Shown: positions 1 to 40,268 of the stretch, one piece after another | Numbering within the stretch: the first letter of the stretch is position 1 | How the letters are laid out: each line of letters opens with the position of its first letter | Source of the DNA: Bacillota bacterium | Lineage (GTDB): Bacteria > Bacillota > Clostridia > Christensenellales > UBA1242 | DNA length: 40,268 nucleotides | Direction: 5' to 3' | Assembly (NCBI GenBank): GCA_009780625.1 | Contig: WQZR01000001.1 | Location: 1 to 40,268, forward strand | Program-made: the position numbers and the translations under genes | Notes under the pieces: model-generated | Seen by the model: the letters and a program-made list of their open reading frames with translations, nothing else | The model's database searches: none | What the model was told of the DNA's origin: nothing

Positions 1-2
1 AA

Positions 3-488
3 GATTTAAAGAGACTAAGCGAAATCAAAACAGAACTTGGCGAGGAAATCAAAAAAGTTAAAGCAGCCCTGATTGAGTTATGCGACTGGCAAGAAGGAAA
101 GTGTTTGTTTCAAAGACAACGTGGCTCAGCGTATACTTGTTGCACAACAACATTTGTCTGCAAACAACTTGATGAAGATAAAGGCTGCACACTAGACGAT
201 GAAGAAAGACCACTGCTTTGCGATTTATTTCTATGCGTTCCTGCAATTGAAGCATTGATGGAAAAAGTGAAAGCATTCAACAGTGGCGACGACAGTGTTA
301 GGGAAGAGTTGGACTTTCTAAAAGACTATATAAAGATGTGCATTTTGCTAAACAAAGAACAACTTCCAATATATAAAGAATATTTCGATGCAACAGTGAT
401 AAGAGAATGCAAAAACCCATGTGCAAAAAAATGCACAAAGCCATATCTAAAATCTGCTGAAGTTGTTGGCACTGGAGAATTTTTCTAG
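3..488 (+). CDS. Cys-rich hypothetical protein, 5'-truncated by the window edge (possibly a YkgJ/CxxCxxCC-type metal-chelating family)
   Basis: The frame of the 105-488 ORF stays open back to nt 3. Many Cys residues (CDWQEGKC, YTCC, C..ERPLLCDLFLC). Family guess is from motif memory only. Confidence 0.5.
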   Translation, partial: DLKRLSEIKTELGEEIKKVKAALIELCDWQEGKCLFQRQRGSAYTCCTTTFVCKQLDEDKGCTLDDEERPLLCDLFLCVPAIEALMEKVKAFNSGDDSVREELDFLKDYIKMCILLNKEQLPIYKEYFDATVIRECKNPCAKKCTKPYLKSAEVVGTGEFF

Positions 489-1249
489 TATAAAACTTCT
501 TCGAGGCAAAGACCCTTAGCATCAGCCGTTCCAATTCCATTGGTGCGGCTTTCTTTTTTTAGTGCGTTTTCTATGTCTTCTTTGGTAAGTTTGCCAAGTC
601 CAACATCAACAAGCGCTTGTGTCATAATTCTCACTTGGTTATGAAGAAAACTTCTTCCAGTGAAATATATTTTGATTATTGTAGGGGTCGCATCACCATG
701 CGACCCTGTTTCGAATCTTATATCTGTAAGTTTCCTCATATGGTCCGTCACTGCTGCTCCAGTCTTGCAAAAACTTTTAAAGTTTTTATAGCCAATCAAT
801 GAGGCAGAGGCTTCTTTCATTTTTTCTATGTCCAGTGGGCGTTTGATGTGCATTGCTGTGTCGCGTTCGAATGGGCACAAAACATCGCCGTTCCAAATTG
901 TGTAGGAATATGTTTTTGCCTTTGCTGAATATCTTGCCGAAAACTCTTTGTCTGCTTCTTCAACAGATAGAACTCTAATATCAGGTGGAAGCATTTGGTT
1001 TAAAGAAGTCTTTGCGTGTCCACAGTTTATTTTGTTTGAAGTAAAGAAATTCACGGTTTGCTTTTTTGCATGCACTCCAGAATCTGTTCTGCCAGAAGCA
1101 ACAACCGTCACCTTTTGTTGGCACACAGTTTCCAAAACAGTTTCCAAAACCCCTTGCACCGTTTTCTGTTTTGGTTGAATTTGAAAACCAGCATACCCCG
1201 TGCCGTCGAAACTTATAACCATCTTATGATTGAATTCAGATTTTTTCAT
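485..1249 (-). CDS. truA: tRNA pseudouridine(38-40) synthase TruA
   Basis: GRTDSGVHA catalytic motif, FLHNQVR motif, about 250 aa. Carries an in-frame REP insert (GSHGDATPT). Confidence 0.93.
   Translation of the reverse strand: MKKSEFNHKMVISFDGTGYAGFQIQPKQKTVQGVLETVLETVCQQKVTVVASGRTDSGVHAKKQTVNFFTSNKINCGHAKTSLNQMLPPDIRVLSVEEADKEFSARYSAKAKTYSYTIWNGDVLCPFERDTAMHIKRPLDIEKMKEASASLIGYKNFKSFCKTGAAVTDHMRKLTDIRFETGSHGDATPTIIKIYFTGRSFLHNQVRIMTQALVDVGLGKLTKEDIENALKKESRTNGIGTADAKGLCLEEVLY
681..706 (+). repeat. REP copy 1 (GTAGGGGTCGCATCACCATGCGACCC), inside truA, antisense to the gene
   Basis: GTAG plus a perfect 9-bp stem GGGTCGCAT/ATGCGACCC with loop CACC. The 30-mer 681-710 is identical to 9611-9640. 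Confidence 0.9.
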
Positions 1250-1268
1250 TATTTCTCATTATAGCATA

Positions 1269-1297
1269 TTGACAAACGCAAGATATGGCTATAAGAT
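1269..1297 (+). promoter_or_regulatory. Sigma-A-like promoter TTGACA-17-TAAGAT, 6 nt before the ATG at 1304 (leaderless candidate)
   Basis: Hexamers read directly. No SD between the -10 box and the ATG. Confidence 0.5.
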
Positions 1298-1303
1298 AGC
1301 AAT

Positions 1304-2425
1304 ATGAAAATTTATTTTAATCAAGATTGGCTAGATGGAAAAGGGCATGGTTCCGAAGACGCATGCAAATTCTTTTCTAAACACAGAATGGAGTTGTTCA
1401 ATGCCCTAAAAGAATCAACGCCACACGAATACATCACAGACAAAAAACTTATAGACGAAGACACAATCTTCTTCACTTCAACAATCGACAGCGAATTTGA
1501 CATGGGCGAATATAGCAAAATAGTTGAGGAAGAAAGAAAAGCAATTGACAAAATTCTTAAAACAAGTGAAATCAAACGCCCAAAGACGGCTTCCTTTTGG
1601 GAGTTTCTCGATAAGCCTTTCTTTCCAGTTATTGCCAAAAGCGAAATGCTGAACGCTGGAATGGATAAAATTCTTATTGAAAACAGAGAACAACTTGTTC
1701 CGTTCTTTGCTTTATATCAATATCTTAAAGAAGAAAAAATGGCTCTTTCAAAAAATGGAGGAACAATCACATATAAACATTTCGAAGAAATGGTTTTCCA
1801 GCAATATATTGAAACACCAAGCGAATATAACACTTCGCTTAGAGTCTACATCACAGGAGACCTTTCAATTGAAGCAGCAACAATCGAATATGGAAAGCCT
1901 GGCAAGAAAGAAATAAGAACACCGCTTGAGGGACTTATTCATGATTCACGAAGCCCGTTTTTTATAAACAACAAAAGCGTGACATCAAACTCAGAATGTG
2001 GCGGAGATAATATTGTTATTGGTAAAGATGTTGGCTATTCAAAAAAAGATAAAGAAATTTTGAAAGCTCATGGGTTTGACCCGCAGAATTGTGTTCTTCC
2101 AAAAGAACTAGAAGACATTTCAAAACGTATTATGAAAGGTTGTGCAAAGTTTCTAGGAATTGTTGCAGGGTTCGATTTCATTCTAAACAACGCCGACAAA
2201 AAGTGGTATTTTCTTGAAGTAGGCGGAAACCCAACACCGCACGACTATTCTTTGGTTCACGGACTAGGCTATAGCCCAACAGACAACACAATAAAAAATG
2301 TGACAAAGAGTGTGCAGATTGATTTGAAAGTGAGAACCGAAGCACTTGCAGAAATGATTTATCAAAGAAAAGAATCATTGAAGAAAAAACAAGCAAAGAA
2401 GAAACCAACAGAAGTGACAGCATAA
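1304..2425 (+). CDS. Hypothetical protein with an ATP-grasp-like C-terminal half
   Basis: LRVYITGD and GFDFILNNADKKWYFLEVGGNPTP resemble ATP-grasp strand motifs. N-terminal half not recognised. Confidence 0.5.
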   Translation: MKIYFNQDWLDGKGHGSEDACKFFSKHRMELFNALKESTPHEYITDKKLIDEDTIFFTSTIDSEFDMGEYSKIVEEERKAIDKILKTSEIKRPKTASFWEFLDKPFFPVIAKSEMLNAGMDKILIENREQLVPFFALYQYLKEEKMALSKNGGTITYKHFEEMVFQQYIETPSEYNTSLRVYITGDLSIEAATIEYGKPGKKEIRTPLEGLIHDSRSPFFINNKSVTSNSECGGDNIVIGKDVGYSKKDKEILKAHGFDPQNCVLPKELEDISKRIMKGCAKFLGIVAGFDFILNNADKKWYFLEVGGNPTPHDYSLVHGLGYSPTDNTIKNVTKSVQIDLKVRTEALAEMIYQRKESLKKKQAKKKPTEVTA

Positions 2426-2426
2426 A

Positions 2427-2456
2427 ACGCAAGAAAAAAACACTTGCGTTTTTTTA
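2427..2456 (+). terminator. Rho-independent terminator after 1304-2425
   Basis: ACGCAAG...CTTGCGT stem plus a T-run. Confidence 0.7.
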
Positions 2457-2472
2457 TGCGATAAGGTATAAT
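2444..2472 (+). promoter_or_regulatory. Promoter TTGCGT-17-TATAAT for rplM-rpsI, giving a leader of about 130 nt
   Basis: Hexamers read directly. The -35 overlaps the 3' arm of the upstream terminator. Confidence 0.5.
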
Positions 2473-2608
2473 CGCTAAGCGCTTAAAAGCATTTTTTTAT
2501 TAGCCCATAAGAAAGTGTCACAATAAGGGGAAACCCGCGCAGGAGAAAATCCACACCAGCATATGAAATGTTTATGCTGAGATTTAAAAAAGAGGAGAAA
2601 AAAGGAAA

Positions 2609-3058
2609 ATGAACAAAACAACAAAAATGGCAAACCCACAAACAGTTGTAAGAGAATGGCATGTTGTAGATGCAAGTGATATTCCACTAGGACGTCTTGC
2701 AAGCCAAATCGCTCAACTTCTTCGTGGAAAACACAAACCAACATTCACTCCACACACAGATTGTGGCGACTTTGTGGTTGTGCTAAACACAGACAAAATT
2801 GTTTTGACAGGTGCAAAACTAACAGACAAGTTTCACTACAGACCGTCAAGATACCCAGGCAACATGAAGCAAATTCAATATAAAGAACTTCTTGCAGAAA
2901 GAAGCGACTATATGCTTTGGCTTGCAGTAAAAAGAATGGTTCCAAACACAAGGCTTAGAGACGACCAAATGAACAGAATGAAAGCGTTCAAAGGTGCAGA
3001 ACACACTCACCAAGCTCAACAGCCAAAACCAAGAAAACTAGTGGGAGGAAGAAGATAG
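2609..3058 (+). CDS. rplM: 50S ribosomal protein L13
   Basis: [53 protein letters not shown] upstream. An alternative start at 2627 is possible. Confidence 0.95.
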
Positions 3059-3059
3059 T

Positions 3060-3461
3060 ATGAAAATAGTAAACAAACAAAAATTCTTCTGGGGAACTGG
3101 AAGAAGAAAGAAAGCAGTTGCAAGAGTTAGAATCGTTGGCGGCGGAGCAGGAAAGATTGAAATCAACCAAAAAGATATTAAAGAATATTTCCTAAACGAC
3201 ATCTTAAAGCAAATCGTAAACCAACCACTTGTGCTTACTGGAGAAAAAGTTGACGTTTTTGTAAACGTTAAAGGTGGCGGACTTACAGGACAAGCAGGCG
3301 CAATCAGACACGGGCTATCAAGAGCGCTTATCAAGTTCAACGAGTCGCTTAAACCAGAGCTTAAGAAAGCAGGATATCTAACAAGAGACCCAAGAGCGAA
3401 AGAGCGTAAAAAATATGGTCTTAAAGCAGCAAGAAAAGCTCCACAATTCTCAAAACGTTAA
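3060..3461 (+). CDS. rpsI: 30S ribosomal protein S9
   Basis: [19 protein letters not shown]...[35 protein letters not shown], coupled to rplM. Confidence 0.96.
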
Positions 3462-3467
3462 TACACA

Positions 3468-3494
3468 AAAAAATGCCTTTCGGCATTTTTTTTG
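3468..3494 (+). terminator. Rho-independent terminator after rpsI
   Basis: AAATGCC-TTTC-GGCATTT plus T8. Confidence 0.8.
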
Positions 3495-3501
3495 TTATAC
3501 T
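3493..3501 (+). promoter_or_regulatory. Extended -10 TGtTATACT, 6 nt before the ATG at 3508 (leaderless candidate)
   Basis: Read directly. No SD. Confidence 0.45.
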
Positions 3502-3507
3502 ATATAT

Positions 3508-3828
3508 ATGAATGCAAAACAGAAGTTGCAAGTTCTAACAAGAATTATTGGAATACTCAGCGGAGTGGTGTATTTTGTTGCCGGCGTACTGCTGATTATT
3601 TTTGGAATATACTTCAGCCTAGACTATCTATGGACAATCGGAATAATTGTCACAATCTTTGGAATTATTCACATAATCTTGTTTTCGCTTTCAATTCCAG
3701 ATTCGAACAGATTTGCAATCAAAGCCATGGGCTTTGGTTTCCTCACCGGAAACATTCTTATTCTCATTCTTTCACTAATCATTTTCTTCCTTCAAGACGA
3801 AGAGAATAAGAAAGATATAAAAGGATAA
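3508..3828 (+). CDS. Small integral membrane protein, paralog A (about 106 aa, 3 predicted TM)
   Basis: The long ORF 3415-3828 overlaps rpsI. The internal ATG at 3508 follows the rpsI terminator and a TGtTATACT box. Shares G.(I/V)HI..F...FA....(L/F)(T/V)G(N/S)...SI....(K/Q)D.E with 3833-4150 and 4845-5159. Confidence 0.7.
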   Translation: MNAKQKLQVLTRIIGILSGVVYFVAGVLLIIFGIYFSLDYLWTIGIIVTIFGIIHIILFSLSIPDSNRFAIKAMGFGFLTGNILILILSLIIFFLQDEENKKDIKG

Positions 3829-3832
3829 TTCT

Positions 3833-4150
3833 ATGAAAAAAGATTTAAGGTTTCTAACCAACTTGTTCTATTTAATCAACGGGGGCATATGTGTGCTTTC
3901 AGGACTTGTTTCAATAATTGTAGGTATTGTTTACTATATTGGAGACGATTTGCTTTGGTCTACAATTTTAATTCCTTCAGGAAGTATTATTGCGGTGGTT
4001 GGTTTTGTGCATATAATTTTTTTCCTCGCTCTAATGACAACCAAAACAAAAACATTTGCAATCGCATCTACGATAATCAGCTATTTGACAGGCAATATTT
4101 TTATATTTGTTCTTTCAATCGCAACCCTCATTGCAAAAGATACTGAATAA
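3833..4150 (+). CDS. Small integral membrane protein, paralog B
   Basis: 105 aa and hydrophobic. Aligns by eye with paralogs A and C. Confidence 0.75.
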   Translation: MKKDLRFLTNLFYLINGGICVLSGLVSIIVGIVYYIGDDLLWSTILIPSGSIIAVVGFVHIIFFLALMTTKTKTFAIASTIISYLTGNIFIFVLSIATLIAKDTE

Positions 4151-4155
4151 AAAAT

Positions 4156-4181
4156 AAACGCCGCTGGCGTTTTTATTTTTT
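4156..4181. terminator. Bidirectional terminator between membrane paralog B and the RAYT gene
   Basis: ACGCC-GCT-GGCGT flanked by A- and T-runs. Confidence 0.65.
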
Positions 4182-4760
4182 ATAAACAAAATAGAAATCA
4201 GTCAGCCAGTTGACAGGGTTATTTTGAATATACTGCCTTGTTTCATTCAACTCTTTTTTATTTCTGATTATTCTTTCATAATAGTTTCGCTGGAAGAATT
4301 TGTATTTTGCATCTATTGTGCAATTTGATTTGAAGTGATGAATAATTTGGCCTAGTGAAATCGTAGGGGTCGCACCTGAGAGCGACCCGTTGTGTAAAAT
4401 TTGAATAATCATGTGAATATGATTTGGCATGATTACAAAGGAATCAATCTTATATCTTTTGCTAGTTTCATTTATACGGTTTATTCTACCTAGTATTATT
4501 TTTCCTAGTGATGACAATTTGATTTGCGGGTCGCTCTCAGGTGCGACCCCTACATTTCCTCGAATTCCGTATTTTAACTCGTGTTCGGTAGGCATCAAAA
4601 CCTCGCTCAAAATGCAATGCCCGTCTTGAACACAAATAACCACATGATAAAACCGCGGCTCTTTATAGTCGAAACTTTTCAATCTGACATCTTTTCTTAC
4701 GGGCAATCCGCTTGCTTGTCCTCTAAGTTCTCTTTCAGTCATAAATCTATTATAGTACAT
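4173..4760 (-). CDS. REP-associated tyrosine transposase (RAYT / TnpA_REP, IS200-like Y1 HUH enzyme)
   Basis: VRLKSFDYKEPRFYHVVICV N-terminus, HUH motif MPNHIHMII, C-terminal FQRNYYERIIRN...YIQNNPVNW. Contains two in-frame REP copies. Confidence 0.85.
   Translation of the reverse strand: MYYNRFMTERELRGQASGLPVRKDVRLKSFDYKEPRFYHVVICVQDGHCILSEVLMPTEHELKYGIRGNVGVAPESDPQIKLSSLGKIILGRINRINETSKRYKIDSFVIMPNHIHMIIQILHNGSLSGATPTISLGQIIHHFKSNCTIDAKYKFFQRNYYERIIRNKKELNETRQYIQNNPVNWLTDFYFVYKK
4363..4388 (+). repeat. REP copy 2 (GTAGGGGTCGCACCTGAGAGCGACCC), inside the RAYT gene
   Basis: Read directly. Encodes GSLSGATPT in the RAYT frame. Confidence 0.9.
4528..4553 (-). repeat. REP copy 3, exact reverse complement of copy 2, inside the RAYT gene
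   Basis: GGGTCGCTCTCAGGTGCGACCCCTAC on the + strand. Encodes VGVAPESDP in the RAYT frame. Confidence 0.9.
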
Positions 4761-4793
4761 TTGTTCTAAATATCAAAGCAGATGTAAAACGCT

Positions 4794-4820
4794 TTGAATT
4801 TTTCGGGGGGGGGGTAGAAT
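4794..4820 (+). promoter_or_regulatory. Promoter TTGAAT / 15-nt spacer containing G10 / TAGAAT upstream of membrane paralog C
   Basis: G run at 4805-4814 counted from the sequence. The spacer is 2 nt shorter than the 17-nt optimum. Confidence 0.5.
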
Positions 4821-4844
4821 TAAGTGATTGGAAGGAGATTAGAC

Positions 4845-5159
4845 ATGAAAGAAAAATTACATGATTTAACTGTACTGTTTTGGTTGCTTTGCGGAATATT
4901 ATACATACTAACAGCGGTCGTATTGATAATAATAAATTTTAATTCTGCGACTGACGCTTTTGGTGCTTGGGGTTTTAGTATTTTAGTACTTGGTGCTGTG
5001 CACATATTGTTTTATCTTTTTAGGACTCTAGACTGGAACAAGTTTGCAAAAACATCTATAATTGTAAGTTTCTTTGTTGGCAGTGCCTTAATCTTTAGCT
5101 TTTCAATAGCGCTGTATCTAGCAAAAGATTCAGAAGAACTGAATAAAAAAAATACTTAG
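4845..5159 (+). CDS. Small integral membrane protein, paralog C
   Basis: SD GGAAGGAG at 4830-4837, 7 nt before the ATG at 4845 (the track starts at GTG 4824). Paralogous to 3508-3828 and 3833-4150. Confidence 0.7.
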   Translation: MKEKLHDLTVLFWLLCGILYILTAVVLIIINFNSATDAFGAWGFSILVLGAVHILFYLFRTLDWNKFAKTSIIVSFFVGSALIFSFSIALYLAKDSEELNKKNT

Positions 5160-5174
5160 ACAAAAAATACTTCT

Positions 5175-5702
5175 ATGAAAAGCGGAATTATCAGAAGGGT
5201 GGACGACCTCGGTCGTATTGTCATTCCAAAAGAAATCAGAAGAAGCCTAAAAATCAAGACGGGTGCGCCGCTTGAAATTTCTTTGGTGGGCGAAGAAGAA
5301 CTGTCGCTAAGACGCGTGGACAGTCTTCTTTCTGTTGTCATAAACCCCGATGGTTTTGCCAGCACAGTTGCAGAATTTTCTGGCTGTTCAATCATCATCG
5401 TAAACGACAGTGAAGTTTCTGCTCTCTCTGGTTTCAAAAAAAGCATGATTGGTCTGCCAATCACAAATAAACTGATTTCGCATCTAGAAAACAGGGAGCA
5501 AATCACCATCACAGCAACCCTCGAAGCCCTGATTGAAAGAAGCCCAATTGAACACAATGCTGTGGCAACAATCATCATAGAGCCCCTGATTAACGATTCC
5601 AGCGTCCTTGGTGGCATTGTGGCAGTATGCTTGGACATAAAAAAGGTGGAAGAAGTTAAAACAATTTTAAGATATACAAGTGCTTTAGTTCGAGTTTTTT
5701 AG
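5175..5702 (+). CDS. spoVT: Stage V sporulation protein T (AbrB/SpoVT-type regulator with a GAF-like C-terminal domain)
   Basis: N-terminus GIIRRVDDLGRIVIPKEIRRSLKIKTGAPLEI is the SpoVT/AbrB swapped-hairpin motif. Length of 175 aa matches SpoVT rather than AbrB. Confidence 0.85.
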   Translation: MKSGIIRRVDDLGRIVIPKEIRRSLKIKTGAPLEISLVGEEELSLRRVDSLLSVVINPDGFASTVAEFSGCSIIIVNDSEVSALSGFKKSMIGLPITNKLISHLENREQITITATLEALIERSPIEHNAVATIIIEPLINDSSVLGGIVAVCLDIKKVEEVKTILRYTSALVRVF

Positions 5703-5710
5703 ACAAATAG

Positions 5711-5722
5711 TGCTATTATAAT
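5711..5722 (+). promoter_or_regulatory. TGcTATTATAAT -10 region, 5 nt before the ATG at 5728 (leaderless candidate)
   Basis: Read directly. No SD. Confidence 0.4.
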
Positions 5723-5727
5723 AGTAG

Positions 5728-6810
5728 ATGGAAGAGAGAATAAAAAAAGTTCTATTTGATTCTTCAATGCTTTGCGACATGCTAGACGATTCTAAACCAG
5801 AACTTCGAGACGCAGCGCAAGACTTTTTTCTATATCTAATCAAAAACCCACATAGATTTGAACTTTGTGTTTGCGACACCGTTAGAGGTGAAATCAGCAA
5901 CATGAGATTTGGAATCAGAAAACACGAAGCCCACATGACAGACGAAGAAAGAGCAAGAAAGCATATGGGTGAAAGAGCAGAATCAATTCTTAAGGGAACA
6001 AACTTTGGTGGCGTTGAATATAAGTTTAACGATTTGGCGGAGAACCACGACGTTGTTGCTCTAAGACGAGCTTTCAGAGAAGCCGGAGTGCCACCAGTTA
6101 GACACGATAAAACAGACGACGACCACGATAACGACAGAACAATTGCAGCAGTTGCGTTGACTCACGGTTGCCATATGATTGCTTCACACGATTTTAGAGA
6201 TATGGTGAACAACGGTTCGGACTTTAGAAGAGTCTATGGTCAGTTTCTTGGAAATGAGAATTTCACAAAAACAAAGTTTGCAAACGCAAACCAAGCTTTG
6301 GAAGGTTTTGTTAAAGAAGACGATTTATATCTAACAACATATAGAGAAGAGTTTCAAAGATGTCTTGGTGTGATTAAACAAAAACAAGAAGAAATTGAAG
6401 GTACAGAATGCGAAATTGAAAAAGGCATGAAAAAAGCAGACCTGAATGAAAGTTATGAATATGTAAACGGAAAGAGATATAAGCAAAGAAGAGATGAAAG
6501 ACCAGAGTTTGACAAACTTCTAAAAATTCAAGCGAATAGAGCAATGCACAGAAAGCATATAGATGAAATGGAAAATGCTTACTATAATACCTATGGTGAC
6601 GAAATCTATAACTCCAAACGTGCGGAACTGGCAGGAAAAACTGCTCCGTCTGAAAAACGCCTTTCAGAATTGATGAAAATGCGAAGAGACATTATAGACG
6701 GGCCAGTGCTTAGCAAAGGAAAAAAACTTAACACATTGAATGTTGGTGGCGGCTCTCAAACAACAAAAGGTGTTTCGGTGGATGGAAATAAAGGAATAGG
6801 TGAGGTTTAG
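5728..6810 (+). CDS. PIN-like domain protein with a long charged C-terminal extension
   Basis: VLFDSSML (first Asp), CDTVRGE, DNDRTIAAVALTHGCHMIASHDFRDM fit the PIN acidic-residue layout. The C-terminal ~190 aa are not recognised. Confidence 0.5.
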   Translation: MEERIKKVLFDSSMLCDMLDDSKPELRDAAQDFFLYLIKNPHRFELCVCDTVRGEISNMRFGIRKHEAHMTDEERARKHMGERAESILKGTNFGGVEYKFNDLAENHDVVALRRAFREAGVPPVRHDKTDDDHDNDRTIAAVALTHGCHMIASHDFRDMVNNGSDFRRVYGQFLGNENFTKTKFANANQALEGFVKEDDLYLTTYREEFQRCLGVIKQKQEEIEGTECEIEKGMKKADLNESYEYVNGKRYKQRRDERPEFDKLLKIQANRAMHRKHIDEMENAYYNTYGDEIYNSKRAELAGKTAPSEKRLSELMKMRRDIIDGPVLSKGKKLNTLNVGGGSQTTKGVSVDGNKGIGEV

Positions 6811-7260
6811 GTGATAGATAAAAGAGATATATTTATTGAAATAGTTGAAAGAAATAAGAAGAAGTTTAACACTGAAGATATTTCCAGCCCAGAAATCAGA
6901 AAAGCAATCATGAAAGAATATGATGCTGCAATAAAAGCACGCGTGCAAAAGGAATATACAATAGACGAGATTTTTACAGAGCAGGGAATGGAAGCACAAA
7001 TGGAATTTGAGGAAATGCTTTCAACAGATTCACACTATCAACAAAAACTGAGAGATGAAAAGAATATAAGAAAAAACAGAATAGCAGAAGTTGGCGAGGA
7101 AGCATATGAAAAAGAAAGAATGGTTGCAGCAGAAAACCGCCTTCAAGAACTTGCAAACGAAACAGGTGTGCCTAGGGAAATGATTATCAGCAGAACACAA
7201 AAGAAAGTTTTCCACCCAGGGCAAAAGAAACCAACAATTGTAGACATTAAATCAGCTTAA
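6811..7260 (+). CDS. Hypothetical charged (coiled-coil-like) protein, translationally coupled to 5728-6810
   Basis: GTG start immediately after the upstream TAG. GGTGAGG SD-like at 6798-6804. Confidence 0.45.
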   Translation: MIDKRDIFIEIVERNKKKFNTEDISSPEIRKAIMKEYDAAIKARVQKEYTIDEIFTEQGMEAQMEFEEMLSTDSHYQQKLRDEKNIRKNRIAEVGEEAYEKERMVAAENRLQELANETGVPREMIISRTQKKVFHPGQKKPTIVDIKSA

Positions 7261-7310
7261 AACATTAATTAAAAAAACGACATAAACAGTAAAAAAAGCG
7301 ACTAAAACGT

Positions 7311-7339
7311 TTGACGGTTGCCAGAACTTTTGTTATACT
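7311..7339 (+). promoter_or_regulatory. Promoter TTGACG-17-TGtTATACT for degV
   Basis: Read directly. Confidence 0.55.
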
Positions 7340-7372
7340 CAAATATTCATATTGAATAGAGGAGAAATTTAA

Positions 7373-8212
7373 ATGATAAGAATACTTACAGACAGCAGTT
7401 CAGGTCTGACACTAAACGATGCCAAAAAGATTGGAGTTGAAATGGTTCATATGCCAATCAATTTCGATGGAACAGAATATATCGATGGGAAAGATTTAAA
7501 CCACGAAGAATTCTACAAAAAACTTGTGGAAAGCAAAAACCCTCCAAAAACATCTGCAATAAACCAAGCAACATTCGAAGAGATTTTCGAAGATGTAAAA
7601 AAGAAGGGAGAAGAGATGGTTGTTCTTCTAATTTCTTCTGGTCTTTCAGTGACAAACGACCAAGCAATGCAAGCCAAAGATGCAGTGGGTTATGACAAAA
7701 TTTATATAATCAACAGTCTAGCGACAGTTGCAACACTAATTGCACTTGTTATGGAAGCAGTAAGAATGAGAGACTCAAAAATGAAAGGGGCAGACATTGC
7801 AAAGGAACTTAATGTTCTTGTTCCAAAAGCTAAGTTGTTTGCATATGTTGACACACTTAAATATCTTAGAGCTGGCGGAAGAATCAGCGCAACTTCTGCA
7901 GTTGTTGGTGGTTTGCTTAACGTTAAGCCAATAATCATTCTAACAGAAGGAAAACTGGTTAATGAAAACAAATGTGTGGGTGCAGCAAAAGCAAAACAAT
8001 ATTTGTTAACAAAGTTTAAAGAATATAAAAACATCGACTTTTCAAAACCAGTTTACTTTGGCCATGCGCATACACACAAAGAATGCGAAAACCTAAAAGC
8101 AGCGGCAAAACAGATTCACAACTTCATAGACGGCGGAACGTGGTATATCTCTGCAACAGTTGGCACACATACAGGCCCAGGTGCAGTTTTGATTGCATTC
8201 TTTGAAAAATAA
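7373..8212 (+). CDS. DegV family fatty-acid-binding protein
   Basis: ILTDSSSGL N-terminus, VDTLKYLRAGGRIS, LLNVKPII. SD AGAGGAG. Confidence 0.9.
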   Translation: MIRILTDSSSGLTLNDAKKIGVEMVHMPINFDGTEYIDGKDLNHEEFYKKLVESKNPPKTSAINQATFEEIFEDVKKKGEEMVVLLISSGLSVTNDQAMQAKDAVGYDKIYIINSLATVATLIALVMEAVRMRDSKMKGADIAKELNVLVPKAKLFAYVDTLKYLRAGGRISATSAVVGGLLNVKPIIILTEGKLVNENKCVGAAKAKQYLLTKFKEYKNIDFSKPVYFGHAHTHKECENLKAAAKQIHNFIDGGTWYISATVGTHTGPGAVLIAFFEK

Positions 8213-8216
8213 GAAA

Positions 8217-8450
8217 CTAACCTAGATAGTTAAGCGGCTTGATTGCATCAGACTTAAGCATAAGTTTAAGTGTAATTAGACCGTCTTCATTGTCTATTTT
8301 CATAAGAGCGTTGCTGTCTTCAAAAACAAAATAGTTAGAGAGGCAGGAAATCAAATCGCTTCGAACAACTTCAATAAGTTTTTGCGGACCTTCGGTCTGC
8401 GGAAGAAGACTCAGCGTGCTGAGTCTTTTTTCTATAAGGTGTTGCTTCAC
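8217..8450 (-). CDS. minE: Cell division topological specificity factor MinE (probable)
   Basis: 77 aa. Its start overlaps the minD stop (ATGA). Size and position fit minE, but direct sequence similarity is weak. Confidence 0.6.
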   Translation of the reverse strand: MKQHLIEKRLSTLSLLPQTEGPQKLIEVVRSDLISCLSNYFVFEDSNALMKIDNEDGLITLKLMLKSDAIKPLNYLG

Positions 8451-9235
8451 AAGGCAGTTCTCCTTTTCTTAAATGCACCCCAAAGTCCGGTGTATGGTTT
8501 TTTTGCATCATATATAATTCGACTTCCAGTGTCGATGTTCTGTGCGGCAATTTTTAGAGCCTTTTCAACTTCTCCACCTTTTGCAGAAGAGCCAATGTTT
8601 CCCGAAAAACCCATCTGGTCGCTTTCTGGAATTACTGCAAGAAGAGGGCATTTGATGAAAGATTCAATTGCCGAAATGCTAAGCGTTTCTTCGTTCTTTA
8701 ACATATCACCTCGAACCCTGTTCACAACAAAGTTTGTTTCAGCAATTTCAAGGCTTTTGAGAATAGTTAGAACTTTTGCTGCGTCTCTAATGGCCGATAT
8801 ATGCGGCGTGGTTAAAATAATTGCTTCGTTTGCAACTTTGGCTGCTTTATAGAAACCTTCGTCCACACCCGCAGGGCTATCCAAAAGTATATAGTCAAAT
8901 TCACCTTCTAATAGCCCTATCATTTCTTGGAGTTTTTCAACCGTCACAAGATGCCTGCCATAGCTTTGGCAACTTGGCAGAACATGCAAAAGTGGGTGAA
9001 TAGACGTTTTAACAAGTGCTTGTTTAAGTCTGCATTTTCCAGAAACAACATCAACAATGTCGTATATAATTTGATTTTCAATTCCAGAAACAACGTCTAG
9101 GTTATTAAGCCCCAAATCTAAATCCAAAAGAACAACCTTTCTTCCAAGTTTGGCTAGTTGTGCTCCAATGTTTAGACTAAAGCTGGTTTTTCCAACTCCG
9201 CCCTTTCCTGAGGTTATAACAATCTTTCTGCTCAT
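8447..9235 (-). CDS. minD: Septum site-determining ATPase MinD
   Basis: ITSGKGGVGKT deviant Walker A, 262 aa, ParA/MinD layout. Confidence 0.9.
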   Translation of the reverse strand: MSRKIVITSGKGGVGKTSFSLNIGAQLAKLGRKVVLLDLDLGLNNLDVVSGIENQIIYDIVDVVSGKCRLKQALVKTSIHPLLHVLPSCQSYGRHLVTVEKLQEMIGLLEGEFDYILLDSPAGVDEGFYKAAKVANEAIILTTPHISAIRDAAKVLTILKSLEIAETNFVVNRVRGDMLKNEETLSISAIESFIKCPLLAVIPESDQMGFSGNIGSSAKGGEVEKALKIAAQNIDTGSRIIYDAKKPYTGLWGAFKKRRTAL

Positions 9236-9343
9236 GAGGAAAGTTTTACATATAGAGCGGTGCAGAATTTGGCGAGTGCTTTGTTTATTTGCAAACTATT
9301 GTCAAACCCACATATAGATATAGTTCTTGGCATAGCATAGATT

Positions 9344-9913
9344 ATGAAAAACTTTGAAGGAACAGAATTCTTTTTAGGCACACCAACAAGGCTTGATTAT
9401 TTAAGAGAACTAAAACAGAGGCAGGAGATGGAAAGAGAAGAAACATTCGAACAAAGAGTTCTTAGAGAAAGAGAGCGTGAGGCAGAGAAGGTTGAACTGC
9501 AAACAAAAATGATTAGAGAAAAAATTCAAACACAACTGCTTCTTGAAGACTTTTCAAACACCAGTTTTTTGGAGTTTAAAAAAGAAATTGTACTCCGTGC
9601 ACCTGAAGGTGTAGGGGTCGCATCACCATGCGACCCTGTTGAGGTTGTCGACATTCGAGAGCGTATTGTTTCAAATGTAGGGGACGCGCCACAGAGCGTC
9701 CCAACAGAAAGAACCTTCAACGAAGAAGATTTCTCTAAACTTCTAAAAAAAAAGAAGAACAGCAAAAAAGGTGTTTTTGGCGAAATCGTTTTTCTTATAA
9801 CCCTCTTCTTTATGGCAACGCTTTTGTTGGTTATGATTTCTGGAACTTTTGACATAGGAATCATAGGAACATTTCTAAGAGAAGAGACAAATTTTCATGA
9901 AATATTTAGTTAA
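9344..9913 (+). CDS. Hypothetical protein with a charged N-terminal region and a C-terminal TM anchor
   Basis: Overlaps the downstream M50 protease gene by 17 nt. Contains two in-frame REP copies (GVGVASPCDP, NVGDAPQSVP). Confidence 0.6.
   Translation: MKNFEGTEFFLGTPTRLDYLRELKQRQEMEREETFEQRVLREREREAEKVELQTKMIREKIQTQLLLEDFSNTSFLEFKKEIVLRAPEGVGVASPCDPVEVVDIRERIVSNVGDAPQSVPTERTFNEEDFSKLLKKKKNSKKGVFGEIVFLITLFFMATLLLVMISGTFDIGIIGTFLREETNFHEIFS
9611..9636 (+). repeat. REP copy 4 (identical to copy 1)
   Basis: In frame in ORF 9344-9913 (GVGVASPCDP). Confidence 0.9.
9677..9702 (+). repeat. REP copy 5, stem variant GTAGGGGACGCGCCACAGAGCGTCCC
   Basis: T->A in the 5' arm is matched by A->T in the 3' arm, so pairing is kept. 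In frame (NVGDAPQSVP). Confidence 0.85.
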
Positions 9914-10577
9914 TAAAATCAACATTCATCCATTGTTTGTTGTGCTTGCAATAATAATGGTTATAACTGGCAACAGCTTGCCGTTTTTTACTTATATCTT
10001 GGTTTTGCTAATTCACGAAACAACCCACGCTGTGGTTGCGGCATGGTTTGGATATAAACTTCAAAACCTAACATTCATGCCGCAGGGAGCGATGCTAGAC
10101 GCTTCTGAACAATTTAAAACACCAATGCACGAAATCGTTGTTGCACTCTCTGCGCCAATTGTGAACATTCTTATAGCGTTTATTTTTATAGGAATTTGGT
10201 GGCTAATTCCTGAGAGTTATATTCTTACGGAGCAATTTGTACATGCAAATATTTTTATTGCAGTTTTTAATCTGCTTCCAATTTTGCCACTAGATGGTGG
10301 AAGAACAATGCTTGCAATTTGCTCTCACCACAAAAAAAGAAAACTAGGCGTTATTTTGACAACTGTGTTTGCTATTATAACCAGTGTTGTTTTGCTTATT
10401 CTGTTTGTTCTAAGTTTTTGGGGTTCAATCAATTTCACCTTTATAATCATGGCAATATTTCTTTTAAGTGGGCAATTCTTATATGAAAAAAGGAACGCAT
10501 ATTTTTATGATTACAAATTTAACGAAATTATAAAAATTCTAGAAAAAAGAGACTTGGGCAAAAAAATTCACTCTTGA
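9897..10577 (+). CDS. M50 family site-2 metalloprotease (SpoIVFB-like, short form)
   Basis: HETTHAVVA (HExxH) in a TM helix and NLLPILPLDGGR (NxxPxxxLDG). Polytopic membrane protein. Confidence 0.8.
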   Translation: MKYLVNKINIHPLFVVLAIIMVITGNSLPFFTYILVLLIHETTHAVVAAWFGYKLQNLTFMPQGAMLDASEQFKTPMHEIVVALSAPIVNILIAFIFIGIWWLIPESYILTEQFVHANIFIAVFNLLPILPLDGGRTMLAICSHHKKRKLGVILTTVFAIITSVVLLILFVLSFWGSINFTFIIMAIFLLSGQFLYEKRNAYFYDYKFNEIIKILEKRDLGKKIHS

Positions 10578-10602
10578 CAAGAGTCGAACTTGGGAGTACA
10601 AT
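10574..10602 (+). promoter_or_regulatory. Promoter TTGACA-17-TACAAT for 10635-11036
   Basis: Read directly. Confidence 0.6.
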
Positions 10603-10634
10603 AGGCAGACAAAAGAGAAAAGGAGACTTGTATT

Positions 10635-11036
10635 ATGACAACACCATTCGGAGTAGAAGCAACAAAGGAAATGTATGGTTTCGAAGCACTTGGAAAAGCA
10701 ATTGAAAGCAAAGAAATTGCTGTGAAAGATTTACCAAAAATGCTAGACAAAATTCTTATGGCTGCAGACCTAGAAGGTCTTGATGCGTTTGAAAACTTTA
10801 TCGTTGAAACAATCACACCATATAGAAAAAGAAAAGACTCAGGCTACGACAACGAAGCAGGCATTATGTATGACAAAACTTTCTTAGAAACAGAATATGA
10901 AGAAGCTCAAAAGAAACTTCTGGCAGATGTGACTCTAAGAAAAAAACTGTTAGAAATGGAAATGGAAAAGAGATATTCAAGCATTCAAGAAAGACTAGAG
11001 CAAAAAGCAAAACAAGCAGAAAGATTTATGCGTTAA
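10635..11036 (+). CDS. Hypothetical protein
   Basis: SD AAAGGAGA, consensus promoter upstream and terminator downstream. No family recognised. Confidence 0.6.
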   Translation: MTTPFGVEATKEMYGFEALGKAIESKEIAVKDLPKMLDKILMAADLEGLDAFENFIVETITPYRKRKDSGYDNEAGIMYDKTFLETEYEEAQKKLLADVTLRKKLLEMEMEKRYSSIQERLEQKAKQAERFMR

Positions 11037-11037
11037 C

Positions 11038-11067
11038 AAAAAGGGTCGCACCACGGTGCGACTTTTA
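11038..11067 (+). terminator. REP-related hairpin acting as a terminator after 10635-11036
   Basis: GTCGCACC..GGTGCGAC stem followed by TTTT. Confidence 0.55.
11043..11062 (+). repeat. Partial REP-like hairpin GGGTCGCACCACGGTGCGAC (no GTAG head), intergenic
   Basis: Shares GGGTCGCACC with the REP family. Flanked by an A-tract and TTTT. Confidence 0.6.
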
Positions 11068-11069
11068 AA

Positions 11070-11099
11070 TTGACATTTTTCCACTCTGTATGCTATAAT
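11070..11099 (+). promoter_or_regulatory. Promoter TTGACA-18-TGcTATAAT for the Ppx/GppA gene
   Basis: Read directly. Confidence 0.6.
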
Positions 11100-11132
11100 G
11101 CGTGCATTAAGTATTGAATTCAGTGAGGTTAT

Positions 11133-12647
11133 ATGAAAACAATCGGCATAATTGAATTAAATTCAAGCCACACGAAACTTACAATTTCAAAAAGAACAGG
11201 CGACACGTTTTTTACAAAAATTGATGAAGTTGTAGACTATATAAACATCGGCGAAGAAGCGACAAACGACCCAAAAGGGTATTTTATTAAACCGCAACGC
11301 GTTGCCGAAGTTTTGGAAATTCTTAAAGGATATCAAAAGCTTGTAAACAGCTATATGACAGATGAGGTTTTTGTTTATGCAACACACGCAATCAAAAACG
11401 CAAAAAACAATCAAAGCCTGATTGCAGAGGTTGGAACACTTTTTGGCTGGAAGGCAAGAATTCTTACAATGGAAGAAGAGGTGGGCTATGTTCAGTCTGC
11501 GGTGTTTAACACAATAGAAGCTCCAAAGGCTCTTGTTGCAATTGTGAACCCAACAAGCATTGAACTTGTTCTATATTCAAGAAGAAACATTCAACTTAAA
11601 AAAGTTATTGATTTTGGTCCAGAGAATATTGCAAAAGAAAACAAAGGCAGCCAAAAAGATTTAGCAAAAATCCTAGAAGAAAAAATTAAAAAAGAACTTG
11701 CAGCGATTGAAGAAATTAAAGAAATCGAACCAGACTTTTCTGTTGTTGCAGTGGGCTATGCAGCTGAAGCACTTGCACGCGTAAGCCACAACCAAAAGAA
11801 ATATAGTCTAGACATTGTTCACAACTATACACTAGACAAAAAAGACGTAAGAAAAGCAGAGGAGTTCCTTCTTGGTCTTGAAGTTGATGCAAACAAAAAG
11901 CTTAGAGGAATTAGCGAAGAGAGGGCAGACATTGTTCCACTTGGAGTTGTTGCTCTAAGAACAATTTTTGAAAGCACAGAACTAGAAGCAATGACAATAA
12001 GCACACATGGTCTAACATATGGTGCAATGCTTTCTCACATCAATCCAAGCATTGTTGAAAAACCAATCAACGACCTTCTTGGCTATTCACTCGACAAGCA
12101 GTTTGAAGAATATGAAGCAAGCCAAACAAACTCTAAAAACGTATATAACATTGCAATGATTTTGTTTAAAGAACTTAGAGTTCTTCACAAACTTCCAAGA
12201 ACATATGTAAAGAGTCTAAGAGTTGCATCTTTCATGCACGACGCTGGAAAGAGAATAGGTTTTGACAACCACCAAAAGAACGCATTCCCAATCATTTTGG
12301 CAAGCGAACTTTTTGGACTGACTCACAGAGAACTTCTTGTTGCAGCGTTTTCTGCACTAAGCGAAATTTCAACAAACCTAAACCCAACAGAACTAACTCG
12401 CCACAGAGAAATCATCACAACAGAAGATATTGATGCAATCAAAAAACTTGGCTCAATCATTCGTCTTGCAGAAAATATGGACAAGTGCTATAAGAATCTA
12501 GTTAAAGATATCAACTGCGATATTCTTGGTGACAGTGTTATTTTGAAAATTGAAACAGACCAAGATGCAAGTTTTGAAATAAAAGAAGCACTTAAAGCAA
12601 AAACAGACTTCTTCAGAGCATTTGGAAGAACTTTGGAATTGCTATAA
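11133..12647 (+). CDS. Ppx/GppA family phosphatase with a C-terminal HD-like domain
   Basis: N-terminal IGIIELNSSHTKLTI (ASKHA phosphate-1-like), 504 aa, FMHDAGKRIG HD-type motif. Confidence 0.8.
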   Translation: MKTIGIIELNSSHTKLTISKRTGDTFFTKIDEVVDYINIGEEATNDPKGYFIKPQRVAEVLEILKGYQKLVNSYMTDEVFVYATHAIKNAKNNQSLIAEVGTLFGWKARILTMEEEVGYVQSAVFNTIEAPKALVAIVNPTSIELVLYSRRNIQLKKVIDFGPENIAKENKGSQKDLAKILEEKIKKELAAIEEIKEIEPDFSVVAVGYAAEALARVSHNQKKYSLDIVHNYTLDKKDVRKAEEFLLGLEVDANKKLRGISEERADIVPLGVVALRTIFESTELEAMTISTHGLTYGAMLSHINPSIVEKPINDLLGYSLDKQFEEYEASQTNSKNVYNIAMILFKELRVLHKLPRTYVKSLRVASFMHDAGKRIGFDNHQKNAFPIILASELFGLTHRELLVAAFSALSEISTNLNPTELTRHREIITTEDIDAIKKLGSIIRLAENMDKCYKNLVKDINCDILGDSVILKIETDQDASFEIKEALKAKTDFFRAFGRTLELL

Positions 12648-12669
12648 TATAATGAAAGAACAAAAACAA

Positions 12670-12695
12670 AAAAGCAGGAAAACCTGCTTTTTTTA
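12670..12695 (+). terminator. Terminator after the Ppx/GppA gene
   Basis: AGCAGG-AAAA-CCTGCT plus T7. Confidence 0.8.
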
Positions 12696-12799
12696 TGTCG
12701 TTTTTTTAAATATTGTTATGGACAATTCATAGAAACAGTGATATACTTTTGTTACAATCAAGAAGTCTAAGGAAAAATATAACATAGGAGAATAACAAC

Positions 12800-15700
12800 A
12801 TGGGGAATGAAAGAAACAATCCAGGATTTTTGAAAAGAATGGCAATAGGAACAGTAGCGTTTTTCACTAGACCAAGAGCGGGCGCATTGGCGGCTTTAGC
12901 ACTTGTTCCAGTTGCAGCAATAACACTAACAGCGTGCGGAGGAGGTGGCGGCGGACAACAACAGCAACAAACAGTTCAACTTGGAAACGTTGCAGGTCTT
13001 GCAGTTGCAAAATCTGGTGAAGTGACATGGACGTCTCCAGCGTCAGGAACACACGAACACGGTGCGAATATCCGACTTACAATAAACGGAACAGACTCAA
13101 CAGTTGCGGCAACTGCTGGAAGTTTCCAAATAGCAGATGTTCAACCAGAAACAACATATAATGTAAGTGCAGTTTTCACAAGAGCAGAAAACTCAACTCA
13201 TAAATTTACAAATTCTGCAGCGGCAGCAACAGCAAACATGACAACAGACCCAGCAACTGCACAAAAAACAACAGTGACACTCGCTAACGTTCAAGGTCTT
13301 GCAGTTGCAAAATCAGGTGCAATCACTTGGACAGTTCCAACAGCAGGAACAAACGAGCGTGATGCAAACATTCAATTGACAGTGAACAGCGGCTCGCCAA
13401 TCACTTTGGCAGCAACAGCAGGCACACATCAAATTGCAAGCGTTCAACCACTAACAACATATAACGTAAGTGCAATTTTCTCAAGAGCAGAAAACGATAC
13501 GCATATATTCAACAACAGTGCAGTGCCAGCAACAGCAAGCATGACAACAGAGCCTCCTCAAGTTCAATCTGTTTCTTTAAATATTGACACAAGAGTGATT
13601 TCTGTAAGCAGAGTTTCAGGTCCTGCAAACCTTGCAATTCCAGTTGACGTGAAACTGATTAACAACGCAAACCAAGCAGTTATATGGGAAGGAATAGTTG
13701 CGGCAAATCAAACAACTGTAACAATTCCACAACCTAGCTGGCAAACAGACGTTACGGTTAGAGTTGAAGCATCAAAACAAGGTTCAACAGCAGCTGCAGT
13801 AAGTTCAGTTGCAGTATACATTCCAGAACCAGGTGTAACCCAACAAGACGCACAACTTGGAAACATCACAAACCTTCAAATTTCAACAGCGGGTCTAGTT
13901 ACATGGACACGCCCAACAGGAGTACACGATGCAGACGCATCAGTTGCGTTAACAATCAACGGAACAACTCACACAATCGCACCAGATGCACCATCACAAA
14001 CATTCCAAATAACAACAACACCAGGCATGAAATATGAAGCAAGTGCAATCATGACAAGAACAAGCAATGCACAATATAACTTCCTTCCAAGCACAACGCC
14101 TGCAACTGCAGAACGCACAATCGACAAACAGTCAATTCAACTTGGGCAAATTTCAAACCTAAGAATAAATGCAGCAGGTCTAATTCAATGGGACCTTCCA
14201 GCAGGGGCACACAACTCAGGTGCAATTGTTAATATGACAATTATTGGGGTAAATGGAAACAATCCTTTTGTTCCAGCAAACGCAACAAGCCACCAGCTTA
14301 CATCAGGCATCACACCAGGTGCAAACTTCAGTGTTAGTGCTTTCCTAACAAAAGCAGAAGATGCAACAACAATCTTCACACAAGGACCAACTGTAGGACC
14401 ACAAACACTTCAAGTTCCAAAAACACAAGTTCAACTTGGACAGATTTCAAATCTTAGAATCACAAGCGGCGGTCTAATCCAGTGGGACAGACCAGCAGGA
14501 GAGCATAACGAAGGCGCAACAGTTAACCTAATAATTCCAGGAATCAACAGTGGGCAACCTTTCCAAGCCGAAGGTCCAACAAGTCACCAACTTATGAGCA
14601 CACAAGCCGGCAATCAGTTTACTGTAAGTGCATTCTTAACAAGACCAGAAAACACAACAACAACATTCACACAGGGTGCAACAACATCGCCAGTGAACCT
14701 TACAGTTCCAAAAGTTCAAGCTCAACTTGGAAACGTAACAGGCGTTTCAATTTCAAACACAGGTCTAGTTCAATGGACGCGTCCAACAGGAACACACGAC
14801 ACAGCCGCGTCTGTTCAACTTACAATTGCAGGATATAGAAACGGAGAAGCTTTCACAGTAAGCCCGCAAAACTCATCGAGCTATCAAATGTTGGCAGCAA
14901 ACGCAGGTGGAACACTTGCAGGAAAAACATTCTCTGTAAGTTCAGCAATAATGACAAGAGCCGAAAACGACACTCATACATTCAGTAACAGCCAAACACC
15001 AGCAACAAGCAATCCTGTAACAATTCCAGCTGGGTTGACAAACGTTGCAAGAGATGTTGTAGACCTTACAGCAGAAAGTAATTATTTAGTTATGACACTT
15101 GCTCCAGAGTTCTGGGAGTTTAGTGACCAGCGAGTTAGAGTTCAAGTTCGTAGCCAAAATGGAGGAGAAGCGATTTCGAATTGGCTTGAAGTTTGGAGCA
15201 ACACGCCATTTAGAGAAGGAAACACAAATCAAGTTCGCATTCCACTAGCAGAATTTAATTTTGACGATATGATAGATAATGCAGTGCCAACAGGAGTTCC
15301 TCTTCAATTTAGAACTCAAGCAAGAAACACCTCTGCAAACTGGATTACTGCAAAAAACTTTAACGATATAACAGTTCCAGTTCCAAAAACACAAGTTCAA
15401 CTTGGAAACCTAACAAACGTTAGGATAAACAATGCTGGTCTTGTTCAGTGGGATATTCCAGCAGGGGCAGGAAATGCAGGTGCACAAATTCAACTGACAA
15501 TTTCTAACTATAAAGGTGGAGACCCAATCACATTAAGTCCGGGAGCAACTTCATATCAGATGCAGGCTGCAAACGCAGGGGGAACGCTTGTTGGAAAAAC
15601 ATTCACTGCGTCGGCACAACTGATGGGTTATGAGGACCCGACAACTGTTTTCCTATCTGGCTCGGCAGCAACTTCTGCTCCTAGAACAATTCAAGAAATT

Positions 15701-17014
15701 CAACAACCAGGGCAAGTTCCAGGTGCAACAAACATCATACCTATAGACGTGTGGAATGCAATGCAACAGGGTGGAGTTTTGATGGGCAATAACGCAGACC
15801 TAAATAGACTGCGCGCTGCAATTGGTGGAAGACTTGTGGAAGAAGGCTTAATGTCTGGAAACCAAAATATTGTTGGTGTGCTTAACATGCAAACAATCAA
15901 CACAACTGGTGATGGTTGGTTCCCACTAGGTGCGGGAGTCAATGGTCTTATGACAGCAGATAATGACACTTTAACTTTCACTGTGTTCATAAGAGATGGA
16001 AGTGGTCCAATTGAAATGCATAATGTGACATTCACGCTTGTGAAAGACTGGGATATTCGTCAACTTCAAAATAGTGGAAATAACTTAAACTCTGTTATAA
16101 ATTCGCTTATTGGTTCTTCTGACAACGGCGGACCAATCAATGCTGGCAGCACATCTGTAAGCATGACACGAGCAGACACAAACTTTGCAACTTGGGCAAT
16201 GACTGAACAAGTTGCGCCACAAATCACACAAAACGGAAATACGGTTATTGTTTCAGGGTTAAACCCAACAAACGGTCTAGTTGTAACAAGAACCTGGGGT
16301 GCTGGTGGACTTACTTCAGGTGCACAAACAGCATGGAACAACGGTGTTACAGAACCAGGTGGAATTATTGCATGGCTTCAAAGTGCTCCTCCAGAGGAAA
16401 CCAACACTCATGCAGCTGCTCAACTTTTGATTCAATATGGTGTTACAACTATAGAAGAATTAGTAATGTTGGCTTATATGGACTTTGGTGACGGAGAACT
16501 AACTGGAGCACAAACCGCACTTATAGCACACTTCTCACGACAAGTGACGACAAACTTAGGACAAGACATATTCGGTTCACTCAGCGGACGTATGACGGTA
16601 AACAACAATGAAGTTATTGACGCAATCAAAGCTGCAGATTTACACCTCCCACCTTCAAATGAAGGACCAGATGGTGCAGATATGGGAATAAGCAGTGCGA
16701 TGATGCCAATGAGTTTCGGAAACGACGCATATGATGTGTTTACAATTGGAACAGTTGTGAGCCCAGAAATTGAAAAAGCAATGGCAGAAATAAAAGCAAC
16801 GCTTGGCGAGTTGTATGAAAAGAAAGCAGAACTTGAAGCAATGGCAGATAAGGAAACAATCATTGATGGCTTAAGCCCATATGCTGCAGAAAGTTTTAAA
16901 CTAGACTTAAAAATCAAAAAACTTGAAGCAGAGCTTAAAGCATATCAGGAACAAATTATGCCAGAACAAATCTTTATGGTTAAAAAGCCAACAAACACAG
17001 ACCCACTAGCATAA
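12800..17014 (+). CDS. Giant surface lipoprotein with seven ~100-aa beta-sandwich-like repeat modules
   Basis: Signal peptide plus lipobox LTAC followed by GGGGGGQQQQQ. Repeated (V/A)QLGN..G(L/V).(V/I)...G.(V/I).W..P.G.H module. C-terminal coiled coil. Confidence 0.85.
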   Translation: MGNERNNPGFLKRMAIGTVAFFTRPRAGALAALALVPVAAITLTACGGGGGGQQQQQTVQLGNVAGLAVAKSGEVTWTSPASGTHEHGANIRLTINGTDSTVAATAGSFQIADVQPETTYNVSAVFTRAENSTHKFTNSAAAATANMTTDPATAQKTTVTLANVQGLAVAKSGAITWTVPTAGTNERDANIQLTVNSGSPITLAATAGTHQIASVQPLTTYNVSAIFSRAENDTHIFNNSAVPATASMTTEPPQVQSVSLNIDTRVISVSRVSGPANLAIPVDVKLINNANQAVIWEGIVAANQTTVTIPQPSWQTDVTVRVEASKQGSTAAAVSSVAVYIPEPGVTQQDAQLGNITNLQISTAGLVTWTRPTGVHDADASVALTINGTTHTIAPDAPSQTFQITTTPGMKYEASAIMTRTSNAQYNFLPSTTPATAERTIDKQSIQLGQISNLRINAAGLIQWDLPAGAHNSGAIVNMTIIGVNGNNPFVPANATSHQLTSGITPGANFSVSAFLTKAEDATTIFTQGPTVGPQTLQVPKTQVQLGQISNLRITSGGLIQWDRPAGEHNEGATVNLIIPGINSGQPFQAEGPTSHQLMSTQAGNQFTVSAFLTRPENTTTTFTQGATTSPVNLTVPKVQAQLGNVTGVSISNTGLVQWTRPTGTHDTAASVQLTIAGYRNGEAFTVSPQNSSSYQMLAANAGGTLAGKTFSVSSAIMTRAENDTHTFSNSQTPATSNPVTIPAGLTNVARDVVDLTAESNYLVMTLAPEFWEFSDQRVRVQVRSQNGGEAISNWLEVWSNTPFREGNTNQVRIPLAEFNFDDMIDNAVPTGVPLQFRTQARNTSANWITAKNFNDITVPVPKTQVQLGNLTNVRINNAGLVQWDIPAGAGNAGAQIQLTISNYKGGDPITLSPGATSYQMQAANAGGTLVGKTFTASAQLMGYEDPTTVFLSGSAATSAPRTIQEIQQPGQVPGATNIIPIDVWNAMQQGGVLMGNNADLNRLRAAIGGRLVEEGLMSGNQNIVGVLNMQTINTTGDGWFPLGAGVNGLMTADNDTLTFTVFIRDGSGPIEMHNVTFTLVKDWDIRQLQNSGNNLNSVINSLIGSSDNGGPINAGSTSVSMTRADTNFATWAMTEQVAPQITQNGNTVIVSGLNPTNGLVVTRTWGAGGLTSGAQTAWNNGVTEPGGIIAWLQSAPPEETNTHAAAQLLIQYGVTTIEELVMLAYMDFGDGELTGAQTALIAHFSRQVTTNLGQDIFGSLSGRMTVNNNEVIDAIKAADLHLPPSNEGPDGADMGISSAMMPMSFGNDAYDVFTIGTVVSPEIEKAMAEIKATLGELYEKKAELEAMADKETIIDGLSPYAAESFKLDLKIKKLEAELKAYQEQIMPEQIFMVKKPTNTDPLA
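12974..15694 (+). repeat. Seven diverged intragenic repeat modules
   Basis: Module starts at about 12974, 13274, 13850, 14135, 14429, 14720 and 15395. Each begins xQLG(N/Q) and ends (T/S)A.(F/M)(T/S)R.EN..(H/T).F. Two unrelated inserts interrupt the array at aa 257-350 and 745-865. Confidence 0.8.
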
Positions 17015-17023
17015 CAATTTAAA

Positions 17024-17051
17024 CAAAAAAACGCTCAGAGGCGTTTTTTTA
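17024..17051 (+). terminator. Terminator after the giant lipoprotein gene
   Basis: AAACGC-TCAGAG-GCGTTT plus a T-run. Confidence 0.65.
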
Positions 17052-17143
17052 ATCTAAAAAAATCTTCCAAAAACAATCGTTTCTAATTTCGAAATTTAAA
17101 TTCCGTTGGTATACTATTGATAGTGAAAACTAAGACTATATAC

Positions 17144-19876
17144 ATGACTAGAGGCCTGCTTAAGAAACTGCTGTTGATTGTTGTATTTGCTTTCACTAGC
17201 CTCTTTTTCATTGCTTGTAGCGTAGGCAGAGGTGGCGATGACAGCGACTGGGAAGGCGACGATGACTTTGGAACAAGTGACGGTGCCTTCGACCCAATGG
17301 AACTTGTTTCTTCTCTAAATGCGGTTTATGTTGCAGATGGTCCTGATGCTTCAGACCAAATGGTTATGGAAGCCATTTATAGAAGAGTTGCTCAAATTAT
17401 CCTAACAGGACTTGGTCTGCACTATGGCCAAGGTTTTTCGCACAACCACGAATTCGAAAACATGGGTGGTCGTATATTTGAAAACTTGGCGAGCCATGTT
17501 TTTGATGATTATTTTATTCAGTGGGGACATGGTGTTCCTCTTACATTTGGAACTTGGGACGAAAACTCTGGGCTTAGAATGCCTAACACACTTGGTACAA
17601 ACTTTTATTTTAATACTGCACAAAACAACGGACCTCTAATCTTTGGAAGTGGTGCGAACAACGGTGGCATGATTGCAACAGCAATGCCAATTCCAGCAGC
17701 TAGAATGTCTAACGACGGAACGTTCAATGCAATATTAAACGACAGTTGGGGATATGCTCCAAATTGGACATACACATCATCACCACTGCCACCACCAAAC
17801 CAATATCACTTTAACAACTTTCTTGAAGCATTTGTTGGAACATCAGCAATGTATAACTTCGACCCAACAACTGCAACTGATGAAGAAAAAGAAGAATTTG
17901 CAGACCCAACAACAAACTTAAATAGACTTGTAAACAGAATTGCATTTCTAAACCAAGCAGAACAACTTGATGCACTTGGTGGGGGAAGGTCAACACAAGA
18001 CTATATAAAAAACACTCAAAGAATTGGTTTTGATATAGATTTCTTGGAAGCTCTAAGAGAATATATCTATGGAACTATGATTGGATGGTCAAATGTAAAC
18101 AGTGATACGACAATAACTGCGAACCGTGCTTTTAGAGGTGATGCTGCTATGGCGCTAGGCGGTTATAGACACGATTTTGCTTACGAAATTATTTACGACG
18201 GAAGTCACTATTATCTTGTAGATAGAATTGATGTTGTTCCAGGAACTGAAACACTAACCAGTGCAGCTGTAACTTTGCAACTAACACCACTAAACGCTTT
18301 GGGTAGTAGGTCAACAATTCAAGCCGTAAGAACTTGGTCTGGGGAAAGAAGAGGTGGACAAGCTATAACAATGGTTGGAAGAGACTCGAACAGTGATTTA
18401 GAAGAAATTATTGTTACTAGATTTATTCAAGACATAACAATGAATGGACACGACACGTCAGATGCCCTAACAGCATTCCCTGCGGACTATAGAAACTATC
18501 GCGGGGTTGTTGAACAAATTTTAAGCACTCTAGACTTAGGATTCTTACAAGCAGAAATTGAGGGTATTGAAAGAGATAGATTTGATGCATTGGACAACGA
18601 ACTTCCAGACCGCCCGTATACTTTTAATGGAGTGAACGAAATGGTTTTCGCGCCGTTTGCATACGGTGGAGAGGTTCCTATTCCAAACATAGACAATGCT
18701 GACCCTAGTTTCCCGCTTCTTCTAAATGTTCCAAATGGAAGTATTATTGAAACTGAAGTGAATGGTGTTCCAACATCAATGGTTATGGCGCCAATGCTGG
18801 GTGTTTCGGTTTATAAGTTCGTTCCAATAACAGTGCTTGGTTTCGTGACGGAACTTGCAATCTTTGAACTTTCAGATGGGCTTAGAGAATCTAGATATCC
18901 AGACTGCGATTTTAAGGACATATCTGACATACAACTTTTTGAAGATATATTTGATGCAAATAGAAACTTGCTTAATGCAAACAATGGAGCTATAACAAGA
19001 AGTATTTTTAAAGACAATCTAAAACTGGATGACTATTTCCCAAGAATGCCGACTGAAAAAGTTATGGGTAAACTTCCAGATGGAGCAGACATTCTTATTG
19101 AAAGACCATTTATGCCAAGACAACAATATATCGCTGTTGCATTTGAACTTAATGGAATTGCAACTCAGAGGAACGATTTTGAACATTTATACTTCAGTTC
19201 AGGTTTCGTTAGAATAGGGCACATTGGAAACGACGATATTGATTTGATTAGCGAATATGAATACGATTTCTTGTATAACGGAAGCAATCATGGTTTCTCA
19301 AATGGTTTTGGACGATTTGGAAAATGGGGTTCTTTTGAAGAAGACGACATTGCCGATGAAGAACTTATGGAAGAACTTGGAAGACACAACAGCAACGGTC
19401 CTATGGAATGGTTTGAAATGGAAGAGATTGAAGACGAAGAAACAGGTTTCTTCGACTGGACGCATAGAGATGTGATGATTGACGATGTGACACTAGAAAA
19501 TGGCGACCCTAACCCTAACCACCCATTCGTTTTTGGCGGAGAGTGGGGAAGACCATGGATGTGGGGTGGCGGTGCTGCACCAGAATATATGGATGACAGT
19601 GTTGAATATGGAATTGAGGCAAAAGTTAAGATTAAGCAATTAGACTCTGACTTCGTTGGAGAACTTAGAAGGTCTGTTAGATATCAACAAGACGAAGATG
19701 GAAACATTCAACTTATTGTAAACTTTATTGAAATTGAAGACGTTGTCCTCCTAAGATTTATTTCGCCAGAAGTCGGTCAGTTTGCAACATTCGCAATTCA
19801 CACAATAGAGTCAATGATTTCAGGGTTTGATGTAGAACCATTCGAAATGGATTTCGATGATATGGGCTTCAGCTAA
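17144..19876 (+). CDS. Large acidic lipoprotein, unknown function
   Basis: MTRGLLKKLLLIVVFAFTSLFFIAC lipobox followed by SVGRGGDDSD. The track starts at TTG 17117 (an in-frame GTG lies at 17123), so the start is uncertain. Confidence 0.75.
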   Translation: MTRGLLKKLLLIVVFAFTSLFFIACSVGRGGDDSDWEGDDDFGTSDGAFDPMELVSSLNAVYVADGPDASDQMVMEAIYRRVAQIILTGLGLHYGQGFSHNHEFENMGGRIFENLASHVFDDYFIQWGHGVPLTFGTWDENSGLRMPNTLGTNFYFNTAQNNGPLIFGSGANNGGMIATAMPIPAARMSNDGTFNAILNDSWGYAPNWTYTSSPLPPPNQYHFNNFLEAFVGTSAMYNFDPTTATDEEKEEFADPTTNLNRLVNRIAFLNQAEQLDALGGGRSTQDYIKNTQRIGFDIDFLEALREYIYGTMIGWSNVNSDTTITANRAFRGDAAMALGGYRHDFAYEIIYDGSHYYLVDRIDVVPGTETLTSAAVTLQLTPLNALGSRSTIQAVRTWSGERRGGQAITMVGRDSNSDLEEIIVTRFIQDITMNGHDTSDALTAFPADYRNYRGVVEQILSTLDLGFLQAEIEGIERDRFDALDNELPDRPYTFNGVNEMVFAPFAYGGEVPIPNIDNADPSFPLLLNVPNGSIIETEVNGVPTSMVMAPMLGVSVYKFVPITVLGFVTELAIFELSDGLRESRYPDCDFKDISDIQLFEDIFDANRNLLNANNGAITRSIFKDNLKLDDYFPRMPTEKVMGKLPDGADILIERPFMPRQQYIAVAFELNGIATQRNDFEHLYFSSGFVRIGHIGNDDIDLISEYEYDFLYNGSNHGFSNGFGRFGKWGSFEEDDIADEELMEELGRHNSNGPMEWFEMEEIEDEETGFFDWTHRDVMIDDVTLENGDPNPNHPFVFGGEWGRPWMWGGGAAPEYMDDSVEYGIEAKVKIKQLDSDFVGELRRSVRYQQDEDGNIQLIVNFIEIEDVVLLRFISPEVGQFATFAIHTIESMISGFDVEPFEMDFDDMGFS

Positions 19877-19905
19877 AAAAAACGCGTCTAAGACGCGTTT
19901 TTTTC
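19877..19905 (+). terminator. Terminator after the 919-aa lipoprotein gene
   Basis: ACGCGTC-TAA-GACGCGT plus T7. Confidence 0.8.
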
Positions 19906-19907
19906 TG

Positions 19908-19915
19908 CATACAAT
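19908..19915 (+). promoter_or_regulatory. CATACAAT -10 element (matches the sigma-E-type CATACA-T as well as TACAAT), 5 nt before the yqfC ATG
   Basis: Read directly. No convincing -35, so the sigma assignment is speculative. Confidence 0.35.
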
Positions 19916-19920
19916 TGATT

Positions 19921-20205
19921 ATGCTAAAGTTCCTAGACGAGTTCTCTAAACTTTCAGGGCTAGACGAAGCCTTTGTTTTTTCTTCCTTTAGGTGTCTTGT
20001 TGTGGAAAGTAAAGCATATTATGCTGAAGGCTTTTTGGAAGTGTTATGCTTTTCCACAGAAGAAATAGAACTCAAACTAAAACGCGGCACGGCAAAAGTT
20101 GTTGGAAACAATCTGTCCATTCAAAAACTTGAGCCTAGCTTGATTGTTGTAGTTGGTGATATTCTTAAAACCGAAGTCAAAAAACCTCTAAAGAGCAAGG
20201 TGTGA
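19921..20205 (+). CDS. yqfC: YabP/YqfC family sporulation protein
   Basis: About 95 aa, immediately upstream of yqfD as in Bacillus. The ATG at 19921 is preferred over the TTG at 19915. Confidence 0.65.
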   Translation: MLKFLDEFSKLSGLDEAFVFSSFRCLVVESKAYYAEGFLEVLCFSTEEIELKLKRGTAKVVGNNLSIQKLEPSLIVVVGDILKTEVKKPLKSKV

Positions 20206-20206
20206 T

Positions 20207-21301
20207 ATGAGAATTAAATCTGTTTCACCTCTAAGAATACTCAGTTTGTTAAATCAACATAATTTTTCCTTATCAAAAATACAAAAAGTTAGTGATAGTG
20301 AGGTCACGTTTCGTGTTGATTCCAGTGAAGAAAAAAGACTATTTGAGTTTATTAAGCAAAAGAATCTAAAAATAGAAAGAGACGGAGAAAGCACTCGCGA
20401 AAGAATAATAAACTTATTAAAAAAGTCTGTTGCATTTTTTTGTGCTAGTGTGCTACTTTTTTTTGTCTTTCTTTTTTTATTTGAAGTTTTTATTTTCAAA
20501 ATCGAAATCAACGGCGCAGATGCTGCTCTAGCTGGAAATATAGAAAAGATAATAAATGACACTAGATTTAGGCCAAAGAGTTCCGTTGATTTAATAACTC
20601 TTCAACATGCAGTTAGAGAAGCCAATCCAGAGATTGCTCTTCTTAGCATCAACTTTATTGGTGCAACACTCGTTGTGAATGTGAAACAGACAAACGAAAC
20701 GATTATAAGAAACCCACAAGACGCGATTGTTTCAAGTGAGAGCGGCGTTGTGTATTGCGTCAGCCTTAGCAGTGGAACTGCTATGGTTAAAACCGGCATG
20801 CGAGTTGGAGAAGGGGATATTTTGATTAAACCCGAAATCGCAATAAACGGGCAGAGTCGGCTTGTTCCTGCTGTTGCCAATATTGTCATTTTGGCAGTTG
20901 AAACTCATCAAGTTGTTTTTCATGAAGCAAGGCAGGAGTTTAAATATACAGGCAACACAAAAACAGCAAAAACACTTTCGTTGTTTGGTTTAAAGTGGGG
21001 TGATGGGGAAATACACCACGGCTTCACACACTTTGATAAAATTGCAAGTAATAAGAAAAGTATATCTTCGCATCTTCCAATATATAAAACAGTCACAACA
21101 TATAAAGAAAAAACACTAGTTGAAATAAACGAAAAGTTTAGCGAGAAGGAAGAAGAGCTAAAGCAACAAGTTTTGGCAGAAACAAAAAAACTTTCAAAGC
21201 ACATAGGTGAGTTTATGGCAGAAACAGTGGAAGTGCAAAGCCTTGGAAGTGGCGCATTTAAACTTTCCGCATCAGTTCAGTTTCTTATATGCTACAATTA
21301 A
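20207..21301 (+). CDS. yqfD: Sporulation protein YqfD
   Basis: 364 aa with a single TM near residue 85 (FFCASVLLFFVFLFLF). Conserved yqfC-yqfD order. SD AAGGTG. Confidence 0.75.
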   Translation: MRIKSVSPLRILSLLNQHNFSLSKIQKVSDSEVTFRVDSSEEKRLFEFIKQKNLKIERDGESTRERIINLLKKSVAFFCASVLLFFVFLFLFEVFIFKIEINGADAALAGNIEKIINDTRFRPKSSVDLITLQHAVREANPEIALLSINFIGATLVVNVKQTNETIIRNPQDAIVSSESGVVYCVSLSSGTAMVKTGMRVGEGDILIKPEIAINGQSRLVPAVANIVILAVETHQVVFHEARQEFKYTGNTKTAKTLSLFGLKWGDGEIHHGFTHFDKIASNKKSISSHLPIYKTVTTYKEKTLVEINEKFSEKEEELKQQVLAETKKLSKHIGEFMAETVEVQSLGSGAFKLSASVQFLICYN

Positions 21302-21303
21302 AC

Positions 21304-21876
21304 ATGATGAAAAATATTATTTTGCTGCACAGTTTAAACGCAGACACAGTAGACCTTTGGGGTCAGGACGTAAAACAAAAAGCTGAGGAGCTAGGCATAG
21401 ATTTTCTTATGCCATCTTTTCCAACTAGAGCCGAAAGTAGATACGAAAAATTTGATGCAATCTTAAAAACATATTTAGGGAAGGAATTAAACAAAAACAC
21501 AATTGTTGTGTGCCACAGCATTGGTTGTGCATATTTTTCTAGATTTATGTTCGAGCATAAATTTGAGCCTTTTGCATTCATTGGCGTTGCTCCAGGCGGA
21601 ACACATCACTATGACGACGGAAGACACGATTATATCGTAGATGTAAGAAAACAGTCCATCGTTCCCGACGAAGCAAAAAGATTTGTGAAAAACAGCAATA
21701 CAAAAGTCTTTGTCATAAGAAGCGGCGAAGGAGAAATCAAAACTCCAATTCAAGCTTTGTTTTCGCATGAGTGTGGAGCAGAAGACATATATCTTGATGG
21801 TTATGGTCATTTTTCAAGCAATCCTAAAACGACAGAAATTCCTGAACTTATAGAGTTAATTAAAAAGTTACTTTAA
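21304..21876 (+). CDS. Alpha/beta serine hydrolase (YdeN-like)
   Basis: IILLHS start, CHSIGC nucleophile-elbow-like motif, GYGHF near the C-terminus. Start moved to the ATG at 21304. Confidence 0.55.
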   Translation: MMKNIILLHSLNADTVDLWGQDVKQKAEELGIDFLMPSFPTRAESRYEKFDAILKTYLGKELNKNTIVVCHSIGCAYFSRFMFEHKFEPFAFIGVAPGGTHHYDDGRHDYIVDVRKQSIVPDEAKRFVKNSNTKVFVIRSGEGEIKTPIQALFSHECGAEDIYLDGYGHFSSNPKTTEIPELIELIKKLL

Positions 21877-21885
21877 CAACCTTAG

Positions 21886-21894
21886 TGGTATAAT
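21886..21894 (+). promoter_or_regulatory. Extended -10 TGgTATAAT, 7 nt before the rluB ATG (leaderless candidate)
   Basis: Read directly. No SD. Confidence 0.5.
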
Positions 21895-21901
21895 ATAGAA
21901 T

Positions 21902-22741
21902 ATGAGATTAAATAAATATATCGCGTCGACCACTGATTATAGCCGTAGGAAAAGTGAAGATGCCATTAAAGAAGGCAGGGTTTTGATTAACAACGAGGTT
22001 GTTAAAAATCTTGCAACCACCGTGGGTGAAGAAGATGTTGTGGAGTTAGACGGCAAAATTTTGTTTCTTCCAAAAAACTTTGTGTATATATGCATGAACA
22101 AACCAAAGGGCTACATCACATCAGTGACAGACGACAGAGGCAGAAAGACTGTTCTTGATTTAATTAAAGAAAAAGACCTGCCAAGAATTTATCCTGTAGG
22201 GCGTTTAGACTACGACACAGAAGGCATGCTTATTCTAACCAACGACGGAGAACTGACAAGACAACTAACACATCCTTCAAGCAAGGTTAAAAAGATATAT
22301 CAACTTAACATCGAAGGAGAACTTTCAAAAGACGATATCAAAAAACTTGAAACTGGCGTAACGCTGGAGTTTGGCTATAAAACCGCACCAGCAACAGTTG
22401 AGATTATTGAAGTTCAATCGGCAAAACAGATTTATAGAAACAAGGTGAAAAACTATATCAAAGAAGAAGAAAAAGCAGGGCTAGACGAAAAGACAATCAA
22501 ACAAAATCTAGAAGACAACCCAATCAAGAAAAAATATGAAGACCCGAACTTCAAAATAACAAGATTTCAGTTGTCAATAACCGAAGGAAAAAACAGACAA
22601 GTCAGAAAAATGCTCGAAGCAATCGGCAAACACATAATTCTTCTAAAACGTGTTCAAATCGGGCAATTGAAAATGGGCGGCTTAAACCGCGGGGAATATA
22701 AGTTCCTAACACCGCACGAAGCTTACTTACTAAAACAATAA
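21902..22741 (+). CDS. rluB: rRNA pseudouridine synthase, RsuA/RluB family (S4 domain plus catalytic domain)
   Basis: MRLNKYIA..SRRKSEDAIKEGRVLIN S4 domain and GRLDYDTEGMLILTNDGEL catalytic motif. Lys/Glu-rich insertion before the C-terminal strand. Confidence 0.88.
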   Translation: MRLNKYIASTTDYSRRKSEDAIKEGRVLINNEVVKNLATTVGEEDVVELDGKILFLPKNFVYICMNKPKGYITSVTDDRGRKTVLDLIKEKDLPRIYPVGRLDYDTEGMLILTNDGELTRQLTHPSSKVKKIYQLNIEGELSKDDIKKLETGVTLEFGYKTAPATVEIIEVQSAKQIYRNKVKNYIKEEEKAGLDEKTIKQNLEDNPIKKKYEDPNFKITRFQLSITEGKNRQVRKMLEAIGKHIILLKRVQIGQLKMGGLNRGEYKFLTPHEAYLLKQ

Positions 22742-22742
22742 T

Positions 22743-22767
22743 GTAGGGGTCGACCACTGGGCGACCC
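22743..22767 (+). repeat. REP copy 7 (25-nt subtype GTAGGGGTCGACCACTGGGCGACCC), intergenic rluB-ruvA
   Basis: Starts 1 nt after the rluB TAA. Same subtype as copy 12. Confidence 0.85.
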
Positions 22768-22789
22768 GAGCGACCAAAGGGAGCAGAAA

Positions 22790-23395
22790 ATGATTTCATT
22801 TATTGAAGGAAAAATTGTAGAGAAAACAGATAAGAGCATTATCGTTAAATGCGGACATATGGGCATGGAAATTTTGGCGTCTTCGTTTTCGATTGCAAAT
22901 GCAAAGCACACAGGCGAAGAAGACTTTTTTTATACATACCTTCATGTTAGGGAAGACGCGTTGGTGCTTTTAGGTTTCAAAACAAAAGAAGAACGCGGAA
23001 TATTTTTAAATCTGATTGAAGTTTCGGGAATTGGTCCAAAAGCAGCAATGACAATTCTAAGCGCAATGCCACTTGAGAACTTAGCTTCAGCAATTGTAAG
23101 GGGAGATGTGAATGCCCTTGCTTCAGCAAAAGGCGTTGGAAAGAAAACAGCAGAACGCATTGTGCTTGAACTTAAAGAAAACATTAGAAAGAATTACAAA
23201 TCAGATGTAGGGGTCGCGCCTCAGAGCGACCCGCAATCAGACATAAGTCTTAGCCAAATTGAGCAAGACGCACAAATCGGGCTAATGAGTCTAGGGCTTA
23301 CCAAAAAAGAATCTGCAGAAGTGATTAAAAAAACGAGAGAGCATTCACCAAAAACCAGCGAAGAAATAATTAAACTCTCATTAAGGATGTTATAG
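22790..23395 (+). CDS. ruvA: Holliday junction branch migration complex subunit RuvA
   Basis: MISFIEGKI N-terminus, GIGPKAAMTILS and AKGVGKKTAERIVLELK HhH motifs. REP insert in the domain II-III linker. Confidence 0.92.
   Translation: MISFIEGKIVEKTDKSIIVKCGHMGMEILASSFSIANAKHTGEEDFFYTYLHVREDALVLLGFKTKEERGIFLNLIEVSGIGPKAAMTILSAMPLENLASAIVRGDVNALASAKGVGKKTAERIVLELKENIRKNYKSDVGVAPQSDPQSDISLSQIEQDAQIGLMSLGLTKKESAEVIKKTREHSPKTSEEIIKLSLRML
23207..23232 (+). repeat. REP copy 8 (GTAGGGGTCGCGCCTCAGAGCGACCC), inside ruvA
   Basis: Encodes VGVAPQSDP. Differs by 1 nt from copy 11 over GTAG...GACCCGCAA. Confidence 0.9.
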
Positions 23396-23396
23396 T

Positions 23397-23597
23397 ATGA
23401 AGAAATATTTAAAAGATAAGATTTTTTGGATTCTAGTAATAATCGCAGCATTGTCTGGTATTTTGGGAATTACTTTAAGTTTTTTTCCAGAAAATCTTAC
23501 AGCTAGTTTGTTCGCAGCAATATTCACGATTACATTCGCTCTTTCTCTATTGTCAATATTGATATATATGGTCATTAAGGAGTTTAGATATAAATAA
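23397..23597 (+). CDS. Small membrane protein (2 TM) between ruvA and ruvB
   Basis: ATG lies 1 nt after the ruvA stop. Hydrophobic 66 aa, followed by a terminator. Confidence 0.5.
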   Translation: MKKYLKDKIFWILVIIAALSGILGITLSFFPENLTASLFAAIFTITFALSLLSILIYMVIKEFRYK

Positions 23598-23604
23598 GTA
23601 TTTC

Positions 23605-23628
23605 AAAACTCCTAACGGAGTTTTTTTG
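23605..23628 (+). terminator. Terminator between the ruvA/small ORF and ruvB
   Basis: AAACTCC-TAAC-GGAGTTT plus a T-run. Confidence 0.7.
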
Positions 23629-23637
23629 TGCTAAAAT
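23629..23637 (+). promoter_or_regulatory. Extended -10 TGcTAAAAT, 6 nt before the ruvB ATG (leaderless candidate)
   Basis: Read directly. Follows a terminator. No SD. Confidence 0.5.
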
Positions 23638-23643
23638 ATAAGC

Positions 23644-24705
23644 ATGGACCCTAAAGATTTTATTAAGTCAGCAAAACCTGCTGGAACACAAATAGAAGTT
23701 CGCGATGTTGCTCCTATAAAACAGGAACAAGATATCGATTTTGAAAACAAACTTAGACCAAAGAGTCTAGTTTCTTTTGTTGGTCAGAAAAAGATTAAAG
23801 AAAACCTGAATGTATATATCTCTGCAGCAAAGAAAAGAAATGAAGTTCTAGACCACGTTTTGCTATATGGTCCTCCAGGACTTGGAAAAACAACTCTTGC
23901 ACGCATCTTAGCAACAGAAATGAACGCACAGATTAGATACACAACTGGTCCAACAATTGAGCGTGCTGCAGACCTTGCCAGCATTCTTTCAAACATCAAA
24001 CGTGGTGATGTTTTATTCATAGACGAAATTCATGGACTTGCTAAAAATATCGAAGAAATTTTATATGGAGCAATGGAAGATTTCAGCCTAGACCTAATCA
24101 CAGGAAAAGGTCCATCTGCAAACAGCATTCGCATTTCAATTGAACCATTCACGCTTATAGGAGCCACCACAAGGGCAGGGTTAATCTCTGCACCACTTAG
24201 AGACCGTTTCGGTGTTGTTGAACGTCTGGAGCTATATACAGCCGAAGAACTGGCTCAAATCGTTTCACGCAGTGCTGAAATTCTTGGAATTAAGATTTCA
24301 CAAGATGCAGCAACAGAACTAGCTAAACGCGCACGCGGAACGCCAAGAATTGCAAACAGACTTATTCGAAGAGTTAGAGACTTTGCGGAATTTGCAGGGA
24401 AAGATTCAATAGGTATTGAAGAAACAAAACATGCTCTAGAAAAACTTGGAATTGATGCACTAGGTCTAGACGCAACAGACATAAAACTACTTAAAGCAAT
24501 TCACGAAAAATATTCAAACGGTCCAGTTGGACTTGAAACACTTTCAGCAATCACAGGTGAAGATTCTAAAACAATCGAAGATATGTATGAGCCATATTTG
24601 ATGGCGTTAGGCTTACTAACAAAAACACCACGCGGAAGAATAATCACCGACGCAGCAATCGAACACATCACAGGAAAACCAGCAGGAGGACAACTCAGTT
24701 TCTAA
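23644..24705 (+). CDS. ruvB: Holliday junction DNA helicase RuvB
   Basis: [13 protein letters not shown] Walker A, VLFIDEIH Walker [16 protein letters not shown]. Confidence 0.96.
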
Positions 24706-24706
24706 A

Positions 24707-25780
24707 ATGAAAACAGACATCAAAGACTATTGGTATGATTTGCCACCAGAACTTATTGCACAAACTCCACTAAAGAAGCGCGACGAAAGTAAGCTTCTCT
24801 ATTTTGATGGCAAAAATGTAAACCACGGAAACAAGTTTTTAGATTTGCCAAAACTATTAAAAAAAGGCGACATTCTTGTTGTAAACGAAACAAAGGTTTT
24901 GCCGATTAGACTTATTGGAAAAAAATCAACTGGTGCAGAGTGCGAAGTTTTTCTCTTAAAAGATATAGGGGTCGCACCTCAGGGCGACCCGAACAAAAAA
25001 ACATACAACGCTCTAATCAGACCAGCAAAAAGACTTAAAGTAGGAGACGCAGTTGACTGCGGCAAAATGAAAGTTAGAATATCAGAGAAACACGAAGATG
25101 GTCAAGCAACAGTTGAACTAAACTACACTGGCATCTTCGAAGAAGTTCTAGATGAGGTGGGAGAAGTCCCTCTTCCTAGTTACATAAAAAACGTAGGGGT
25201 TGCACCTCAGGGCGACCCGCTCTGCGAACGCTATAACACAATCTATGCATGTCACGCAGGCAGCAGCGCTGCACCAACTGCAGGGCTTCATTTCACACCT
25301 GAGGTGATTAAACAAGTTGAAGCGATGGGCGTGGAAATTGTTCGCATAATTCTTCATGTGGGTCTGGGAACATTTAGACCAATCAAGGTGGATAACATCC
25401 TAAATCACGACATGCACTCAGAAGAATATTTCATTTCACCTGAAGCGGCAGAAAAGATTAACAGAGCGAAAAGAGAGAATAGAAGAGTTGTTGGTGTTGG
25501 AACAACCAGCATGCGAGCTCTTGAACACAACAGTGCACAATATGGCGAAATCAAGGCAGGAAGTTTTCTTGCAAACAGTTTTATTCATAACGACTACGAT
25601 TTTAAAATAATCGATGCAATGATTACAAACTTCCACCTGCCAAATTCAACACTAGTTTTGTTGGTTTCGGCATTCGTTGGTTTTGACAACTATAAAGAAA
25701 TATATAAACAAGCCGTGGAACAGCAATATAGATTTTTTTCTTTCGGAGACTCTAGTTTCCTAATCAGACCAAGGAAATAA
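24707..25780 (+). CDS. queA: S-adenosylmethionine:tRNA ribosyltransferase-isomerase QueA
   Basis: YDLPPELIAQTP, GSSAAPTAGLHFT, GVGTTSMRALE, ITNFHLPNSTL. Two in-frame REP inserts. Confidence 0.95.
   Translation: MKTDIKDYWYDLPPELIAQTPLKKRDESKLLYFDGKNVNHGNKFLDLPKLLKKGDILVVNETKVLPIRLIGKKSTGAECEVFLLKDIGVAPQGDPNKKTYNALIRPAKRLKVGDAVDCGKMKVRISEKHEDGQATVELNYTGIFEEVLDEVGEVPLPSYIKNVGVAPQGDPLCERYNTIYACHAGSSAAPTAGLHFTPEVIKQVEAMGVEIVRIILHVGLGTFRPIKVDNILNHDMHSEEYFISPEAAEKINRAKRENRRVVGVGTTSMRALEHNSAQYGEIKAGSFLANSFIHNDYDFKIIDAMITNFHLPNSTLVLLVSAFVGFDNYKEIYKQAVEQQYRFFSFGDSSFLIRPRK
24965..24990 (+). repeat. REP copy 9 (ATAGGGGTCGCACCTCAGGGCGACCC), inside queA
   Basis: Encodes IGVAPQGDP. The head is ATAG instead of GTAG. 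Confidence 0.85.
25193..25218 (+). repeat. REP copy 10 (GTAGGGGTTGCACCTCAGGGCGACCC), inside queA
   Basis: Encodes VGVAPQGDP. A C->T change in the 5' arm leaves a T:G wobble. Confidence 0.85.
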
Positions 25781-25897
25781 TATTTTTGAAAGATTGATTT
25801 ATACGAGAGAGCAAAAACATACTGTTTGAGCCTAGAGGCGAGTTGTATTTTTTTGCGAATGAGTGTAAACAATCTTGAAAAAAGCATAGTATGAATT

Positions 25898-26464
25898 ATG
25901 AAAATAATAAAACGAAAAATGTTTATGGGGGCAAACACGGCAGACGGGTTTGTTTCTTTTTATGACCAAATCGTTGACTGGTATGACATCAAAAAAATGT
26001 ATATATTGAAGGGCGGAAGCGGAGTTGGCAAAAGCACATTTATAAAAAAATTCACAGAAAGAGTTATTGCGAATGTAGGGGTCGCGCCTAAGAGCGACCC
26101 GCAAACTTTAACAATCGATTTCATCATGTGCAGTTTCGACCCCAACTCCTACGACGGCGTGATTATTCACGAACTGGGCTTGGCAATAATTGATGGAACG
26201 CTTCCACACATCGTCGACCCAAAATATCCAGGACTTGTTGAAGAAATAATTGATTTATCAAAATATATAAACCCAAATGCTGTAGGGGTCGACCGTTGGG
26301 CGACCCGTGACCTAAAACAACAAAAAAGCGAACTATTTAAGTCCGCATATAAAACTCTAAACGATGCAATGGCTGTGCATATGCAACTTGAAGTTGTCTA
26401 TAAAGATGCTGTTGATTTCAAAAAAGTAGACAAACTAATTAGTCACATAGTCTCCAAGATATGA
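25898..26464 (+). CDS. P-loop ATPase, apparently only the N-terminal half of a longer family
   Basis: GANTADGFVSFYD...LKGGSGVGKSTF Walker A...DGTLPHIVDP. Its 3' end overlaps the convergent gene by 30 nt. Two in-frame REP inserts. Start uncertain. Confidence 0.55.
   Translation: MKIIKRKMFMGANTADGFVSFYDQIVDWYDIKKMYILKGGSGVGKSTFIKKFTERVIANVGVAPKSDPQTLTIDFIMCSFDPNSYDGVIIHELGLAIIDGTLPHIVDPKYPGLVEEIIDLSKYINPNAVGVDRWATRDLKQQKSELFKSAYKTLNDAMAVHMQLEVVYKDAVDFKKVDKLISHIVSKI
26075..26100 (+). repeat. REP copy 11 (GTAGGGGTCGCGCCTAAGAGCGACCC), inside the P-loop ATPase gene
   Basis: Encodes VGVAPKSDP. Confidence 0.9.
26282..26306 (+). repeat. REP copy 12 (25-nt subtype GTAGGGGTCGACCGTTGGGCGACCC), inside the P-loop ATPase gene
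   Basis: Encodes VGVDRWATR. The 25-nt length shifts the frame of the 3' arm relative to 26-nt copies. Confidence 0.85.
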
Positions 26465-27085
26465 AGAAAGTTTCATTTCAACCGTTTCCTGTTCTTCTTC
26501 TGGCAGGAAATCAACTGAATATGGTCTGGCGTCATTAATAATTTTCTTAGCTCTTTTATATGCTGCATGAATGATATTAAACTGTTCTGCGTTGCTAAGC
26601 ACATCTCGAATGTCTACGCCAGTGAAAGAAAGAACGTCGTCAGCGGCATAACTCTCCAAATCAAAAAGGGGAGCAGTTCTTTTAGACCAAGCCATAATCT
26701 CACCAAAGTTATCTCGTATGTCCAAATCGGCTACAATAGAACTACTATATCGACCAGTATGCGGGCTGCGTTTTCCATATAGGCTATATTGCTGTTTTAT
26801 GCTTGAACCTAAATAGTCCACTGTATCGTGCGAACGTTTAAACTCATCGTCATAGATAAGGTCGGTTTCAAAAACCACAAGATGCTCATAAAACAACTCT
26901 TTAAGTTTGTTTATGTTTTTGTGTCCGTTTGAAAGCAGTTCTAAAAGAATGTCAAACTTGTTTCTGAGTTTAAATATATAGGCGTCGTTTTGTAAGCATT
27001 TCAAAGCACCAACAATAAGAGCATTTTCTGCTTTAAAATCTCTTGGAAAGTTTTTGCTATTCTTTAATTTTTCTAAAGCAGACAT
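26435..27085 (-). CDS. Hypothetical protein (216 aa), AT-rich, accessory-looking
   Basis: Strong SD GAGGAG and a TTGACC-17-TATAAT promoter on the minus strand. No family recognised. Confidence 0.65.
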   Translation of the reverse strand: MSALEKLKNSKNFPRDFKAENALIVGALKCLQNDAYIFKLRNKFDILLELLSNGHKNINKLKELFYEHLVVFETDLIYDDEFKRSHDTVDYLGSSIKQQYSLYGKRSPHTGRYSSSIVADLDIRDNFGEIMAWSKRTAPLFDLESYAADDVLSFTGVDIRDVLSNAEQFNIIHAAYKRAKKIINDARPYSVDFLPEEEQETVEMKLSSYLGDYVTN

Positions 27086-27141
27086 CTTACTCCTCAGTAT
27101 TATAATTATACTTTATAAACCTTTGCTGGTCAATATAGGCA

Positions 27142-27165
27142 CAAAAAAACCGCTTTCGCGGTTAT
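27142..27165 (-). terminator. Terminator downstream of tRNA-Ile (minus strand)
   Basis: AACCGC-GAAA-GCGGTT plus T7 on the minus strand. Confidence 0.7.
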
Positions 27166-27170
27166 CTTTA

Positions 27171-27247
27171 TGGTAGGACTAAATGGACTCGAACCATCGA
27201 CCCCCACCTTATCAGGGTGGTGCTCTAACCAACTGAGCTATAGTCCT
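27171..27247 (-). tRNA. tRNA-Ile (anticodon GAU), CCA encoded
   Basis: Manual cloverleaf: acceptor AGGACTA/TAGTCCT, anticodon stem CCACC/GGTGG with loop CTGATAA, T-loop TTCGAGT. Confidence 0.92.
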
Positions 27248-27346
27248 AAGCGTTTTCGGTTTGGACTATAACTCACTGAGCTGACTCGCAGAGCAAGGTT
27301 CTCGCAGAGGTTCTTATAGTCCGTTACTTTATGTAAAACGAATGTA

Positions 27347-27375
27347 ATTTTAACAGAAATCGCAAGATATGTCAA
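27347..27375 (-). promoter_or_regulatory. Promoter TTGACA-17-TAAAAT (minus strand) for tRNA-Ile, giving a leader of about 80 nt
   Basis: Reverse complement read directly. Confidence 0.5.
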
Positions 27376-27417
27376 TGTAATTTATGCTATACTTTTATAT
27401 AAGAGTTAGGGGGAAAA

Positions 27418-28947
27418 ATGGCACTAAGAACATTCGTGGTGGGAGATATTCACGGAAACTTTAACGAACTTCTTGTTTTAGAACATAAAATTCAAAAAAA
27501 GGCTGGCGGGAACTATGAGTTGATTTGCACGGGCGACATCATGAATGGCGGACCTGAATCATATCAACTTTTTAAATACGTAAAAGACAACCCAAAATTC
27601 AAATTGATTCTAGGAAACAACGACGAGTTTTTCTGTAGCGGAAAAATTGAAGGAAATGTGTTTAAAGACATGGGAGTTGCAGATGCAATCAGTTGCAACG
27701 AAGCAAGCGGTGTGACAGAAACATGGAAAAGCATTCTTAAGTTCTACAAAAGGAACGATGTTCCAGTTTTTAGAGAAAACTATGGAAGCGGAGAATGGGG
27801 AGGTTTTGGCGGACTTAGCCCAAGCGTGGACGGATTTGATGATATAAGTTTTGTTAATGCAATCTTGGCATATGAACATTTCTTTAAAGATGAATTCAAA
27901 AAACCTGAAAACAGTTCAATAATAAAACAAATTAAAAAAAGATGCGTTGAGTTTTCAAAAGTTAAAACTGGGGTGGAATATACAAAACGCCTTATAACGG
28001 AAAAAGATTCGGTAACAAAACGTTTAATGGCAGACAACGCAGGTTATATAACCGAATCAACTCCACGTTATAGAAATTTCAAAGAAGACTTTTCAAGACA
28101 TATAGACATGCTTCACAAAAAAATGCAAACGGGTGTGTATGGAAGAAGCAGAATGAACGACGACCCAGCATTTGAAAAATATATAATCGAAGGGAAAGCA
28201 GTTGGTGATGCTCTTTCAAAAACTCCATATTGCGACAAAGACTATGCTTGTCTTATTTTCCTAGCTCACGTTTTTAAAGAAATGAAACACTATTTCGAGA
28301 GATGTCCAACTTCAAAAATAATAAAAGAAGAAGACAAAACAATTGGTCTTTCTCACGCTGGTTATTTCACAAGAGACACAGAAGGAAGAATAATCGACCA
28401 GTGCTATCTGTTGACAAGTCAACCAGAATATAAGGCGATGGTATACGATGTGGACGCATATGGCTGTGGCTGGTTGCCAGACACAAAACCTGGGTTTGAG
28501 CCATATGAAACTAGAAGAAAAAATATATTCTATAAAACTGGCGTAAACGAGCGTTGGGGAAGAGGACATGGAAAAAATACAGAACTTCCAGTTAGAAACG
28601 AAGAAAACACATTCGAAGGAATTTGCTACACAATCCATGGTCATGTTCCAAGAAACGAAAAACTTGGAAATGTTGTGTGCTCTTTTGGAAACAACGGCGA
28701 ACTTGTTGCAGTCAACCTAGATGGTGGTGCAAAGGGCATGGAAAAAGATGGCGATAGTGTAATTCGTTGCTTCGAACCAAAGACTGGAATATTCCTCACA
28801 GTAAACACAGAAAACGAAATTGTTAGAAGCACGCTTGAAGATTATAGAAAAGCATATGCAATTCAAAAAGCTTTTGGAACGGTTAGTCCAGCAAGCAATG
28901 TTAGGGAAGTTGTTAAAACAACAATCAAAAACCAGCATACATTATAA
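27418..28947 (+). CDS. PPP-family (ApaH/PrpE-like) metallophosphoesterase with a very large internal insertion
   Basis: VGDIHGN, TGDIMNGGPES, LGNNDEF (GNHE variant), then about 240 aa before SHAGY, then IHGHVP. Confidence 0.75.
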   Translation: MALRTFVVGDIHGNFNELLVLEHKIQKKAGGNYELICTGDIMNGGPESYQLFKYVKDNPKFKLILGNNDEFFCSGKIEGNVFKDMGVADAISCNEASGVTETWKSILKFYKRNDVPVFRENYGSGEWGGFGGLSPSVDGFDDISFVNAILAYEHFFKDEFKKPENSSIIKQIKKRCVEFSKVKTGVEYTKRLITEKDSVTKRLMADNAGYITESTPRYRNFKEDFSRHIDMLHKKMQTGVYGRSRMNDDPAFEKYIIEGKAVGDALSKTPYCDKDYACLIFLAHVFKEMKHYFERCPTSKIIKEEDKTIGLSHAGYFTRDTEGRIIDQCYLLTSQPEYKAMVYDVDAYGCGWLPDTKPGFEPYETRRKNIFYKTGVNERWGRGHGKNTELPVRNEENTFEGICYTIHGHVPRNEKLGNVVCSFGNNGELVAVNLDGGAKGMEKDGDSVIRCFEPKTGIFLTVNTENEIVRSTLEDYRKAYAIQKAFGTVSPASNVREVVKTTIKNQHTL

Positions 28948-29010
28948 AATCGTTGTCGCTTTTTAAACTTTTTGCTATAATAAAAACATTATATGCAAAA
29001 GGAAGAAAAT

Positions 29011-30414
29011 ATGGAAAACACACTAAAACTGAACACCAAAAGAACCATCTATATCGCTTTAGGGTTCTTTGCAGTTCTGATGTTTTGGCAAGTTTTTAAT
29101 TTCTATGTTCCGCTTATACTTCGAGTTATGCTTATGGACATGGGCGTTGAGAACTTCAACACAATCATTGGAATGATTATGAGTATCGACAACTTATTTG
29201 CGCTATTGTTTATTCCACTAATCGGAATTCTAAGCGACAGAACAAAAACAAGAATAGGGAAAAGGATGCCATACATTATTTGCGGTGTGGCACTAACAGT
29301 TCTTATCTTCCCATTCATTCCAGTTTTGTTCATGCTTGGAAGCGGTTGGGGTGCATTTGGCGGAGCGCTTGCAATGATGGCAATTGTTCTTATAGCAATG
29401 AGTATTGTAAGAACAACTGCAGTTGCCTTAGTTCCAGACGTAACACCAAAACCACTTAGACCAAAAGCAAACGCATATGTAAACTTCATTGGCTACATCG
29501 GTGCAATCTTAGCGGGTGGAATTGCGATGATTGTTCACGCAGACTTGGTTAAAGACCAAAGTGCAATGGTTCTTATTCCATTTATTGCAGTAAGTTTGAT
29601 TATGGTTCTGATGATTGCACTATTATTTAGAAACGTTAAAGAAAACAAAGTTCTTGCAGAAATGGAAGCTGAGCTAGAACTTGGCGAAAAAATGGCTGAA
29701 ACTGAAGCAGCAAAAAGACCAGACAGAAAGCTTACAAGACAAGATAAAATCAACCTTGCAATTATCTTAGGTTCAATCTTCCTTTGGTTCTTTGCCTTCA
29801 ATGCGGTTGAAACATTTTGGAGCACATACGGTGGCTACACAGACAACCTAACAGGCGAAGTGATTGGCGGAGTTCTTGGTGGCGGCTCGCTGGTTGGGCT
29901 TGCGGTTATAGTTCTTCCAGTCACATCTCTAATAACATTCCCATTTGTTATTTGGCTAAATAAAAAAATCGGACAGAAGTGGAGCGTGATTATGGGTATT
30001 TCCCTAATGCTTGTTCCAATGAGTTTATTGATTCTTGCAACATCTCTAGAAGGCATTCAAGGTTTCTTTGTTCTTCTTGCATTTGCTTCGTGTGGTGCAG
30101 GTTGGGCGATGATAAACGTAAACTCTTTCCCAATGGTTATGAACTATGCAAACAAAAACAACAAAGGAAAGTTTACAGGAATATACTATGTTGCCTCAAT
30201 GTCTGCTCAAACCCTAACAACGGTTATTGCAGGTCTGTTTGCAGACTATGTGTTTAACGACGACTGGAGATTCCTGTTCCCATATGCAGCAATCTTTATG
30301 GCAGGTGCTCTAGTTCTTATGTTGTTCTATAAGAGAAAACAACAAACTGAGGTTATTGCCGAAGAGGCAAAAGCAGCAACCGAAGAAATTGATGATGAAA
30401 AATTTAACTTCTAA
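29011..30414 (+). CDS. MFS transporter (GPH/SLC45-like glycoside:cation symporter type)
   Basis: 12-TM-like hydropathy and LSDRTKTRIGKRMPYI loop 2-3 motif. The ATG at 29011 has SD AAGGAAG (the track starts at 28993). Confidence 0.8.
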   Translation: MENTLKLNTKRTIYIALGFFAVLMFWQVFNFYVPLILRVMLMDMGVENFNTIIGMIMSIDNLFALLFIPLIGILSDRTKTRIGKRMPYIICGVALTVLIFPFIPVLFMLGSGWGAFGGALAMMAIVLIAMSIVRTTAVALVPDVTPKPLRPKANAYVNFIGYIGAILAGGIAMIVHADLVKDQSAMVLIPFIAVSLIMVLMIALLFRNVKENKVLAEMEAELELGEKMAETEAAKRPDRKLTRQDKINLAIILGSIFLWFFAFNAVETFWSTYGGYTDNLTGEVIGGVLGGGSLVGLAVIVLPVTSLITFPFVIWLNKKIGQKWSVIMGISLMLVPMSLLILATSLEGIQGFFVLLAFASCGAGWAMINVNSFPMVMNYANKNNKGKFTGIYYVASMSAQTLTTVIAGLFADYVFNDDWRFLFPYAAIFMAGALVLMLFYKRKQQTEVIAEEAKAATEEIDDEKFNF

Positions 30415-30444
30415 AAACAAAAAAACGCCTGACGGCGTTTTTTT
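30415..30444. terminator. Bidirectional terminator shared by the MFS gene (+) and the tRNA cluster (-)
   Basis: ACGCC-TGAC-GGCGT flanked by A7 and T7. Confidence 0.75.
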
Positions 30445-30520
30445 GGCGACCTCGATCGGACTCGAACCGACGACCTCCTGCGTGACAGGCAGGCGTTCTA
30501 ACCAACTGAACTACGAGGCC
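30444..30520 (-). tRNA. tRNA-Asp (anticodon GUC), CCA encoded
   Basis: Reverse complement GGCCTCGTAGTTCAGTTGGTTAGAACGCCTGCCTGTCACGCAGGAGGTCGTCGGTTCGAGTCCGATCGAGGTCGCCA. Loop CTGTCAC. Confidence 0.92.
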
Positions 30521-30524
30521 ATAT

Positions 30525-30601
30525 TGGTGGGCCTTCAGGGACTTGAACCCCGGACAATCCGGTTATGAGCCGGGTGCTCTAACCAACTGAGCTAAAGGCC
30601 C
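30525..30601 (-). tRNA. tRNA with CAU anticodon (Met by anticodon; sequence resembles the lysidine-modified tRNA-Ile2 type)
   Basis: Reverse complement GGGCCTTTAGCTCAGTTGGTTAGAGCACCCGGCTCATAACCGG.... Loop CTCATAA. Not initiator-like (no GGG/CCC anticodon stem). Confidence 0.85.
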
Positions 30602-30615
30602 CCACGCATAGCGTG

Positions 30616-30701
30616 TGGTGGGTAGTGGCGGATTCGAACCACCGAAGGCGAAAGCCGGGGGAGTTACAGTCCCCTGCATTTGACCGCTCTGCAAACTACC
30701 C
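30616..30701 (-). tRNA. tRNA-Tyr (anticodon GUA), class II with a long variable arm, CCA encoded
   Basis: Acceptor GGGTAGT/ACTACCC, anticodon stem GGGGA/TCCCC with loop CTGTAAC, variable arm GGC-TTTC-GCC. Confidence 0.9.
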
Positions 30702-30727
30702 ATGAGTTTTTGTATGCGACAAGAAAG

Positions 30728-30756
30728 ATTATAACATTTAATGTAGATTAAGACAA
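30728..30756 (-). promoter_or_regulatory. Promoter TTGTCT-17-TGtTATAAT (minus strand) for the tRNA Tyr-CAU-Asp cluster
   Basis: Reverse complement read directly. Confidence 0.55.
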
Positions 30757-30764
30757 GTATTTTT

Positions 30765-30983
30765 TTAATGGCATCTGCAAGAATAACCAAGGTCAGACCT
30801 TGCACAACAAGAGCCCAATGCGTCAGATTTAAGTTCTGCTTCTCTCTTTTCTTTCTCTCTTCTTTTTGCAGCCTCGTCTAAGTCACCTTTTAGTTTTGTA
30901 AGTTCAACTTTAGGTTCAGATGAAAAATCGTCAAACAGACTAAGTTGAGAAATTTTTGATGTTGAGTCTACCTTGTTTGCCAT
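30765..30983 (-). CDS. Small hypothetical protein (72 aa) with an N-terminal QLSLF motif and a C-terminal Cys/His cluster
   Basis: SD GGAGGAAAGCTCT before the ATG at 30983 and a TTGACA-N18-TATTAT promoter. The track ORF starts further upstream at 31019. Confidence 0.45.
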   Translation of the reverse strand: MANKVDSTSKISQLSLFDDFSSEPKVELTKLKGDLDEAAKRREKEKREAELKSDALGSCCARSDLGYSCRCH

Positions 30984-31118
30984 AGAGCTTTCCTCCACTA
31001 TGTAAATAATACCATTCATATACTGCCACTGTCAACACAGAATATTATTGATGCCCTCAATTTTATTTTAATATTTTATATGCCTGGTGATATAATAAAA
31101 TATTAAATAGGAGGGAAT

Positions 31119-32207
31119 ATGAAAAAAATCAAGAGAATATTATTGCTTCCAGTGTTTGCTTTATTCTTCGGTGTTGTTCTTGTTGCCTGCGGAGGCGGCG
31201 GCGACACAACAACAGTTCCAATTGCTCCGCCATCTTTTGTGGCAGTGGCTGGAAACCAAAAGGTTGATTTAACTTGGGGCGGAAACAACACGTCAATTGA
31301 CCGCTACGAACTTTCAATAAACGGTGCTGCTTGGGCGAGTATTGGAAACACTCACACGCACACGCTTGAAAATCTGACAAATGGTCAATTATACACATTT
31401 AAACTAAGGGCAGTTAACTCTAAAGGTACAAGCCCAGAGTCAACTGCACAGGCAACGCCTGCAACAATTGCGTCTGCACCGCAAAGCGTAAACTTTGTTG
31501 TGACAGAAGATTCCATAACTCTTTCATGGTCGGCTTCTCCAAACAATGGAGGTGCAACAATAACAAAATATCAAATATCTGCAAACTTCGAAAACGCTGA
31601 AAACGGATTTGACAACATGACATGGAGAGATGTTTCTGCTTCAACAAGAACATACACATACGAAAACTTTATCTTCAGATTCGACCGAGAAACTGGCGAG
31701 TTTATTGAAGAAAACAACTGGACTTCAACCACTGTAGGTCAAGCTAACTCATTCTACATAAGAGCAGTAACCGCAGCAGGCAACGGGGAAGCAGTGAAAA
31801 TTGAAGCTTCACCAAAAGAATCATGGGGAACTGGTTTCACACAAGTTCCATATGCACCGCAAAACATTCAAGCAGTTGGCGGAAACGCTCAAGCCACTCT
31901 AACATGGTTCCAACCAATGTTCGATGGAGACCTTCCAATTCTTGGCTATAGAGTTATCATCATGGACGAAGTTAAAACAATTCAATCAGGGTGGTACGAC
32001 CAAGAGCAAACACAACCAGCATACGAACTTGACCTAACTGGTCTAAGTTGGGTTGATGTAGCCGGTGGTGCAACAGCACGTTCGCACACATTCTCAGGGC
32101 TTACAAACGGCACAACATATTGGGTATACGTTGTTGCAGTAAACGCAGACGGTCAAGGTAGGCTAGAACAACCAGGCGTCCTTGTTGAAGTCACACCAAA
32201 CGCATAA
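31119..32207 (+). CDS. Lipoprotein with three fibronectin type III-like domains
   Basis: Lipobox LVAC plus GGGGDTTT. Three units of P..(V/I).A..G....(L)(T/S)W...Y.....G..Y.(F/V).(V/L).AVN..G. Confidence 0.85.
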   Translation: MKKIKRILLLPVFALFFGVVLVACGGGGDTTTVPIAPPSFVAVAGNQKVDLTWGGNNTSIDRYELSINGAAWASIGNTHTHTLENLTNGQLYTFKLRAVNSKGTSPESTAQATPATIASAPQSVNFVVTEDSITLSWSASPNNGGATITKYQISANFENAENGFDNMTWRDVSASTRTYTYENFIFRFDRETGEFIEENNWTSTTVGQANSFYIRAVTAAGNGEAVKIEASPKESWGTGFTQVPYAPQNIQAVGGNAQATLTWFQPMFDGDLPILGYRVIIMDEVKTIQSGWYDQEQTQPAYELDLTGLSWVDVAGGATARSHTFSGLTNGTTYWVYVVAVNADGQGRLEQPGVLVEVTPNA

Positions 32208-32225
32208 ACAAAAACGGAGCAAAAA

Positions 32226-32249
32226 GAAACACCGCAAGGTGTTTTTTTG
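32226..32249 (+). terminator. Terminator after the FN3 lipoprotein gene
   Basis: ACACC-GCAA-GGTGT plus T7. Confidence 0.75.
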
Positions 32250-32324
32250 TTTATCTATTATTAAAACATTTGTTTTATAAATAAGACTTTGATATAATTA
32301 AGCATTAAAGATAGGGGAGTGTAT

Positions 32325-33149
32325 ATGAAAAAGAAGATGATTGTGAATGGGGTTGAAGTTTCAACTAGAAATAAAGGTAATGCTTTATATATTTCTTTAA
32401 CGGATATTGCAAGATTAAAAAATATTGAAGACCCTTCAGATGTGATTAAGAAATGGATGTCAAATAGAGATTCATTTGACTTCTATGGGCTATGGGAAGA
32501 GTTGTTTAACCCAGATTTTAATTCGGCGGAATTCAGCCGAATTAAAGTAAAAGAATCTGGCTACAACGCTTTTACGATGTCTCCAACTCAATGGAAAAAG
32601 AGAGTAAACGCGATTGGTATTATTCCAGGTGCGGGGAAATATAGTGAAGGAACATTTGCCCATCCAGACATTGCAATGGAATTTGCAAGTTGGATAGACA
32701 CAAGTTTTAAACTTTATTTAATAAAAGAATTCCAAAGGTTGAAGGTAAAAGAAAGAGAACAACTCGAGTGGGATGCAAAAAGAGAACTTTCGAAAATAAA
32801 CTATCGCATTCAGACAGACGCGATTAAAACAAATCTAATTGTTCCGACCTTAACTCCAAAACAAATAAATTTTGTTTATGCATCAGAAGGGGATAGATTG
32901 AATGTCTGCTTGTTTGGAAAGACTGCTGCAGAGTGGCGCGAAGAGAACCCAGACCAAAAAGGTAATGTGAGAGATTATGCAAACATCCAACAACTGTTGG
33001 TTATTGCAAATATGGAAAGTTATAACGCCGCAATGATAAACGAAGGAATAAAACCAGAAGAAAGAACAAAAAAGCTAAACGACATGGCGAGACATCAAAT
33101 GCATGTGCTGCTCCAATCATCAAGTAAGTTGCTACTTGAAAACAAATAA
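32325..33149 (+). CDS. KilA-N domain-containing protein
   Basis: YISLTDIARLKN...GTFAHPDIAMEFASWIDTSFKLYLIKEFQRLK is the KilA-N pattern. SD GGGGAG. The ATG at 32325 is preferred over the GTG at 32319. Confidence 0.78.
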   Translation: MKKKMIVNGVEVSTRNKGNALYISLTDIARLKNIEDPSDVIKKWMSNRDSFDFYGLWEELFNPDFNSAEFSRIKVKESGYNAFTMSPTQWKKRVNAIGIIPGAGKYSEGTFAHPDIAMEFASWIDTSFKLYLIKEFQRLKVKEREQLEWDAKRELSKINYRIQTDAIKTNLIVPTLTPKQINFVYASEGDRLNVCLFGKTAAEWREENPDQKGNVRDYANIQQLLVIANMESYNAAMINEGIKPEERTKKLNDMARHQMHVLLQSSSKLLLENK

Positions 33150-33266
33150 ATTCAAACAAGACGGGGGAATGTAAAAAACACCTTTCGGTATTTTTTGTTT
33201 ATTGGGAAATGTCGTTGCGAAAAATGGAGAATTTTGGTAAACTAATAAAGTTATAAGGAGAATTAT

Positions 33267-34130
33267 ATGTGTTGGGAAATTGTCAGTGCTATAGGGAGTT
33301 TGTTATCTGGGCTTGGTATTATTGTAGCTATAGTAGCATATCTTCTAAGCAAAAAGAAGTTTGAAGTCGACATTGACTTTAAGCGAAAAGAAAACGCTAT
33401 ACAAATTGCCGAGAGATATACTAGCATGATAAACAGTATTACATTTATAACTGTTCTTTATCAAGAGTTTCGTAAAAAAACAGCGAATATAAATTTTGGA
33501 ACTGCTCCAGTTAGGAAATACATTGAAACTCATAAAGTTGAACAACTGCTTTTTAACAAAAAAGAGTATGACCAAATATACGGTAAAGATAAAGATATTT
33601 TTTCTGAGATATTAGATATAGTTGACAAAGACAAAACTTTATTCTTAGAAATATACACAATGTTTCATGATGACGATGCTGCTGTAATCAAAAAACTAAC
33701 TGATAATATTGCAAAGATTGGAGACAAAACAAGTGAAGAATATTTTGAGTTTTCTAGAATTTGGAGTAAGTTTCAATGTATACCTATGGATACACTAAAT
33801 GAAATAGAAGCTATATGTATGAGTTTTAATTGCAAAATAGCTGATGAGATGATTGTCTTTAAATCGCTTCATCAGACACTATTGGACTTAATTTTACTTA
33901 TGTTCCCAGTTATAGCAATCAGAAATAAATCTTCCGCAAGAAAATACTTTACGCACACCATAGAGCTCTATAATAGATGGAATGGAATGTATAAAGAAAA
34001 CTTCAGATTAGAGCAGAGTATTGAAAAAGAAAAAGAAGAACAGAAAAAGAATATTGAAAAGAGTGCTAGTGAAAAGGCTACGAAGCTTGAACATGAGTTA
34101 ACAAAGACACCTAAAATAAAGCAAAAATAG
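33267..34130 (+). CDS. Hypothetical N-terminally membrane-anchored protein with a Lys/Glu-rich C-terminus
   Basis: SD AAGGAGA and N-terminal TM helix IGSLLSGLGIIVAIVAYLL. AT-rich. No catalytic motif seen. Confidence 0.65.
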   Translation: MCWEIVSAIGSLLSGLGIIVAIVAYLLSKKKFEVDIDFKRKENAIQIAERYTSMINSITFITVLYQEFRKKTANINFGTAPVRKYIETHKVEQLLFNKKEYDQIYGKDKDIFSEILDIVDKDKTLFLEIYTMFHDDDAAVIKKLTDNIAKIGDKTSEEYFEFSRIWSKFQCIPMDTLNEIEAICMSFNCKIADEMIVFKSLHQTLLDLILLMFPVIAIRNKSSARKYFTHTIELYNRWNGMYKENFRLEQSIEKEKEEQKKNIEKSASEKATKLEHELTKTPKIKQK

Positions 34131-34142
34131 CAAGGTTTCGTC

Positions 34143-34180
34143 TTGAATAATATAATAGATTGATGGTATAATATCATCAA
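34143..34180 (+). promoter_or_regulatory. Promoter TTGAAT-18-TGgTATAAT with the inverted repeat TTGATG-N9-CATCAA straddling the -10
   Basis: Read directly. Palindrome arms at 34160-34165 and 34175-34180. Confidence 0.5.
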
Positions 34181-34200
34181 ATAGGGAGGAGTAGAAAATT

Positions 34201-34227
34201 ATGTGGTCACCTGTTGTAGATTTATAA
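34201..34227 (+). other. 8-codon micro-ORF (MWSPVVDL) with its own promoter, strong SD and terminator
   Basis: AGGGAGGAG SD 8-9 nt upstream of the ATG. TAA is followed directly by a terminator hairpin. Confidence 0.3.
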
Positions 34228-34230
34228 ATA

Positions 34231-34252
34231 AAACGCCGCAAGGCGTTTTTTC
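34231..34252 (+). terminator. Terminator directly after the 8-codon micro-ORF
   Basis: ACGCC-GCAA-GGCGT plus T6. Confidence 0.75.
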
Positions 34253-34275
34253 ATTATTTTCCCATATCAAATCAT

Positions 34276-34305
34276 TTGTCGAATATAAGGGGGCAGTGAT
34301 AGAAT
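34276..34305 (+). promoter_or_regulatory. Promoter TTGTCG-18-TGaTAGAAT for the NifU-like/GGGtGRT operon
   Basis: Read directly. Confidence 0.5.
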
Positions 34306-34333
34306 GGGTAATGAGAATTTTTAGGAGGTAGAA

Positions 34334-35032
34334 ATGTCATTTCACGAATCAGAACACATTAGAGGATGCACAAAAGTTTCTCGCGGCGCAAACCACGCAA
34401 GCAACCCAATTCCTCAAGAAGGCAAGTGGGTTGTAAACAAAGATATTAAAGATATATCTGGGTTTTCTCACGGAGTTGGCGGATGCGCACCACAACAAGG
34501 CGCTTGCAAACTGACTCTAAACATTAAAAACGGAATAATTGAGGAGGCTCTAATCGAGGTTATTGGTTGCAGTGGCATGACGCACTCAGCAGCAATCGCG
34601 GGAGAAATTCTTCCAGGCAAAACATTGCTTGAAGCATTAAACACAGACCTTGTTTGCGACGCAATAAACGTTGCAATGCGCGAACTGTTTTTGCAGATTG
34701 TTTATGGAAGAACACAATCAGCGTTCTCAGAAGACGGGCTGGAAATCGGTGCCGGAATGGACGACCTTGGAAAAGGTATGATTTCGCAAGTTGGAACAAC
34801 ATACACAACAAAAACAAAAGGTGTAAGATACCTGCAAACAACAGAAGGGTATATAACCAAAATGGGCTTAGACGAAAACGACGAAGTAATCGGCTACGAA
34901 TATGTTGCAATTGGCAAAATGTTTGAAGACATCAAAAAAGGCAAATCGCCTGAAGAAGCGTTAAAGAATAACACAAAAACATATGGTCGCTTTAACGAAG
35001 CAGTGAAGACTGTGGACCCAAGAAAGGAGTAG
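34334..35032 (+). CDS. NifU/IscU N-terminal-domain-like Fe-S scaffold-type protein
   Basis: GVGGCAPQQGACKLTLNIKNGIIEEALIEVIGCSGMTHSAAIAGEILPGKTLLEAL resembles the IscU fold with 3-4 conserved Cys. SD AGGAGG. Confidence 0.65.
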   Translation: MSFHESEHIRGCTKVSRGANHASNPIPQEGKWVVNKDIKDISGFSHGVGGCAPQQGACKLTLNIKNGIIEEALIEVIGCSGMTHSAAIAGEILPGKTLLEALNTDLVCDAINVAMRELFLQIVYGRTQSAFSEDGLEIGAGMDDLGKGMISQVGTTYTTKTKGVRYLQTTEGYITKMGLDENDEVIGYEYVAIGKMFEDIKKGKSPEEALKNNTKTYGRFNEAVKTVDPRKE

Positions 35033-35035
35033 GCT

Positions 35036-36031
35036 ATGAGCATGTTTGAAGGATATGAAAAACGCATAAAAGGCGTAAATGAATTTTTAAAAGCAAATAA
35101 AATTAAAGATTTAAATGATGCAAAAGCAATCTGCGATAAAGCAGGAATTGATGTTAGCGCAACTGTTAGAGGAATTCAACCAATATGTTTTGATAACGCA
35201 GTTTGGGCATACACAGCAGGTGTTGCAACTGCTTTAACAAGAGGAGTGAAAGGTGCAGCAGATGCAGCAAGAGTGATTGGCGAAGGGCTTCAAGCGTTCT
35301 GCGTTCCAGGTTCTGTAGCTTTTGAAAGAAAGGTTGGGCTAGGGCACGGAAACCTTGCAGCAATGCTTCTTACAGACGAAACAAAAAGCTTCTGCTTCCT
35401 TGCAGGGCACGAGTCATACGCAGCAGCAGAAGGCGCAATTGGAATTGCGTTAACTGCAAATAAAGCGCGTAAAACGCCTCTAAAGGTTGTTCTAAATGGT
35501 TTAGGAAAAGATGCGGCACAGATTATTGCTCGTATCAACGGCTTTACATACACAAAAACTTATTTCTGCCACGAGAAGTTGACGCTTAAAGTTCTAGAGC
35601 AAAAAGTATACAGCAAAGGTCCAAGAGCAGCTGTTGTGGTTTATGGTGCAGATGATGTTCTTGAAGGCGTTGCAATCATGAAACACGAGAATATCGACGT
35701 TTCAATCACAGGAAACTCAACAAACCCAGCACGTTTCCAACACCCAGTTGCTGGAACATATAAGAAGTGGACAGTTGAAAACGGAAGAAAATATTTCAGC
35801 GTAGCCTCAGGCGGCGGAACTGGAAGAACTCTTCACCCAGATAACGTTGGAGCGGGACCAGCATCATATGGTCTGACAGACACAATGGGCAGAATGCATA
35901 GTGATGCACAGTTTGCGGGCAGTTCGTCTGTTCCTGCACACGTGGATATGATGGGCTTCCTTGGAATGGGGAACAACCCAATTGTTGGAGCATCAGTTGC
36001 ACTAGCAGTTGCGATATCACAACTTAAATAA
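35036..36031 (+). CDS. GGGtGRT family protein (uncharacterised conserved family)
   Basis: Literal GGGTGRT motif encoded at 35810-35830, about 330 aa. SD AAGGAG, coupled to the upstream gene. Confidence 0.85.
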   Translation: MSMFEGYEKRIKGVNEFLKANKIKDLNDAKAICDKAGIDVSATVRGIQPICFDNAVWAYTAGVATALTRGVKGAADAARVIGEGLQAFCVPGSVAFERKVGLGHGNLAAMLLTDETKSFCFLAGHESYAAAEGAIGIALTANKARKTPLKVVLNGLGKDAAQIIARINGFTYTKTYFCHEKLTLKVLEQKVYSKGPRAAVVVYGADDVLEGVAIMKHENIDVSITGNSTNPARFQHPVAGTYKKWTVENGRKYFSVASGGGTGRTLHPDNVGAGPASYGLTDTMGRMHSDAQFAGSSSVPAHVDMMGFLGMGNNPIVGASVALAVAISQLK

Positions 36032-36035
36032 AACA

Positions 36036-36060
36036 AAAAACGCCACTCGGCGTTTTTTTA
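36036..36060. terminator. Bidirectional terminator between the GGGtGRT gene and gpmI
   Basis: AACGCC-ACTC-GGCGTT flanked by A6 and T7. Confidence 0.8.
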
Positions 36061-37596
36061 TTATTTTATAATCGGTTCGTTGAAGTGTGGGCTGACTGGA
36101 ACTCTTAATAATTTGCAAATTGTTGCAGCGAGGTTTGTAAGCCCAAACTCGCCCTGTTTCATAATAATATCAGCAGGTGAGATAACAATGCACGGAACAA
36201 GAGCGTTTGTGTGATTGGAGTTAGGCGTGCCGTCTTTGTTCACCATAAACTCTGCACTGCCATGGTCCGACGTGATTATTATGTTCACCTTTTCTTTTAT
36301 GCAAAATCTAGCCAAAACTCCAATCCATTCATCAACAGTTTTGCAAGCAAGAACCGTTGCATCAAAATCACCAGTGTGTCCAACCATATCAGGGTTAGCA
36401 AGATTTAATTTAATAAAATCATATTTATCGCTCTGGATTGCTTCAATTGCATCTTTAACAATCTTTTCAGTTTGCATTTTCGGTGCCTTGTTATACATGT
36501 TAAACAGAACATCACTTGTAAATTCTTTCCAGTTTTCAAGTTTTGTGTCAAACGGTGCTGCGCGGTTACCATTAAAGTAATACGTCAAGTGCCCAAATTT
36601 AACAGTCTCAGTCACGCTGTATTGCCTAACGCCATGCTTACAAAGCCATTCAGTAAGTCCGTTTTTAATCACAGGCGGCTGGCAAAGATAAAGGTTAGGG
36701 AGGTTGTCTTCTGCATCATACTGAAGAACTCCAGCAAACAAGCATTTGTCTATTGCACTATATAACTCAGGAGTGAGAAACTTTCCACGCTCAAACATCT
36801 TGCATGTTCCAACTGCTCTGTCGCCGCGATAGTTCAGCATAAGAACTGAATCACCGTTTTTGATTAGAAGTTCTGGTTCCAGAATATATGGGTTAAGAGT
36901 TTCGTCTGTCATGCTTGGGTTTTTTCTATATTCAATTTTCACAGCCATGTGTATGTCCGAAACAACTGGGGCATCACCTAATGCACAAACCTTAATGCCG
37001 TCTATATATAAATTGATATTAGATTCATATCTATCCATAAACAATTTGCCGCGCCCGCCAACTGTTGCAATCTTTGCATCAACTCCGCATTGTTTAATCT
37101 TTTCGCGAGTTAAATCAATATATTTTAAAACGCTCTGTGTTCCAACATCTCTGCCATCTGCCAAGGCATGAATAGCAACTTGAATATTTTCTTTTGCACA
37201 GTTTTCTAGAAGTTTCATGAGATGCTCAAAGCAACTGTGAGTGTTTCCATCGCTTAGAAGAAAAATCACGTTTAGTTTTGTTTTTTTTGCGTTCTCTGCA
37301 AGTTTTTTCCAACTTTCAGTTTTAAAGATTTCACCAGTTTCAAACGATTCATTCACAAGGCTTAAACCCTGTTTGATATATTGTCCGCTTCCGATTGCGT
37401 TGTGTCCAACTTCGCTGTTGCCAGCGTCCGATTCACTAGCAAGACCAACTTCAAGCCCGCTTGCTTTCAAACTTGTGCTTGTCATCCAATCAAACGCTGT
37501 CCAAAGGTCTTCCATTTTTGCAGCATGAACTGCGTTTCCTTCTTCCTCTGGGTTTATACCCAATCCGTCAATGATACATAATACTGTTTTTTTCAT
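36061..37596 (-). CDS. gpmI: 2,3-bisphosphoglycerate-independent phosphoglycerate mutase
   Basis: LCIIDGLG, NSEVGHNAIGSG, ANPDMVGHTG, ITSDHG. 511 aa. Confidence 0.95.
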   Translation of the reverse strand: MKKTVLCIIDGLGINPEEEGNAVHAAKMEDLWTAFDWMTSTSLKASGLEVGLASESDAGNSEVGHNAIGSGQYIKQGLSLVNESFETGEIFKTESWKKLAENAKKTKLNVIFLLSDGNTHSCFEHLMKLLENCAKENIQVAIHALADGRDVGTQSVLKYIDLTREKIKQCGVDAKIATVGGRGKLFMDRYESNINLYIDGIKVCALGDAPVVSDIHMAVKIEYRKNPSMTDETLNPYILEPELLIKNGDSVLMLNYRGDRAVGTCKMFERGKFLTPELYSAIDKCLFAGVLQYDAEDNLPNLYLCQPPVIKNGLTEWLCKHGVRQYSVTETVKFGHLTYYFNGNRAAPFDTKLENWKEFTSDVLFNMYNKAPKMQTEKIVKDAIEAIQSDKYDFIKLNLANPDMVGHTGDFDATVLACKTVDEWIGVLARFCIKEKVNIIITSDHGSAEFMVNKDGTPNSNHTNALVPCIVISPADIIMKQGEFGLTNLAATICKLLRVPVSPHFNEPIIK

Positions 37597-37670
37597 TTTT
37601 TTCTCCCAAATTTCATATAATTTAACAATAACCAGTCTAACACGAAAACGCTCAAAGCGAGCTCAACAGA

Positions 37671-37699
37671 TTGACAAAATAGGCATTTTCGTGTATAAT
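37671..37699 (+). promoter_or_regulatory. Consensus promoter TTGACA-17-TATAAT, 9 nt before the ATG at 37709
   Basis: Read directly. Implies a very short leader or none. Confidence 0.6.
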
Positions 37700-37708
37700 C
37701 GGGAGATT

Positions 37709-38944
37709 ATGGAAAATAATAAAGGGCCCGTCTATTACTTAGGCAGGCGACAATCGGACATAGTCACCACCTTCGATGCAGACGAAACAGACACATTTTT
37801 CAAAGGCAGCATCACTTGTTACGGAGATGGTAAAGACGGAAATATCTCGTATAACTCACATAGTGGAATACAATTATCAGACGACGACAGCAAATATGGT
37901 TCGCGAAACAAAGCGATATACACCAAGTTTTTTTCTGCACAATGCAGAAATGTTATAGAAAAAGACCCTGATGCTTTTTTTATGCCCTTTAGTGATTATT
38001 TTGCACAAATGGTGCCAGAAGAATTTAAAGATAGAATCATTTGTTTTAACAACCTTAAAGCAATCACATGGCTAAGTTCAAAAATAAATTTCAGAAAACT
38101 GGTTGAGAAAGTGATTCCAGTTCCTTCGTATAAAATCATGAAAGGTTCAAAGGTTCTTAAGCTTATTGAAAGCGGGGAGTATCCAACAAAACAGCAGGTA
38201 GCCGTTCAAGCAGAATATACTTCTGGTGGTGAAGAAACATTCCTTCTAACACGTAAGTATTTCGAAGAAGAAGGATATGCAAAAAAAATCAAATCTAAAA
38301 TTGATTCAAAACAAGAATATCTTGTGAGTGAATATATCGAAAACATCGGCTCAGTCGGAATTCAAATGCAGATTTCAAACAACGAAATTGCGTTGTATCC
38401 ACCGAGCATTCAGGTTATGAAAGGTCCAGTGTATATTGGAAGTGACCTTGTTGCCTACACAAAACTAGACGAAGAAGTTAAAGAGAAGTGCGAAGAGATT
38501 GCACAAGAGTTTGGATATATTCTTCAAAACCTAGATAAGTTGAGAATAAAAAGACCAGGTTTCAAAAACGCAAAGATTCGCGGATTTATTGGCATCGACG
38601 TGATTGTTGGAAAAGATGGCAAAGTTTATGCGATTGAAACAAACCCAAGGTTCACTGGTGCAACTGGGCTATTGAACATTCTAAGCCACATGGCAGAACA
38701 AGGTTCAGTTTATGAACACGCATACCAAGCGTTCTACGACAAGAAAACAAGCCTAACAAGAAAGTTTAAAAAGATTGAACCACTTGGAAGAAAGAAATAT
38801 GCCGACGAAGACGGCAAGGAAGGGTATGAGCAAGAAGGCCTAGACGAAACAGTTCACAGAGAAGAAGGCTGCTATACTCACGCGATTTTTGAAAGAGTTA
38901 GAAAAAGAAAGTTTAATATTTTCGAAAAAAAGAAAAAGAAGTAA
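37709..38944 (+). CDS. ATP-grasp domain protein (unknown ligase)
   Basis: RGFIGIDVIVGKDGKVYAIETNPRFTGATG ATP-grasp C-terminal motif. The long ORF from 37571 overlaps gpmI, and the ATG at 37709 follows a consensus promoter. Confidence 0.7.
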   Translation: MENNKGPVYYLGRRQSDIVTTFDADETDTFFKGSITCYGDGKDGNISYNSHSGIQLSDDDSKYGSRNKAIYTKFFSAQCRNVIEKDPDAFFMPFSDYFAQMVPEEFKDRIICFNNLKAITWLSSKINFRKLVEKVIPVPSYKIMKGSKVLKLIESGEYPTKQQVAVQAEYTSGGEETFLLTRKYFEEEGYAKKIKSKIDSKQEYLVSEYIENIGSVGIQMQISNNEIALYPPSIQVMKGPVYIGSDLVAYTKLDEEVKEKCEEIAQEFGYILQNLDKLRIKRPGFKNAKIRGFIGIDVIVGKDGKVYAIETNPRFTGATGLLNILSHMAEQGSVYEHAYQAFYDKKTSLTRKFKKIEPLGRKKYADEDGKEGYEQEGLDETVHREEGCYTHAIFERVRKRKFNIFEKKKKK

Positions 38945-38948
38945 GCAT

Positions 38949-39809
38949 ATGAAAAAATTATTATGGCTAATTTTCGAAGAGGTGACACTGCAAAAAGAAC
39001 CTCTTATGAAAGAATTTGATAAATTGAAAGTGAACTATGAAGTTTTCACTGCACAACTTTTTTCTTTTGAAGAAGGAAAACTTTTATATGAAGGCAAAGA
39101 ACTTACACATCTTCCAAACTTGGTTCTTCTAAGATGCGGAATTGGAATTGAAGAACAAATGCACGACTATTTTTGGGAACGTAATATTAGAGTTATCGAC
39201 AACGCAGTTTGCCACCACAACTGCGATGATAAATATAACTTTCATATGTTGATGGAAGACAACAACATTGCACAACCAAGAACTTTATTTTTTGACATGA
39301 AAGTGTCATATAGACAAATTGCAAAAATACTTGGTCCAAAATTTGTTATAAAAGACAGGTTTGGTCAACAAGGGCAGGGTGTGTTTTTGGTTAATAACGA
39401 AAAAGAATTTAGCGATGTTTATAGTAAATTTGAGATTGGACACTTATTCTTCCAAGAGTTTGTTGCCGAATCTAGCGGAAAAGATTTAAGGACATATATT
39501 GTTGGCGACGAAGTTATCGGTGCAATTTTGCGTGTCTCCGAAAACGACTTTAGGTCAAACATTTCACTTGGTGCAAAGCCAGTGGCATATGAGCTTTCAA
39601 AAGAACAAATTGAGAATTCAATCAAGATTGCAAAAGTTCTAAACGGAGAAATAATATCTGTTGACTTTCTAATCAAAAACAATGGCGAGTTGCTTTTCTG
39701 CGAAGCAAACACAAACGCGGGCATTGCATCGTTTATTCAATCGGGTTTTCCAATTGCAGAGAAGATTGCGGCATATGTTTATGGCATCTTTGAAGGTATT
39801 GATTTTTAA
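38949..39809 (+). CDS. RimK-type ATP-grasp ligase (alpha-L-glutamate ligase-like)
   Basis: KDRFGQQGQGVFLV, QEFVAESSGKDLRTYIVGDEVIGAILR, DFRSNISLGAKP, SVDFL...LLFCEANTNAG. Confidence 0.8.
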   Translation: MKKLLWLIFEEVTLQKEPLMKEFDKLKVNYEVFTAQLFSFEEGKLLYEGKELTHLPNLVLLRCGIGIEEQMHDYFWERNIRVIDNAVCHHNCDDKYNFHMLMEDNNIAQPRTLFFDMKVSYRQIAKILGPKFVIKDRFGQQGQGVFLVNNEKEFSDVYSKFEIGHLFFQEFVAESSGKDLRTYIVGDEVIGAILRVSENDFRSNISLGAKPVAYELSKEQIENSIKIAKVLNGEIISVDFLIKNNGELLFCEANTNAGIASFIQSGFPIAEKIAAYVYGIFEGIDF

Positions 39810-39836
39810 TTTGCAAAGTGGTAAAATTGACACATA

Positions 39837-40268
39837 ATGGCAAAAAAGAAAAAGGTGTCAAGATTTAGAAGATTTTGTAGACGCGTAGATAGAACAATAA
39901 GTTTTTTATTGATTACCGCAATAGTTCTTGCAACACCTTGTGCATTTGCCTTTTGGTTTGTTCCAATCTCTGGCGACAGAGTTAAGTTTATAGCACACCG
40001 CGGTTTAAGCAGTGCATTCTATGAAAACACAGTTCAAGCCTTTGCAGCAGCAGGGCAAAGCAATTTCTTCTATGCAATTGAAACAGATGTCCGCGTGACA
40101 AGTGATGGCTATTTTGTTCTGGCTCATTGCGACGACCAGTTTCAAGATGGGACAAAAAAAGTTAGCGAAATTACACTAGAAGAAGCACGTTTGTTGCCGC
40201 TTAGAAACCCAGACTATCGCATTGCCACATTCGAAGAGTTTTTAGACATTTGCGTTCAATATAACAAA
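39837..40268 (+). CDS. Glycerophosphodiester phosphodiesterase family protein, 3'-truncated by the window edge
   Basis: Own translation: N-terminal TM, then KFIAHRGLSSAFYENTVQAF...AIETDVRVTSDGYFVLAHCDD (GDPD HR...E.D motifs). Open to the end of the window. Confidence 0.85.
   Translation, partial: MAKKKKVSRFRRFCRRVDRTISFLLITAIVLATPCAFAFWFVPISGDRVKFIAHRGLSSAFYENTVQAFAAAGQSNFFYAIETDVRVTSDGYFVLAHCDDQFQDGTKKVSEITLEEARLLPLRNPDYRIATFEEFLDICVQYNK

Follow-up and report, generated by a model that had tools for sequence, protein, structure and literature searches.

The GTAG-headed hairpins described here are the REPs of a REP/RAYT system in an uncultured Bacillota species, found in several independent metagenome assemblies, and in this lineage the share of REP copies in coding DNA equals that of random placement, while other Clostridia show a strong depletion from genes. 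Using the pattern RTAG + GGGNNNN + 7-8 nt loop + NNNNCCC, 11 full copies were found in the window (the whole stretch of 40,268 nucleotides that was analyzed), 10 on the plus strand and one (4528-4553) on the minus strand. The same number had been claimed originally, and with no match in 100 dinucleotide shuffles of the window the chance expectation is 0. The copies and their host genes were as follows.

485..1249, minus strand: truA, REP host (family match)
681..706, plus strand: REP copy, loop subtype ATCACCAT, antisense in truA, read GSHGDATPT, at TruA beta-turn
4173..4760, minus strand: RAYT-type Y1 (HUH) transposase gene encoding 195 aa (189 aa as annotated at NCBI, MCL2770692.1)
4363..4388, plus strand: REP copy, RAYT "site 2", antisense, directly after the HUH motif, read GSLSGATPT
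4528..4553, minus strand: REP copy, RAYT "site 1", sense, read VGVAPESDP
9344..9913, plus strand: hypothetical ORF, 189 aa, hosts two REP copies (no family match)
9611..9636, plus strand: REP copy, sense, phase 0 in ORF 9344-9913, read VGVASPCDP
9677..9702, plus strand: REP copy, compensated stem GGGACGC/GCGTCCC, sense, phase 0 in ORF 9344-9913, read VGDAPQSVP
11043..11062, no strand assigned: terminator-like hairpin, non-REP, formerly called a partial copy
22743..22767, plus strand: REP copy, 25-nt subtype, intergenic (stop of RluB-like gene 22741, ruvA start 22790)
22790..23395, plus strand: ruvA, REP host (family match)
23207..23232, plus strand: REP copy, sense, phase 0 in ruvA, read VGVAPQSDP, RuvA domain II-III linker
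24707..25780, plus strand: queA, REP host (family match)
24965..24990, plus strand: REP copy, ATAG head, queA site 1, sense, phase 0, read IGVAPQGDP
25193..25218, plus strand: REP copy, one stem mismatch, queA site 2, sense, phase 0, read VGVAPQGDP
25898..26464, plus strand: PRK06851-family P-loop ORF, N-terminal half only, hosts two REP copies (family match)
26075..26100, plus strand: REP copy, sense, phase 0 in the PRK06851-like ORF, read VGVAPKSDP
26282..26306, plus strand: REP copy, 25-nt subtype, sense, phase 0 in the PRK06851-like ORF, read VGVDRWATR

Family matches agreed with the earlier gene calls for truA, RAYT, ruvA and queA. The supposed P-loop ATPase matched the PRK06851 family, with its N-terminal half only, and family searches returned no family for ORF 9344-9913. 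The intergenic copy 22743 lies 2 nt past the stop of the RluB-like gene. The hairpin at 11043-11062 was rejected as a partial REP, being without GTAG and without the GGG/CCC clamp; as its A-tract, 7-bp stem and T-tract lie directly 3' of the stop of ORF 10635-11036, it is terminator-like.

Each REP unit is 25-26 nt long and is composed of GTAG, an invariant GGG...CCC clamp, an inner stem of four pairs that vary but stay complementary, and a loop of 7-8 nt. As single-stranded DNA the hairpins reached stabilities of -8.4 to -10.8 kcal/mol (z -2.8 to -4.6). Changes on both sides of the inner stem were counted in 15 cells, with GTAG and GGG/CCC unchanged throughout; we are aware that this covariation count is partly circular, since its copies had been chosen for pairing. 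PWM scores in the window were 37-47 for REP copies and at most 16 for all other sequence, and the scan found no decayed relics in the window, while a slightly decayed copy is present in the GlmS gene in lineage DNA outside it. The subfamilies proposed earlier were recovered: a single nucleotide separates copies 23207 and 26075, which have the flanks T...GCAA in common, copies 22743 and 26282 represent the 25-nt subtype, and the identity around copies 681 and 9611 is a 31-mer (680-710 and 9610-9640), not a 30-mer. Among 35 lineage copies, position -1 was T in 28 and A in none, and position +1 was G in 22 and C in none, the latter base tracking the subfamily. The direct repeat AATCAGA flanks the ruvA copy 23207. 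Most copies are singlets and some form inverted dimers; dimers measured 52, 53 and 61 nt, none of which is a multiple of 27 or 30.

The lineage sample comprised 114 kb of DNA of the same organism or of close relatives, a part and not a whole genome, taken from the window MAG FWD89, GCA_009783595.1 and JGI contigs; the sequences L120-L125 may derive from related species instead of the window species. The JGI sample prefixes of the lineage contigs are presumably of termite type. Applying one ORF rule to the lineage and to other Clostridia alike, 29 of the 35 lineage copies (83%) were found in long ORFs versus 81% of random 26-nt windows. In other low-GC Clostridia, copies of this REP superfamily gave 22 of 100 versus 76% for random windows (Fisher p=2.4e-10 between both groups; 3e-8 without RAYT-internal copies). 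Ten of the 11 window copies lie inside ORFs and no reading frame is broken, as originally stated, and this coding location makes the window no outlier in its lineage. REP density is patchy, with stretches of 20.5 kb and 12.4 kb in the same genome REP-free outside the RAYT gene.

All eight sense copies in the window use the phase GTA GGG GTC (VGVAPxxDP) and both antisense copies read GGG TCG...ACC CCT ACA (GSxxGATPT), again as predicted. The probability of 0.004 given for the common phase was overstated. Copies 4528 and 26075 have a TGA or TAA stop in the alternative frame xGT AGG GGT, so the window alone yields (1/2)^6 = 0.016, or 0.06-0.09 if T/AT at -1 steers insertion to codon boundaries. 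In the lineage DNA 21 of 22 sense copies were in phase 0, as were 12 of 13 copies with two open phases (p=0.0017, or 0.02-0.04 with the T/AT target effect allowed). Insertion could be random in phase and orientation, the sense/phase-0 pattern and the large coding fraction then arising purely from selection against stop codons and Arg-rich or rare-codon frames and from drift in a small symbiont population, without strand-specific or transcription/replication-coupled targeting. Phase 2 always holds TAG, phase 1 is closed by TAA/TGA in many subtypes and, where open, reads R-G-R-x-S-G-R-P with AGG and CGA codons, and the rare intragenic copies of other Clostridia also favour phase 0 (12 of 15 sense copies), all of which would fit. 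Nevertheless, this explanation is quite improbable. Two to three antisense frames are open in most copies, more than in sense, yet single copies outside RAYT genes were 16 sense versus 2 antisense. Moreover, 10 of the 11 window copies lie on the G-rich plus strand, that of minus-strand truA among them, a count in which replication-strand and sense-strand biases are confounded and the truA copy alone is informative. Finally, selection alone predicts coding depletion relative to intergenic DNA, which the 83% versus 81% does not reveal.

Given the sense orientation and the codon phase GTA-GGG-GTC, the units are predicted to be translated as approximately 9-10 small, loop-friendly residues, VGVAPxxDP[Q]. 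Where mapped, these peptides occupy, according to alignments and models, loops or linkers absent from homologs, in line with the predicted loop location. Alignment to solved structures placed them in a beta-turn of TruA, a beta-hairpin turn of QueA and, for RuvA, the linker of domains II and III; AF2 models agreed with this placement and put the RAYT segments in loops. Both segments were missing from all 16 aligned QueA homologs, with an 8-residue gap at site 1, in the turn between strands 78-86 and 97-105, and a net 6-residue gap at site 2, where model confidence is low. The net length gain versus homologs ranged from +2 to +9 residues, with no constant +9 or +10, and simple insertion of a fixed REP unit is therefore unproven. 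Further REP hosts in the lineage are TsaD (4 units), GlmS (4), PrmC (3), TruB, RsmI, Jag and a PMCA-type Ca-ATPase. Recurrence of the peptide, and nothing else, speaks for an ancestral or convergent protein motif with an incidental palindrome, or for assembly artefacts. This reading is effectively refuted: the same DNA occurs antisense, between genes (22743; L121, L123, L125) and in another phase (L123 2958), the stems co-vary, homologs lack the peptide, and identical REP-bearing genes were present in four independent assemblies (ENA, JGI, Logan, NCBI), so that the pattern is no artefact.

Judged by sequence and structural model, the 195-aa ORF is a RAYT, an intact HUH/Tyr Y1 transposase. It scored 29.6 bits against Pfam Y1_Tnp (above the cut-off of 23) and 52.8 bits against NCBIfam REP_Tyr_transpos (below the cut-off of 80), matched 4ER8 by phmmer (E=0.07), had 4ER8 (E. 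coli TnpA_REP) as top Foldseek match (E=1e-6) and contains the HUH and Tyr motifs MPNHIHMI and QRNYYERIIR. Together with the GTAG hairpin family, this supports the predicted REP/RAYT-type system. The copies 4363-4388 and 4528-4553 are an identical 26-mer in inverted orientation within this gene; in the AF2 model, site 2 is the loop between the HUH strand and the following helix. Every RAYT checked (three paralogs of this genome, Christensenella, an Oscillospiraceae MAG, four metagenomic homologs) carries within its ORF, beside the HUH motif, two REP copies of its own subtype in inverted orientation. Each of the three paralogs has a distinct subtype that is also found dispersed, the rabbit Oscillospiraceae MAG showed the same cognate pairing (L056 versus L036, L102, L114), and the 25-nt subtype of copy 26282 is also present inside the RAYT homolog P0124. 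The own-subtype pair in each paralog suggests that a RAYT and its REP substrate co-evolve as one unit.

Even in distant RAYTs, these internal pairs are found in the same two loops and with unchanged orientation, and such fixed positions look conserved more than repeatedly inserted. The hairpins might then be old and functionally maintained instead of recently mobile, serving as mRNA or translation-pausing structures or as DNA sites for gyrase, IHF or RAYT. Gene conversion or selection would keep them uniform, and RAYT would be a domesticated enzyme for their maintenance or processing, not a transposase. RAYTs are indeed held to be domesticated single-copy genes (PMC5581495), no decayed copies occur in the window, and stem pairing was kept through double changes, although the circularity of that count weakens the last point. 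We consider such maintenance rather unlikely, as identical 26-31-mers occur at unrelated sites, flanks are common within subfamilies, the GlmS copy is slightly decayed, the segments are missing from the host proteins in other taxa, and the host sites have no position or function in common.

Insertion by RAYT, with subsequent filtering by selection of the REP units in coding DNA, is as a whole the probable explanation. The Y1 HUH enzyme would bind the hairpin on single-stranded DNA with GTAG as guide, and would move or copy a unit with a length that is a multiple of three, by flank conservation either 27 nt (GTAG...CCC + N) or 30 nt (AAT + 26-mer + G). Insertion would occur 3' of T or AT on whichever strand is transiently single-stranded, be it the non-template strand of a gene under transcription or the lagging-strand template. 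The TAG phase, the Arg-rich or TAA/TGA-closed phase and most of the disruptive positions would then be cleared by purifying selection, and many coding insertions may persist via weak selection in a host-restricted gut symbiont. The predicted spore-forming Bacillota host was corroborated by yqfC/yqfD-like sporulation genes in the MAG. With the predicted active or recently active state, the identical copies, the absence of decayed relics in the window and the intact RAYT genes are only consistent; the comparisons revealed no insertion polymorphism, presence/absence variation or empty site, cluster members were all of equal length, and the nearest QueA relative found was only 52% identical.

Known REP/RAYT systems (REPtrons) include TnpA_REP of E. 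coli and the RAYTs of Pseudomonas (Nunvar 2010; Bertels & Rainey 2011; Messing 2012; PMC2817692, PMC3116915, PMC3479197). Common features are a G+C-rich imperfect palindrome (20-40 nt) with GTAG on its 5' side, several REP subtypes per genome, each paired with its own RAYT paralog, an HUH/single-Tyr Y1 enzyme with 4ER8 as best fold match, and some inverted dimers. In contrast, the copies described here are not extragenic, 83% lying in ORFs and in frame, and are mostly singlets, not REPIN doublets; the RAYT ORFs contain an inverted REP pair, and the host is a low-GC Bacillota and not a proteobacterium. Intragenic GTAG REPs as such are already known. Di Nocera, De Gregorio & Rocco (2013, PMC3733652) catalogued GTAG/CGTC REPs inside genes, the majority of them from Opitutus terrae and Rickettsia conorii, some GTAG REPs lying wholly inside known genes and being read through, with DNA-repair and RNA-modification hosts, truA and truB among them. 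However, intragenic copies are a minority per family in that catalogue, most REPs being intergenic, no common phase or orientation rule is given, for RAYT ORFs it mentions 5' or 3' overlaps but describes no internal REP, and no Bacillota were analyzed ("Firmicutes" and "Clostridi" have 0 occurrences in the text).

The REP/RAYT system found here behaves like the Rickettsia RPEs, which, as far as summarized in PMC3733652 (after Ogata et al. 2000/2002), are palindromic repeats inserted in frame into numerous housekeeping genes of a bacterium that lives with a host; they are translated, and permissive sites tolerate them. RPE-4 and RPE-6, both short, are described there with a CGTC tag instead of GTAG. 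Sequences and host phylum are unrelated. RPE-1 elements are approximately 100-150 bp long, and we know of no dedicated transposase for RPEs. With IS200/IS605 elements (IS608, ISDra2) the RAYT shares the Y1 HUH fold (Foldseek matches 2-29) and a predicted mode of recognition based on a hairpin and a guide tetranucleotide 5' of it. Different from these elements, the proposed unit is a single non-coding hairpin of about 27-30 nt with the enzyme gene outside, and neither left and right ends nor a target tetranucleotide could be defined for it, only T at -1. IS200/IS605 single-strand "peel and paste" transposition targets the lagging-strand template strand-specifically, and targeting of this type would predict the 10:1 strand bias of the window.

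A relaxed scan combined with a pattern search (at most 2 mismatches) identified 11 full RTAG-GGGNNNN-(7-8 nt)-NNNNCCC elements in the window, and none in 100 dinucleotide-preserving shuffles of it. In agreement with the original prediction, 10 of the 11 copies were found inside ORFs and no reading frame was interrupted. The remaining copy, at 22743, is found in a spacer of 48 nt leading from an RluB-like gene to ruvA. No REPs were found in the window downstream of 26306, where four tRNA genes are encoded on the minus strand (Ile-GAT, then Asp-GTC, Met-CAT and Tyr-GTA; 27171-27247 and 30444-30701).

Hairpins and host genes of the window
681, 4363, 9611, 9677, 22743, 23207, 24965, 25193, 26075 and 26282, plus strand: REP copies
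4528-4553, minus strand: REP copy
485-1249, minus strand: truA, host gene (profile search)
4173-4760, minus strand: Y1_Tnp/RAYT-like host gene (profile search)
9344-9913: host ORF without a family match in profile searches
ruvA and queA: host genes (identity by profile search)
N-terminal half of a PRK06851-family P-loop protein: host gene (profile search)
3454-3492, 4138-4176, 17012-17050, 23589-23627, 30406-30444, 32210-32248 and 36021-36059: A-tract/GC-stem/T-tract hairpins

The PRK06851-family ORF (25898-26464) covers profile positions of about 5-173 out of approximately 360, with the C-terminal half absent. It may be a truncated gene, yet two REPs lie inside it, and its end is overlapped by an unannotated ORF of 216 aa (26435-27085, minus strand). 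An ORF of 1404 aa (12800-17014) and the following ORF of 919 aa were also without a family match. The former contains tandem repeats at approximately 12961-15608 with units of 285-303 nt (about 95-101 aa) and 60-77% identity, besides a shorter 55-nt repeat with 84%, and is possibly a surface protein.

All 8 copies in the sense of their host gene used the phase GTA GGG GTC and read V-G-V-A-P-x-x-D-P, while both antisense copies read G-S-x-x-G/D-A-T-P-T, as had been predicted. The predicted p-value of 0.004 for this frame bias had to be corrected to 0.016 for the window, because 2 of the 8 sense copies have a TGA or TAA in the alternative frame xGT-AGG-GGT. The window-only value rises to 0.06-0.09 if a strong T preference at position -1 favours insertion at codon boundaries. 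The proposed subfamilies were recovered: Positions 680-710 and 9610-9640 form an identical 31-mer, the copies at 23207 and 26075 are one loop base apart, and those at 22743 and 26282 belong to a 25-nt subtype. The supposed partial copy at 11043 had to be dropped. It contains neither GTAG nor the terminal CCC and consists of an A-tract, a 7-bp stem and a T-tract directly after a stop codon, and is thus terminator-like. Further A-tract/GC-stem/T-tract hairpins (AAAAAAACGCC...GGCGTTTTTTT) were observed in intergenic spacers of the window. They resemble ordinary bidirectional intrinsic terminators, and the intergenic hairpin niche of this genome is filled by terminator-like hairpins, not by REPs.

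The head tetranucleotide was GTAG in 10 of the 11 copies in the window, the remaining one having ATAG. Comparing 22 distinct copies of the lineage, T2 and G4 were invariant, and G1 and A3 were conserved to at least 90%. The stem comprises 7-9 bp, with single-stranded DNA folding energies of -8.4 to -10.8 kcal/mol and z-scores down to -4.6. In the aligned stems, 98% of the cells were paired, in copies which had been selected for pairing. Changes on both sides of inner stem pairs were counted in 15 cells, with GTAG and GGG/CCC fixed, a count that is partly circular for pairing-ascertained copies. GTAG-class REPs are characterised by a GTAG (or GTGG) tetranucleotide 0-2 nt 5' of the hairpin foot and by an imperfect, G+C-rich palindrome of 20-40 nt that can form a stem-loop, and the window family agrees with both.

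With its 40,268 bp, the window represents a complete contig from an NCBI MAG named 'Firmicutes/Bacillota bacterium' (locus tag FWD89, proteins MCL27706xx). Its genes recur in a second NCBI MAG (MCL2483xxx), in GCA_009783595.1 (WRDD01), in two ENA assemblies, in a Logan assembly and in JGI 3300010369. The JGI sample prefixes are the same as those of termite-gut MAGs, and the samples are probably of termite-gut origin. Genes similar to yqfC/yqfD fit a spore-former. Among 5.8 billion proteins the next-best QueA was 52% identical and none closer was found, so these proteins offered no close sister taxon for comparison. Scanning GTDB species genomes for GTAGGGGTCGC-N8-GCGACCC yielded at least 116 stretches. 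Nearly all of those listed belong to uncultured Clostridia of the gut (rabbit, goat, termite, human), with Christensenella intestinihominis in addition. GTAGGGG-headed 26-mers thus represent a REP superfamily that is widespread among Clostridia. Searching metagenomes with the loop subtype of the window provided eight contigs (GC 0.34-0.43), none of them overlapping the window, and a RAYT homology search added two further regions of the same genome. The resulting non-redundant lineage set comprises 114 kb with 35 GTAG-headed copies and one decayed copy with two substitutions, compared to 11 copies in the 40 kb of the window. Their distribution is patchy, and 33 kb of the same genome contained RAYT-internal REP pairs only.

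By definition REPs are extragenic, and searches for them follow this definition. We scored location by one rule for copies and for random 26-nt windows, namely a position in a stop-free stretch of 100 codons or more, with 20 or more codons to either side. In the lineage 29 of 35 copies (83%) were ORF-internal versus 81% of random windows. In 57 loci of other low-GC Clostridia the share was 22 of 100 for copies and 76% for random windows (Fisher p=2.4e-10 for lineage versus other Clostridia; 3e-8 once the six copies inside RAYT genes were removed). The relatives thus keep the classical avoidance of coding DNA, which is absent here, and in these 114 kb the expectation that copies beyond the window would not be overwhelmingly intergenic was borne out. 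Further hosts in the lineage are TsaD (four units), GlmS (four units including the decayed copy), PrmC (three units), TruB, RsmI, Jag/EloR and a PMCA-type Ca-ATPase. At L122 3886-3911, on one of the lineage contigs, a copy precedes the likely ATG of a Nif3-like gene by approximately 27 nt, in frame with it. A gene call that is too long would include this copy in the N-terminal coding part, an example of the annotation ambiguity described by Di Nocera 2013. Intragenic GTAG REPs were reported earlier, as minorities (PMC3733652). Here they are placed at coding density under a strict phase and orientation rule. As a consequence, REP/REPIN finders limited to intergenic space would miss most of the family.

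Sense intragenic copies of the lineage set were in phase GTA GGG GTC in 21 of 22 cases. Considering only copies with two open phases it was 12 of 13 (p=0.0017, or 0.02-0.04 under a T/AT target model). Single copies outside RAYT genes were found 16 times in sense versus twice in antisense orientation (p=0.001). As the antisense reading leaves 2-3 open frames in most copies, this orientation bias is not explained by stop codons. The GTAG strand was the G-rich plus strand in 10 of the 11 window copies, including the copy in the minus-strand gene truA. It would correspond to the template of lagging-strand synthesis, whose targeting by IS200/IS605 enzymes is established (background in PMC6006769). 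Sense and replication bias are confounded on these short contigs, with the truA copy alone being informative. Separating the two biases by local GC/AT skew failed, since the skew tracks gene orientation.

The flanks were biased as well. At position -1, T was present in 28 of the 35 copies and A in none, positions -2 and -3 were A/R-rich, and position +1 was G in 22 of 35 and C in none, tracking the subfamily. This fits a unit of 27 nt (26-mer + N) or of 30 nt (AAT + 26-mer + G, read N-VGVAPxxDP), both multiples of three. Such a unit fits the singlets. A fixed 3n unit is retained as an inference only, as tail-to-tail dimers measured 52, 53 and 61 nt and net gains in host proteins ranged from +2 to +9 residues. 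Doublets among the 35 copies were restricted to three tail-to-tail pairs (spacers of 0, 1 and 9 nt) and one intergenic pair; the rest are singlets, and the REPIN form, an inverted doublet with short spacer as functional unit, does not describe the family. On either side of the RuvA copy stands the direct repeat AATCAGA (36-nt period, 23198-23243), which resembles a target duplication. Other copies were without such a repeat, and a target duplication was rejected as a general feature.

Where mapped, the encoded segments are situated in loops or linkers of conserved proteins, and they are missing from homologs. In each of the 16 QueA homologs compared, 8 residues were lacking at the first REP site and 6 at the second, and the same gaps were found in Bacillus subtilis QueA (1YY3). 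The AF2 model of QueA (mean pLDDT 78) shows site 1 as the turn that joins strands 78-86 and 97-105 and places site 2 in a low-confidence stretch. In RuvA the copy occupies the flexible linker between domains II and III. The antisense copy of TruA forms a beta-turn, with +2 residues versus Thermus thermophilus TruA and +6 versus Escherichia coli TruA, and TruB with one unit is 9 residues longer than its profile. Given net gains between +2 and +9 residues, clean fixed-length insertion is one possibility, and loop remodelling or partial replacement at the insert sites is another. No empty-site alleles were found; the 90% clusters of six host proteins contained same-length members only. Translational bypass or removal of the insert was rejected as unnecessary, since every copy is open in the frame used.

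A PWM scan of the window for decayed copies detected none: True copies scored 37-47 bits, and no other site exceeded 16. This gap fits youth or maintenance alike. Maintenance is the basis of the main rival explanation, in which the hairpins are functional and the RAYT is a domesticated processing enzyme; we regard it as unlikely. Copies do decay in place: A peptide-pattern search found a single relic, a slightly decayed antisense copy in GlmS with two substitutions (GTAGAGGTCGCATCACCATGCGAACC, read GSHGDATST; L125 5484-5510).

Regarding the enzyme of the system, the 195-aa ORF of the window carries the motifs MPNHIHMI and QRNYYERIIR, and shows the RAYT core of an HUH motif (MPNHIHMI) and a single catalytic Tyr (FFQRNYYERIIR). 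It scored above the Pfam Y1_Tnp cut-off and, with 52.8 bits, below the cut-off of 80 for NCBIfam REP_Tyr_transpos (NF047646). This match spans profile positions 40-132 only, and the REP peptide at site 1, the sense REP within the ORF, interrupts the N-terminal part. The protein aligns with Escherichia coli TnpA_REP (4ER8) from HUH to Tyr, and its AF2 model (pLDDT 75.6) retrieved 4ER8 at Foldseek rank 1 (E=1e-6), followed by the TnpA proteins of IS608 and ISDra2. Clostridial RAYTs are already known as Group 1 (PMC5581495) and subclass 1.1 (PMC6006769).

Two more RAYT paralogs were found in the same genome, P0122 (70% identical, FWD89_01615) and P0123 (58% identical). P0122 is located near dnaN and parA/parB (L131 751-1851 and 17615-19550), thus probably in the vicinity of the replication origin. 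P0123 is flanked by uvrB and uvrA (L128 7326-12416). Intragenic REPs were described as recurrently associated with uvrA/B/C/D and truA/truB (Di Nocera 2013; PMC3733652), and TruA and TruB are REP hosts in this lineage as well. No REPs were detected within 3 kb of the window RAYT gene, within 10 kb of the paralogs on contigs L131 and L128, or on the 20.5-kb stretch of L131 beyond the pair inside its RAYT gene. In place of the REPtron arrangement, a gene flanked by cognate REPs, each ORF contains an inverted cognate pair. Each RAYT is associated with its own REP subtype: P0121 with the loop CCTGAGA, P0122 with CCTAAGG, the RAYT protein P0124 with the 25-nt subtype and P0123 with own variants. 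Three of these four RAYT-borne subtypes are also dispersed.

In the window RAYT the two REPs are identical and in inverted orientation. The sense copy (residues 69-79) occupies the loop between strands 52-55 and 79-82, and the antisense copy (residues 122-135) the loop from the HUH strand to the next helix. RAYT-internal pairs are 140-190 nt apart. P0122 and P0123 show the same two-site architecture, each with its own subtype, and P0124 has the 25-nt subtype at both sites as judged from its peptide. At the DNA level, perfect GTAG hairpin pairs were also found within RAYT ORFs of other genomes, namely in Christensenella intestinihominis (L081), in the rabbit Oscillospiraceae MAG CANROC01 (L056 890-1825, minus strand; ORF of 312 aa) and in four other metagenomic homologs (L134, L136, L138, L139). 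In the rabbit RAYT five sense copies, read as VGAATPGGPHAEAPVAASTSPGSPPAPP repeats, expand the site-1 loop, with one antisense copy after HUH. The array represents a BIME-like cluster that is translated as part of the transposase. Its REP subtype is also dispersed in the rabbit MAG (L036, L102, L114). By peptide pattern only, G-x(4-7)-P-T, the antisense reading of GGG...CCCCTAC, directly follows HUH in 41 of 99 RAYT homologs, and V-G-x...P precedes HUH in 12 of 99, the same peptide occurring further downstream in many. The pairs follow one of two layouts, in which the antisense copy at site 2 is combined with a sense copy either at site 1 or at site 3. Orientation and phase per site are constant across lineages, while the hairpin sequence varies. 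The REP/RAYT literature consulted holds no description of REPs inside RAYT ORFs and mentions just 5'/3' overlaps of flanking REPs.

Our tentative reading, possible rather than probable, is that a broad RAYT clade of Christensenellales, Oscillospiraceae, the window lineage and other metagenomic lineages has its cognate REPs built into the transposase gene, at fixed HUH-adjacent loops. The pair would serve as master copy and/or as site of self-recognition or autoregulation ('inside-out REPtron'). The internal hairpin would differ between RAYTs and match the dispersed REP subtype of the genome, and in the lineage of the window the same system would additionally have escaped the usual exclusion from coding DNA. 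If true, the internal pair physically couples the evolution of enzyme and substrate. If general, it offers a physical explanation of RAYT-REP co-evolution and a simple sequence signature predicting the substrate of each RAYT.

For dissemination, putative GTAG-dependent binding and cleavage of single-stranded REP DNA may allow the RAYT to move a 3n unit as single strand, 3' of T, onto a transiently single-stranded strand. A selective filter would then act on the phase, and drift in a host-restricted symbiont might let coding copies persist, by analogy with Rickettsia. Strand and phase rules provide a handle on the unproven mechanism of REP dissemination, since replication- and transcription-coupled targeting of single-stranded DNA predict different outcomes.

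Compared to known REP/RAYT systems, the likeness is one of the way of working, and sequence, structure and enzyme agree with GTAG REPs. The system differs in extragenic location, in the flanking of the RAYT gene by REPs and in the REPIN doublet, and carries its copies in genes as often as expected by chance, under a strict rule of orientation and phase. Rickettsia RPEs resemble it in behaviour only: They are CGTC-tagged short elements or RPE-1 of about 100-150 bp, whereas those described here are GTAG-tagged 25-26-mers in Bacillota. Beside the Rickettsia RPEs, the lineage thus represents a second independent natural experiment on proteins absorbing selfish palindromes.

What the first reader, a model, noticed from the sequence alone, without database searches (positions are those of the whole stretch)
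681..26306. Strong strand bias of the REP copies, independent of host-gene orientation
Seen: 10 of 11 full copies have the GTAG-first strand on the + strand of the window. This includes the copy in truA and one copy in the RAYT gene, both of which are minus-strand genes. Only 4528-4553 is inverted. Most genes here are on the + strand, as expected for a Bacillota leading strand.

Established: IS200/IS605-type Y1 transposases act on single-stranded DNA. They show an insertion bias tied to the lagging-strand template of the replication fork.

Inference: the orientation is set by replication direction, not by transcription or translation. This argues for true DNA-level transposition rather than convergent protein motifs.
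Basis: partly seen in the sequence, partly recalled or inferred. Interest (0 to 1): 0.6.

Follow-up and report, generated by a model that had tools for sequence, protein, structure and literature searches.

The report
One-strand bias of REP repeats
Short GTAG-headed hairpin repeats (REPs) in this small gut Clostridia genome nearly all point the same way as replication and as most genes; the bias is real and genome-wide, but whether replication or gene direction sets it could not be settled on this fragmented genome.

Summary
Eleven full REPs (GTAG + GGGTCGC-N8-GCGACCC) lie at 681-26306, ten with GTAG on the + strand. The + strand is G-rich and gene-rich.

Only truA tests independence from gene direction. 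The RAYT copy is half of an in-frame inverted pair that all four clear RAYT paralogs carry.

Genome-wide (135 copies in 967 kb), tight inverted doublets are symmetric. Singlets are biased: 47/55 follow the replication proxy and 68/74 follow the host or flanking gene.

Where the two proxies disagree, five copies follow the gene and one (truA) follows replication. Of those five, ybeY and argR, probably the C33 gene, and rsmI from a looser set are single-gene inversions seen only in this lineage. They could have carried the REP with them. murG is head-on in most relatives and has a sense copy.

In three other low-GC Clostridia datasets with the same REP head, 106/128 singlets follow replication. 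Head-on genes there have 1 sense copy against 10.4 expected.

Best reading (about 0.5): a strand-specific, replication-linked bias as in IS200/IS605. A transcription-linked orientation is not excluded. DNA-level spread is well supported. This is an ordinary REP/RAYT system with an unusually intragenic habit.

The parts
681..706 (+). REP singlet inside truA (485-1249, -). It is antisense to the gene and encodes GSHGDATPT. Positions 680-710 are identical over 31 nt to 9610-9640.
4173..4760 (-). RAYT (REP-associated Y1 transposase) gene. The HUH motif (PNHIHMII) and the Tyr motif (RQYIQNNP) are intact. It carries two in-frame REPs.
4363..4388 (+). REP inside the RAYT gene, antisense to it (GSLSGATPT), directly after the HUH motif. 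It is half of a conserved inverted pair and not an independent insertion.
   Evidence: (I4)
4528..4553 (-). REP inside the RAYT gene, sense to it (VGVAPESDP). It is the only minus-strand copy in the window and the partner of 4363-4388.
   Evidence: (I4)
9611..9636 (+). REP singlet, sense and in frame (VGVASPCDP), in ORF 9344-9913 (+; no family match).
9677..9702 (+). REP singlet, sense and in frame (VGDAPQSVP), in the same ORF. Its stem carries a compensated change (GGGACGC/GCGTCCC).
22743..22767 (+). REP of the 25-nt variant in the 48-nt spacer between a pseudouridine synthase gene (21902-22741) and ruvA.
23207..23232 (+). REP singlet, sense and in frame (VGVAPQSDP), in ruvA (22790-23395). 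It sits in the linker between the HhH domain and the C-terminal domain.
24965..24990 (+). REP singlet (head ATAG), sense and in frame (IGVAPQGDP), in queA (24707-25780). The position is a clean gap in nine orthologues.
25193..25218 (+). Second REP singlet in queA, sense (VGVAPQGDP). It is an insertion relative to the orthologues.
26075..26100 (+). REP singlet, sense (VGVAPKSDP), in the P-loop ORF 25898-26464.
26282..26306 (+). REP of the 25-nt variant, sense (VGVDRWATR), in the same P-loop ORF. It lies near the 3' end of the convergent minus-strand ORF 26435-27085.

Best explanation
The repeats are a GTAG-type REP family spread as DNA by the genome's own RAYT (Y1 HUH) transposases, which act on one folded single strand, the GTAG strand. 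Single copies end up mostly on the strand that serves as lagging-strand template, which is the G-rich strand and the sense strand of co-oriented genes. This is the pattern known for the related IS200/IS605 elements. About 84% of coding bases here are co-oriented with replication, so most copies also read sense to their host gene.

Tight inverted doublets carry a GTAG strand on both strands and show no bias. Sense copies now found in head-on genes are mostly explained by single-gene inversions in this lineage that carried an existing copy along.

Shown: the bias, its sign, its generality, the strand-specific folding signal and the inversions. Inferred: that replication, rather than transcription, is the cause.
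For: The window has 10/11 copies on +, and the + strand is the G-rich, gene-rich strand.

In G000, 89 singlets and 46 doublet members were found. Singlets lie 67/81 on the G-rich strand and 70/82 on the majority gene strand. Doublets split exactly 50:50. The rule-based test gives 47/55 singlets following the replication proxy (p=8e-8).

The proxy is sound. GC skew at four-fold sites on the sense strand is +0.23 in co-oriented genes and -0.13 in head-on genes.

Other low-GC genomes with the same REP head show the same bias: G042 49/57, the 8-kb loci 29/36 and G049 28/35. G049 has two long contigs, each with a constant sign of GC skew.

In those genomes, 58 head-on genes have 1 sense-associated singlet against 10.4 expected if gene direction ruled (P=0.0004), and 4 antisense ones.

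Among G000 sense copies at head-on genes, ybeY, argR and rsmI are inverted only in G000 relative to about ten family relatives, and the C33 gene probably is.

truA is co-oriented with local skew in at least 7 of 11 relatives but is head-on here. Its REP follows replication and is 31/31 identical to another copy, so it is probably young.

Stop-codon avoidance alone predicts 38% sense copies; 94% are observed. Antisense-encoded peptides are tolerated in 16 intragenic doublets. Peptide-level selection therefore does not explain the bias.

Stem mismatches are 13 G.T against 0 A.C.

The lagging-strand preference of IS200/IS605 elements and the single-strand requirement of TnpA-REP are established (PMC6006769, PMC3333891).
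Against: Gene direction predicts orientation slightly better than the replication proxy in G000 (68/74 against 47/55). In six discordant contexts five copies follow the gene, a nominal likelihood ratio of about 8000 for the gene model. With a looser REP definition the split is six to one.

murG is opposite to its neighbours in most of the 11 relatives and carries a sense copy.

In one divergent spacer on contig C12, three REPs each point towards the gene they precede.

Twelve of 28 intergenic singlets are followed directly by a T-run, like terminators.

In convergent or divergent spacers only 9/13 copies follow replication.

Antisense copies at head-on genes are fewer than a pure replication model predicts (4 against about 10 in the other genomes, P=0.02).

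The age difference between discordant and concordant copies is not significant (p=0.11).

No origin or terminus could be mapped.
Confidence: 0.5

Rival explanations
1. Orientation is tied to transcription. One version is mechanistic: the RAYT uses the displaced non-template strand of transcribed DNA (transcription bubble or R-loop) as its single-stranded target. The other is selective: copies survive only when the GTAG hairpin is on the mRNA-sense strand, for example as terminator or stabiliser hairpins. The apparent replication bias would then be a by-product of the co-orientation of genes with replication.
For: In G000, 68/74 singlets are sense to the host or flanking gene. Five of six discordant contexts follow the gene, or six of seven with the loose definition.

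The density of sense copies is similar at head-on genes (6/73) and co-oriented genes (62/547) in G000.

murG, head-on in most relatives, has a sense copy.

REPs in a divergent spacer each face their own gene.

Twelve of 28 intergenic singlets carry a T-run directly after the hairpin, and others sit just upstream of ribosome-binding sites.

R-loop single-stranded DNA was proposed as a substrate for TnpA-REP (PMC3333891). REPs are thought to be transcribed RNA elements (PMC3733652).
Against: In the other low-GC genomes head-on genes have 1 sense copy against 10.4 expected (P=0.0004), and 4 of the 5 copies there are antisense.

Most of the discordant sense copies in G000 sit in genes inverted only in this lineage.

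The truA copy is antisense. The hairpin forms equally well in RNA in either orientation. Lower expression of head-on genes could rescue the mechanistic version, but that was not testable here.
Confidence: 0.25
2. Both constraints act together. Insertion is replication-linked, into the lagging-strand template, and retention is favoured on the sense strand. Copies therefore accumulate where the two coincide, in co-oriented genes, and are depleted at head-on genes in either orientation.
For: REPs of both orientations are under-represented at head-on genes in the other genomes: 5 observed against about 12 expected.

In G000, antisense copies are about ten times more frequent per gene at head-on genes than at co-oriented genes (4/73 against 3/547). 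Sense copies against replication are also enriched there.

There is a strong frame preference, 44 of 48 sense copies in the GTA GGG GTC frame. This shows that selection on the product acts as well.
Against: The numbers at head-on genes are very small. Several of those copies lie in convergent spacers and may belong to the co-oriented neighbour. Inversions confound the G000 counts.
Confidence: 0.2
3. The window's bias is chance, or comes from local tandem copying of a few elements.
For: Only 9 independent copies remain after removing the RAYT pair. Some neighbouring copies are near-identical.
Against: Nine of nine has p=0.004. The same bias is seen on dozens of other contigs and in other genomes. 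The copies lie in unrelated genes up to 25 kb apart.
Confidence: 0.02

Closest known systems
GTAG-tagged REP families and their RAYT / TnpA-REP transposases (Nunvar 2010; Ton-Hoang 2012; Di Nocera 2013)
   Same: A 5' GTAG sits at the foot of a short GC-rich hairpin. Copy number is high, with several stem and loop subfamilies. Cognate Y1 HUH transposase genes are present. Heads-out inverted doublets occur. Intragenic in-frame copies have already been reported in other species (PMC3733652).
   Different: Here about three quarters of the copies are inside ORFs, two thirds are singlets rather than doublets, and there are 4-5 RAYT paralogs. A strand bias of singlets is not described in the papers I read.
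IS200/IS605 family (IS608, ISDra2): single-strand transposition into the lagging-strand template
   Same: The catalytic fold is related (HUH + Tyr). One active strand carries a hairpin with a 5' guide tetranucleotide. Genomic copies are oriented with replication, and the sign of the bias is the same here.
   Different: REPs are 26-27 nt and non-autonomous. No target tetranucleotide or circular intermediate was shown here. Coupling to the fork is inferred from proxies only.
TnpA-REP subclass 2.4 (Quentin et al. 2018, PMC6006769)
   Same: [quoted passage not shown]
   Different: Here there is a second in-frame copy upstream of HUH, so the pair brackets the HUH strand. The subclass was not assigned by phylogeny.
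Rickettsia palindromic elements (RPE) and other in-frame palindromic inserts
   Same: Palindromic repeats are inserted in frame in housekeeping proteins and tolerated in loops and linkers.
   Different: RPE-1 elements are much longer (about 100-150 bp). No cognate transposase is known for them.

Membership tests
GTAG-type REP | Conserved GTAG tetranucleotide immediately 5' of a short GC-rich hairpin | tested here: met
   All 11 window copies and 135 genome copies have the form [G/A]TAG + GGGNNNN-loop-NNNNCCC with at most 1 stem mismatch.
GTAG-type REP | High copy number, dispersed through the genome | tested here: met
   135 strict copies in 967 kb, spread across more than 60 of the 104 contigs. 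The reversed control pattern gave 0 matches.
GTAG-type REP | Extragenic location | tested here: not met
   102 of 135 copies lie inside ORFs, including truA, ruvA and queA. Intragenic REPs are a known minority habit in other species (PMC3733652).
GTAG-type REP | Cognate RAYT gene associated with the same REP type | tested here: met
   4-5 Y1_Tnp loci were found. The four with a clear RAYT ORF each carry their own REP subtype inside the gene.
RAYT / TnpA-REP | HUH motif plus catalytic Tyr (and Asn four residues after it) | tested here: met
   PNHIHMII and RQYIQNNP are present. The region aligns to E. coli TnpA-REP 4ER8 across the HUH segment and the YIYINP segment.
RAYT / TnpA-REP | Curated family model score | tested here: inconclusive
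   Pfam Y1_Tnp scores 29.6 bits against a cut-off of 23. NCBIfam REP_Tyr_transpos scores 52.8 bits against a cut-off of 80 and matches only partially. The two REP inserts interrupt the match.
IS200/IS605-like replication-coupled orientation | Active strand predominantly on the lagging-strand template (the G-rich strand) | tested here: met
   47/55 singlets in G000 and 106/128 in other genomes follow the proxy. The proxy was validated by four-fold-site GC skew.
IS200/IS605-like replication-coupled orientation | Orientation flips at origin and terminus | not testable with these tools
   G000 is a 104-contig, 84% complete assembly. No origin or terminus lies on a REP-bearing contig that I could identify. 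No closed genome of the genus is held.
IS200/IS605-like replication-coupled orientation | Orientation independent of host-gene direction | tested here: inconclusive
   In G000, 1 of 6 discordant contexts follows replication, but most of the other five are in lineage-specific inversions. In other genomes 4 of 5 copies at head-on genes follow replication.
REPIN (Bertels and Rainey) | The replicative unit is an inverted REP doublet, and singlets are decayed remnants | tested here: not met
   There are 23 doublets against 89 singlets. 63% of the concordant singlets (27 of 43) have an identical twin elsewhere in the genome, so they are not decayed.

The most novel reading that the evidence does not exclude
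REP singlets are inserted into the non-template strand exposed by transcription (R-loop or transcription-bubble single-stranded DNA) rather than at the replication fork. This would be a transcription-coupled form of single-strand transposition, and it would explain why copies sit sense-oriented inside genes, 5' leaders and 3' ends.
Probability: 0.2. Interest if true: 0.7.

Novelty: new member of a known kind. Interest (0 to 1): 0.4.

Why it matters
If the replication reading holds, it would be genome-scale evidence that RAYT-mobilised single REPs share the lagging-strand-template preference shown experimentally for IS608 and ISDra2. That would tie REP spread to the replication fork.

If the transcription reading holds, it would point to a different single-stranded DNA source for a Y1 transposase.

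Either way, the case shows that a strand bias seen in one window of a Bacillota genome cannot separate replication from transcription. It also shows that lineage-specific gene inversions must be checked before head-on genes are used as a test.

Tried and rejected
1. The high-GC Oscillospiraceae genome G041 (311-kb contig). REPs there form complex clusters in convergent spacers, GC skew is weak, and singlets show no bias (29 against 34). It is not comparable.
2. G043 (313 copies). Almost all copies are doublets and contigs break at them, so there are few singlets.
3. The metagenome scan with RuvB. The best hit was 60% identical, so there are no close strains and no empty-site polymorphism could be examined.
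5. The 'counter/antisense' ORFs in other genomes turned out to be spurious low-complexity ORFs. Gene calls were rebuilt with a codon-usage score.
6. Copy age (distance to the nearest copy, stem mismatches) of discordant against concordant copies was not significant, p=0.11.
7. Orthologues of the C54 host gene were too weak to infer its ancestral orientation.
8. Peptide-level selection as the cause of the sense bias was rejected. Antisense-encoded peptides occur in 16 intragenic doublets, and the stop-codon filter predicts the opposite bias.
9. The hairpin at 11043-11067 has a REP-like stem and a T-run but no GTAG head. It was not counted.
Full report
**What is there.** The window is the whole of contig C1 of a 967-kb, 104-contig, 84%-complete assembly with 37.8% GC. 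A search for TAGGGGTCGC-N8-GCGACCC gave 17 hits, palindromic double hits included, against 0 in 100 shuffles. A hairpin-aware scan gives 11 full copies between 681 and 26306. Ten have GTAG on the + strand and one (4528-4553) is on the - strand. The + strand is the G-rich strand. Cumulative GC skew rises across the window and 34 of 42 called genes lie on it.

**Where the copies sit.** Most are inside real genes and in frame. The hosts are truA (485-1249, -), a Y1 transposase (4173-4760, -), ruvA, queA (two copies), a P-loop ORF (two copies) and ORF 9344-9913 (two copies). An alignment of QueA with orthologues from nine related genera shows both REP-encoded peptides (IGVAPQGDP, VGVAPQGDP) as lineage-specific insertions.

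**The RAYT pair.** Copies 4363(+) and 4528(-) are perfectly complementary and bracket the HUH motif. The same two positions carry a sense copy and an antisense copy in the RAYT paralogs on C13, C5 and C59. Each paralog carries its own REP subtype. In-frame REPs inside tnpA-REP genes are already described for subclass 2.4 (PMC6006769). These two copies are therefore not independent insertions. Of the remaining nine, all on +, only the truA copy lies in a minus-strand gene. The window alone gives one data point for 'independent of host-gene orientation'.

**The whole genome.** There are 135 strict copies. Forty-six are members of tight inverted doublets with heads out and a 0-11 nt spacer, and 89 are singlets. 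Doublets split exactly 50:50, as they must. Singlets lie 67/81 on the G-rich strand and 70/82 on the majority gene strand of their contig.

GC skew at four-fold sites on the sense strand is +0.23 in co-oriented genes and -0.13 in head-on genes. The contig-majority strand is therefore a genuine leading-strand proxy.

I then applied a rule-based test. Genes were called with a codon-usage score. A singlet was a copy with no opposite-strand copy within 200 nt. Replication direction was taken from the other genes on the contig and from GC skew. Under these rules 47/55 singlets follow the replication proxy and 68/74 follow the host or flanking gene. In concordant contexts 43/45 follow both.

**Peptide selection is not the cause.** The sense orientation has one frame that is always open, whereas all three antisense frames are open in most copies. 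Stop avoidance alone therefore predicts 38% sense copies, but 48 of 51 intragenic singlets are sense (p=4e-17). Antisense-encoded peptides (GSxxxxTPT and similar) are tolerated in 16 intragenic doublets. A strong preference for the GTA GGG GTC frame (44 of 48) shows that selection on the product also acts. Stem mismatches are 13 G.T against 0 A.C, so the GTAG strand is the one that must fold.

**Replication or transcription?** In the six contexts where the two proxies disagree, five copies follow the gene: murG, argR (3' end, with a T-run), a C33 membrane-protein gene, a C54 membrane-protein gene and ybeY. One copy, truA, follows replication. With a looser REP definition the split is six to one, adding rsmI. 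Taken at face value this favours gene direction, with a likelihood ratio of about 8000.

I then compared each host gene's neighbourhood with 10-11 genomes of other genera in the same family.
- ybeY lies upstream of era and is co-directional with it in all 11 relatives. In G000 it sits inverted between era and recO.
- argR is co-directional with recN in all nine relatives where both genes were found, and divergent from it in G000.
- rsmI is inverted relative to its upstream neighbours only in G000, and the C33 gene probably is as well.
- murG is opposite to its neighbours in most relatives, so its head-on orientation is old.
- truA is co-oriented with local GC skew in at least 7 of 11 relatives. 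It is therefore probably inverted in G000 too, and its REP is 31/31 identical to the copy at 9610-9640.

So most 'gene-following' copies could simply have been carried along by an inversion. One probably young copy in an inverted gene follows replication, and one copy in an old head-on gene follows the gene. The age difference between these groups is not significant.

**Other genomes.** The same REP head and stem occur in many Clostridia assemblies. They were not found in 38 of the 40 sampled genomes of the same family and order, and one same-order genome has two matches.

In the low-GC sets, singlets follow the replication proxy 49/57 in G042, 29/36 in 8-kb loci from many assemblies, and 28/35 in G049. 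G049 has two long contigs, each with a constant sign of GC skew.

A per-gene association test on these sets found 127 sense copies at 709 co-oriented genes. At 58 head-on genes there is 1 sense copy against 10.4 expected if gene direction ruled (P=0.0004), and 4 antisense copies against about 10 expected if replication alone ruled (P=0.02). Two of those four sit a few bases downstream of a co-oriented neighbour in a convergent spacer. In convergent or divergent spacers overall, 9/13 copies follow replication.

**Further points for a transcription link.** Twelve of 28 intergenic singlets are followed directly by a T-run, and others sit just upstream of ribosome-binding sites. In one divergent spacer three REPs each face their own gene.

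**Literature.** The lagging-strand-template preference is established for IS608 and ISDra2. TnpA-REP needs single-stranded DNA, and its authors named both the lagging-strand template and R-loops as possible sources (PMC3333891, PMC6006769). Intragenic GTAG REPs are known (PMC3733652). I found no description of a strand bias of REP singlets in the papers read. The one related note is of opposite orientations of REP tandem arrays on the two halves of the Pseudomonas fluorescens SBW25 genome (PMC3116915).

**Verdict.** The bias is real, strong, genome-wide and shared by related REP families. It has the sign expected for insertion of the GTAG strand into the lagging-strand template. I rate that mechanism the most likely, at about 0.5. 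A transcription-linked orientation gets about 0.25 and a combination of the two about 0.2. The sub-claim of DNA-level spread rather than convergent protein motifs is well supported.

The system is a member of the known REP/RAYT kind with an unusually intragenic habit.

Noticed in passing
G000 contigs C55:2328-3083, C9:18536-18994, C72:2052-2906, C33:5317-5829; window 485-1249: Several REP-bearing genes (ybeY, argR, rsmI, a small membrane-protein gene, probably truA) are single-gene inversions relative to about ten related genera. In the first four the REP lies near one end of the inverted gene, or just beyond it. REPs or RAYT nicking may promote local inversions, or this may be coincidence. 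The baseline inversion rate was not measured.
   Followed up: partly
window 4173-4760; G000 C13:868-1392, C5:10675-11193, C59:224-907: Every clear RAYT paralog carries a sense REP upstream of HUH and an antisense REP directly after HUH, both in frame. Each paralog has its own REP subtype, which also occurs elsewhere in the genome. This is similar to the published subclass 2.4, but with a pair bracketing the HUH strand.
   Followed up: partly
G000 intergenic singlets, e.g. C8:10932, C11:5583, C38:6877, C80:2281, C96:2056: Twelve of 28 intergenic singlets, many of them the 25-nt variants, end 2-7 nt after a stop codon and are followed directly by TTTTTT. They look like working intrinsic terminators built from REPs.
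   Followed up: partly
window 11043-11067: A terminator hairpin, GGGTCGCACC-ACGG-GGTGCGAC followed by TTTT, has a REP-like stem but no GTAG head. It is either a decayed REP or a hint that REP stems and terminators exchange sequence.
   Followed up: no
window 12800-17014: A 1404-aa ORF contains diverged tandem repeats of about 290-300 nt (families D1, D2, D5, D9). GC skew is locally negative here. It is probably a repetitive surface protein.
   Followed up: no
window 27171-27246 and 30444-30600: Three tRNA-like genes appear to lie on the minus strand (repeat family D7), head-on to the prevailing gene direction. They were not checked with the tRNA finder.
   Followed up: no
loci L001-L116 (genome-contig scan); G042, G043, G049: The identical REP head and stem (GTAGGGGTCGC...GCGACCC) occur in many gut Clostridia assemblies from rabbit, goat, human and termite, with 25-31% GC, and in high-GC Oscillospiraceae. 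They were not found in 38 of the 40 sampled genomes of this genome's own family and order. This patchy spread suggests horizontal transfer of the RAYT/REP system. In G043 contigs break at REP doublets.
   Followed up: partly
G000 intragenic sense singlets: Forty-four of 48 sense intragenic copies use the frame GTA GGG GTC (VGVAPxSDP), although a second frame (CRGRxxxRP) is open for about half of the variants. This indicates selection on the encoded loop peptide.
   Followed up: partly

Follow-up and report, generated by a model that had tools for sequence, protein, structure and literature searches.

The locus described here raises the question of why a RAYT transposase gene carries two inverted copies of a GTAG REP within its own reading frame, one on either side of its HUH motif, and what keeps them there. 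In the window (the whole stretch of DNA that was analysed, 40,268 nt), a repeat search found a perfect 27-nt inverted repeat, with arms at 4363-4389 and 4527-4553 that are 100% complementary and separated by 137 nt. This is the pair that the initial annotation had given as two 26-nt copies, 4363-4388 and 4528-4553, with 139 nt between them. Each arm consists of GTAG, GGGTCGC, an 8-nt loop and GCGACCC, and when up to three mismatches are allowed the 26-mer occurs six times in the window, compared with 0.00 expected from 100 dinucleotide-preserving shuffles. Both arms are coding and in frame in the minus-strand ORF 4173-4760, and the 137-nt spacer between them is coding as well. The arms are inverted with their GTAG ends outward, which is REPIN-like geometry, and the HIH codons at 4413-4421 lie between them. 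The initial reading of a RAYT with its own GTAG REPs in frame around the HUH segment, in a REPIN-like arrangement, holds. A 12-nt direct repeat, CAATTTGATTTG (4321-4332 and 4515-4526), is read in two different frames and was taken as chance. The features of the locus are as follows.

4173..4760, minus strand: RAYT / TnpA-REP gene; the longest ORF is 195 aa and the NCBI annotation, MCL2770692.1, is 189 aa.
4749..4776, minus strand: promoter-like TTGATA-16 nt-TATAAT, 11 of 12 matches, 6 nt upstream of the ATG at 4742.
4527..4553, minus strand: REP arm at protein site 1, GTAG on the coding strand; its translation, VGVAPESDP (aa 70-78), occupies the loop ahead of the first long helix (alphaB of 4ER8).
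4390..4526, minus strand: arm-enclosed segment of 137 nt; aa 79-124, with helix alphaB, strand beta2, and strand beta3 with the HUH motif.
4413..4421, minus strand: HUH motif codons, His114-Ile115-His116, read from the sequence and invariant in alignments A1 and A2.
4363..4389, plus strand: REP arm at protein site 2, GTAG on the plus strand, with the gene reading in reverse; encodes GSLSGATPT (aa 125-133).
4230..4232, minus strand: putative catalytic tyrosine Y177 in YIQNNP, invariant in A1 and A2; matches the YIxNNP motif of subclass 2.4 (PMC6006769, Table 1).
4156..4172, no strand assigned: bidirectional terminator-like hairpin, not a REP, directly past the RAYT stop codon.

The identity of the protein is supported by both sequence and structure. 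It matches Pfam Y1_Tnp (E 8.6e-7, 29.6 bits, cutoff 23), and its match to NCBIfam REP_Tyr_transpos (E 3.9e-14) covers aa 96-183 only and, at 52.8 bits, is under the cutoff of 80. The best Foldseek match is the TnpA-REP structure 4er8_A (E 9.7e-7, TM 0.52/0.60). Y177 aligns with the YIYINP segment of 4ER8 and lies inside helix 168-185 of the AF2 model. Subclass 2.4 is described in the text of Quentin et al. 2018 (PMC6006769) by the motifs NH[IFV]H, WQ and YIxNNP and by a median length of 194 aa. The window protein has NHIH, YIQNNP, a length of 189 or 195 aa and in-frame REPs, with FQ in place of the WQ that is present in many of its homologs. Placed by these motifs, it probably belongs to TnpA-REP subclass 2.4 (RAYT Group 4). 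Calothrix and Histophilus, a Pasteurellaceae genus, are in our homolog set, and the literature names Calothrix, Haemophilus and Aggregatibacter for RAYT Group 4.

The real start is likely the ATG at 4742, which gives the 189-aa protein. Because the promoter-like site lies only 6 nt upstream of this ATG, the RAYT transcript is suggested to be leaderless; the paralog P0003 is preceded by a similar TATAAT-5 nt-ATG arrangement. No REP flanks the RAYT gene in its 22-nt and 63-85-nt intergenic spacers, which hold only the terminator and the promoter-like site.

Next, we located the two repeat-encoded peptides in the protein. Confidence in the AF2 model (mean pLDDT 84.9) falls only at aa 61-80 and 121-130, and both peptides lie in these low-confidence loops. 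The arm at 4363-4389 occupies the variable loop that links the HUH strand (beta3) to alphaC, the same loop that holds the REP-insertion domain of subclass 2.4 in the text of Quentin et al. 2018 (PMC6006769). The proposal made at the outset that the enzyme tolerates two loop insertions, to be checked by structure prediction and against homologs without them, is consistent with these positions and with relatives of 162-166 aa that lack both inserts (P0007/P0008, P0110-P0112).

The two arms are not the only REPs in the window. It contains 11 GTAG REP hairpins in 40 kb, compared with 0 expected by chance, and 10 of the 11 are intragenic and in frame. Beyond the RAYT gene they are as follows.

681..706, plus strand: TruA-like gene 485-1249 (minus strand), in frame, encodes GSHGDATPT.
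9611..9636, plus strand: ORF 9344-9913 (plus strand), in frame, encodes VGVASPCDP.
9677..9702, plus strand: variant stem GGGACGC/GCGTCCC in the same ORF, in frame, encodes VGDAPQSVP.
22743..22767, plus strand: second-family REP of 25 nt with a 6-bp stem and a 9-nt loop; the only intergenic copy, between a pseudouridine synthase gene and ruvA.
23207..23232, plus strand: inter-domain linker of RuvA, in frame, encodes VGVAPQSDP.
24965..24990, plus strand: first copy in QueA, in frame, encodes IGVAPQGDP; B. subtilis QueA (1yy3) has a gap in this region.
25193..25218, plus strand: second copy in QueA, in frame, encodes VGVAPQGDP; its loop is identical to that of the first.
26075..26100, plus strand: PRK06851-like P-loop ORF 25898-26464, in frame, encodes VGVAPKSDP.
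26282..26306, plus strand: second-family REP in the same P-loop ORF, in frame, encodes VGVDRWATR.

The intergenic copy is similar to arm 2 of paralog P0003. A hairpin at 11045-11062 has a T run after it and no GTAG and was taken as a terminator, and Rfam at gathering thresholds returned only four tRNAs in the window. The window holds no further inverted REP doublet, and the doublet plus spacer is present in it only once. Of this genome, the analysis covered 40 kb plus about 33 kb. A metagenome scan for GTAGGGGTCGC-N8-GCGACCC returned at least 116 stretches spread over many unrelated genomes (GC 26-70%), and this MAG's other contigs were absent among the matches listed. Also among the matches listed is locus L102, with the loop ATCACTAT, which is related in appearance.

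The same MAG encodes three RAYT paralogs, P0001, P0002 and P0003, whose accessions come from the same two MAG assemblies; the initial description of RAYTs as single-copy does not apply to this genome. The text of PMC6006769 documents genomes with multiple tnpA-REP genes, each of which has a REP family of its own. P0001 and P0002 have a common stem and different loops (ACCTGAGA and ACCTAAGG), and each loop is mirrored perfectly in both arms. Simple sampling from a common REP pool would not predict such mirrored loops, and the pattern, which counts against the explanation favoured below, points to within-gene homogenisation or paralog-specific recognition. Another protein, P0004 (56% identity), has VGVDRWATR as its site-1 peptide.

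We then compared homologs. Of 83 homologous genes, 33 have the split layout, with a GTAG-hairpin occupying site 1 and, 115-181 nt away, a hairpin-CTAC occupying site 2, and these 33 form one clade in an NJ tree. The interruption of the RAYT gene is not a one-off; it is a layout inherited clade-wide, and it is also found in the cultured isolates Geosporobacter subterraneus DSM 17957 and Gemmiger formicilis. The 33 genes average about 44% amino acid identity and have 21 distinct stems. In the majority, site 1 follows a conserved Cys by 12-13 aa and precedes a conserved Gly by 8 aa, and the site-2 loop ranges from 7 to 23 aa across homologs. A sister clade carries both hairpins adjacent or fused as one GTAG...CTAC "double-foot" palindrome downstream of the HUH motif, where they enclose no segment.

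The two arms of a gene resemble each other far more than they resemble those of other genes, with 92% identity within genes and 57% between them. The arm pairs are perfect, loops included, in 12 of the 33 genes, and 176 of 213 loop positions are consistent with an inverted model. In another 13 genes the stems of the two arms differ, and each arm is compensated within itself. Because such arms each keep their own compensated stem, this argues that the conserved unit is the single hairpin and not the arm-arm pairing. The hairpin finder demanded perfect stems, so the 100% pairing is partly circular; what is free of this circularity is how often hairpins were detected at fixed sites. Likewise, the 41 double-sided changes in 35 arms, a number reached in none of 500 shuffles, were counted in arms preselected for perfect stems.

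Among close relatives, the arms are also more conserved as DNA than the remainder of the gene, at 100% compared with 83% for L009/L012, 100% compared with 72% for L006/L064, 92% compared with 76% for the window gene and L001, and 96% compared with 69% for L019/L056. In these relatives, the DNA constraint on the arms is stronger than that on neighbouring codons. GTAG-hairpin density per kb is 2.88 inside RAYT genes, 0.86 within 300 nt of them and 0.096 farther off, so that the RAYT ORF has about 30 times the REP density of the distant flanks. Flanking REPs match the internal arms, among them two subtypes in Geosporobacter (L026) and exact copies in L064. Short homologs were inspected as candidate products of REP-mediated deletion and rejected: P0028/L202 proved to be full-length but frameshifted, the remainder resemble gene calls truncated at the N-terminus, and none showed signs of rearrangement. 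In P0028/L202 a third REP overlaps the 3' end of the gene.

The explanation that we favour, with moderate confidence, is that this is a subclass 2.4 RAYT with two resident cognate REPs in permissive loops, which are kept by constraint at the DNA level and not by arm-arm pairing. Two cognate GTAG REP hairpins, inverted relative to each other with their GTAG ends outward, would sit in frame in two permissive surface loops: loop 1 just before alphaB, upstream of the HUH strand, and the hypervariable loop 2 between the HUH strand and alphaC. The nine-residue peptides would be passengers, and what is conserved would be the DNA hairpins. The split layout comes from the ancestor of a large branch, sampled mostly from Clostridia-type MAGs, and was not gained by the window gene. 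The hairpin sequence would change lineage by lineage with the protein and with the dispersed REPs of the host, while each arm would remain a perfect hairpin and the two arms near-identical. Our results show the identity, position and loop location of the copies, their conservation across the clade, the matching of the arms and the constraint at the DNA level. From these we infer that the REPs inside the gene belong to the ordinary REP population, bound by the encoded RAYT on single-stranded DNA. The arms may be kept intact by selection for RAYT recognition or by copying from sister REPs, mediated by the RAYT or by recombination, and their maintenance would not operate through a need for arm-arm pairing.

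Pairing between the arms is central to a different explanation, in which a long-range stem of about 27-34 bp, formed in the mRNA or in single-stranded or supercoiled DNA, encloses the HUH segment and acts as a cis regulator by blocking translation, serving as an RNase III target or stalling replication, with autoregulation of a potentially harmful nuclease as the result. IS200 tnpA is held down by mRNA stem-loops, and the pairing predicted here is very stable. In an RNA fold of 4340-4580 the arms pair in both the MFE and the centroid structures (-83.6 kcal/mol, z = -9.3), and they pair in the DNA fold (-48 kcal/mol, z = -8.9). The 12 genes with complete arm complementarity and the loop variants of P0001 and P0002 also fit such a stem. 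However, the arm-specific compensating changes in 13 genes keep the local hairpins and leave the long stem mismatched, and the sister-clade hairpins have no segment to enclose. Furthermore, the two QueA REPs share their loop although they are direct repeats and unable to pair, and identical loops would equally be required if one protein recognised the arms on opposite strands. Given these observations, we regard a regulatory long-range stem as possible but unlikely.

Somewhat more doubtful is the idea that the hairpins are not insertions at all but a vertically inherited part of the gene, such that the transposase and a REPIN around its catalytic exon form one unit and the enzyme, with its own gene as target, brings about conversion, excision or inversion. 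If this were true, the action of the enzyme would keep the arms identical and couple REP sequence to protein specificity, with each paralog carrying the exact loop variant that it recognises. It would also seed the dispersed REP family and possibly limit the enzyme's own expression.

A related proposal makes the pair with its coding spacer a RAYT substrate that is excised, inverted or copied and that either seeds the REP family as a master copy or switches off the catalytic core. The geometry is that of a REPIN, REP density is highest in the RAYT's own ORF, hairpins and protein diverge together, and TnpA-REP cleaves and rejoins REPs in vitro (PMC6006769; PMC8266576). An inverted segment would give the junction GAGAGCGACCCGCAAATCAAATTG, or GAGAGCGACCCG/CAAATCAAATTG with its partner. 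However, no inverted, deleted or permuted form was seen, with all 33 genes in the same order and with an intact frame, and independent assemblies of the window gene are identical. Nor does the window contain a second doublet with its spacer, and we consider this proposal improbable.

Still less probable, and disfavoured, is that the arms are neutral hitch-hikers, two independent recent REP insertions in tolerant loops with neither maintenance nor role. In-frame REPs do occur in many genes of this genome (TruA, RuvA, twice in QueA, and others), and intragenic GTAG REPs are known (PMC3733652). Against this stand the recurrence of site 1 at the same codon position in most of the 33 genes despite their divergence in protein and stem, the slower evolution of the arms than of neighbouring coding DNA, and a REP density in the gene about 30 times background. 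Finally, nothing beyond the MAG origin of the contig speaks for an assembly or annotation artefact, and we reject a chimeric inverted repeat or a pseudogene, because the same protein is found in two NCBI MAG assemblies and in ENA and Logan assemblies, the ORF is intact with all catalytic motifs, and the layout recurs in 32 other genes, cultured isolates included.

The locus bears on several wider points. For the questions of what RAYTs do for their hosts and how REPs are copied, a RAYT branch whose own gene always holds a matched substrate pair is a compact natural test system, with enzyme and substrate on one short fragment and three paralogs in a single genome as built-in specificity controls. 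Hairpin DNA that is conserved within disordered protein loops is maintained by something besides protein function. The window also contributes a lineage of Bacillota whose REPs reside almost wholly inside genes, which bears on how compact genomes accommodate repeats. It bears on annotation as well, since many proteins contain short V-G...P and G...P-T peptides that are translated REPs.

Several known systems share parts of this arrangement. Like the IS200/IS605 elements, the window gene encodes a Y1 HUH enzyme of the family that recognises imperfect hairpins on single-stranded DNA. In IS200/IS605, however, the hairpins are subterminal, outside tnpA and in direct orientation on one strand, and the element, which is multicopy, transposes as a unit, whereas no subterminal hairpins flank the window gene. 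The E. coli REPtron (PDB 4ER8; Messing et al. 2012, PMC3479197) has the same fold; it recognises GTAG plus a hairpin, with alphaB and alphaC as the hairpin-binding face. It differs in belonging to subclass 2.2, in having REPs that flank the gene and in its bulged stems, and its identity with the window protein is only about 15%. For a group 3 TnpA-REP, loop bases matter in the recognition of perfect-stem REPs (PMC8266576).

GTAG hairpins translated as short peptides in the loops or linkers of housekeeping proteins, pseudouridine synthases and DNA repair proteins among them, were described by Di Nocera et al. 2013 (PMC3733652). The in-frame REPs in TruA, RuvA and QueA are of the same kind as these and as the Rickettsia palindromic elements treated there. 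In that study, however, RAYT genes are reported as flanked by REPs or TIRs and uninterrupted, whereas the RAYT gene in the window is interrupted and 10 of the window's 11 REPs are intragenic. REPINs, which are REP doublets forming a hairpin (Bertels & Rainey 2011, PMC3116915, PMC3337134), likewise consist of two inverted REPs that are kept matched to each other, are RAYT-associated and are able to form one long hairpin. They are extragenic, with short noncoding spacers and many copies, whereas the pair here is intragenic, its 137-nt spacer is essential coding sequence, and the window has no other such doublet.

The closest system is subclass 2.4 itself. The initial annotation knew of no described precedent, but in-frame REPs within tnpA-REP genes are a hallmark of subclass 2.4 (RAYT Group 4) in the text of Quentin et al. 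2018 (PMC6006769). The features shared with that description are NH[IFV]H and YIxNNP, a length of about 190 aa, internal GTAG REPs that keep the frame, the variable loop as an insertion site and, in the sister clade, the "double-foot" REPs. In contrast to that description, the REPs here bracket the catalytic strand, with a fixed site before alphaB and one downstream of the HUH motif. The text of that paper places an 8-aa "alphaB loop" insertion "at the end of alphaB", whereas site 1 here precedes alphaB; the two might nevertheless be the same. Arm matching, co-divergence with the protein and DNA-level conservation are not reported in the text of PMC6006769. REPs inside this subclass were thus already known, and what is new here is that the split layout is inherited over a whole RAYT branch.

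A repeat search of the window returned a perfect 27-nt inverted repeat with a spacing of 137 nt, both arms of which are in frame within a minus-strand ORF. Each arm is its own hairpin with GTAG in front (GTAG-GGGTCGC-ACCTGAGA-GCGACCC), and the 26-mer, at three or fewer mismatches, has six copies in the window and none in 100 shuffles. The initial annotation was right about the coordinates, peptides, and geometry of an inverted REP pair inside this gene.

4173-4760, minus strand: RAYT ORF
4527-4553, within the ORF: arm 1, encoding VGVAPESDP (aa 70 to 78, in-frame translation)
4413-4421, within the ORF: HIH codons, between the two arms (sequence reading)
4363-4389, within the ORF: arm 2, encoding GSLSGATPT (aa 125 to 133, in-frame translation)

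The feature is real: this gene is a RAYT that houses two resident cognate REPs, each in a permissive loop, and no REP flanks the gene in the window. The ORF matches Pfam Y1_Tnp with a score above cutoff and the NCBIfam model "REP-associated tyrosine transposase" under that model's cutoff (E 3.9e-14). An AlphaFold2 model built from 81 homologs had a mean pLDDT of 84.9, and a structure search returned 4ER8, E. coli TnpA-REP with bound REP hairpin, as the closest PDB structure. The HUH motif and the tyrosine of YIQNNP are invariant across homologs. MCL2770692.1 and MCL2484108.1, both from MAGs and labeled "transposase [Bacillota bacterium]," have the same sequence as this protein.

The annotated start, the ATG at 4742, gives 189 aa; a promoter-like TTGATA-16-TATAAT would place the transcription start at about this ATG, and a terminator-like hairpin lies 3' of the stop codon. 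Common to the RAYT paralogs is a promoter-like TAGAACAAATGT[A/G]CTATAAT with an ATG 5 to 6 nt later (window 4742-4776, minus strand; about 9780-9806 in the paralog locus L003). The arrangement supports the 189-aa start and suggests that the mRNAs are leaderless. The spacer that separates the RAYT gene from the divergent ORF 4824/4845-5159 contains a ten-G run (4805-4814) followed by TAG, which may be a slipped-strand tract. Tandemly arrayed paralogous genes for small membrane proteins (3415-3828, 3833-4150, and 4824-5159) surround the RAYT gene, which may have been inserted into this array; ORF 3833-4150 shares 37% identity with ORF 4845-5159 (E 2e-13).

Using 80 homologous loci from species-representative genomes plus loci of the closest relatives, we scanned gene by gene for GTAG-tagged perfect hairpins.

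Hairpin layouts among the 83 genes counted
Split, about 33: GTAG-hairpin about 115 to 180 nt into the gene and hairpin-CTAC 115 to 181 nt further, bracketing PNHIH
Adjacent, 8: both hairpins side by side after HUH
Palindromic, about 15: one long GTAG...CTAC palindrome after HUH
Single hairpin, 11
No hairpin, 14: peptide remnants in several

In a neighbor-joining tree of conserved columns only, the split-type genes formed one large clade and the adjacent and palindromic types the other. Clostridia-type MAGs make up most of the split clade, and two cultured species, Geosporobacter subterraneus and Gemmiger formicilis, also belong to it. Among 1.84 billion representative proteins scanned, 2,857 were relatives at E ≤ 1e-10, and about 37% of the closest 149 carried both peptide signatures. 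GTAG-hairpin density was 2.88/kb within RAYT genes, 0.86/kb up to 300 nt away, and 0.096/kb farther out. At one locus (L202, 1778-2303), a frameshift directly after arm 1 splits a related RAYT (P0028), and a third REP, with the same sequence as arm 1, overlaps the 3' end of that gene, where it is translated as ...VGVDDHVDPQI-stop.

The position of site 1 is fixed in most split-type genes, starting 12 to 13 residues past a conserved Cys and ending 8 before a conserved Gly, and site 2 floats inside the variable loop. The hairpins vary widely in sequence, with stems of 21 distinct kinds. When arm 1 was compared with reverse-complemented arm 2 of the same gene, identity averaged 92% (12 perfect pairs), against 57% for arms of different genes, and of 213 loop positions 176 fit an inverted-copy model and 60 a direct-copy model. 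Pairwise comparison of related genes showed the arms to be more conserved than the remaining coding sequence (100% versus 83%, 100% versus 72%, 92% versus 76%, and 96% versus 69%). One option raised initially was that the enzyme tolerates two loop insertions; consistent with this, the arm peptides fall where the model has its only stretches of low confidence (aa 61 to 80 and 121 to 130), and relatives of 162 to 166 aa, which answer to the insert-free homologs also proposed then for comparison, carry neither insert. Therefore, conservation targets the DNA or RNA of the arms rather than the encoded peptide.

Wherever contigs extend far enough, internal arms match REPs adjoining the gene. Exact copies lie next to the gene at one locus (L064), and in Geosporobacter the arms are two different REP subtypes, both repeated as a doublet directly upstream. 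Most likely, the internal hairpins would be upheld as members of the REP population that the encoded enzyme recognizes. Pairing between the arms may also have a role, given that 4340-4580 is predicted to fold with the arms as one long stem both as RNA (-83.6 kcal/mol, z = -9.3) and as DNA (-48 kcal/mol, z = -8.9). However, the data do not require it. The two arms disagree at stem positions in 13 of the 33 genes, with a compensating change within each arm (for example, GGGGCG...CGCCCC versus GGGACG...CGTCCC), which keeps the local hairpins and leaves the long stem mismatched, and the sister clade hairpins enclose nothing. Moreover, group 3 TnpA-REP reads loop bases (Corneloup et al. 2021, PMC8266576), so recognition by one protein would likewise demand identical loops on opposite strands. 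We conclude from these comparisons that the single REP hairpin is what is conserved. The internal pair may also have regulatory or self-mobilizing roles.

The accessions of the window protein (P0001), P0002 (70% identical), and P0003 (58%) belong to the same two assemblies, implying three RAYTs in one genome, each with its own internal REP pair (window 4173-4760; L001 10001-10525; L003 9804-10322). P0002 has a perfect 28-nt pair with loop ACCTAAGG where P0001 has ACCTGAGA; the stem is common, and the two differing loop positions are mirrored in both arms. The arms of P0003 have diverged, and arm 2 resembles a second REP family in the window. That two same-cell paralogs each mirror their own loop variant is the strongest hint that a process more specific than common-pool sampling is at work, with within-gene homogenization, paralog-specific recognition, and selection for pairing as candidates.

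Eleven GTAG hairpins occur in the window, one intergenic and 10 in frame inside ORFs.

4363-4389 and 4527-4553: RAYT, two
681-706, 9611-9702, 23207-23232, 24965-25218, and 26075-26306: TruA, one; RuvA, one (interdomain linker); QueA, two; PRK06851-like ORF, two; hypothetical ORF, two

At a coding density of about 90%, this placement is not in itself nonrandom. What is notable is the uniform frame (V/I-G...P with GTAG on the coding strand, G...P-T if reversed) and the tolerance within housekeeping proteins. Aligned to solved orthologs, the QueA and RuvA peptides fall in gaps or linkers, and the TruA peptide mostly takes the place of a turn of like length, with just two gap positions. The second REP family (22743-22767 and 26282-26306; 25 nt, stem GGGTCG/CGACCC, 9-nt loop) encodes VGVDRWATR, identical to the site 1 peptide of the homolog P0004. 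The PRK06851-like P-loop ORF (25898-26464, 188 aa) covers only the first half of the approximately 360-aa family models and may be truncated; it carries two REPs, and the next gene is on the opposite strand. The window also has four minus-strand tRNA genes (27174-27247 and 30447-30701), and three of these form a cluster.

GTAG is on the plus strand in 10 of 11 REPs, the sole minus copy being the RAYT arm 4527-4553. The TruA gene is minus yet its REP is plus, so the bias tracks the replicon, not the gene. Because cumulative GC skew climbs throughout the window, plus is probably the leading strand. The hairpins would then lie on the template of the lagging strand, a placement known from IS200/IS605 insertions.

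The initial annotation was aware of no described precedent, but Quentin et al. 2018 (PMC6006769), who split Y1 transposases into subclasses, supply one for subclass 2.4, which corresponds to RAYT Group 4 as defined by Bertels et al. 2017 (PMC5581495). As described in the text of Quentin et al., this subclass has motifs NH[IFV]H, WQ, and YIxNNP, a median length of 194 aa, and a variable domain that separates strand beta3 (HUH) from helix alphaC and is remote from catalytic and DNA-binding sites; "double-foot" REPs (GTAG...CTAC) are also reported there. The window protein belongs to it because it has NHIH, FQ (WQ in many relatives), YIQNNP, and about 190 aa. REPs within RAYT genes are thus already published as a general phenomenon; the HUH-bracketing split pair, fixed site, clade-wide inheritance, and DNA-level constraint appear unreported in the text of that paper. 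Di Nocera et al. 2013 (PMC3733652) gave an earlier account of in-frame GTAG REPs in other genes, whereas RAYT genes were reported there only with flanking REPs or TIRs.

Follow-up and report, generated by a model that had tools for sequence, protein, structure and literature searches.

Stem arms change together in a mostly intragenic, GTAG-type REP family from an uncultured Bacillota lineage

We found that the two stem arms of a palindromic repeat family change together, so that pairing is kept across the family, including where the repeats are translated as part of a protein. The repeats form a GTAG-type REP family, and it is likely that their hairpin is read by a RAYT as a folded single strand, with only pairing variants being kept or copied. 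Two of the copies lie in one open reading frame of the window, by which we mean the whole stretch of 40,268 nucleotides that was analyzed.

9344 to 9913, + strand: host open reading frame of 189 amino acids, encoding an orphan protein whose N-terminal part is charged and which has two REP inserts and a transmembrane segment at the C-terminus
9611 to 9636, + strand: first REP copy, GTAGGGGTCGCATCACCATGCGACCC, with a GTAG head, a 9-bp stem (GGGTCGCAT/ATGCGACCC), and a 4-nt loop; in-frame peptide VGVASPCDP
9677 to 9702, + strand: second REP copy, GTAGGGGACGCGCCACAGAGCGTCCC, with a GTAG head and the stem GGGACGC/GCGTCCC; in-frame peptide VGDAPQSVP

The original prediction described two hairpins 40 nt apart in a single reading frame, with a T to A change in the 5' arm mirrored by an A to T change in the 3' arm, so that the peptide changes and the pairing does not. 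All of this was borne out. Both copies are on the + strand and in frame within 9344 to 9913, separated by a 40-nt spacer (9637 to 9676), and the first copy has the arms GGGTCGC/GCGACCC. Stem pair 4, which is T:A in the family consensus, is A:T in the second copy, and the encoded peptide goes from VGVASPCDP to VGDAPQSVP. Folded as single-stranded DNA, the copies at 9611 and 9677 reached -10.7 kcal/mol (z -4.8) and -9.0 kcal/mol (z -4.2), respectively, while the two hypothetical half-changed intermediates reached only -6.0 and -5.4 kcal/mol.

The window holds further copies, two of them inside a RAYT gene and two inside queA.

681 to 706, + strand: exact twin of the copy at 9611, antisense in a 256-codon open reading frame and read there as GSHGDATPT
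4173 to 4760, - strand: RAYT (TnpA-REP) gene of 195 amino acids with NHIH (HuH) and YIQNNP motifs, one of four genomic paralogues
4363 to 4388, + strand: REP inside the RAYT gene, antisense to it
4528 to 4553, - strand: REP inside the RAYT gene, in sense; peptide VGVAPESDP
22743 to 22767, + strand: REP of the 21-nt hairpin class, between the stop of the open reading frame 21902 to 22741 and the start of that at 22790
23207 to 23232, + strand: REP in frame in a 201-amino-acid, ruvA-like open reading frame (22790 to 23395); peptide VGVAPQSDP
24965 to 24990, + strand: REP in queA with a degenerate ATAG head; peptide IGVAPQGDP
25193 to 25218, + strand: REP in queA, GTAGGGGTTGCACCTCAGGGCGACCC, with a T:G wobble at stem pair 5; peptide VGVAPQGDP
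26075 to 26100, + strand: REP in frame in the open reading frame 25898 to 26464; peptide VGVAPKSDP
26282 to 26306, + strand: REP of the 21-nt hairpin class in the same open reading frame; peptide VGVDRWATR

The copy at 25193 had been predicted to carry a single change that still permits a T:G wobble, and such a wobble is present at stem pair 5. The change is also synonymous (GTC to GTT, Val). In this copy a fold of -6.1 kcal/mol was obtained for the top (GTAG) strand, versus only -3.4 kcal/mol (z -0.5) for the bottom strand.

The genome examined comprises 966,612 bases in 104 contigs (37.8% G+C, 84% complete), and the breaks between contigs fall in REP-rich regions. Our census returned 153 copies (about 150 in 0.97 Mb) of a unit 25 to 27 nt long. 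The head was GTAG in 138 of the 153, and the other 15, of which 2 or 3 may be chance hairpins, differed at one head base. Each unit consists of the head, a foot of three G-C pairs, 4 to 6 variable stem pairs, and a loop of 3 to 8 nt; 120 hairpins are 22 nt long and 27 are 21 nt long. The base 5' of the head was T in 82% of copies, and the base 3' of the hairpin was G in 61%. The heptamer GTAGGGG occurred 157 times against about 45 expected, nearly always followed by a G+C-rich hairpin. The pattern GTAGGGG-N16-CCC had 116 matches in this genome, compared with 0 for the reversed control and 0 or 1 per genome in 40 other genera of the taxonomic family. Thus, the hairpin pattern is not a product of chance.

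The family has the short unit in high copy number, the 5' GT[AG]G head, and the compensated stem-loop by which REPs are usually recognized. Their location is not the usual extragenic one, since open frames of 100 codons or more contain 120 of the 153 copies. We counted 23 tight inverted doublets (46 of the 153 copies), in which the heads point outward and the gap is 0 to 10 nt; the remainder are singlets. The copies at 9611 and 9677 are singlets in direct orientation and not members of a doublet. The two hairpins of a doublet carry different stems. We considered whether neighboring REPs are selected to differ in stem and so avoid cross-pairing, and found this idea unsupported: 6 of 25 distinct adjacent pair types share a 5-nt arm against 9.5 expected (P = 0.10). 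Among tight doublets, 0 of 18 share a 7-nt arm, which lends only marginal support to stem divergence.

Searches of species-representative genomes found the REP subfamily in none of them, and no sister species was found among 60 relatives, 5.8 billion proteins, and the species-representative genomes. Eight metagenome contigs with the repeat belong to the same population (97.3 to 100% identity). They differ at 1 of 644 REP bases, and no presence/absence variant was seen among them.

For the covariation analysis, we took a census that imposed no pairing requirement, in which GTAGGG was followed by CCC at a fixed distance and positions 4 to 9 were left free. This gave 117 copies, 62 of them distinct. 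At stem pair 4, the 117 copies had T:A in 91, C:G in 14, G:C in 7, A:T in 2, T:G in 1, and T.C in 2. Pairs 5, 6, and 7 were Watson-Crick in 91%, 92%, and 85% of copies, with 2 to 4 pair types each. The GGG/CCC foot was invariant both in this pairing-free census and in the alignment. In the gap-free alignment, 89.4% of cells were paired versus 75.4% in shuffles, and 81 cells had changed on both sides versus 23 in shuffles; many copies are related by recent copying, so such cell counts overstate the number of events. The covariation score was 0.394 versus 0.140 in shuffles, with 0 of 500 shuffles reaching 0.394. Controls in which the partner was slid along gave a score of at most 0.101 and pairing of at most 42%. 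In an MI-APC scan blind to structure, the top 5 of 325 column pairs were all stem pairs. Columns 8 and 23, which form stem pair 4, ranked first at 0.706, compared with a null maximum of 0.259 over 200 column shuffles, and pairs of neighboring columns, which reflect subfamily structure, scored about 0.25. The covariation across genomic copies that the original prediction had proposed as its check was thus clearly positive (0.394 versus 0.140), and the very pair it had singled out came first of the 325.

We then counted changes instead of cells on minimum-spanning trees built from the distinct sequences, which, like counts by core, reduces the bias from recent copying and does not remove it. For stem pairs 4 to 7, the tree held 20.6 double changes from one Watson-Crick pair to another, 9.7 changes between Watson-Crick and G:T, and 5.8 between Watson-Crick and a mismatch. 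With the same number of differences placed randomly, 1.6 double changes would be expected. A tree for all nine pairs gave 0 to 1.5 doubles in shifted-partner controls. Compensation no commoner than chance would have argued against the original prediction; the tree has about 21 doubles where 1.6 are expected.

Copies grouped by their inner 12 nt display the individual steps. A series from TC/GA through the wobble state TT/GA to TT/AA is present on the cores GCACCTAAGGGC and GCACCTGAGAGC, and on the core GCACTCCGTTGC both end states, TC/GA and TT/AA, are present. TC/GA and CT/AG, which lie four coordinated changes apart, are both found on 3 cores. In these groups we saw no mixed, non-complementary combination of arms. 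The swap from T:A to A:T occurs on 3 cores, represented by the copy at 9677 and by copies at C67:255 and C3 (-2915). For each A:T variant there is a T:A copy whose core is identical or almost identical. The variant at C3 (-2915) stands alone, so not all three adjoin a T:A partner. When the census was anchored by the core only, an intact head and all 5 of 5 outer pairs were present in 105 of about 125 copies; the exceptions were about 10 with a T:G wobble, 8 with only a degenerate head and a perfect outer stem, and about 4 with a true mismatch.

Such compensation could be purely mutational. Quasi-palindrome correction by template switching during replication is a mechanism known from E. coli, and template switching within the hairpin could copy a changed arm onto the other arm without any functional selection. 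This account would explain why the T:A to A:T swap, which has no wobble intermediate, recurs on three cores, why no A.A or T.T is seen at stem pair 4 in any copy, and why compensated states greatly outnumber mismatches. However, templated correction should erase G:T like any other mismatch, and about 10 to 20 wobbles persist while A:C is absent. Self-templating also fails to explain why the unpaired GTAG head is invariant and the GGG/CCC foot fixed, and the co-occurrence of the repeats with RAYT genes points to a protein reader. We therefore regard a purely mutational origin as unlikely. We infer that selection, rather than templated repair, is the source of the compensation; templated correction may have been the immediate source of the double changes.

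The kind of wobble that is tolerated bears on which strand is constrained. Over the first seven pairs of all copies, there were 1013 Watson-Crick cells, 20 G:T cells, and 0 A:C cells. Any Watson-Crick pair is one transition away from either G:T or A:C. The excess of G:T over A:C therefore implies that pairing is required on the GTAG-bearing single strand and not on its complement, and this asymmetry agrees with a single-strand reader that is strand specific. Selection on the peptide is a partial confounder, in that in the sense frame the C-to-T change is synonymous and the mirror change replaces Asp with Asn. The wobble has the same direction in three antisense copies and in one or two intergenic copies.

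A double-stranded palindromic site for a dimeric protein, whose symmetry rather than folding is conserved, would leave much the same trace, since symmetric changes in an inverted repeat look identical to hairpin covariation. A dimeric reader would nevertheless fix specific bases, and stem pair 4 shows all four Watson-Crick pairs. The tolerance of G:T but not A:C would be meaningless in duplex DNA, and the GTAG head stands on one side only. A duplex site is very improbable on these grounds.

The hairpin could also be selected as RNA, for example as an mRNA stabilizer, a terminator, or a translation-pausing element. RNA tolerates G:U pairs well, 83 of the 120 intragenic copies are in sense, a T-run follows 20 copies as in intrinsic terminators, and many REPs have been argued to act as RNA (PMC3733652). 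The other 37 intragenic copies are antisense, and their mRNA carries the complementary strand; the wobbles of antisense copies on contigs C22, C38, and C67 nevertheless lie on the GTAG strand, so that the mRNA would have A.C mismatches there. Conservation of the GTAG head and of pairing was equal in sense, antisense, and intergenic copies, in all of which the head is kept and in which 95.2%, 95.4%, and 92.2% of cells, respectively, were Watson-Crick. An Rfam search on the REP hairpins returned only chance-level matches, far below the gathering scores, and no Rfam family matches. A stable hairpin in the middle of a reading frame has no obvious RNA role either. We consider an RNA function quite unlikely, and a hairpin read as single-stranded DNA remains our preferred reading.

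Since most copies are translated, we also considered the peptide. The 26-mer of the copy at 9611 occurs in three contexts: in sense in the open reading frame at 9344, antisense at 681, and between genes, before a T-run, at C47:2952. All 74 of the 74 copies in the main frame begin [G/A]TA-GGG, although GTA accounts for 10% of the Val codons and GGG for 12% of the Gly codons in this genome, where GTC and CCG/CCC codons are likewise rare. Residues 3 and 8 of the insert covary as V/D, A/S, G/A, and D/V, a pattern that tracks base pairing and has no rationale in protein chemistry. Because of these contexts, the rare codons, the covariation of residues 3 and 8, and the restriction of wobbles to G:T, we conclude that the palindrome, not the peptide, is the conserved unit.

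The peptide is not irrelevant, though. The frame reading VGVAPxSDP was used by 74 intragenic copies, versus 29 expected over stop-free frames and 57 expected given orientation, and this bias implies that the survival of insertions was filtered at the peptide level. At least 77 copies have coding-type flanks of 20 or more codons on each side in the same frame. Most copies scored as sense phase 2 lie just upstream of gene starts. As a separate observation, the translation of most copies in one frame is a more unusual feature than the compensatory stems. The original prediction placed selection on the hairpin and not on the encoded peptide. Compensation far above chance upholds the first half, and the second half was too absolute in view of the 74 versus 29 frame bias. 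The constraint on the hairpin may act on resident copies, on copied variants, or in part through hairpin-templated repair.

The stronger proposal, that selection acts on the motif VGVAPxSDP as protein and that the palindrome is a by-product, would account for the 74 copies in one frame where 29 are expected, and the motif is Gly/Pro-rich, hydrophilic, and linker-like. Against it, the same DNA also occurs antisense, in other frames, and between genes; its synonymous positions are invariant and use rare codons; and the joint V to D and D to V changes make no sense at the protein level. The inserts are also absent from queA orthologues: that at 24965 is an 8-residue insertion cleanly absent from 11 orthologues of other genera, and the loop at the 25193 site is shorter in the 11 orthologues. 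We find this proposal hardly credible. The hairpin as the selected structure, filtered by what the host protein tolerates, agrees better with these data.

The open reading frame that holds the copies at 9611 and 9677 is a real gene. Its codon score was 0.42 bits/codon, compared with 0.49 +/- 0.15 for this genome's long genes and about -0.3 in wrong frames, and frame +0 had the best codon score before, between, and after both REPs. The protein had no Pfam or NCBIfam match, and neither 60 related genomes nor a set of 5.8 billion proteins yielded a homologue. Its 3' end overlaps the start of the following gene by 17 nt.

9897 to 10577, + strand: gene for an M50 (SpoIVFB-like, HExxH) membrane metalloprotease (Pfam PF02163, 54.8 bits)

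The protease gene is probably translationally coupled to the open reading frame upstream.

The copies at 9611 and 9677 are one of only five closely spaced direct pairs in the genome. Tandem duplication was rejected as their origin, as both flanks and loops are unrelated, and the dissimilar flanks point to two separate insertions. The sequence of the copy at 9677 is a singleton in the genome. Its nearest relatives, GGGTCGCGCCAGAGAGCGACCC and GGGTCGCGCCTCAGAGCGACCC, differ from it by one loop change plus the paired swap, and the same distance separates it from the families GCGCCAGAGAGC and GCGCCTCAGAGC. The singleton may be a copy of an unsampled master, which is conceivable because the genome is only 84% complete. 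It is also possible, if rather doubtful, that the hairpins are not just young copies but are actively maintained in place within the coding sequence of this reduced genome, as dual-coded elements selected at once for a RAYT-readable hairpin and for a tolerated 9-residue loop, and that the variant at 9677 arose on site by two nonsynonymous changes (V to D and D to V). If so, intragenic REPs would benefit the host or the RAYT.

On sequence evidence, the REP family appears to be tied to four RAYT genes of TnpA-REP subclass 2.4. This subclass has been described as carrying NH[IFV]H and YIxNNP motifs, with REPs that have three foot G-C pairs and lie in frame inside the transposase gene (PMC6006769). 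The gene at 4173 to 4760 matched Pfam Y1_Tnp (PF01797, 30.8 bits; cutoff, 23) and NCBIfam REP_Tyr_transpos (NF047646, E = 3.9e-14), the latter at 52.8 bits and so under the equivalog cutoff of 80, probably due to the two REPs that split the domain. Its sequence contains the NH[IFV]H and YIxNNP motifs of subclass 2.4, and the expected WQ motif reads FQ, so that this last motif is only partly present. A PDB sequence search with this RAYT returned no match. The paralogues, on contigs C13, C5, and C59, are 75, 62, and 62% identical to it, and all four contain REPs, each with its own REP subtypes. Among 41 genera of its taxonomic family, REPs and RAYT were found together in this genome only, and no RAYT was found in the 40 other genera.

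Other RAYTs bind and cleave single-stranded REPs in a strand-specific, GTAG-dependent manner (PMC8266576). By the mechanism established for REP/RAYT systems, the GTAG-bearing strand, once single stranded, would fold into the hairpin. The RAYT (HuH/Y1 TnpA-REP, subclass 2.4) would then read head and foot base specifically and the rest of the stem as a shape, and we infer that it binds or cuts these hairpins. Stem variants would be kept or copied only when the arms still pair, and stem changes would hence surface as compensated pairs or as G:T wobbles on the GTAG strand. The copies at 9611 and 9677 would be independent in-frame insertions of 27 nt (the 26-nt unit plus one base), presumably tolerated as each adds a 9-residue Gly/Pro-rich loop to a linker of a membrane-anchored protein.

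REPIN hairpins commonly show compensatory changes (PMC3116915), GTAG REPs that lie inside genes and have G:T pairs in their stems have been described (PMC3733652), and the literature also records intragenic REPs in subclass 2.4 and in some genomes (PMC6006769, PMC3733652). Compensatory REP stems are thus already known, and what is new is another GTAG REP family with subclass 2.4 RAYTs. The system resembles the subclass 2.4 REPtrons (RAYT group 4; Quentin et al. 2018, PMC6006769) in its 5' GTAG, its three foot G-C pairs, its RAYT with NH[IFV]H and YIxNNP motifs, its REPs in frame inside the RAYT gene, and its "double-foot" REPs, here at C45:45-73. It differs from those REPtrons in that its host is an uncultured Bacillota lineage whose genome spans about 1 Mb, in that half to three quarters of its copies lie inside open reading frames rather than in the RAYT gene only, and in having four RAYT paralogues with REP subtypes of their own.

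With the REP/BIME and TnpA-REP system of E. coli (Messing 2012, PMC3479197; Corneloup 2021, PMC8266576), the family shares the GTAG head, inverted doublets whose REPs differ in stem, as the y/z types do, and a strand-specific single-stranded hairpin substrate, which here is suggested by the wobble asymmetry. E. coli REPs are 29 to 37 nt long and extragenic, with a conserved bulge needed for activity, whereas the units here are 25 to 27 nt long and mostly intragenic, with mostly perfect stems or a single inner mismatch. As with the REPINs of Pseudomonas fluorescens SBW25 (Bertels & Rainey 2011, PMC3116915), we see a RAYT-tied within-genome family with inverted doublets (23 here) and compensatory changes across the hairpin. 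In SBW25, however, the repeats occur chiefly as doublets outside genes, while here about 70% of copies are singlets, doublet partners differ in stem, and doublets read as 18 codons. The intragenic GTAG/CGTC REPs of Opitutus terrae and others (Di Nocera et al. 2013, PMC3733652) and the Rickettsia palindromic elements are likewise in-frame palindromes in functional genes, sometimes two per open reading frame. In the former genomes REPs are mostly intergenic and the intragenic ones a minority, unlike here, and the Rickettsia elements are longer and without a known RAYT.

Taken together, these data put numbers on how a translated DNA element evolves while preserving its structure. With every swap in the stem, two amino acids of the host protein are altered, yet pairing prevails, which shows the dominant layer of information where DNA and protein codes overlap. 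The natural stem variants, along with the predicted nonfunctional intermediates, make a ready substrate panel for recognition by group 4 RAYTs, and an uncultured small-genome Bacillota lineage is added to the hosts of subclass 2.4 RAYT/REP systems.

In the genome assembly of the window (GCA_009780625.1), the REP, a GTAG-headed hairpin of 25 to 27 nucleotides, is present in roughly 150 copies, and between half and three quarters of them lie inside open reading frames. Three examples in the window are:

23207-23232, REP internal to an ORF
26075-26100, REP internal to an ORF
4528-4553, REP internal to an ORF

Across the whole genome, 74 REPs are read in a common frame, VGVAPxSDP, and in inverted doublets of REPs, such as VGAASPCSPGSHSDATPT, the reading frame continues through 18 codons. 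The word "extragenic" in the REP name is a misnomer for this genome. Metagenome contigs from the same population (L024 to L028) linked contigs of the assembly as C70-C80, C45-C72-C85, C67-C27, C57-C9, and C46-C59. The assembly breaks seem to be located in REP-rich stretches, and the REP copy count is therefore a lower bound.

The ORF at 9344-9913, which hosts two REPs, encodes an orphan, membrane-anchored protein of 189 amino acids with no detectable homology to anything. It overlaps the short M50 protease gene (9897-10577) by 17 nucleotides, and minD is divergent from it. Its position corresponds to that of spoIVFA in Bacillus subtilis.

The queA REP at 24965-24990 has the degenerate head ATAG and encodes an Ile, at a position that is Ile, Val, or Leu in most orthologues. 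This head change may have brought an advantage at the protein level and disabled the REP. In REP stems across the genome, the T:G wobble at pair 5 comes from a C-to-T change inside a CpG (TCG to TTG), and at least seven different hairpin cores carry it. Since it sits in a CpG and is recurrent, the sequences suggest that this site is a deamination hotspot.

A "double-foot" REP, GTAGGGGTCGCTGTCTCAACGCCCCCTAC (C45:45-73, with a twin copy on C81), has a different tetranucleotide at each end, GTAG and CTAC. By its sequence it looks like a doublet of TCGCTG and GGCGTTG types (compare C4:6739-6795) that lost its central part by deletion, an origin proposed in PMC6006769.

At C17:10825-10849, the REP loop holds the TAG that ends a 1378-codon ORF (...EESVGVDF*), followed by a T-run; the stop codon of the ORF and a hairpin resembling a terminator thus both seem to come from this REP. 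At least five T within the next 8 nucleotides follow 20 copies in the genome, 12 of them intergenic. Other REPs lie just 5' of a purine-rich, ribosome-binding-like stretch and ATG (e.g., ...CCCGAAAAGGAAATAAAATG), and the hairpin could affect translation initiation in these 5' leaders:

C14:9312-9337
C12:14933-14957
C18:9621-9645
C17:12164-12189

Each of the four paralogues of the RAYT (TnpA-REP-like) gene contains two REPs, of subtypes that are not alike between paralogues:

C1, 4173-4760 (minus strand), CCTGAGAG
C13, CCTAAGGG
C5, CCACCTGG/CCACCCGG
C59, 21-nucleotide ACCGTTGGG class

This pattern suggests that enzymes and repeats form cognate pairs.
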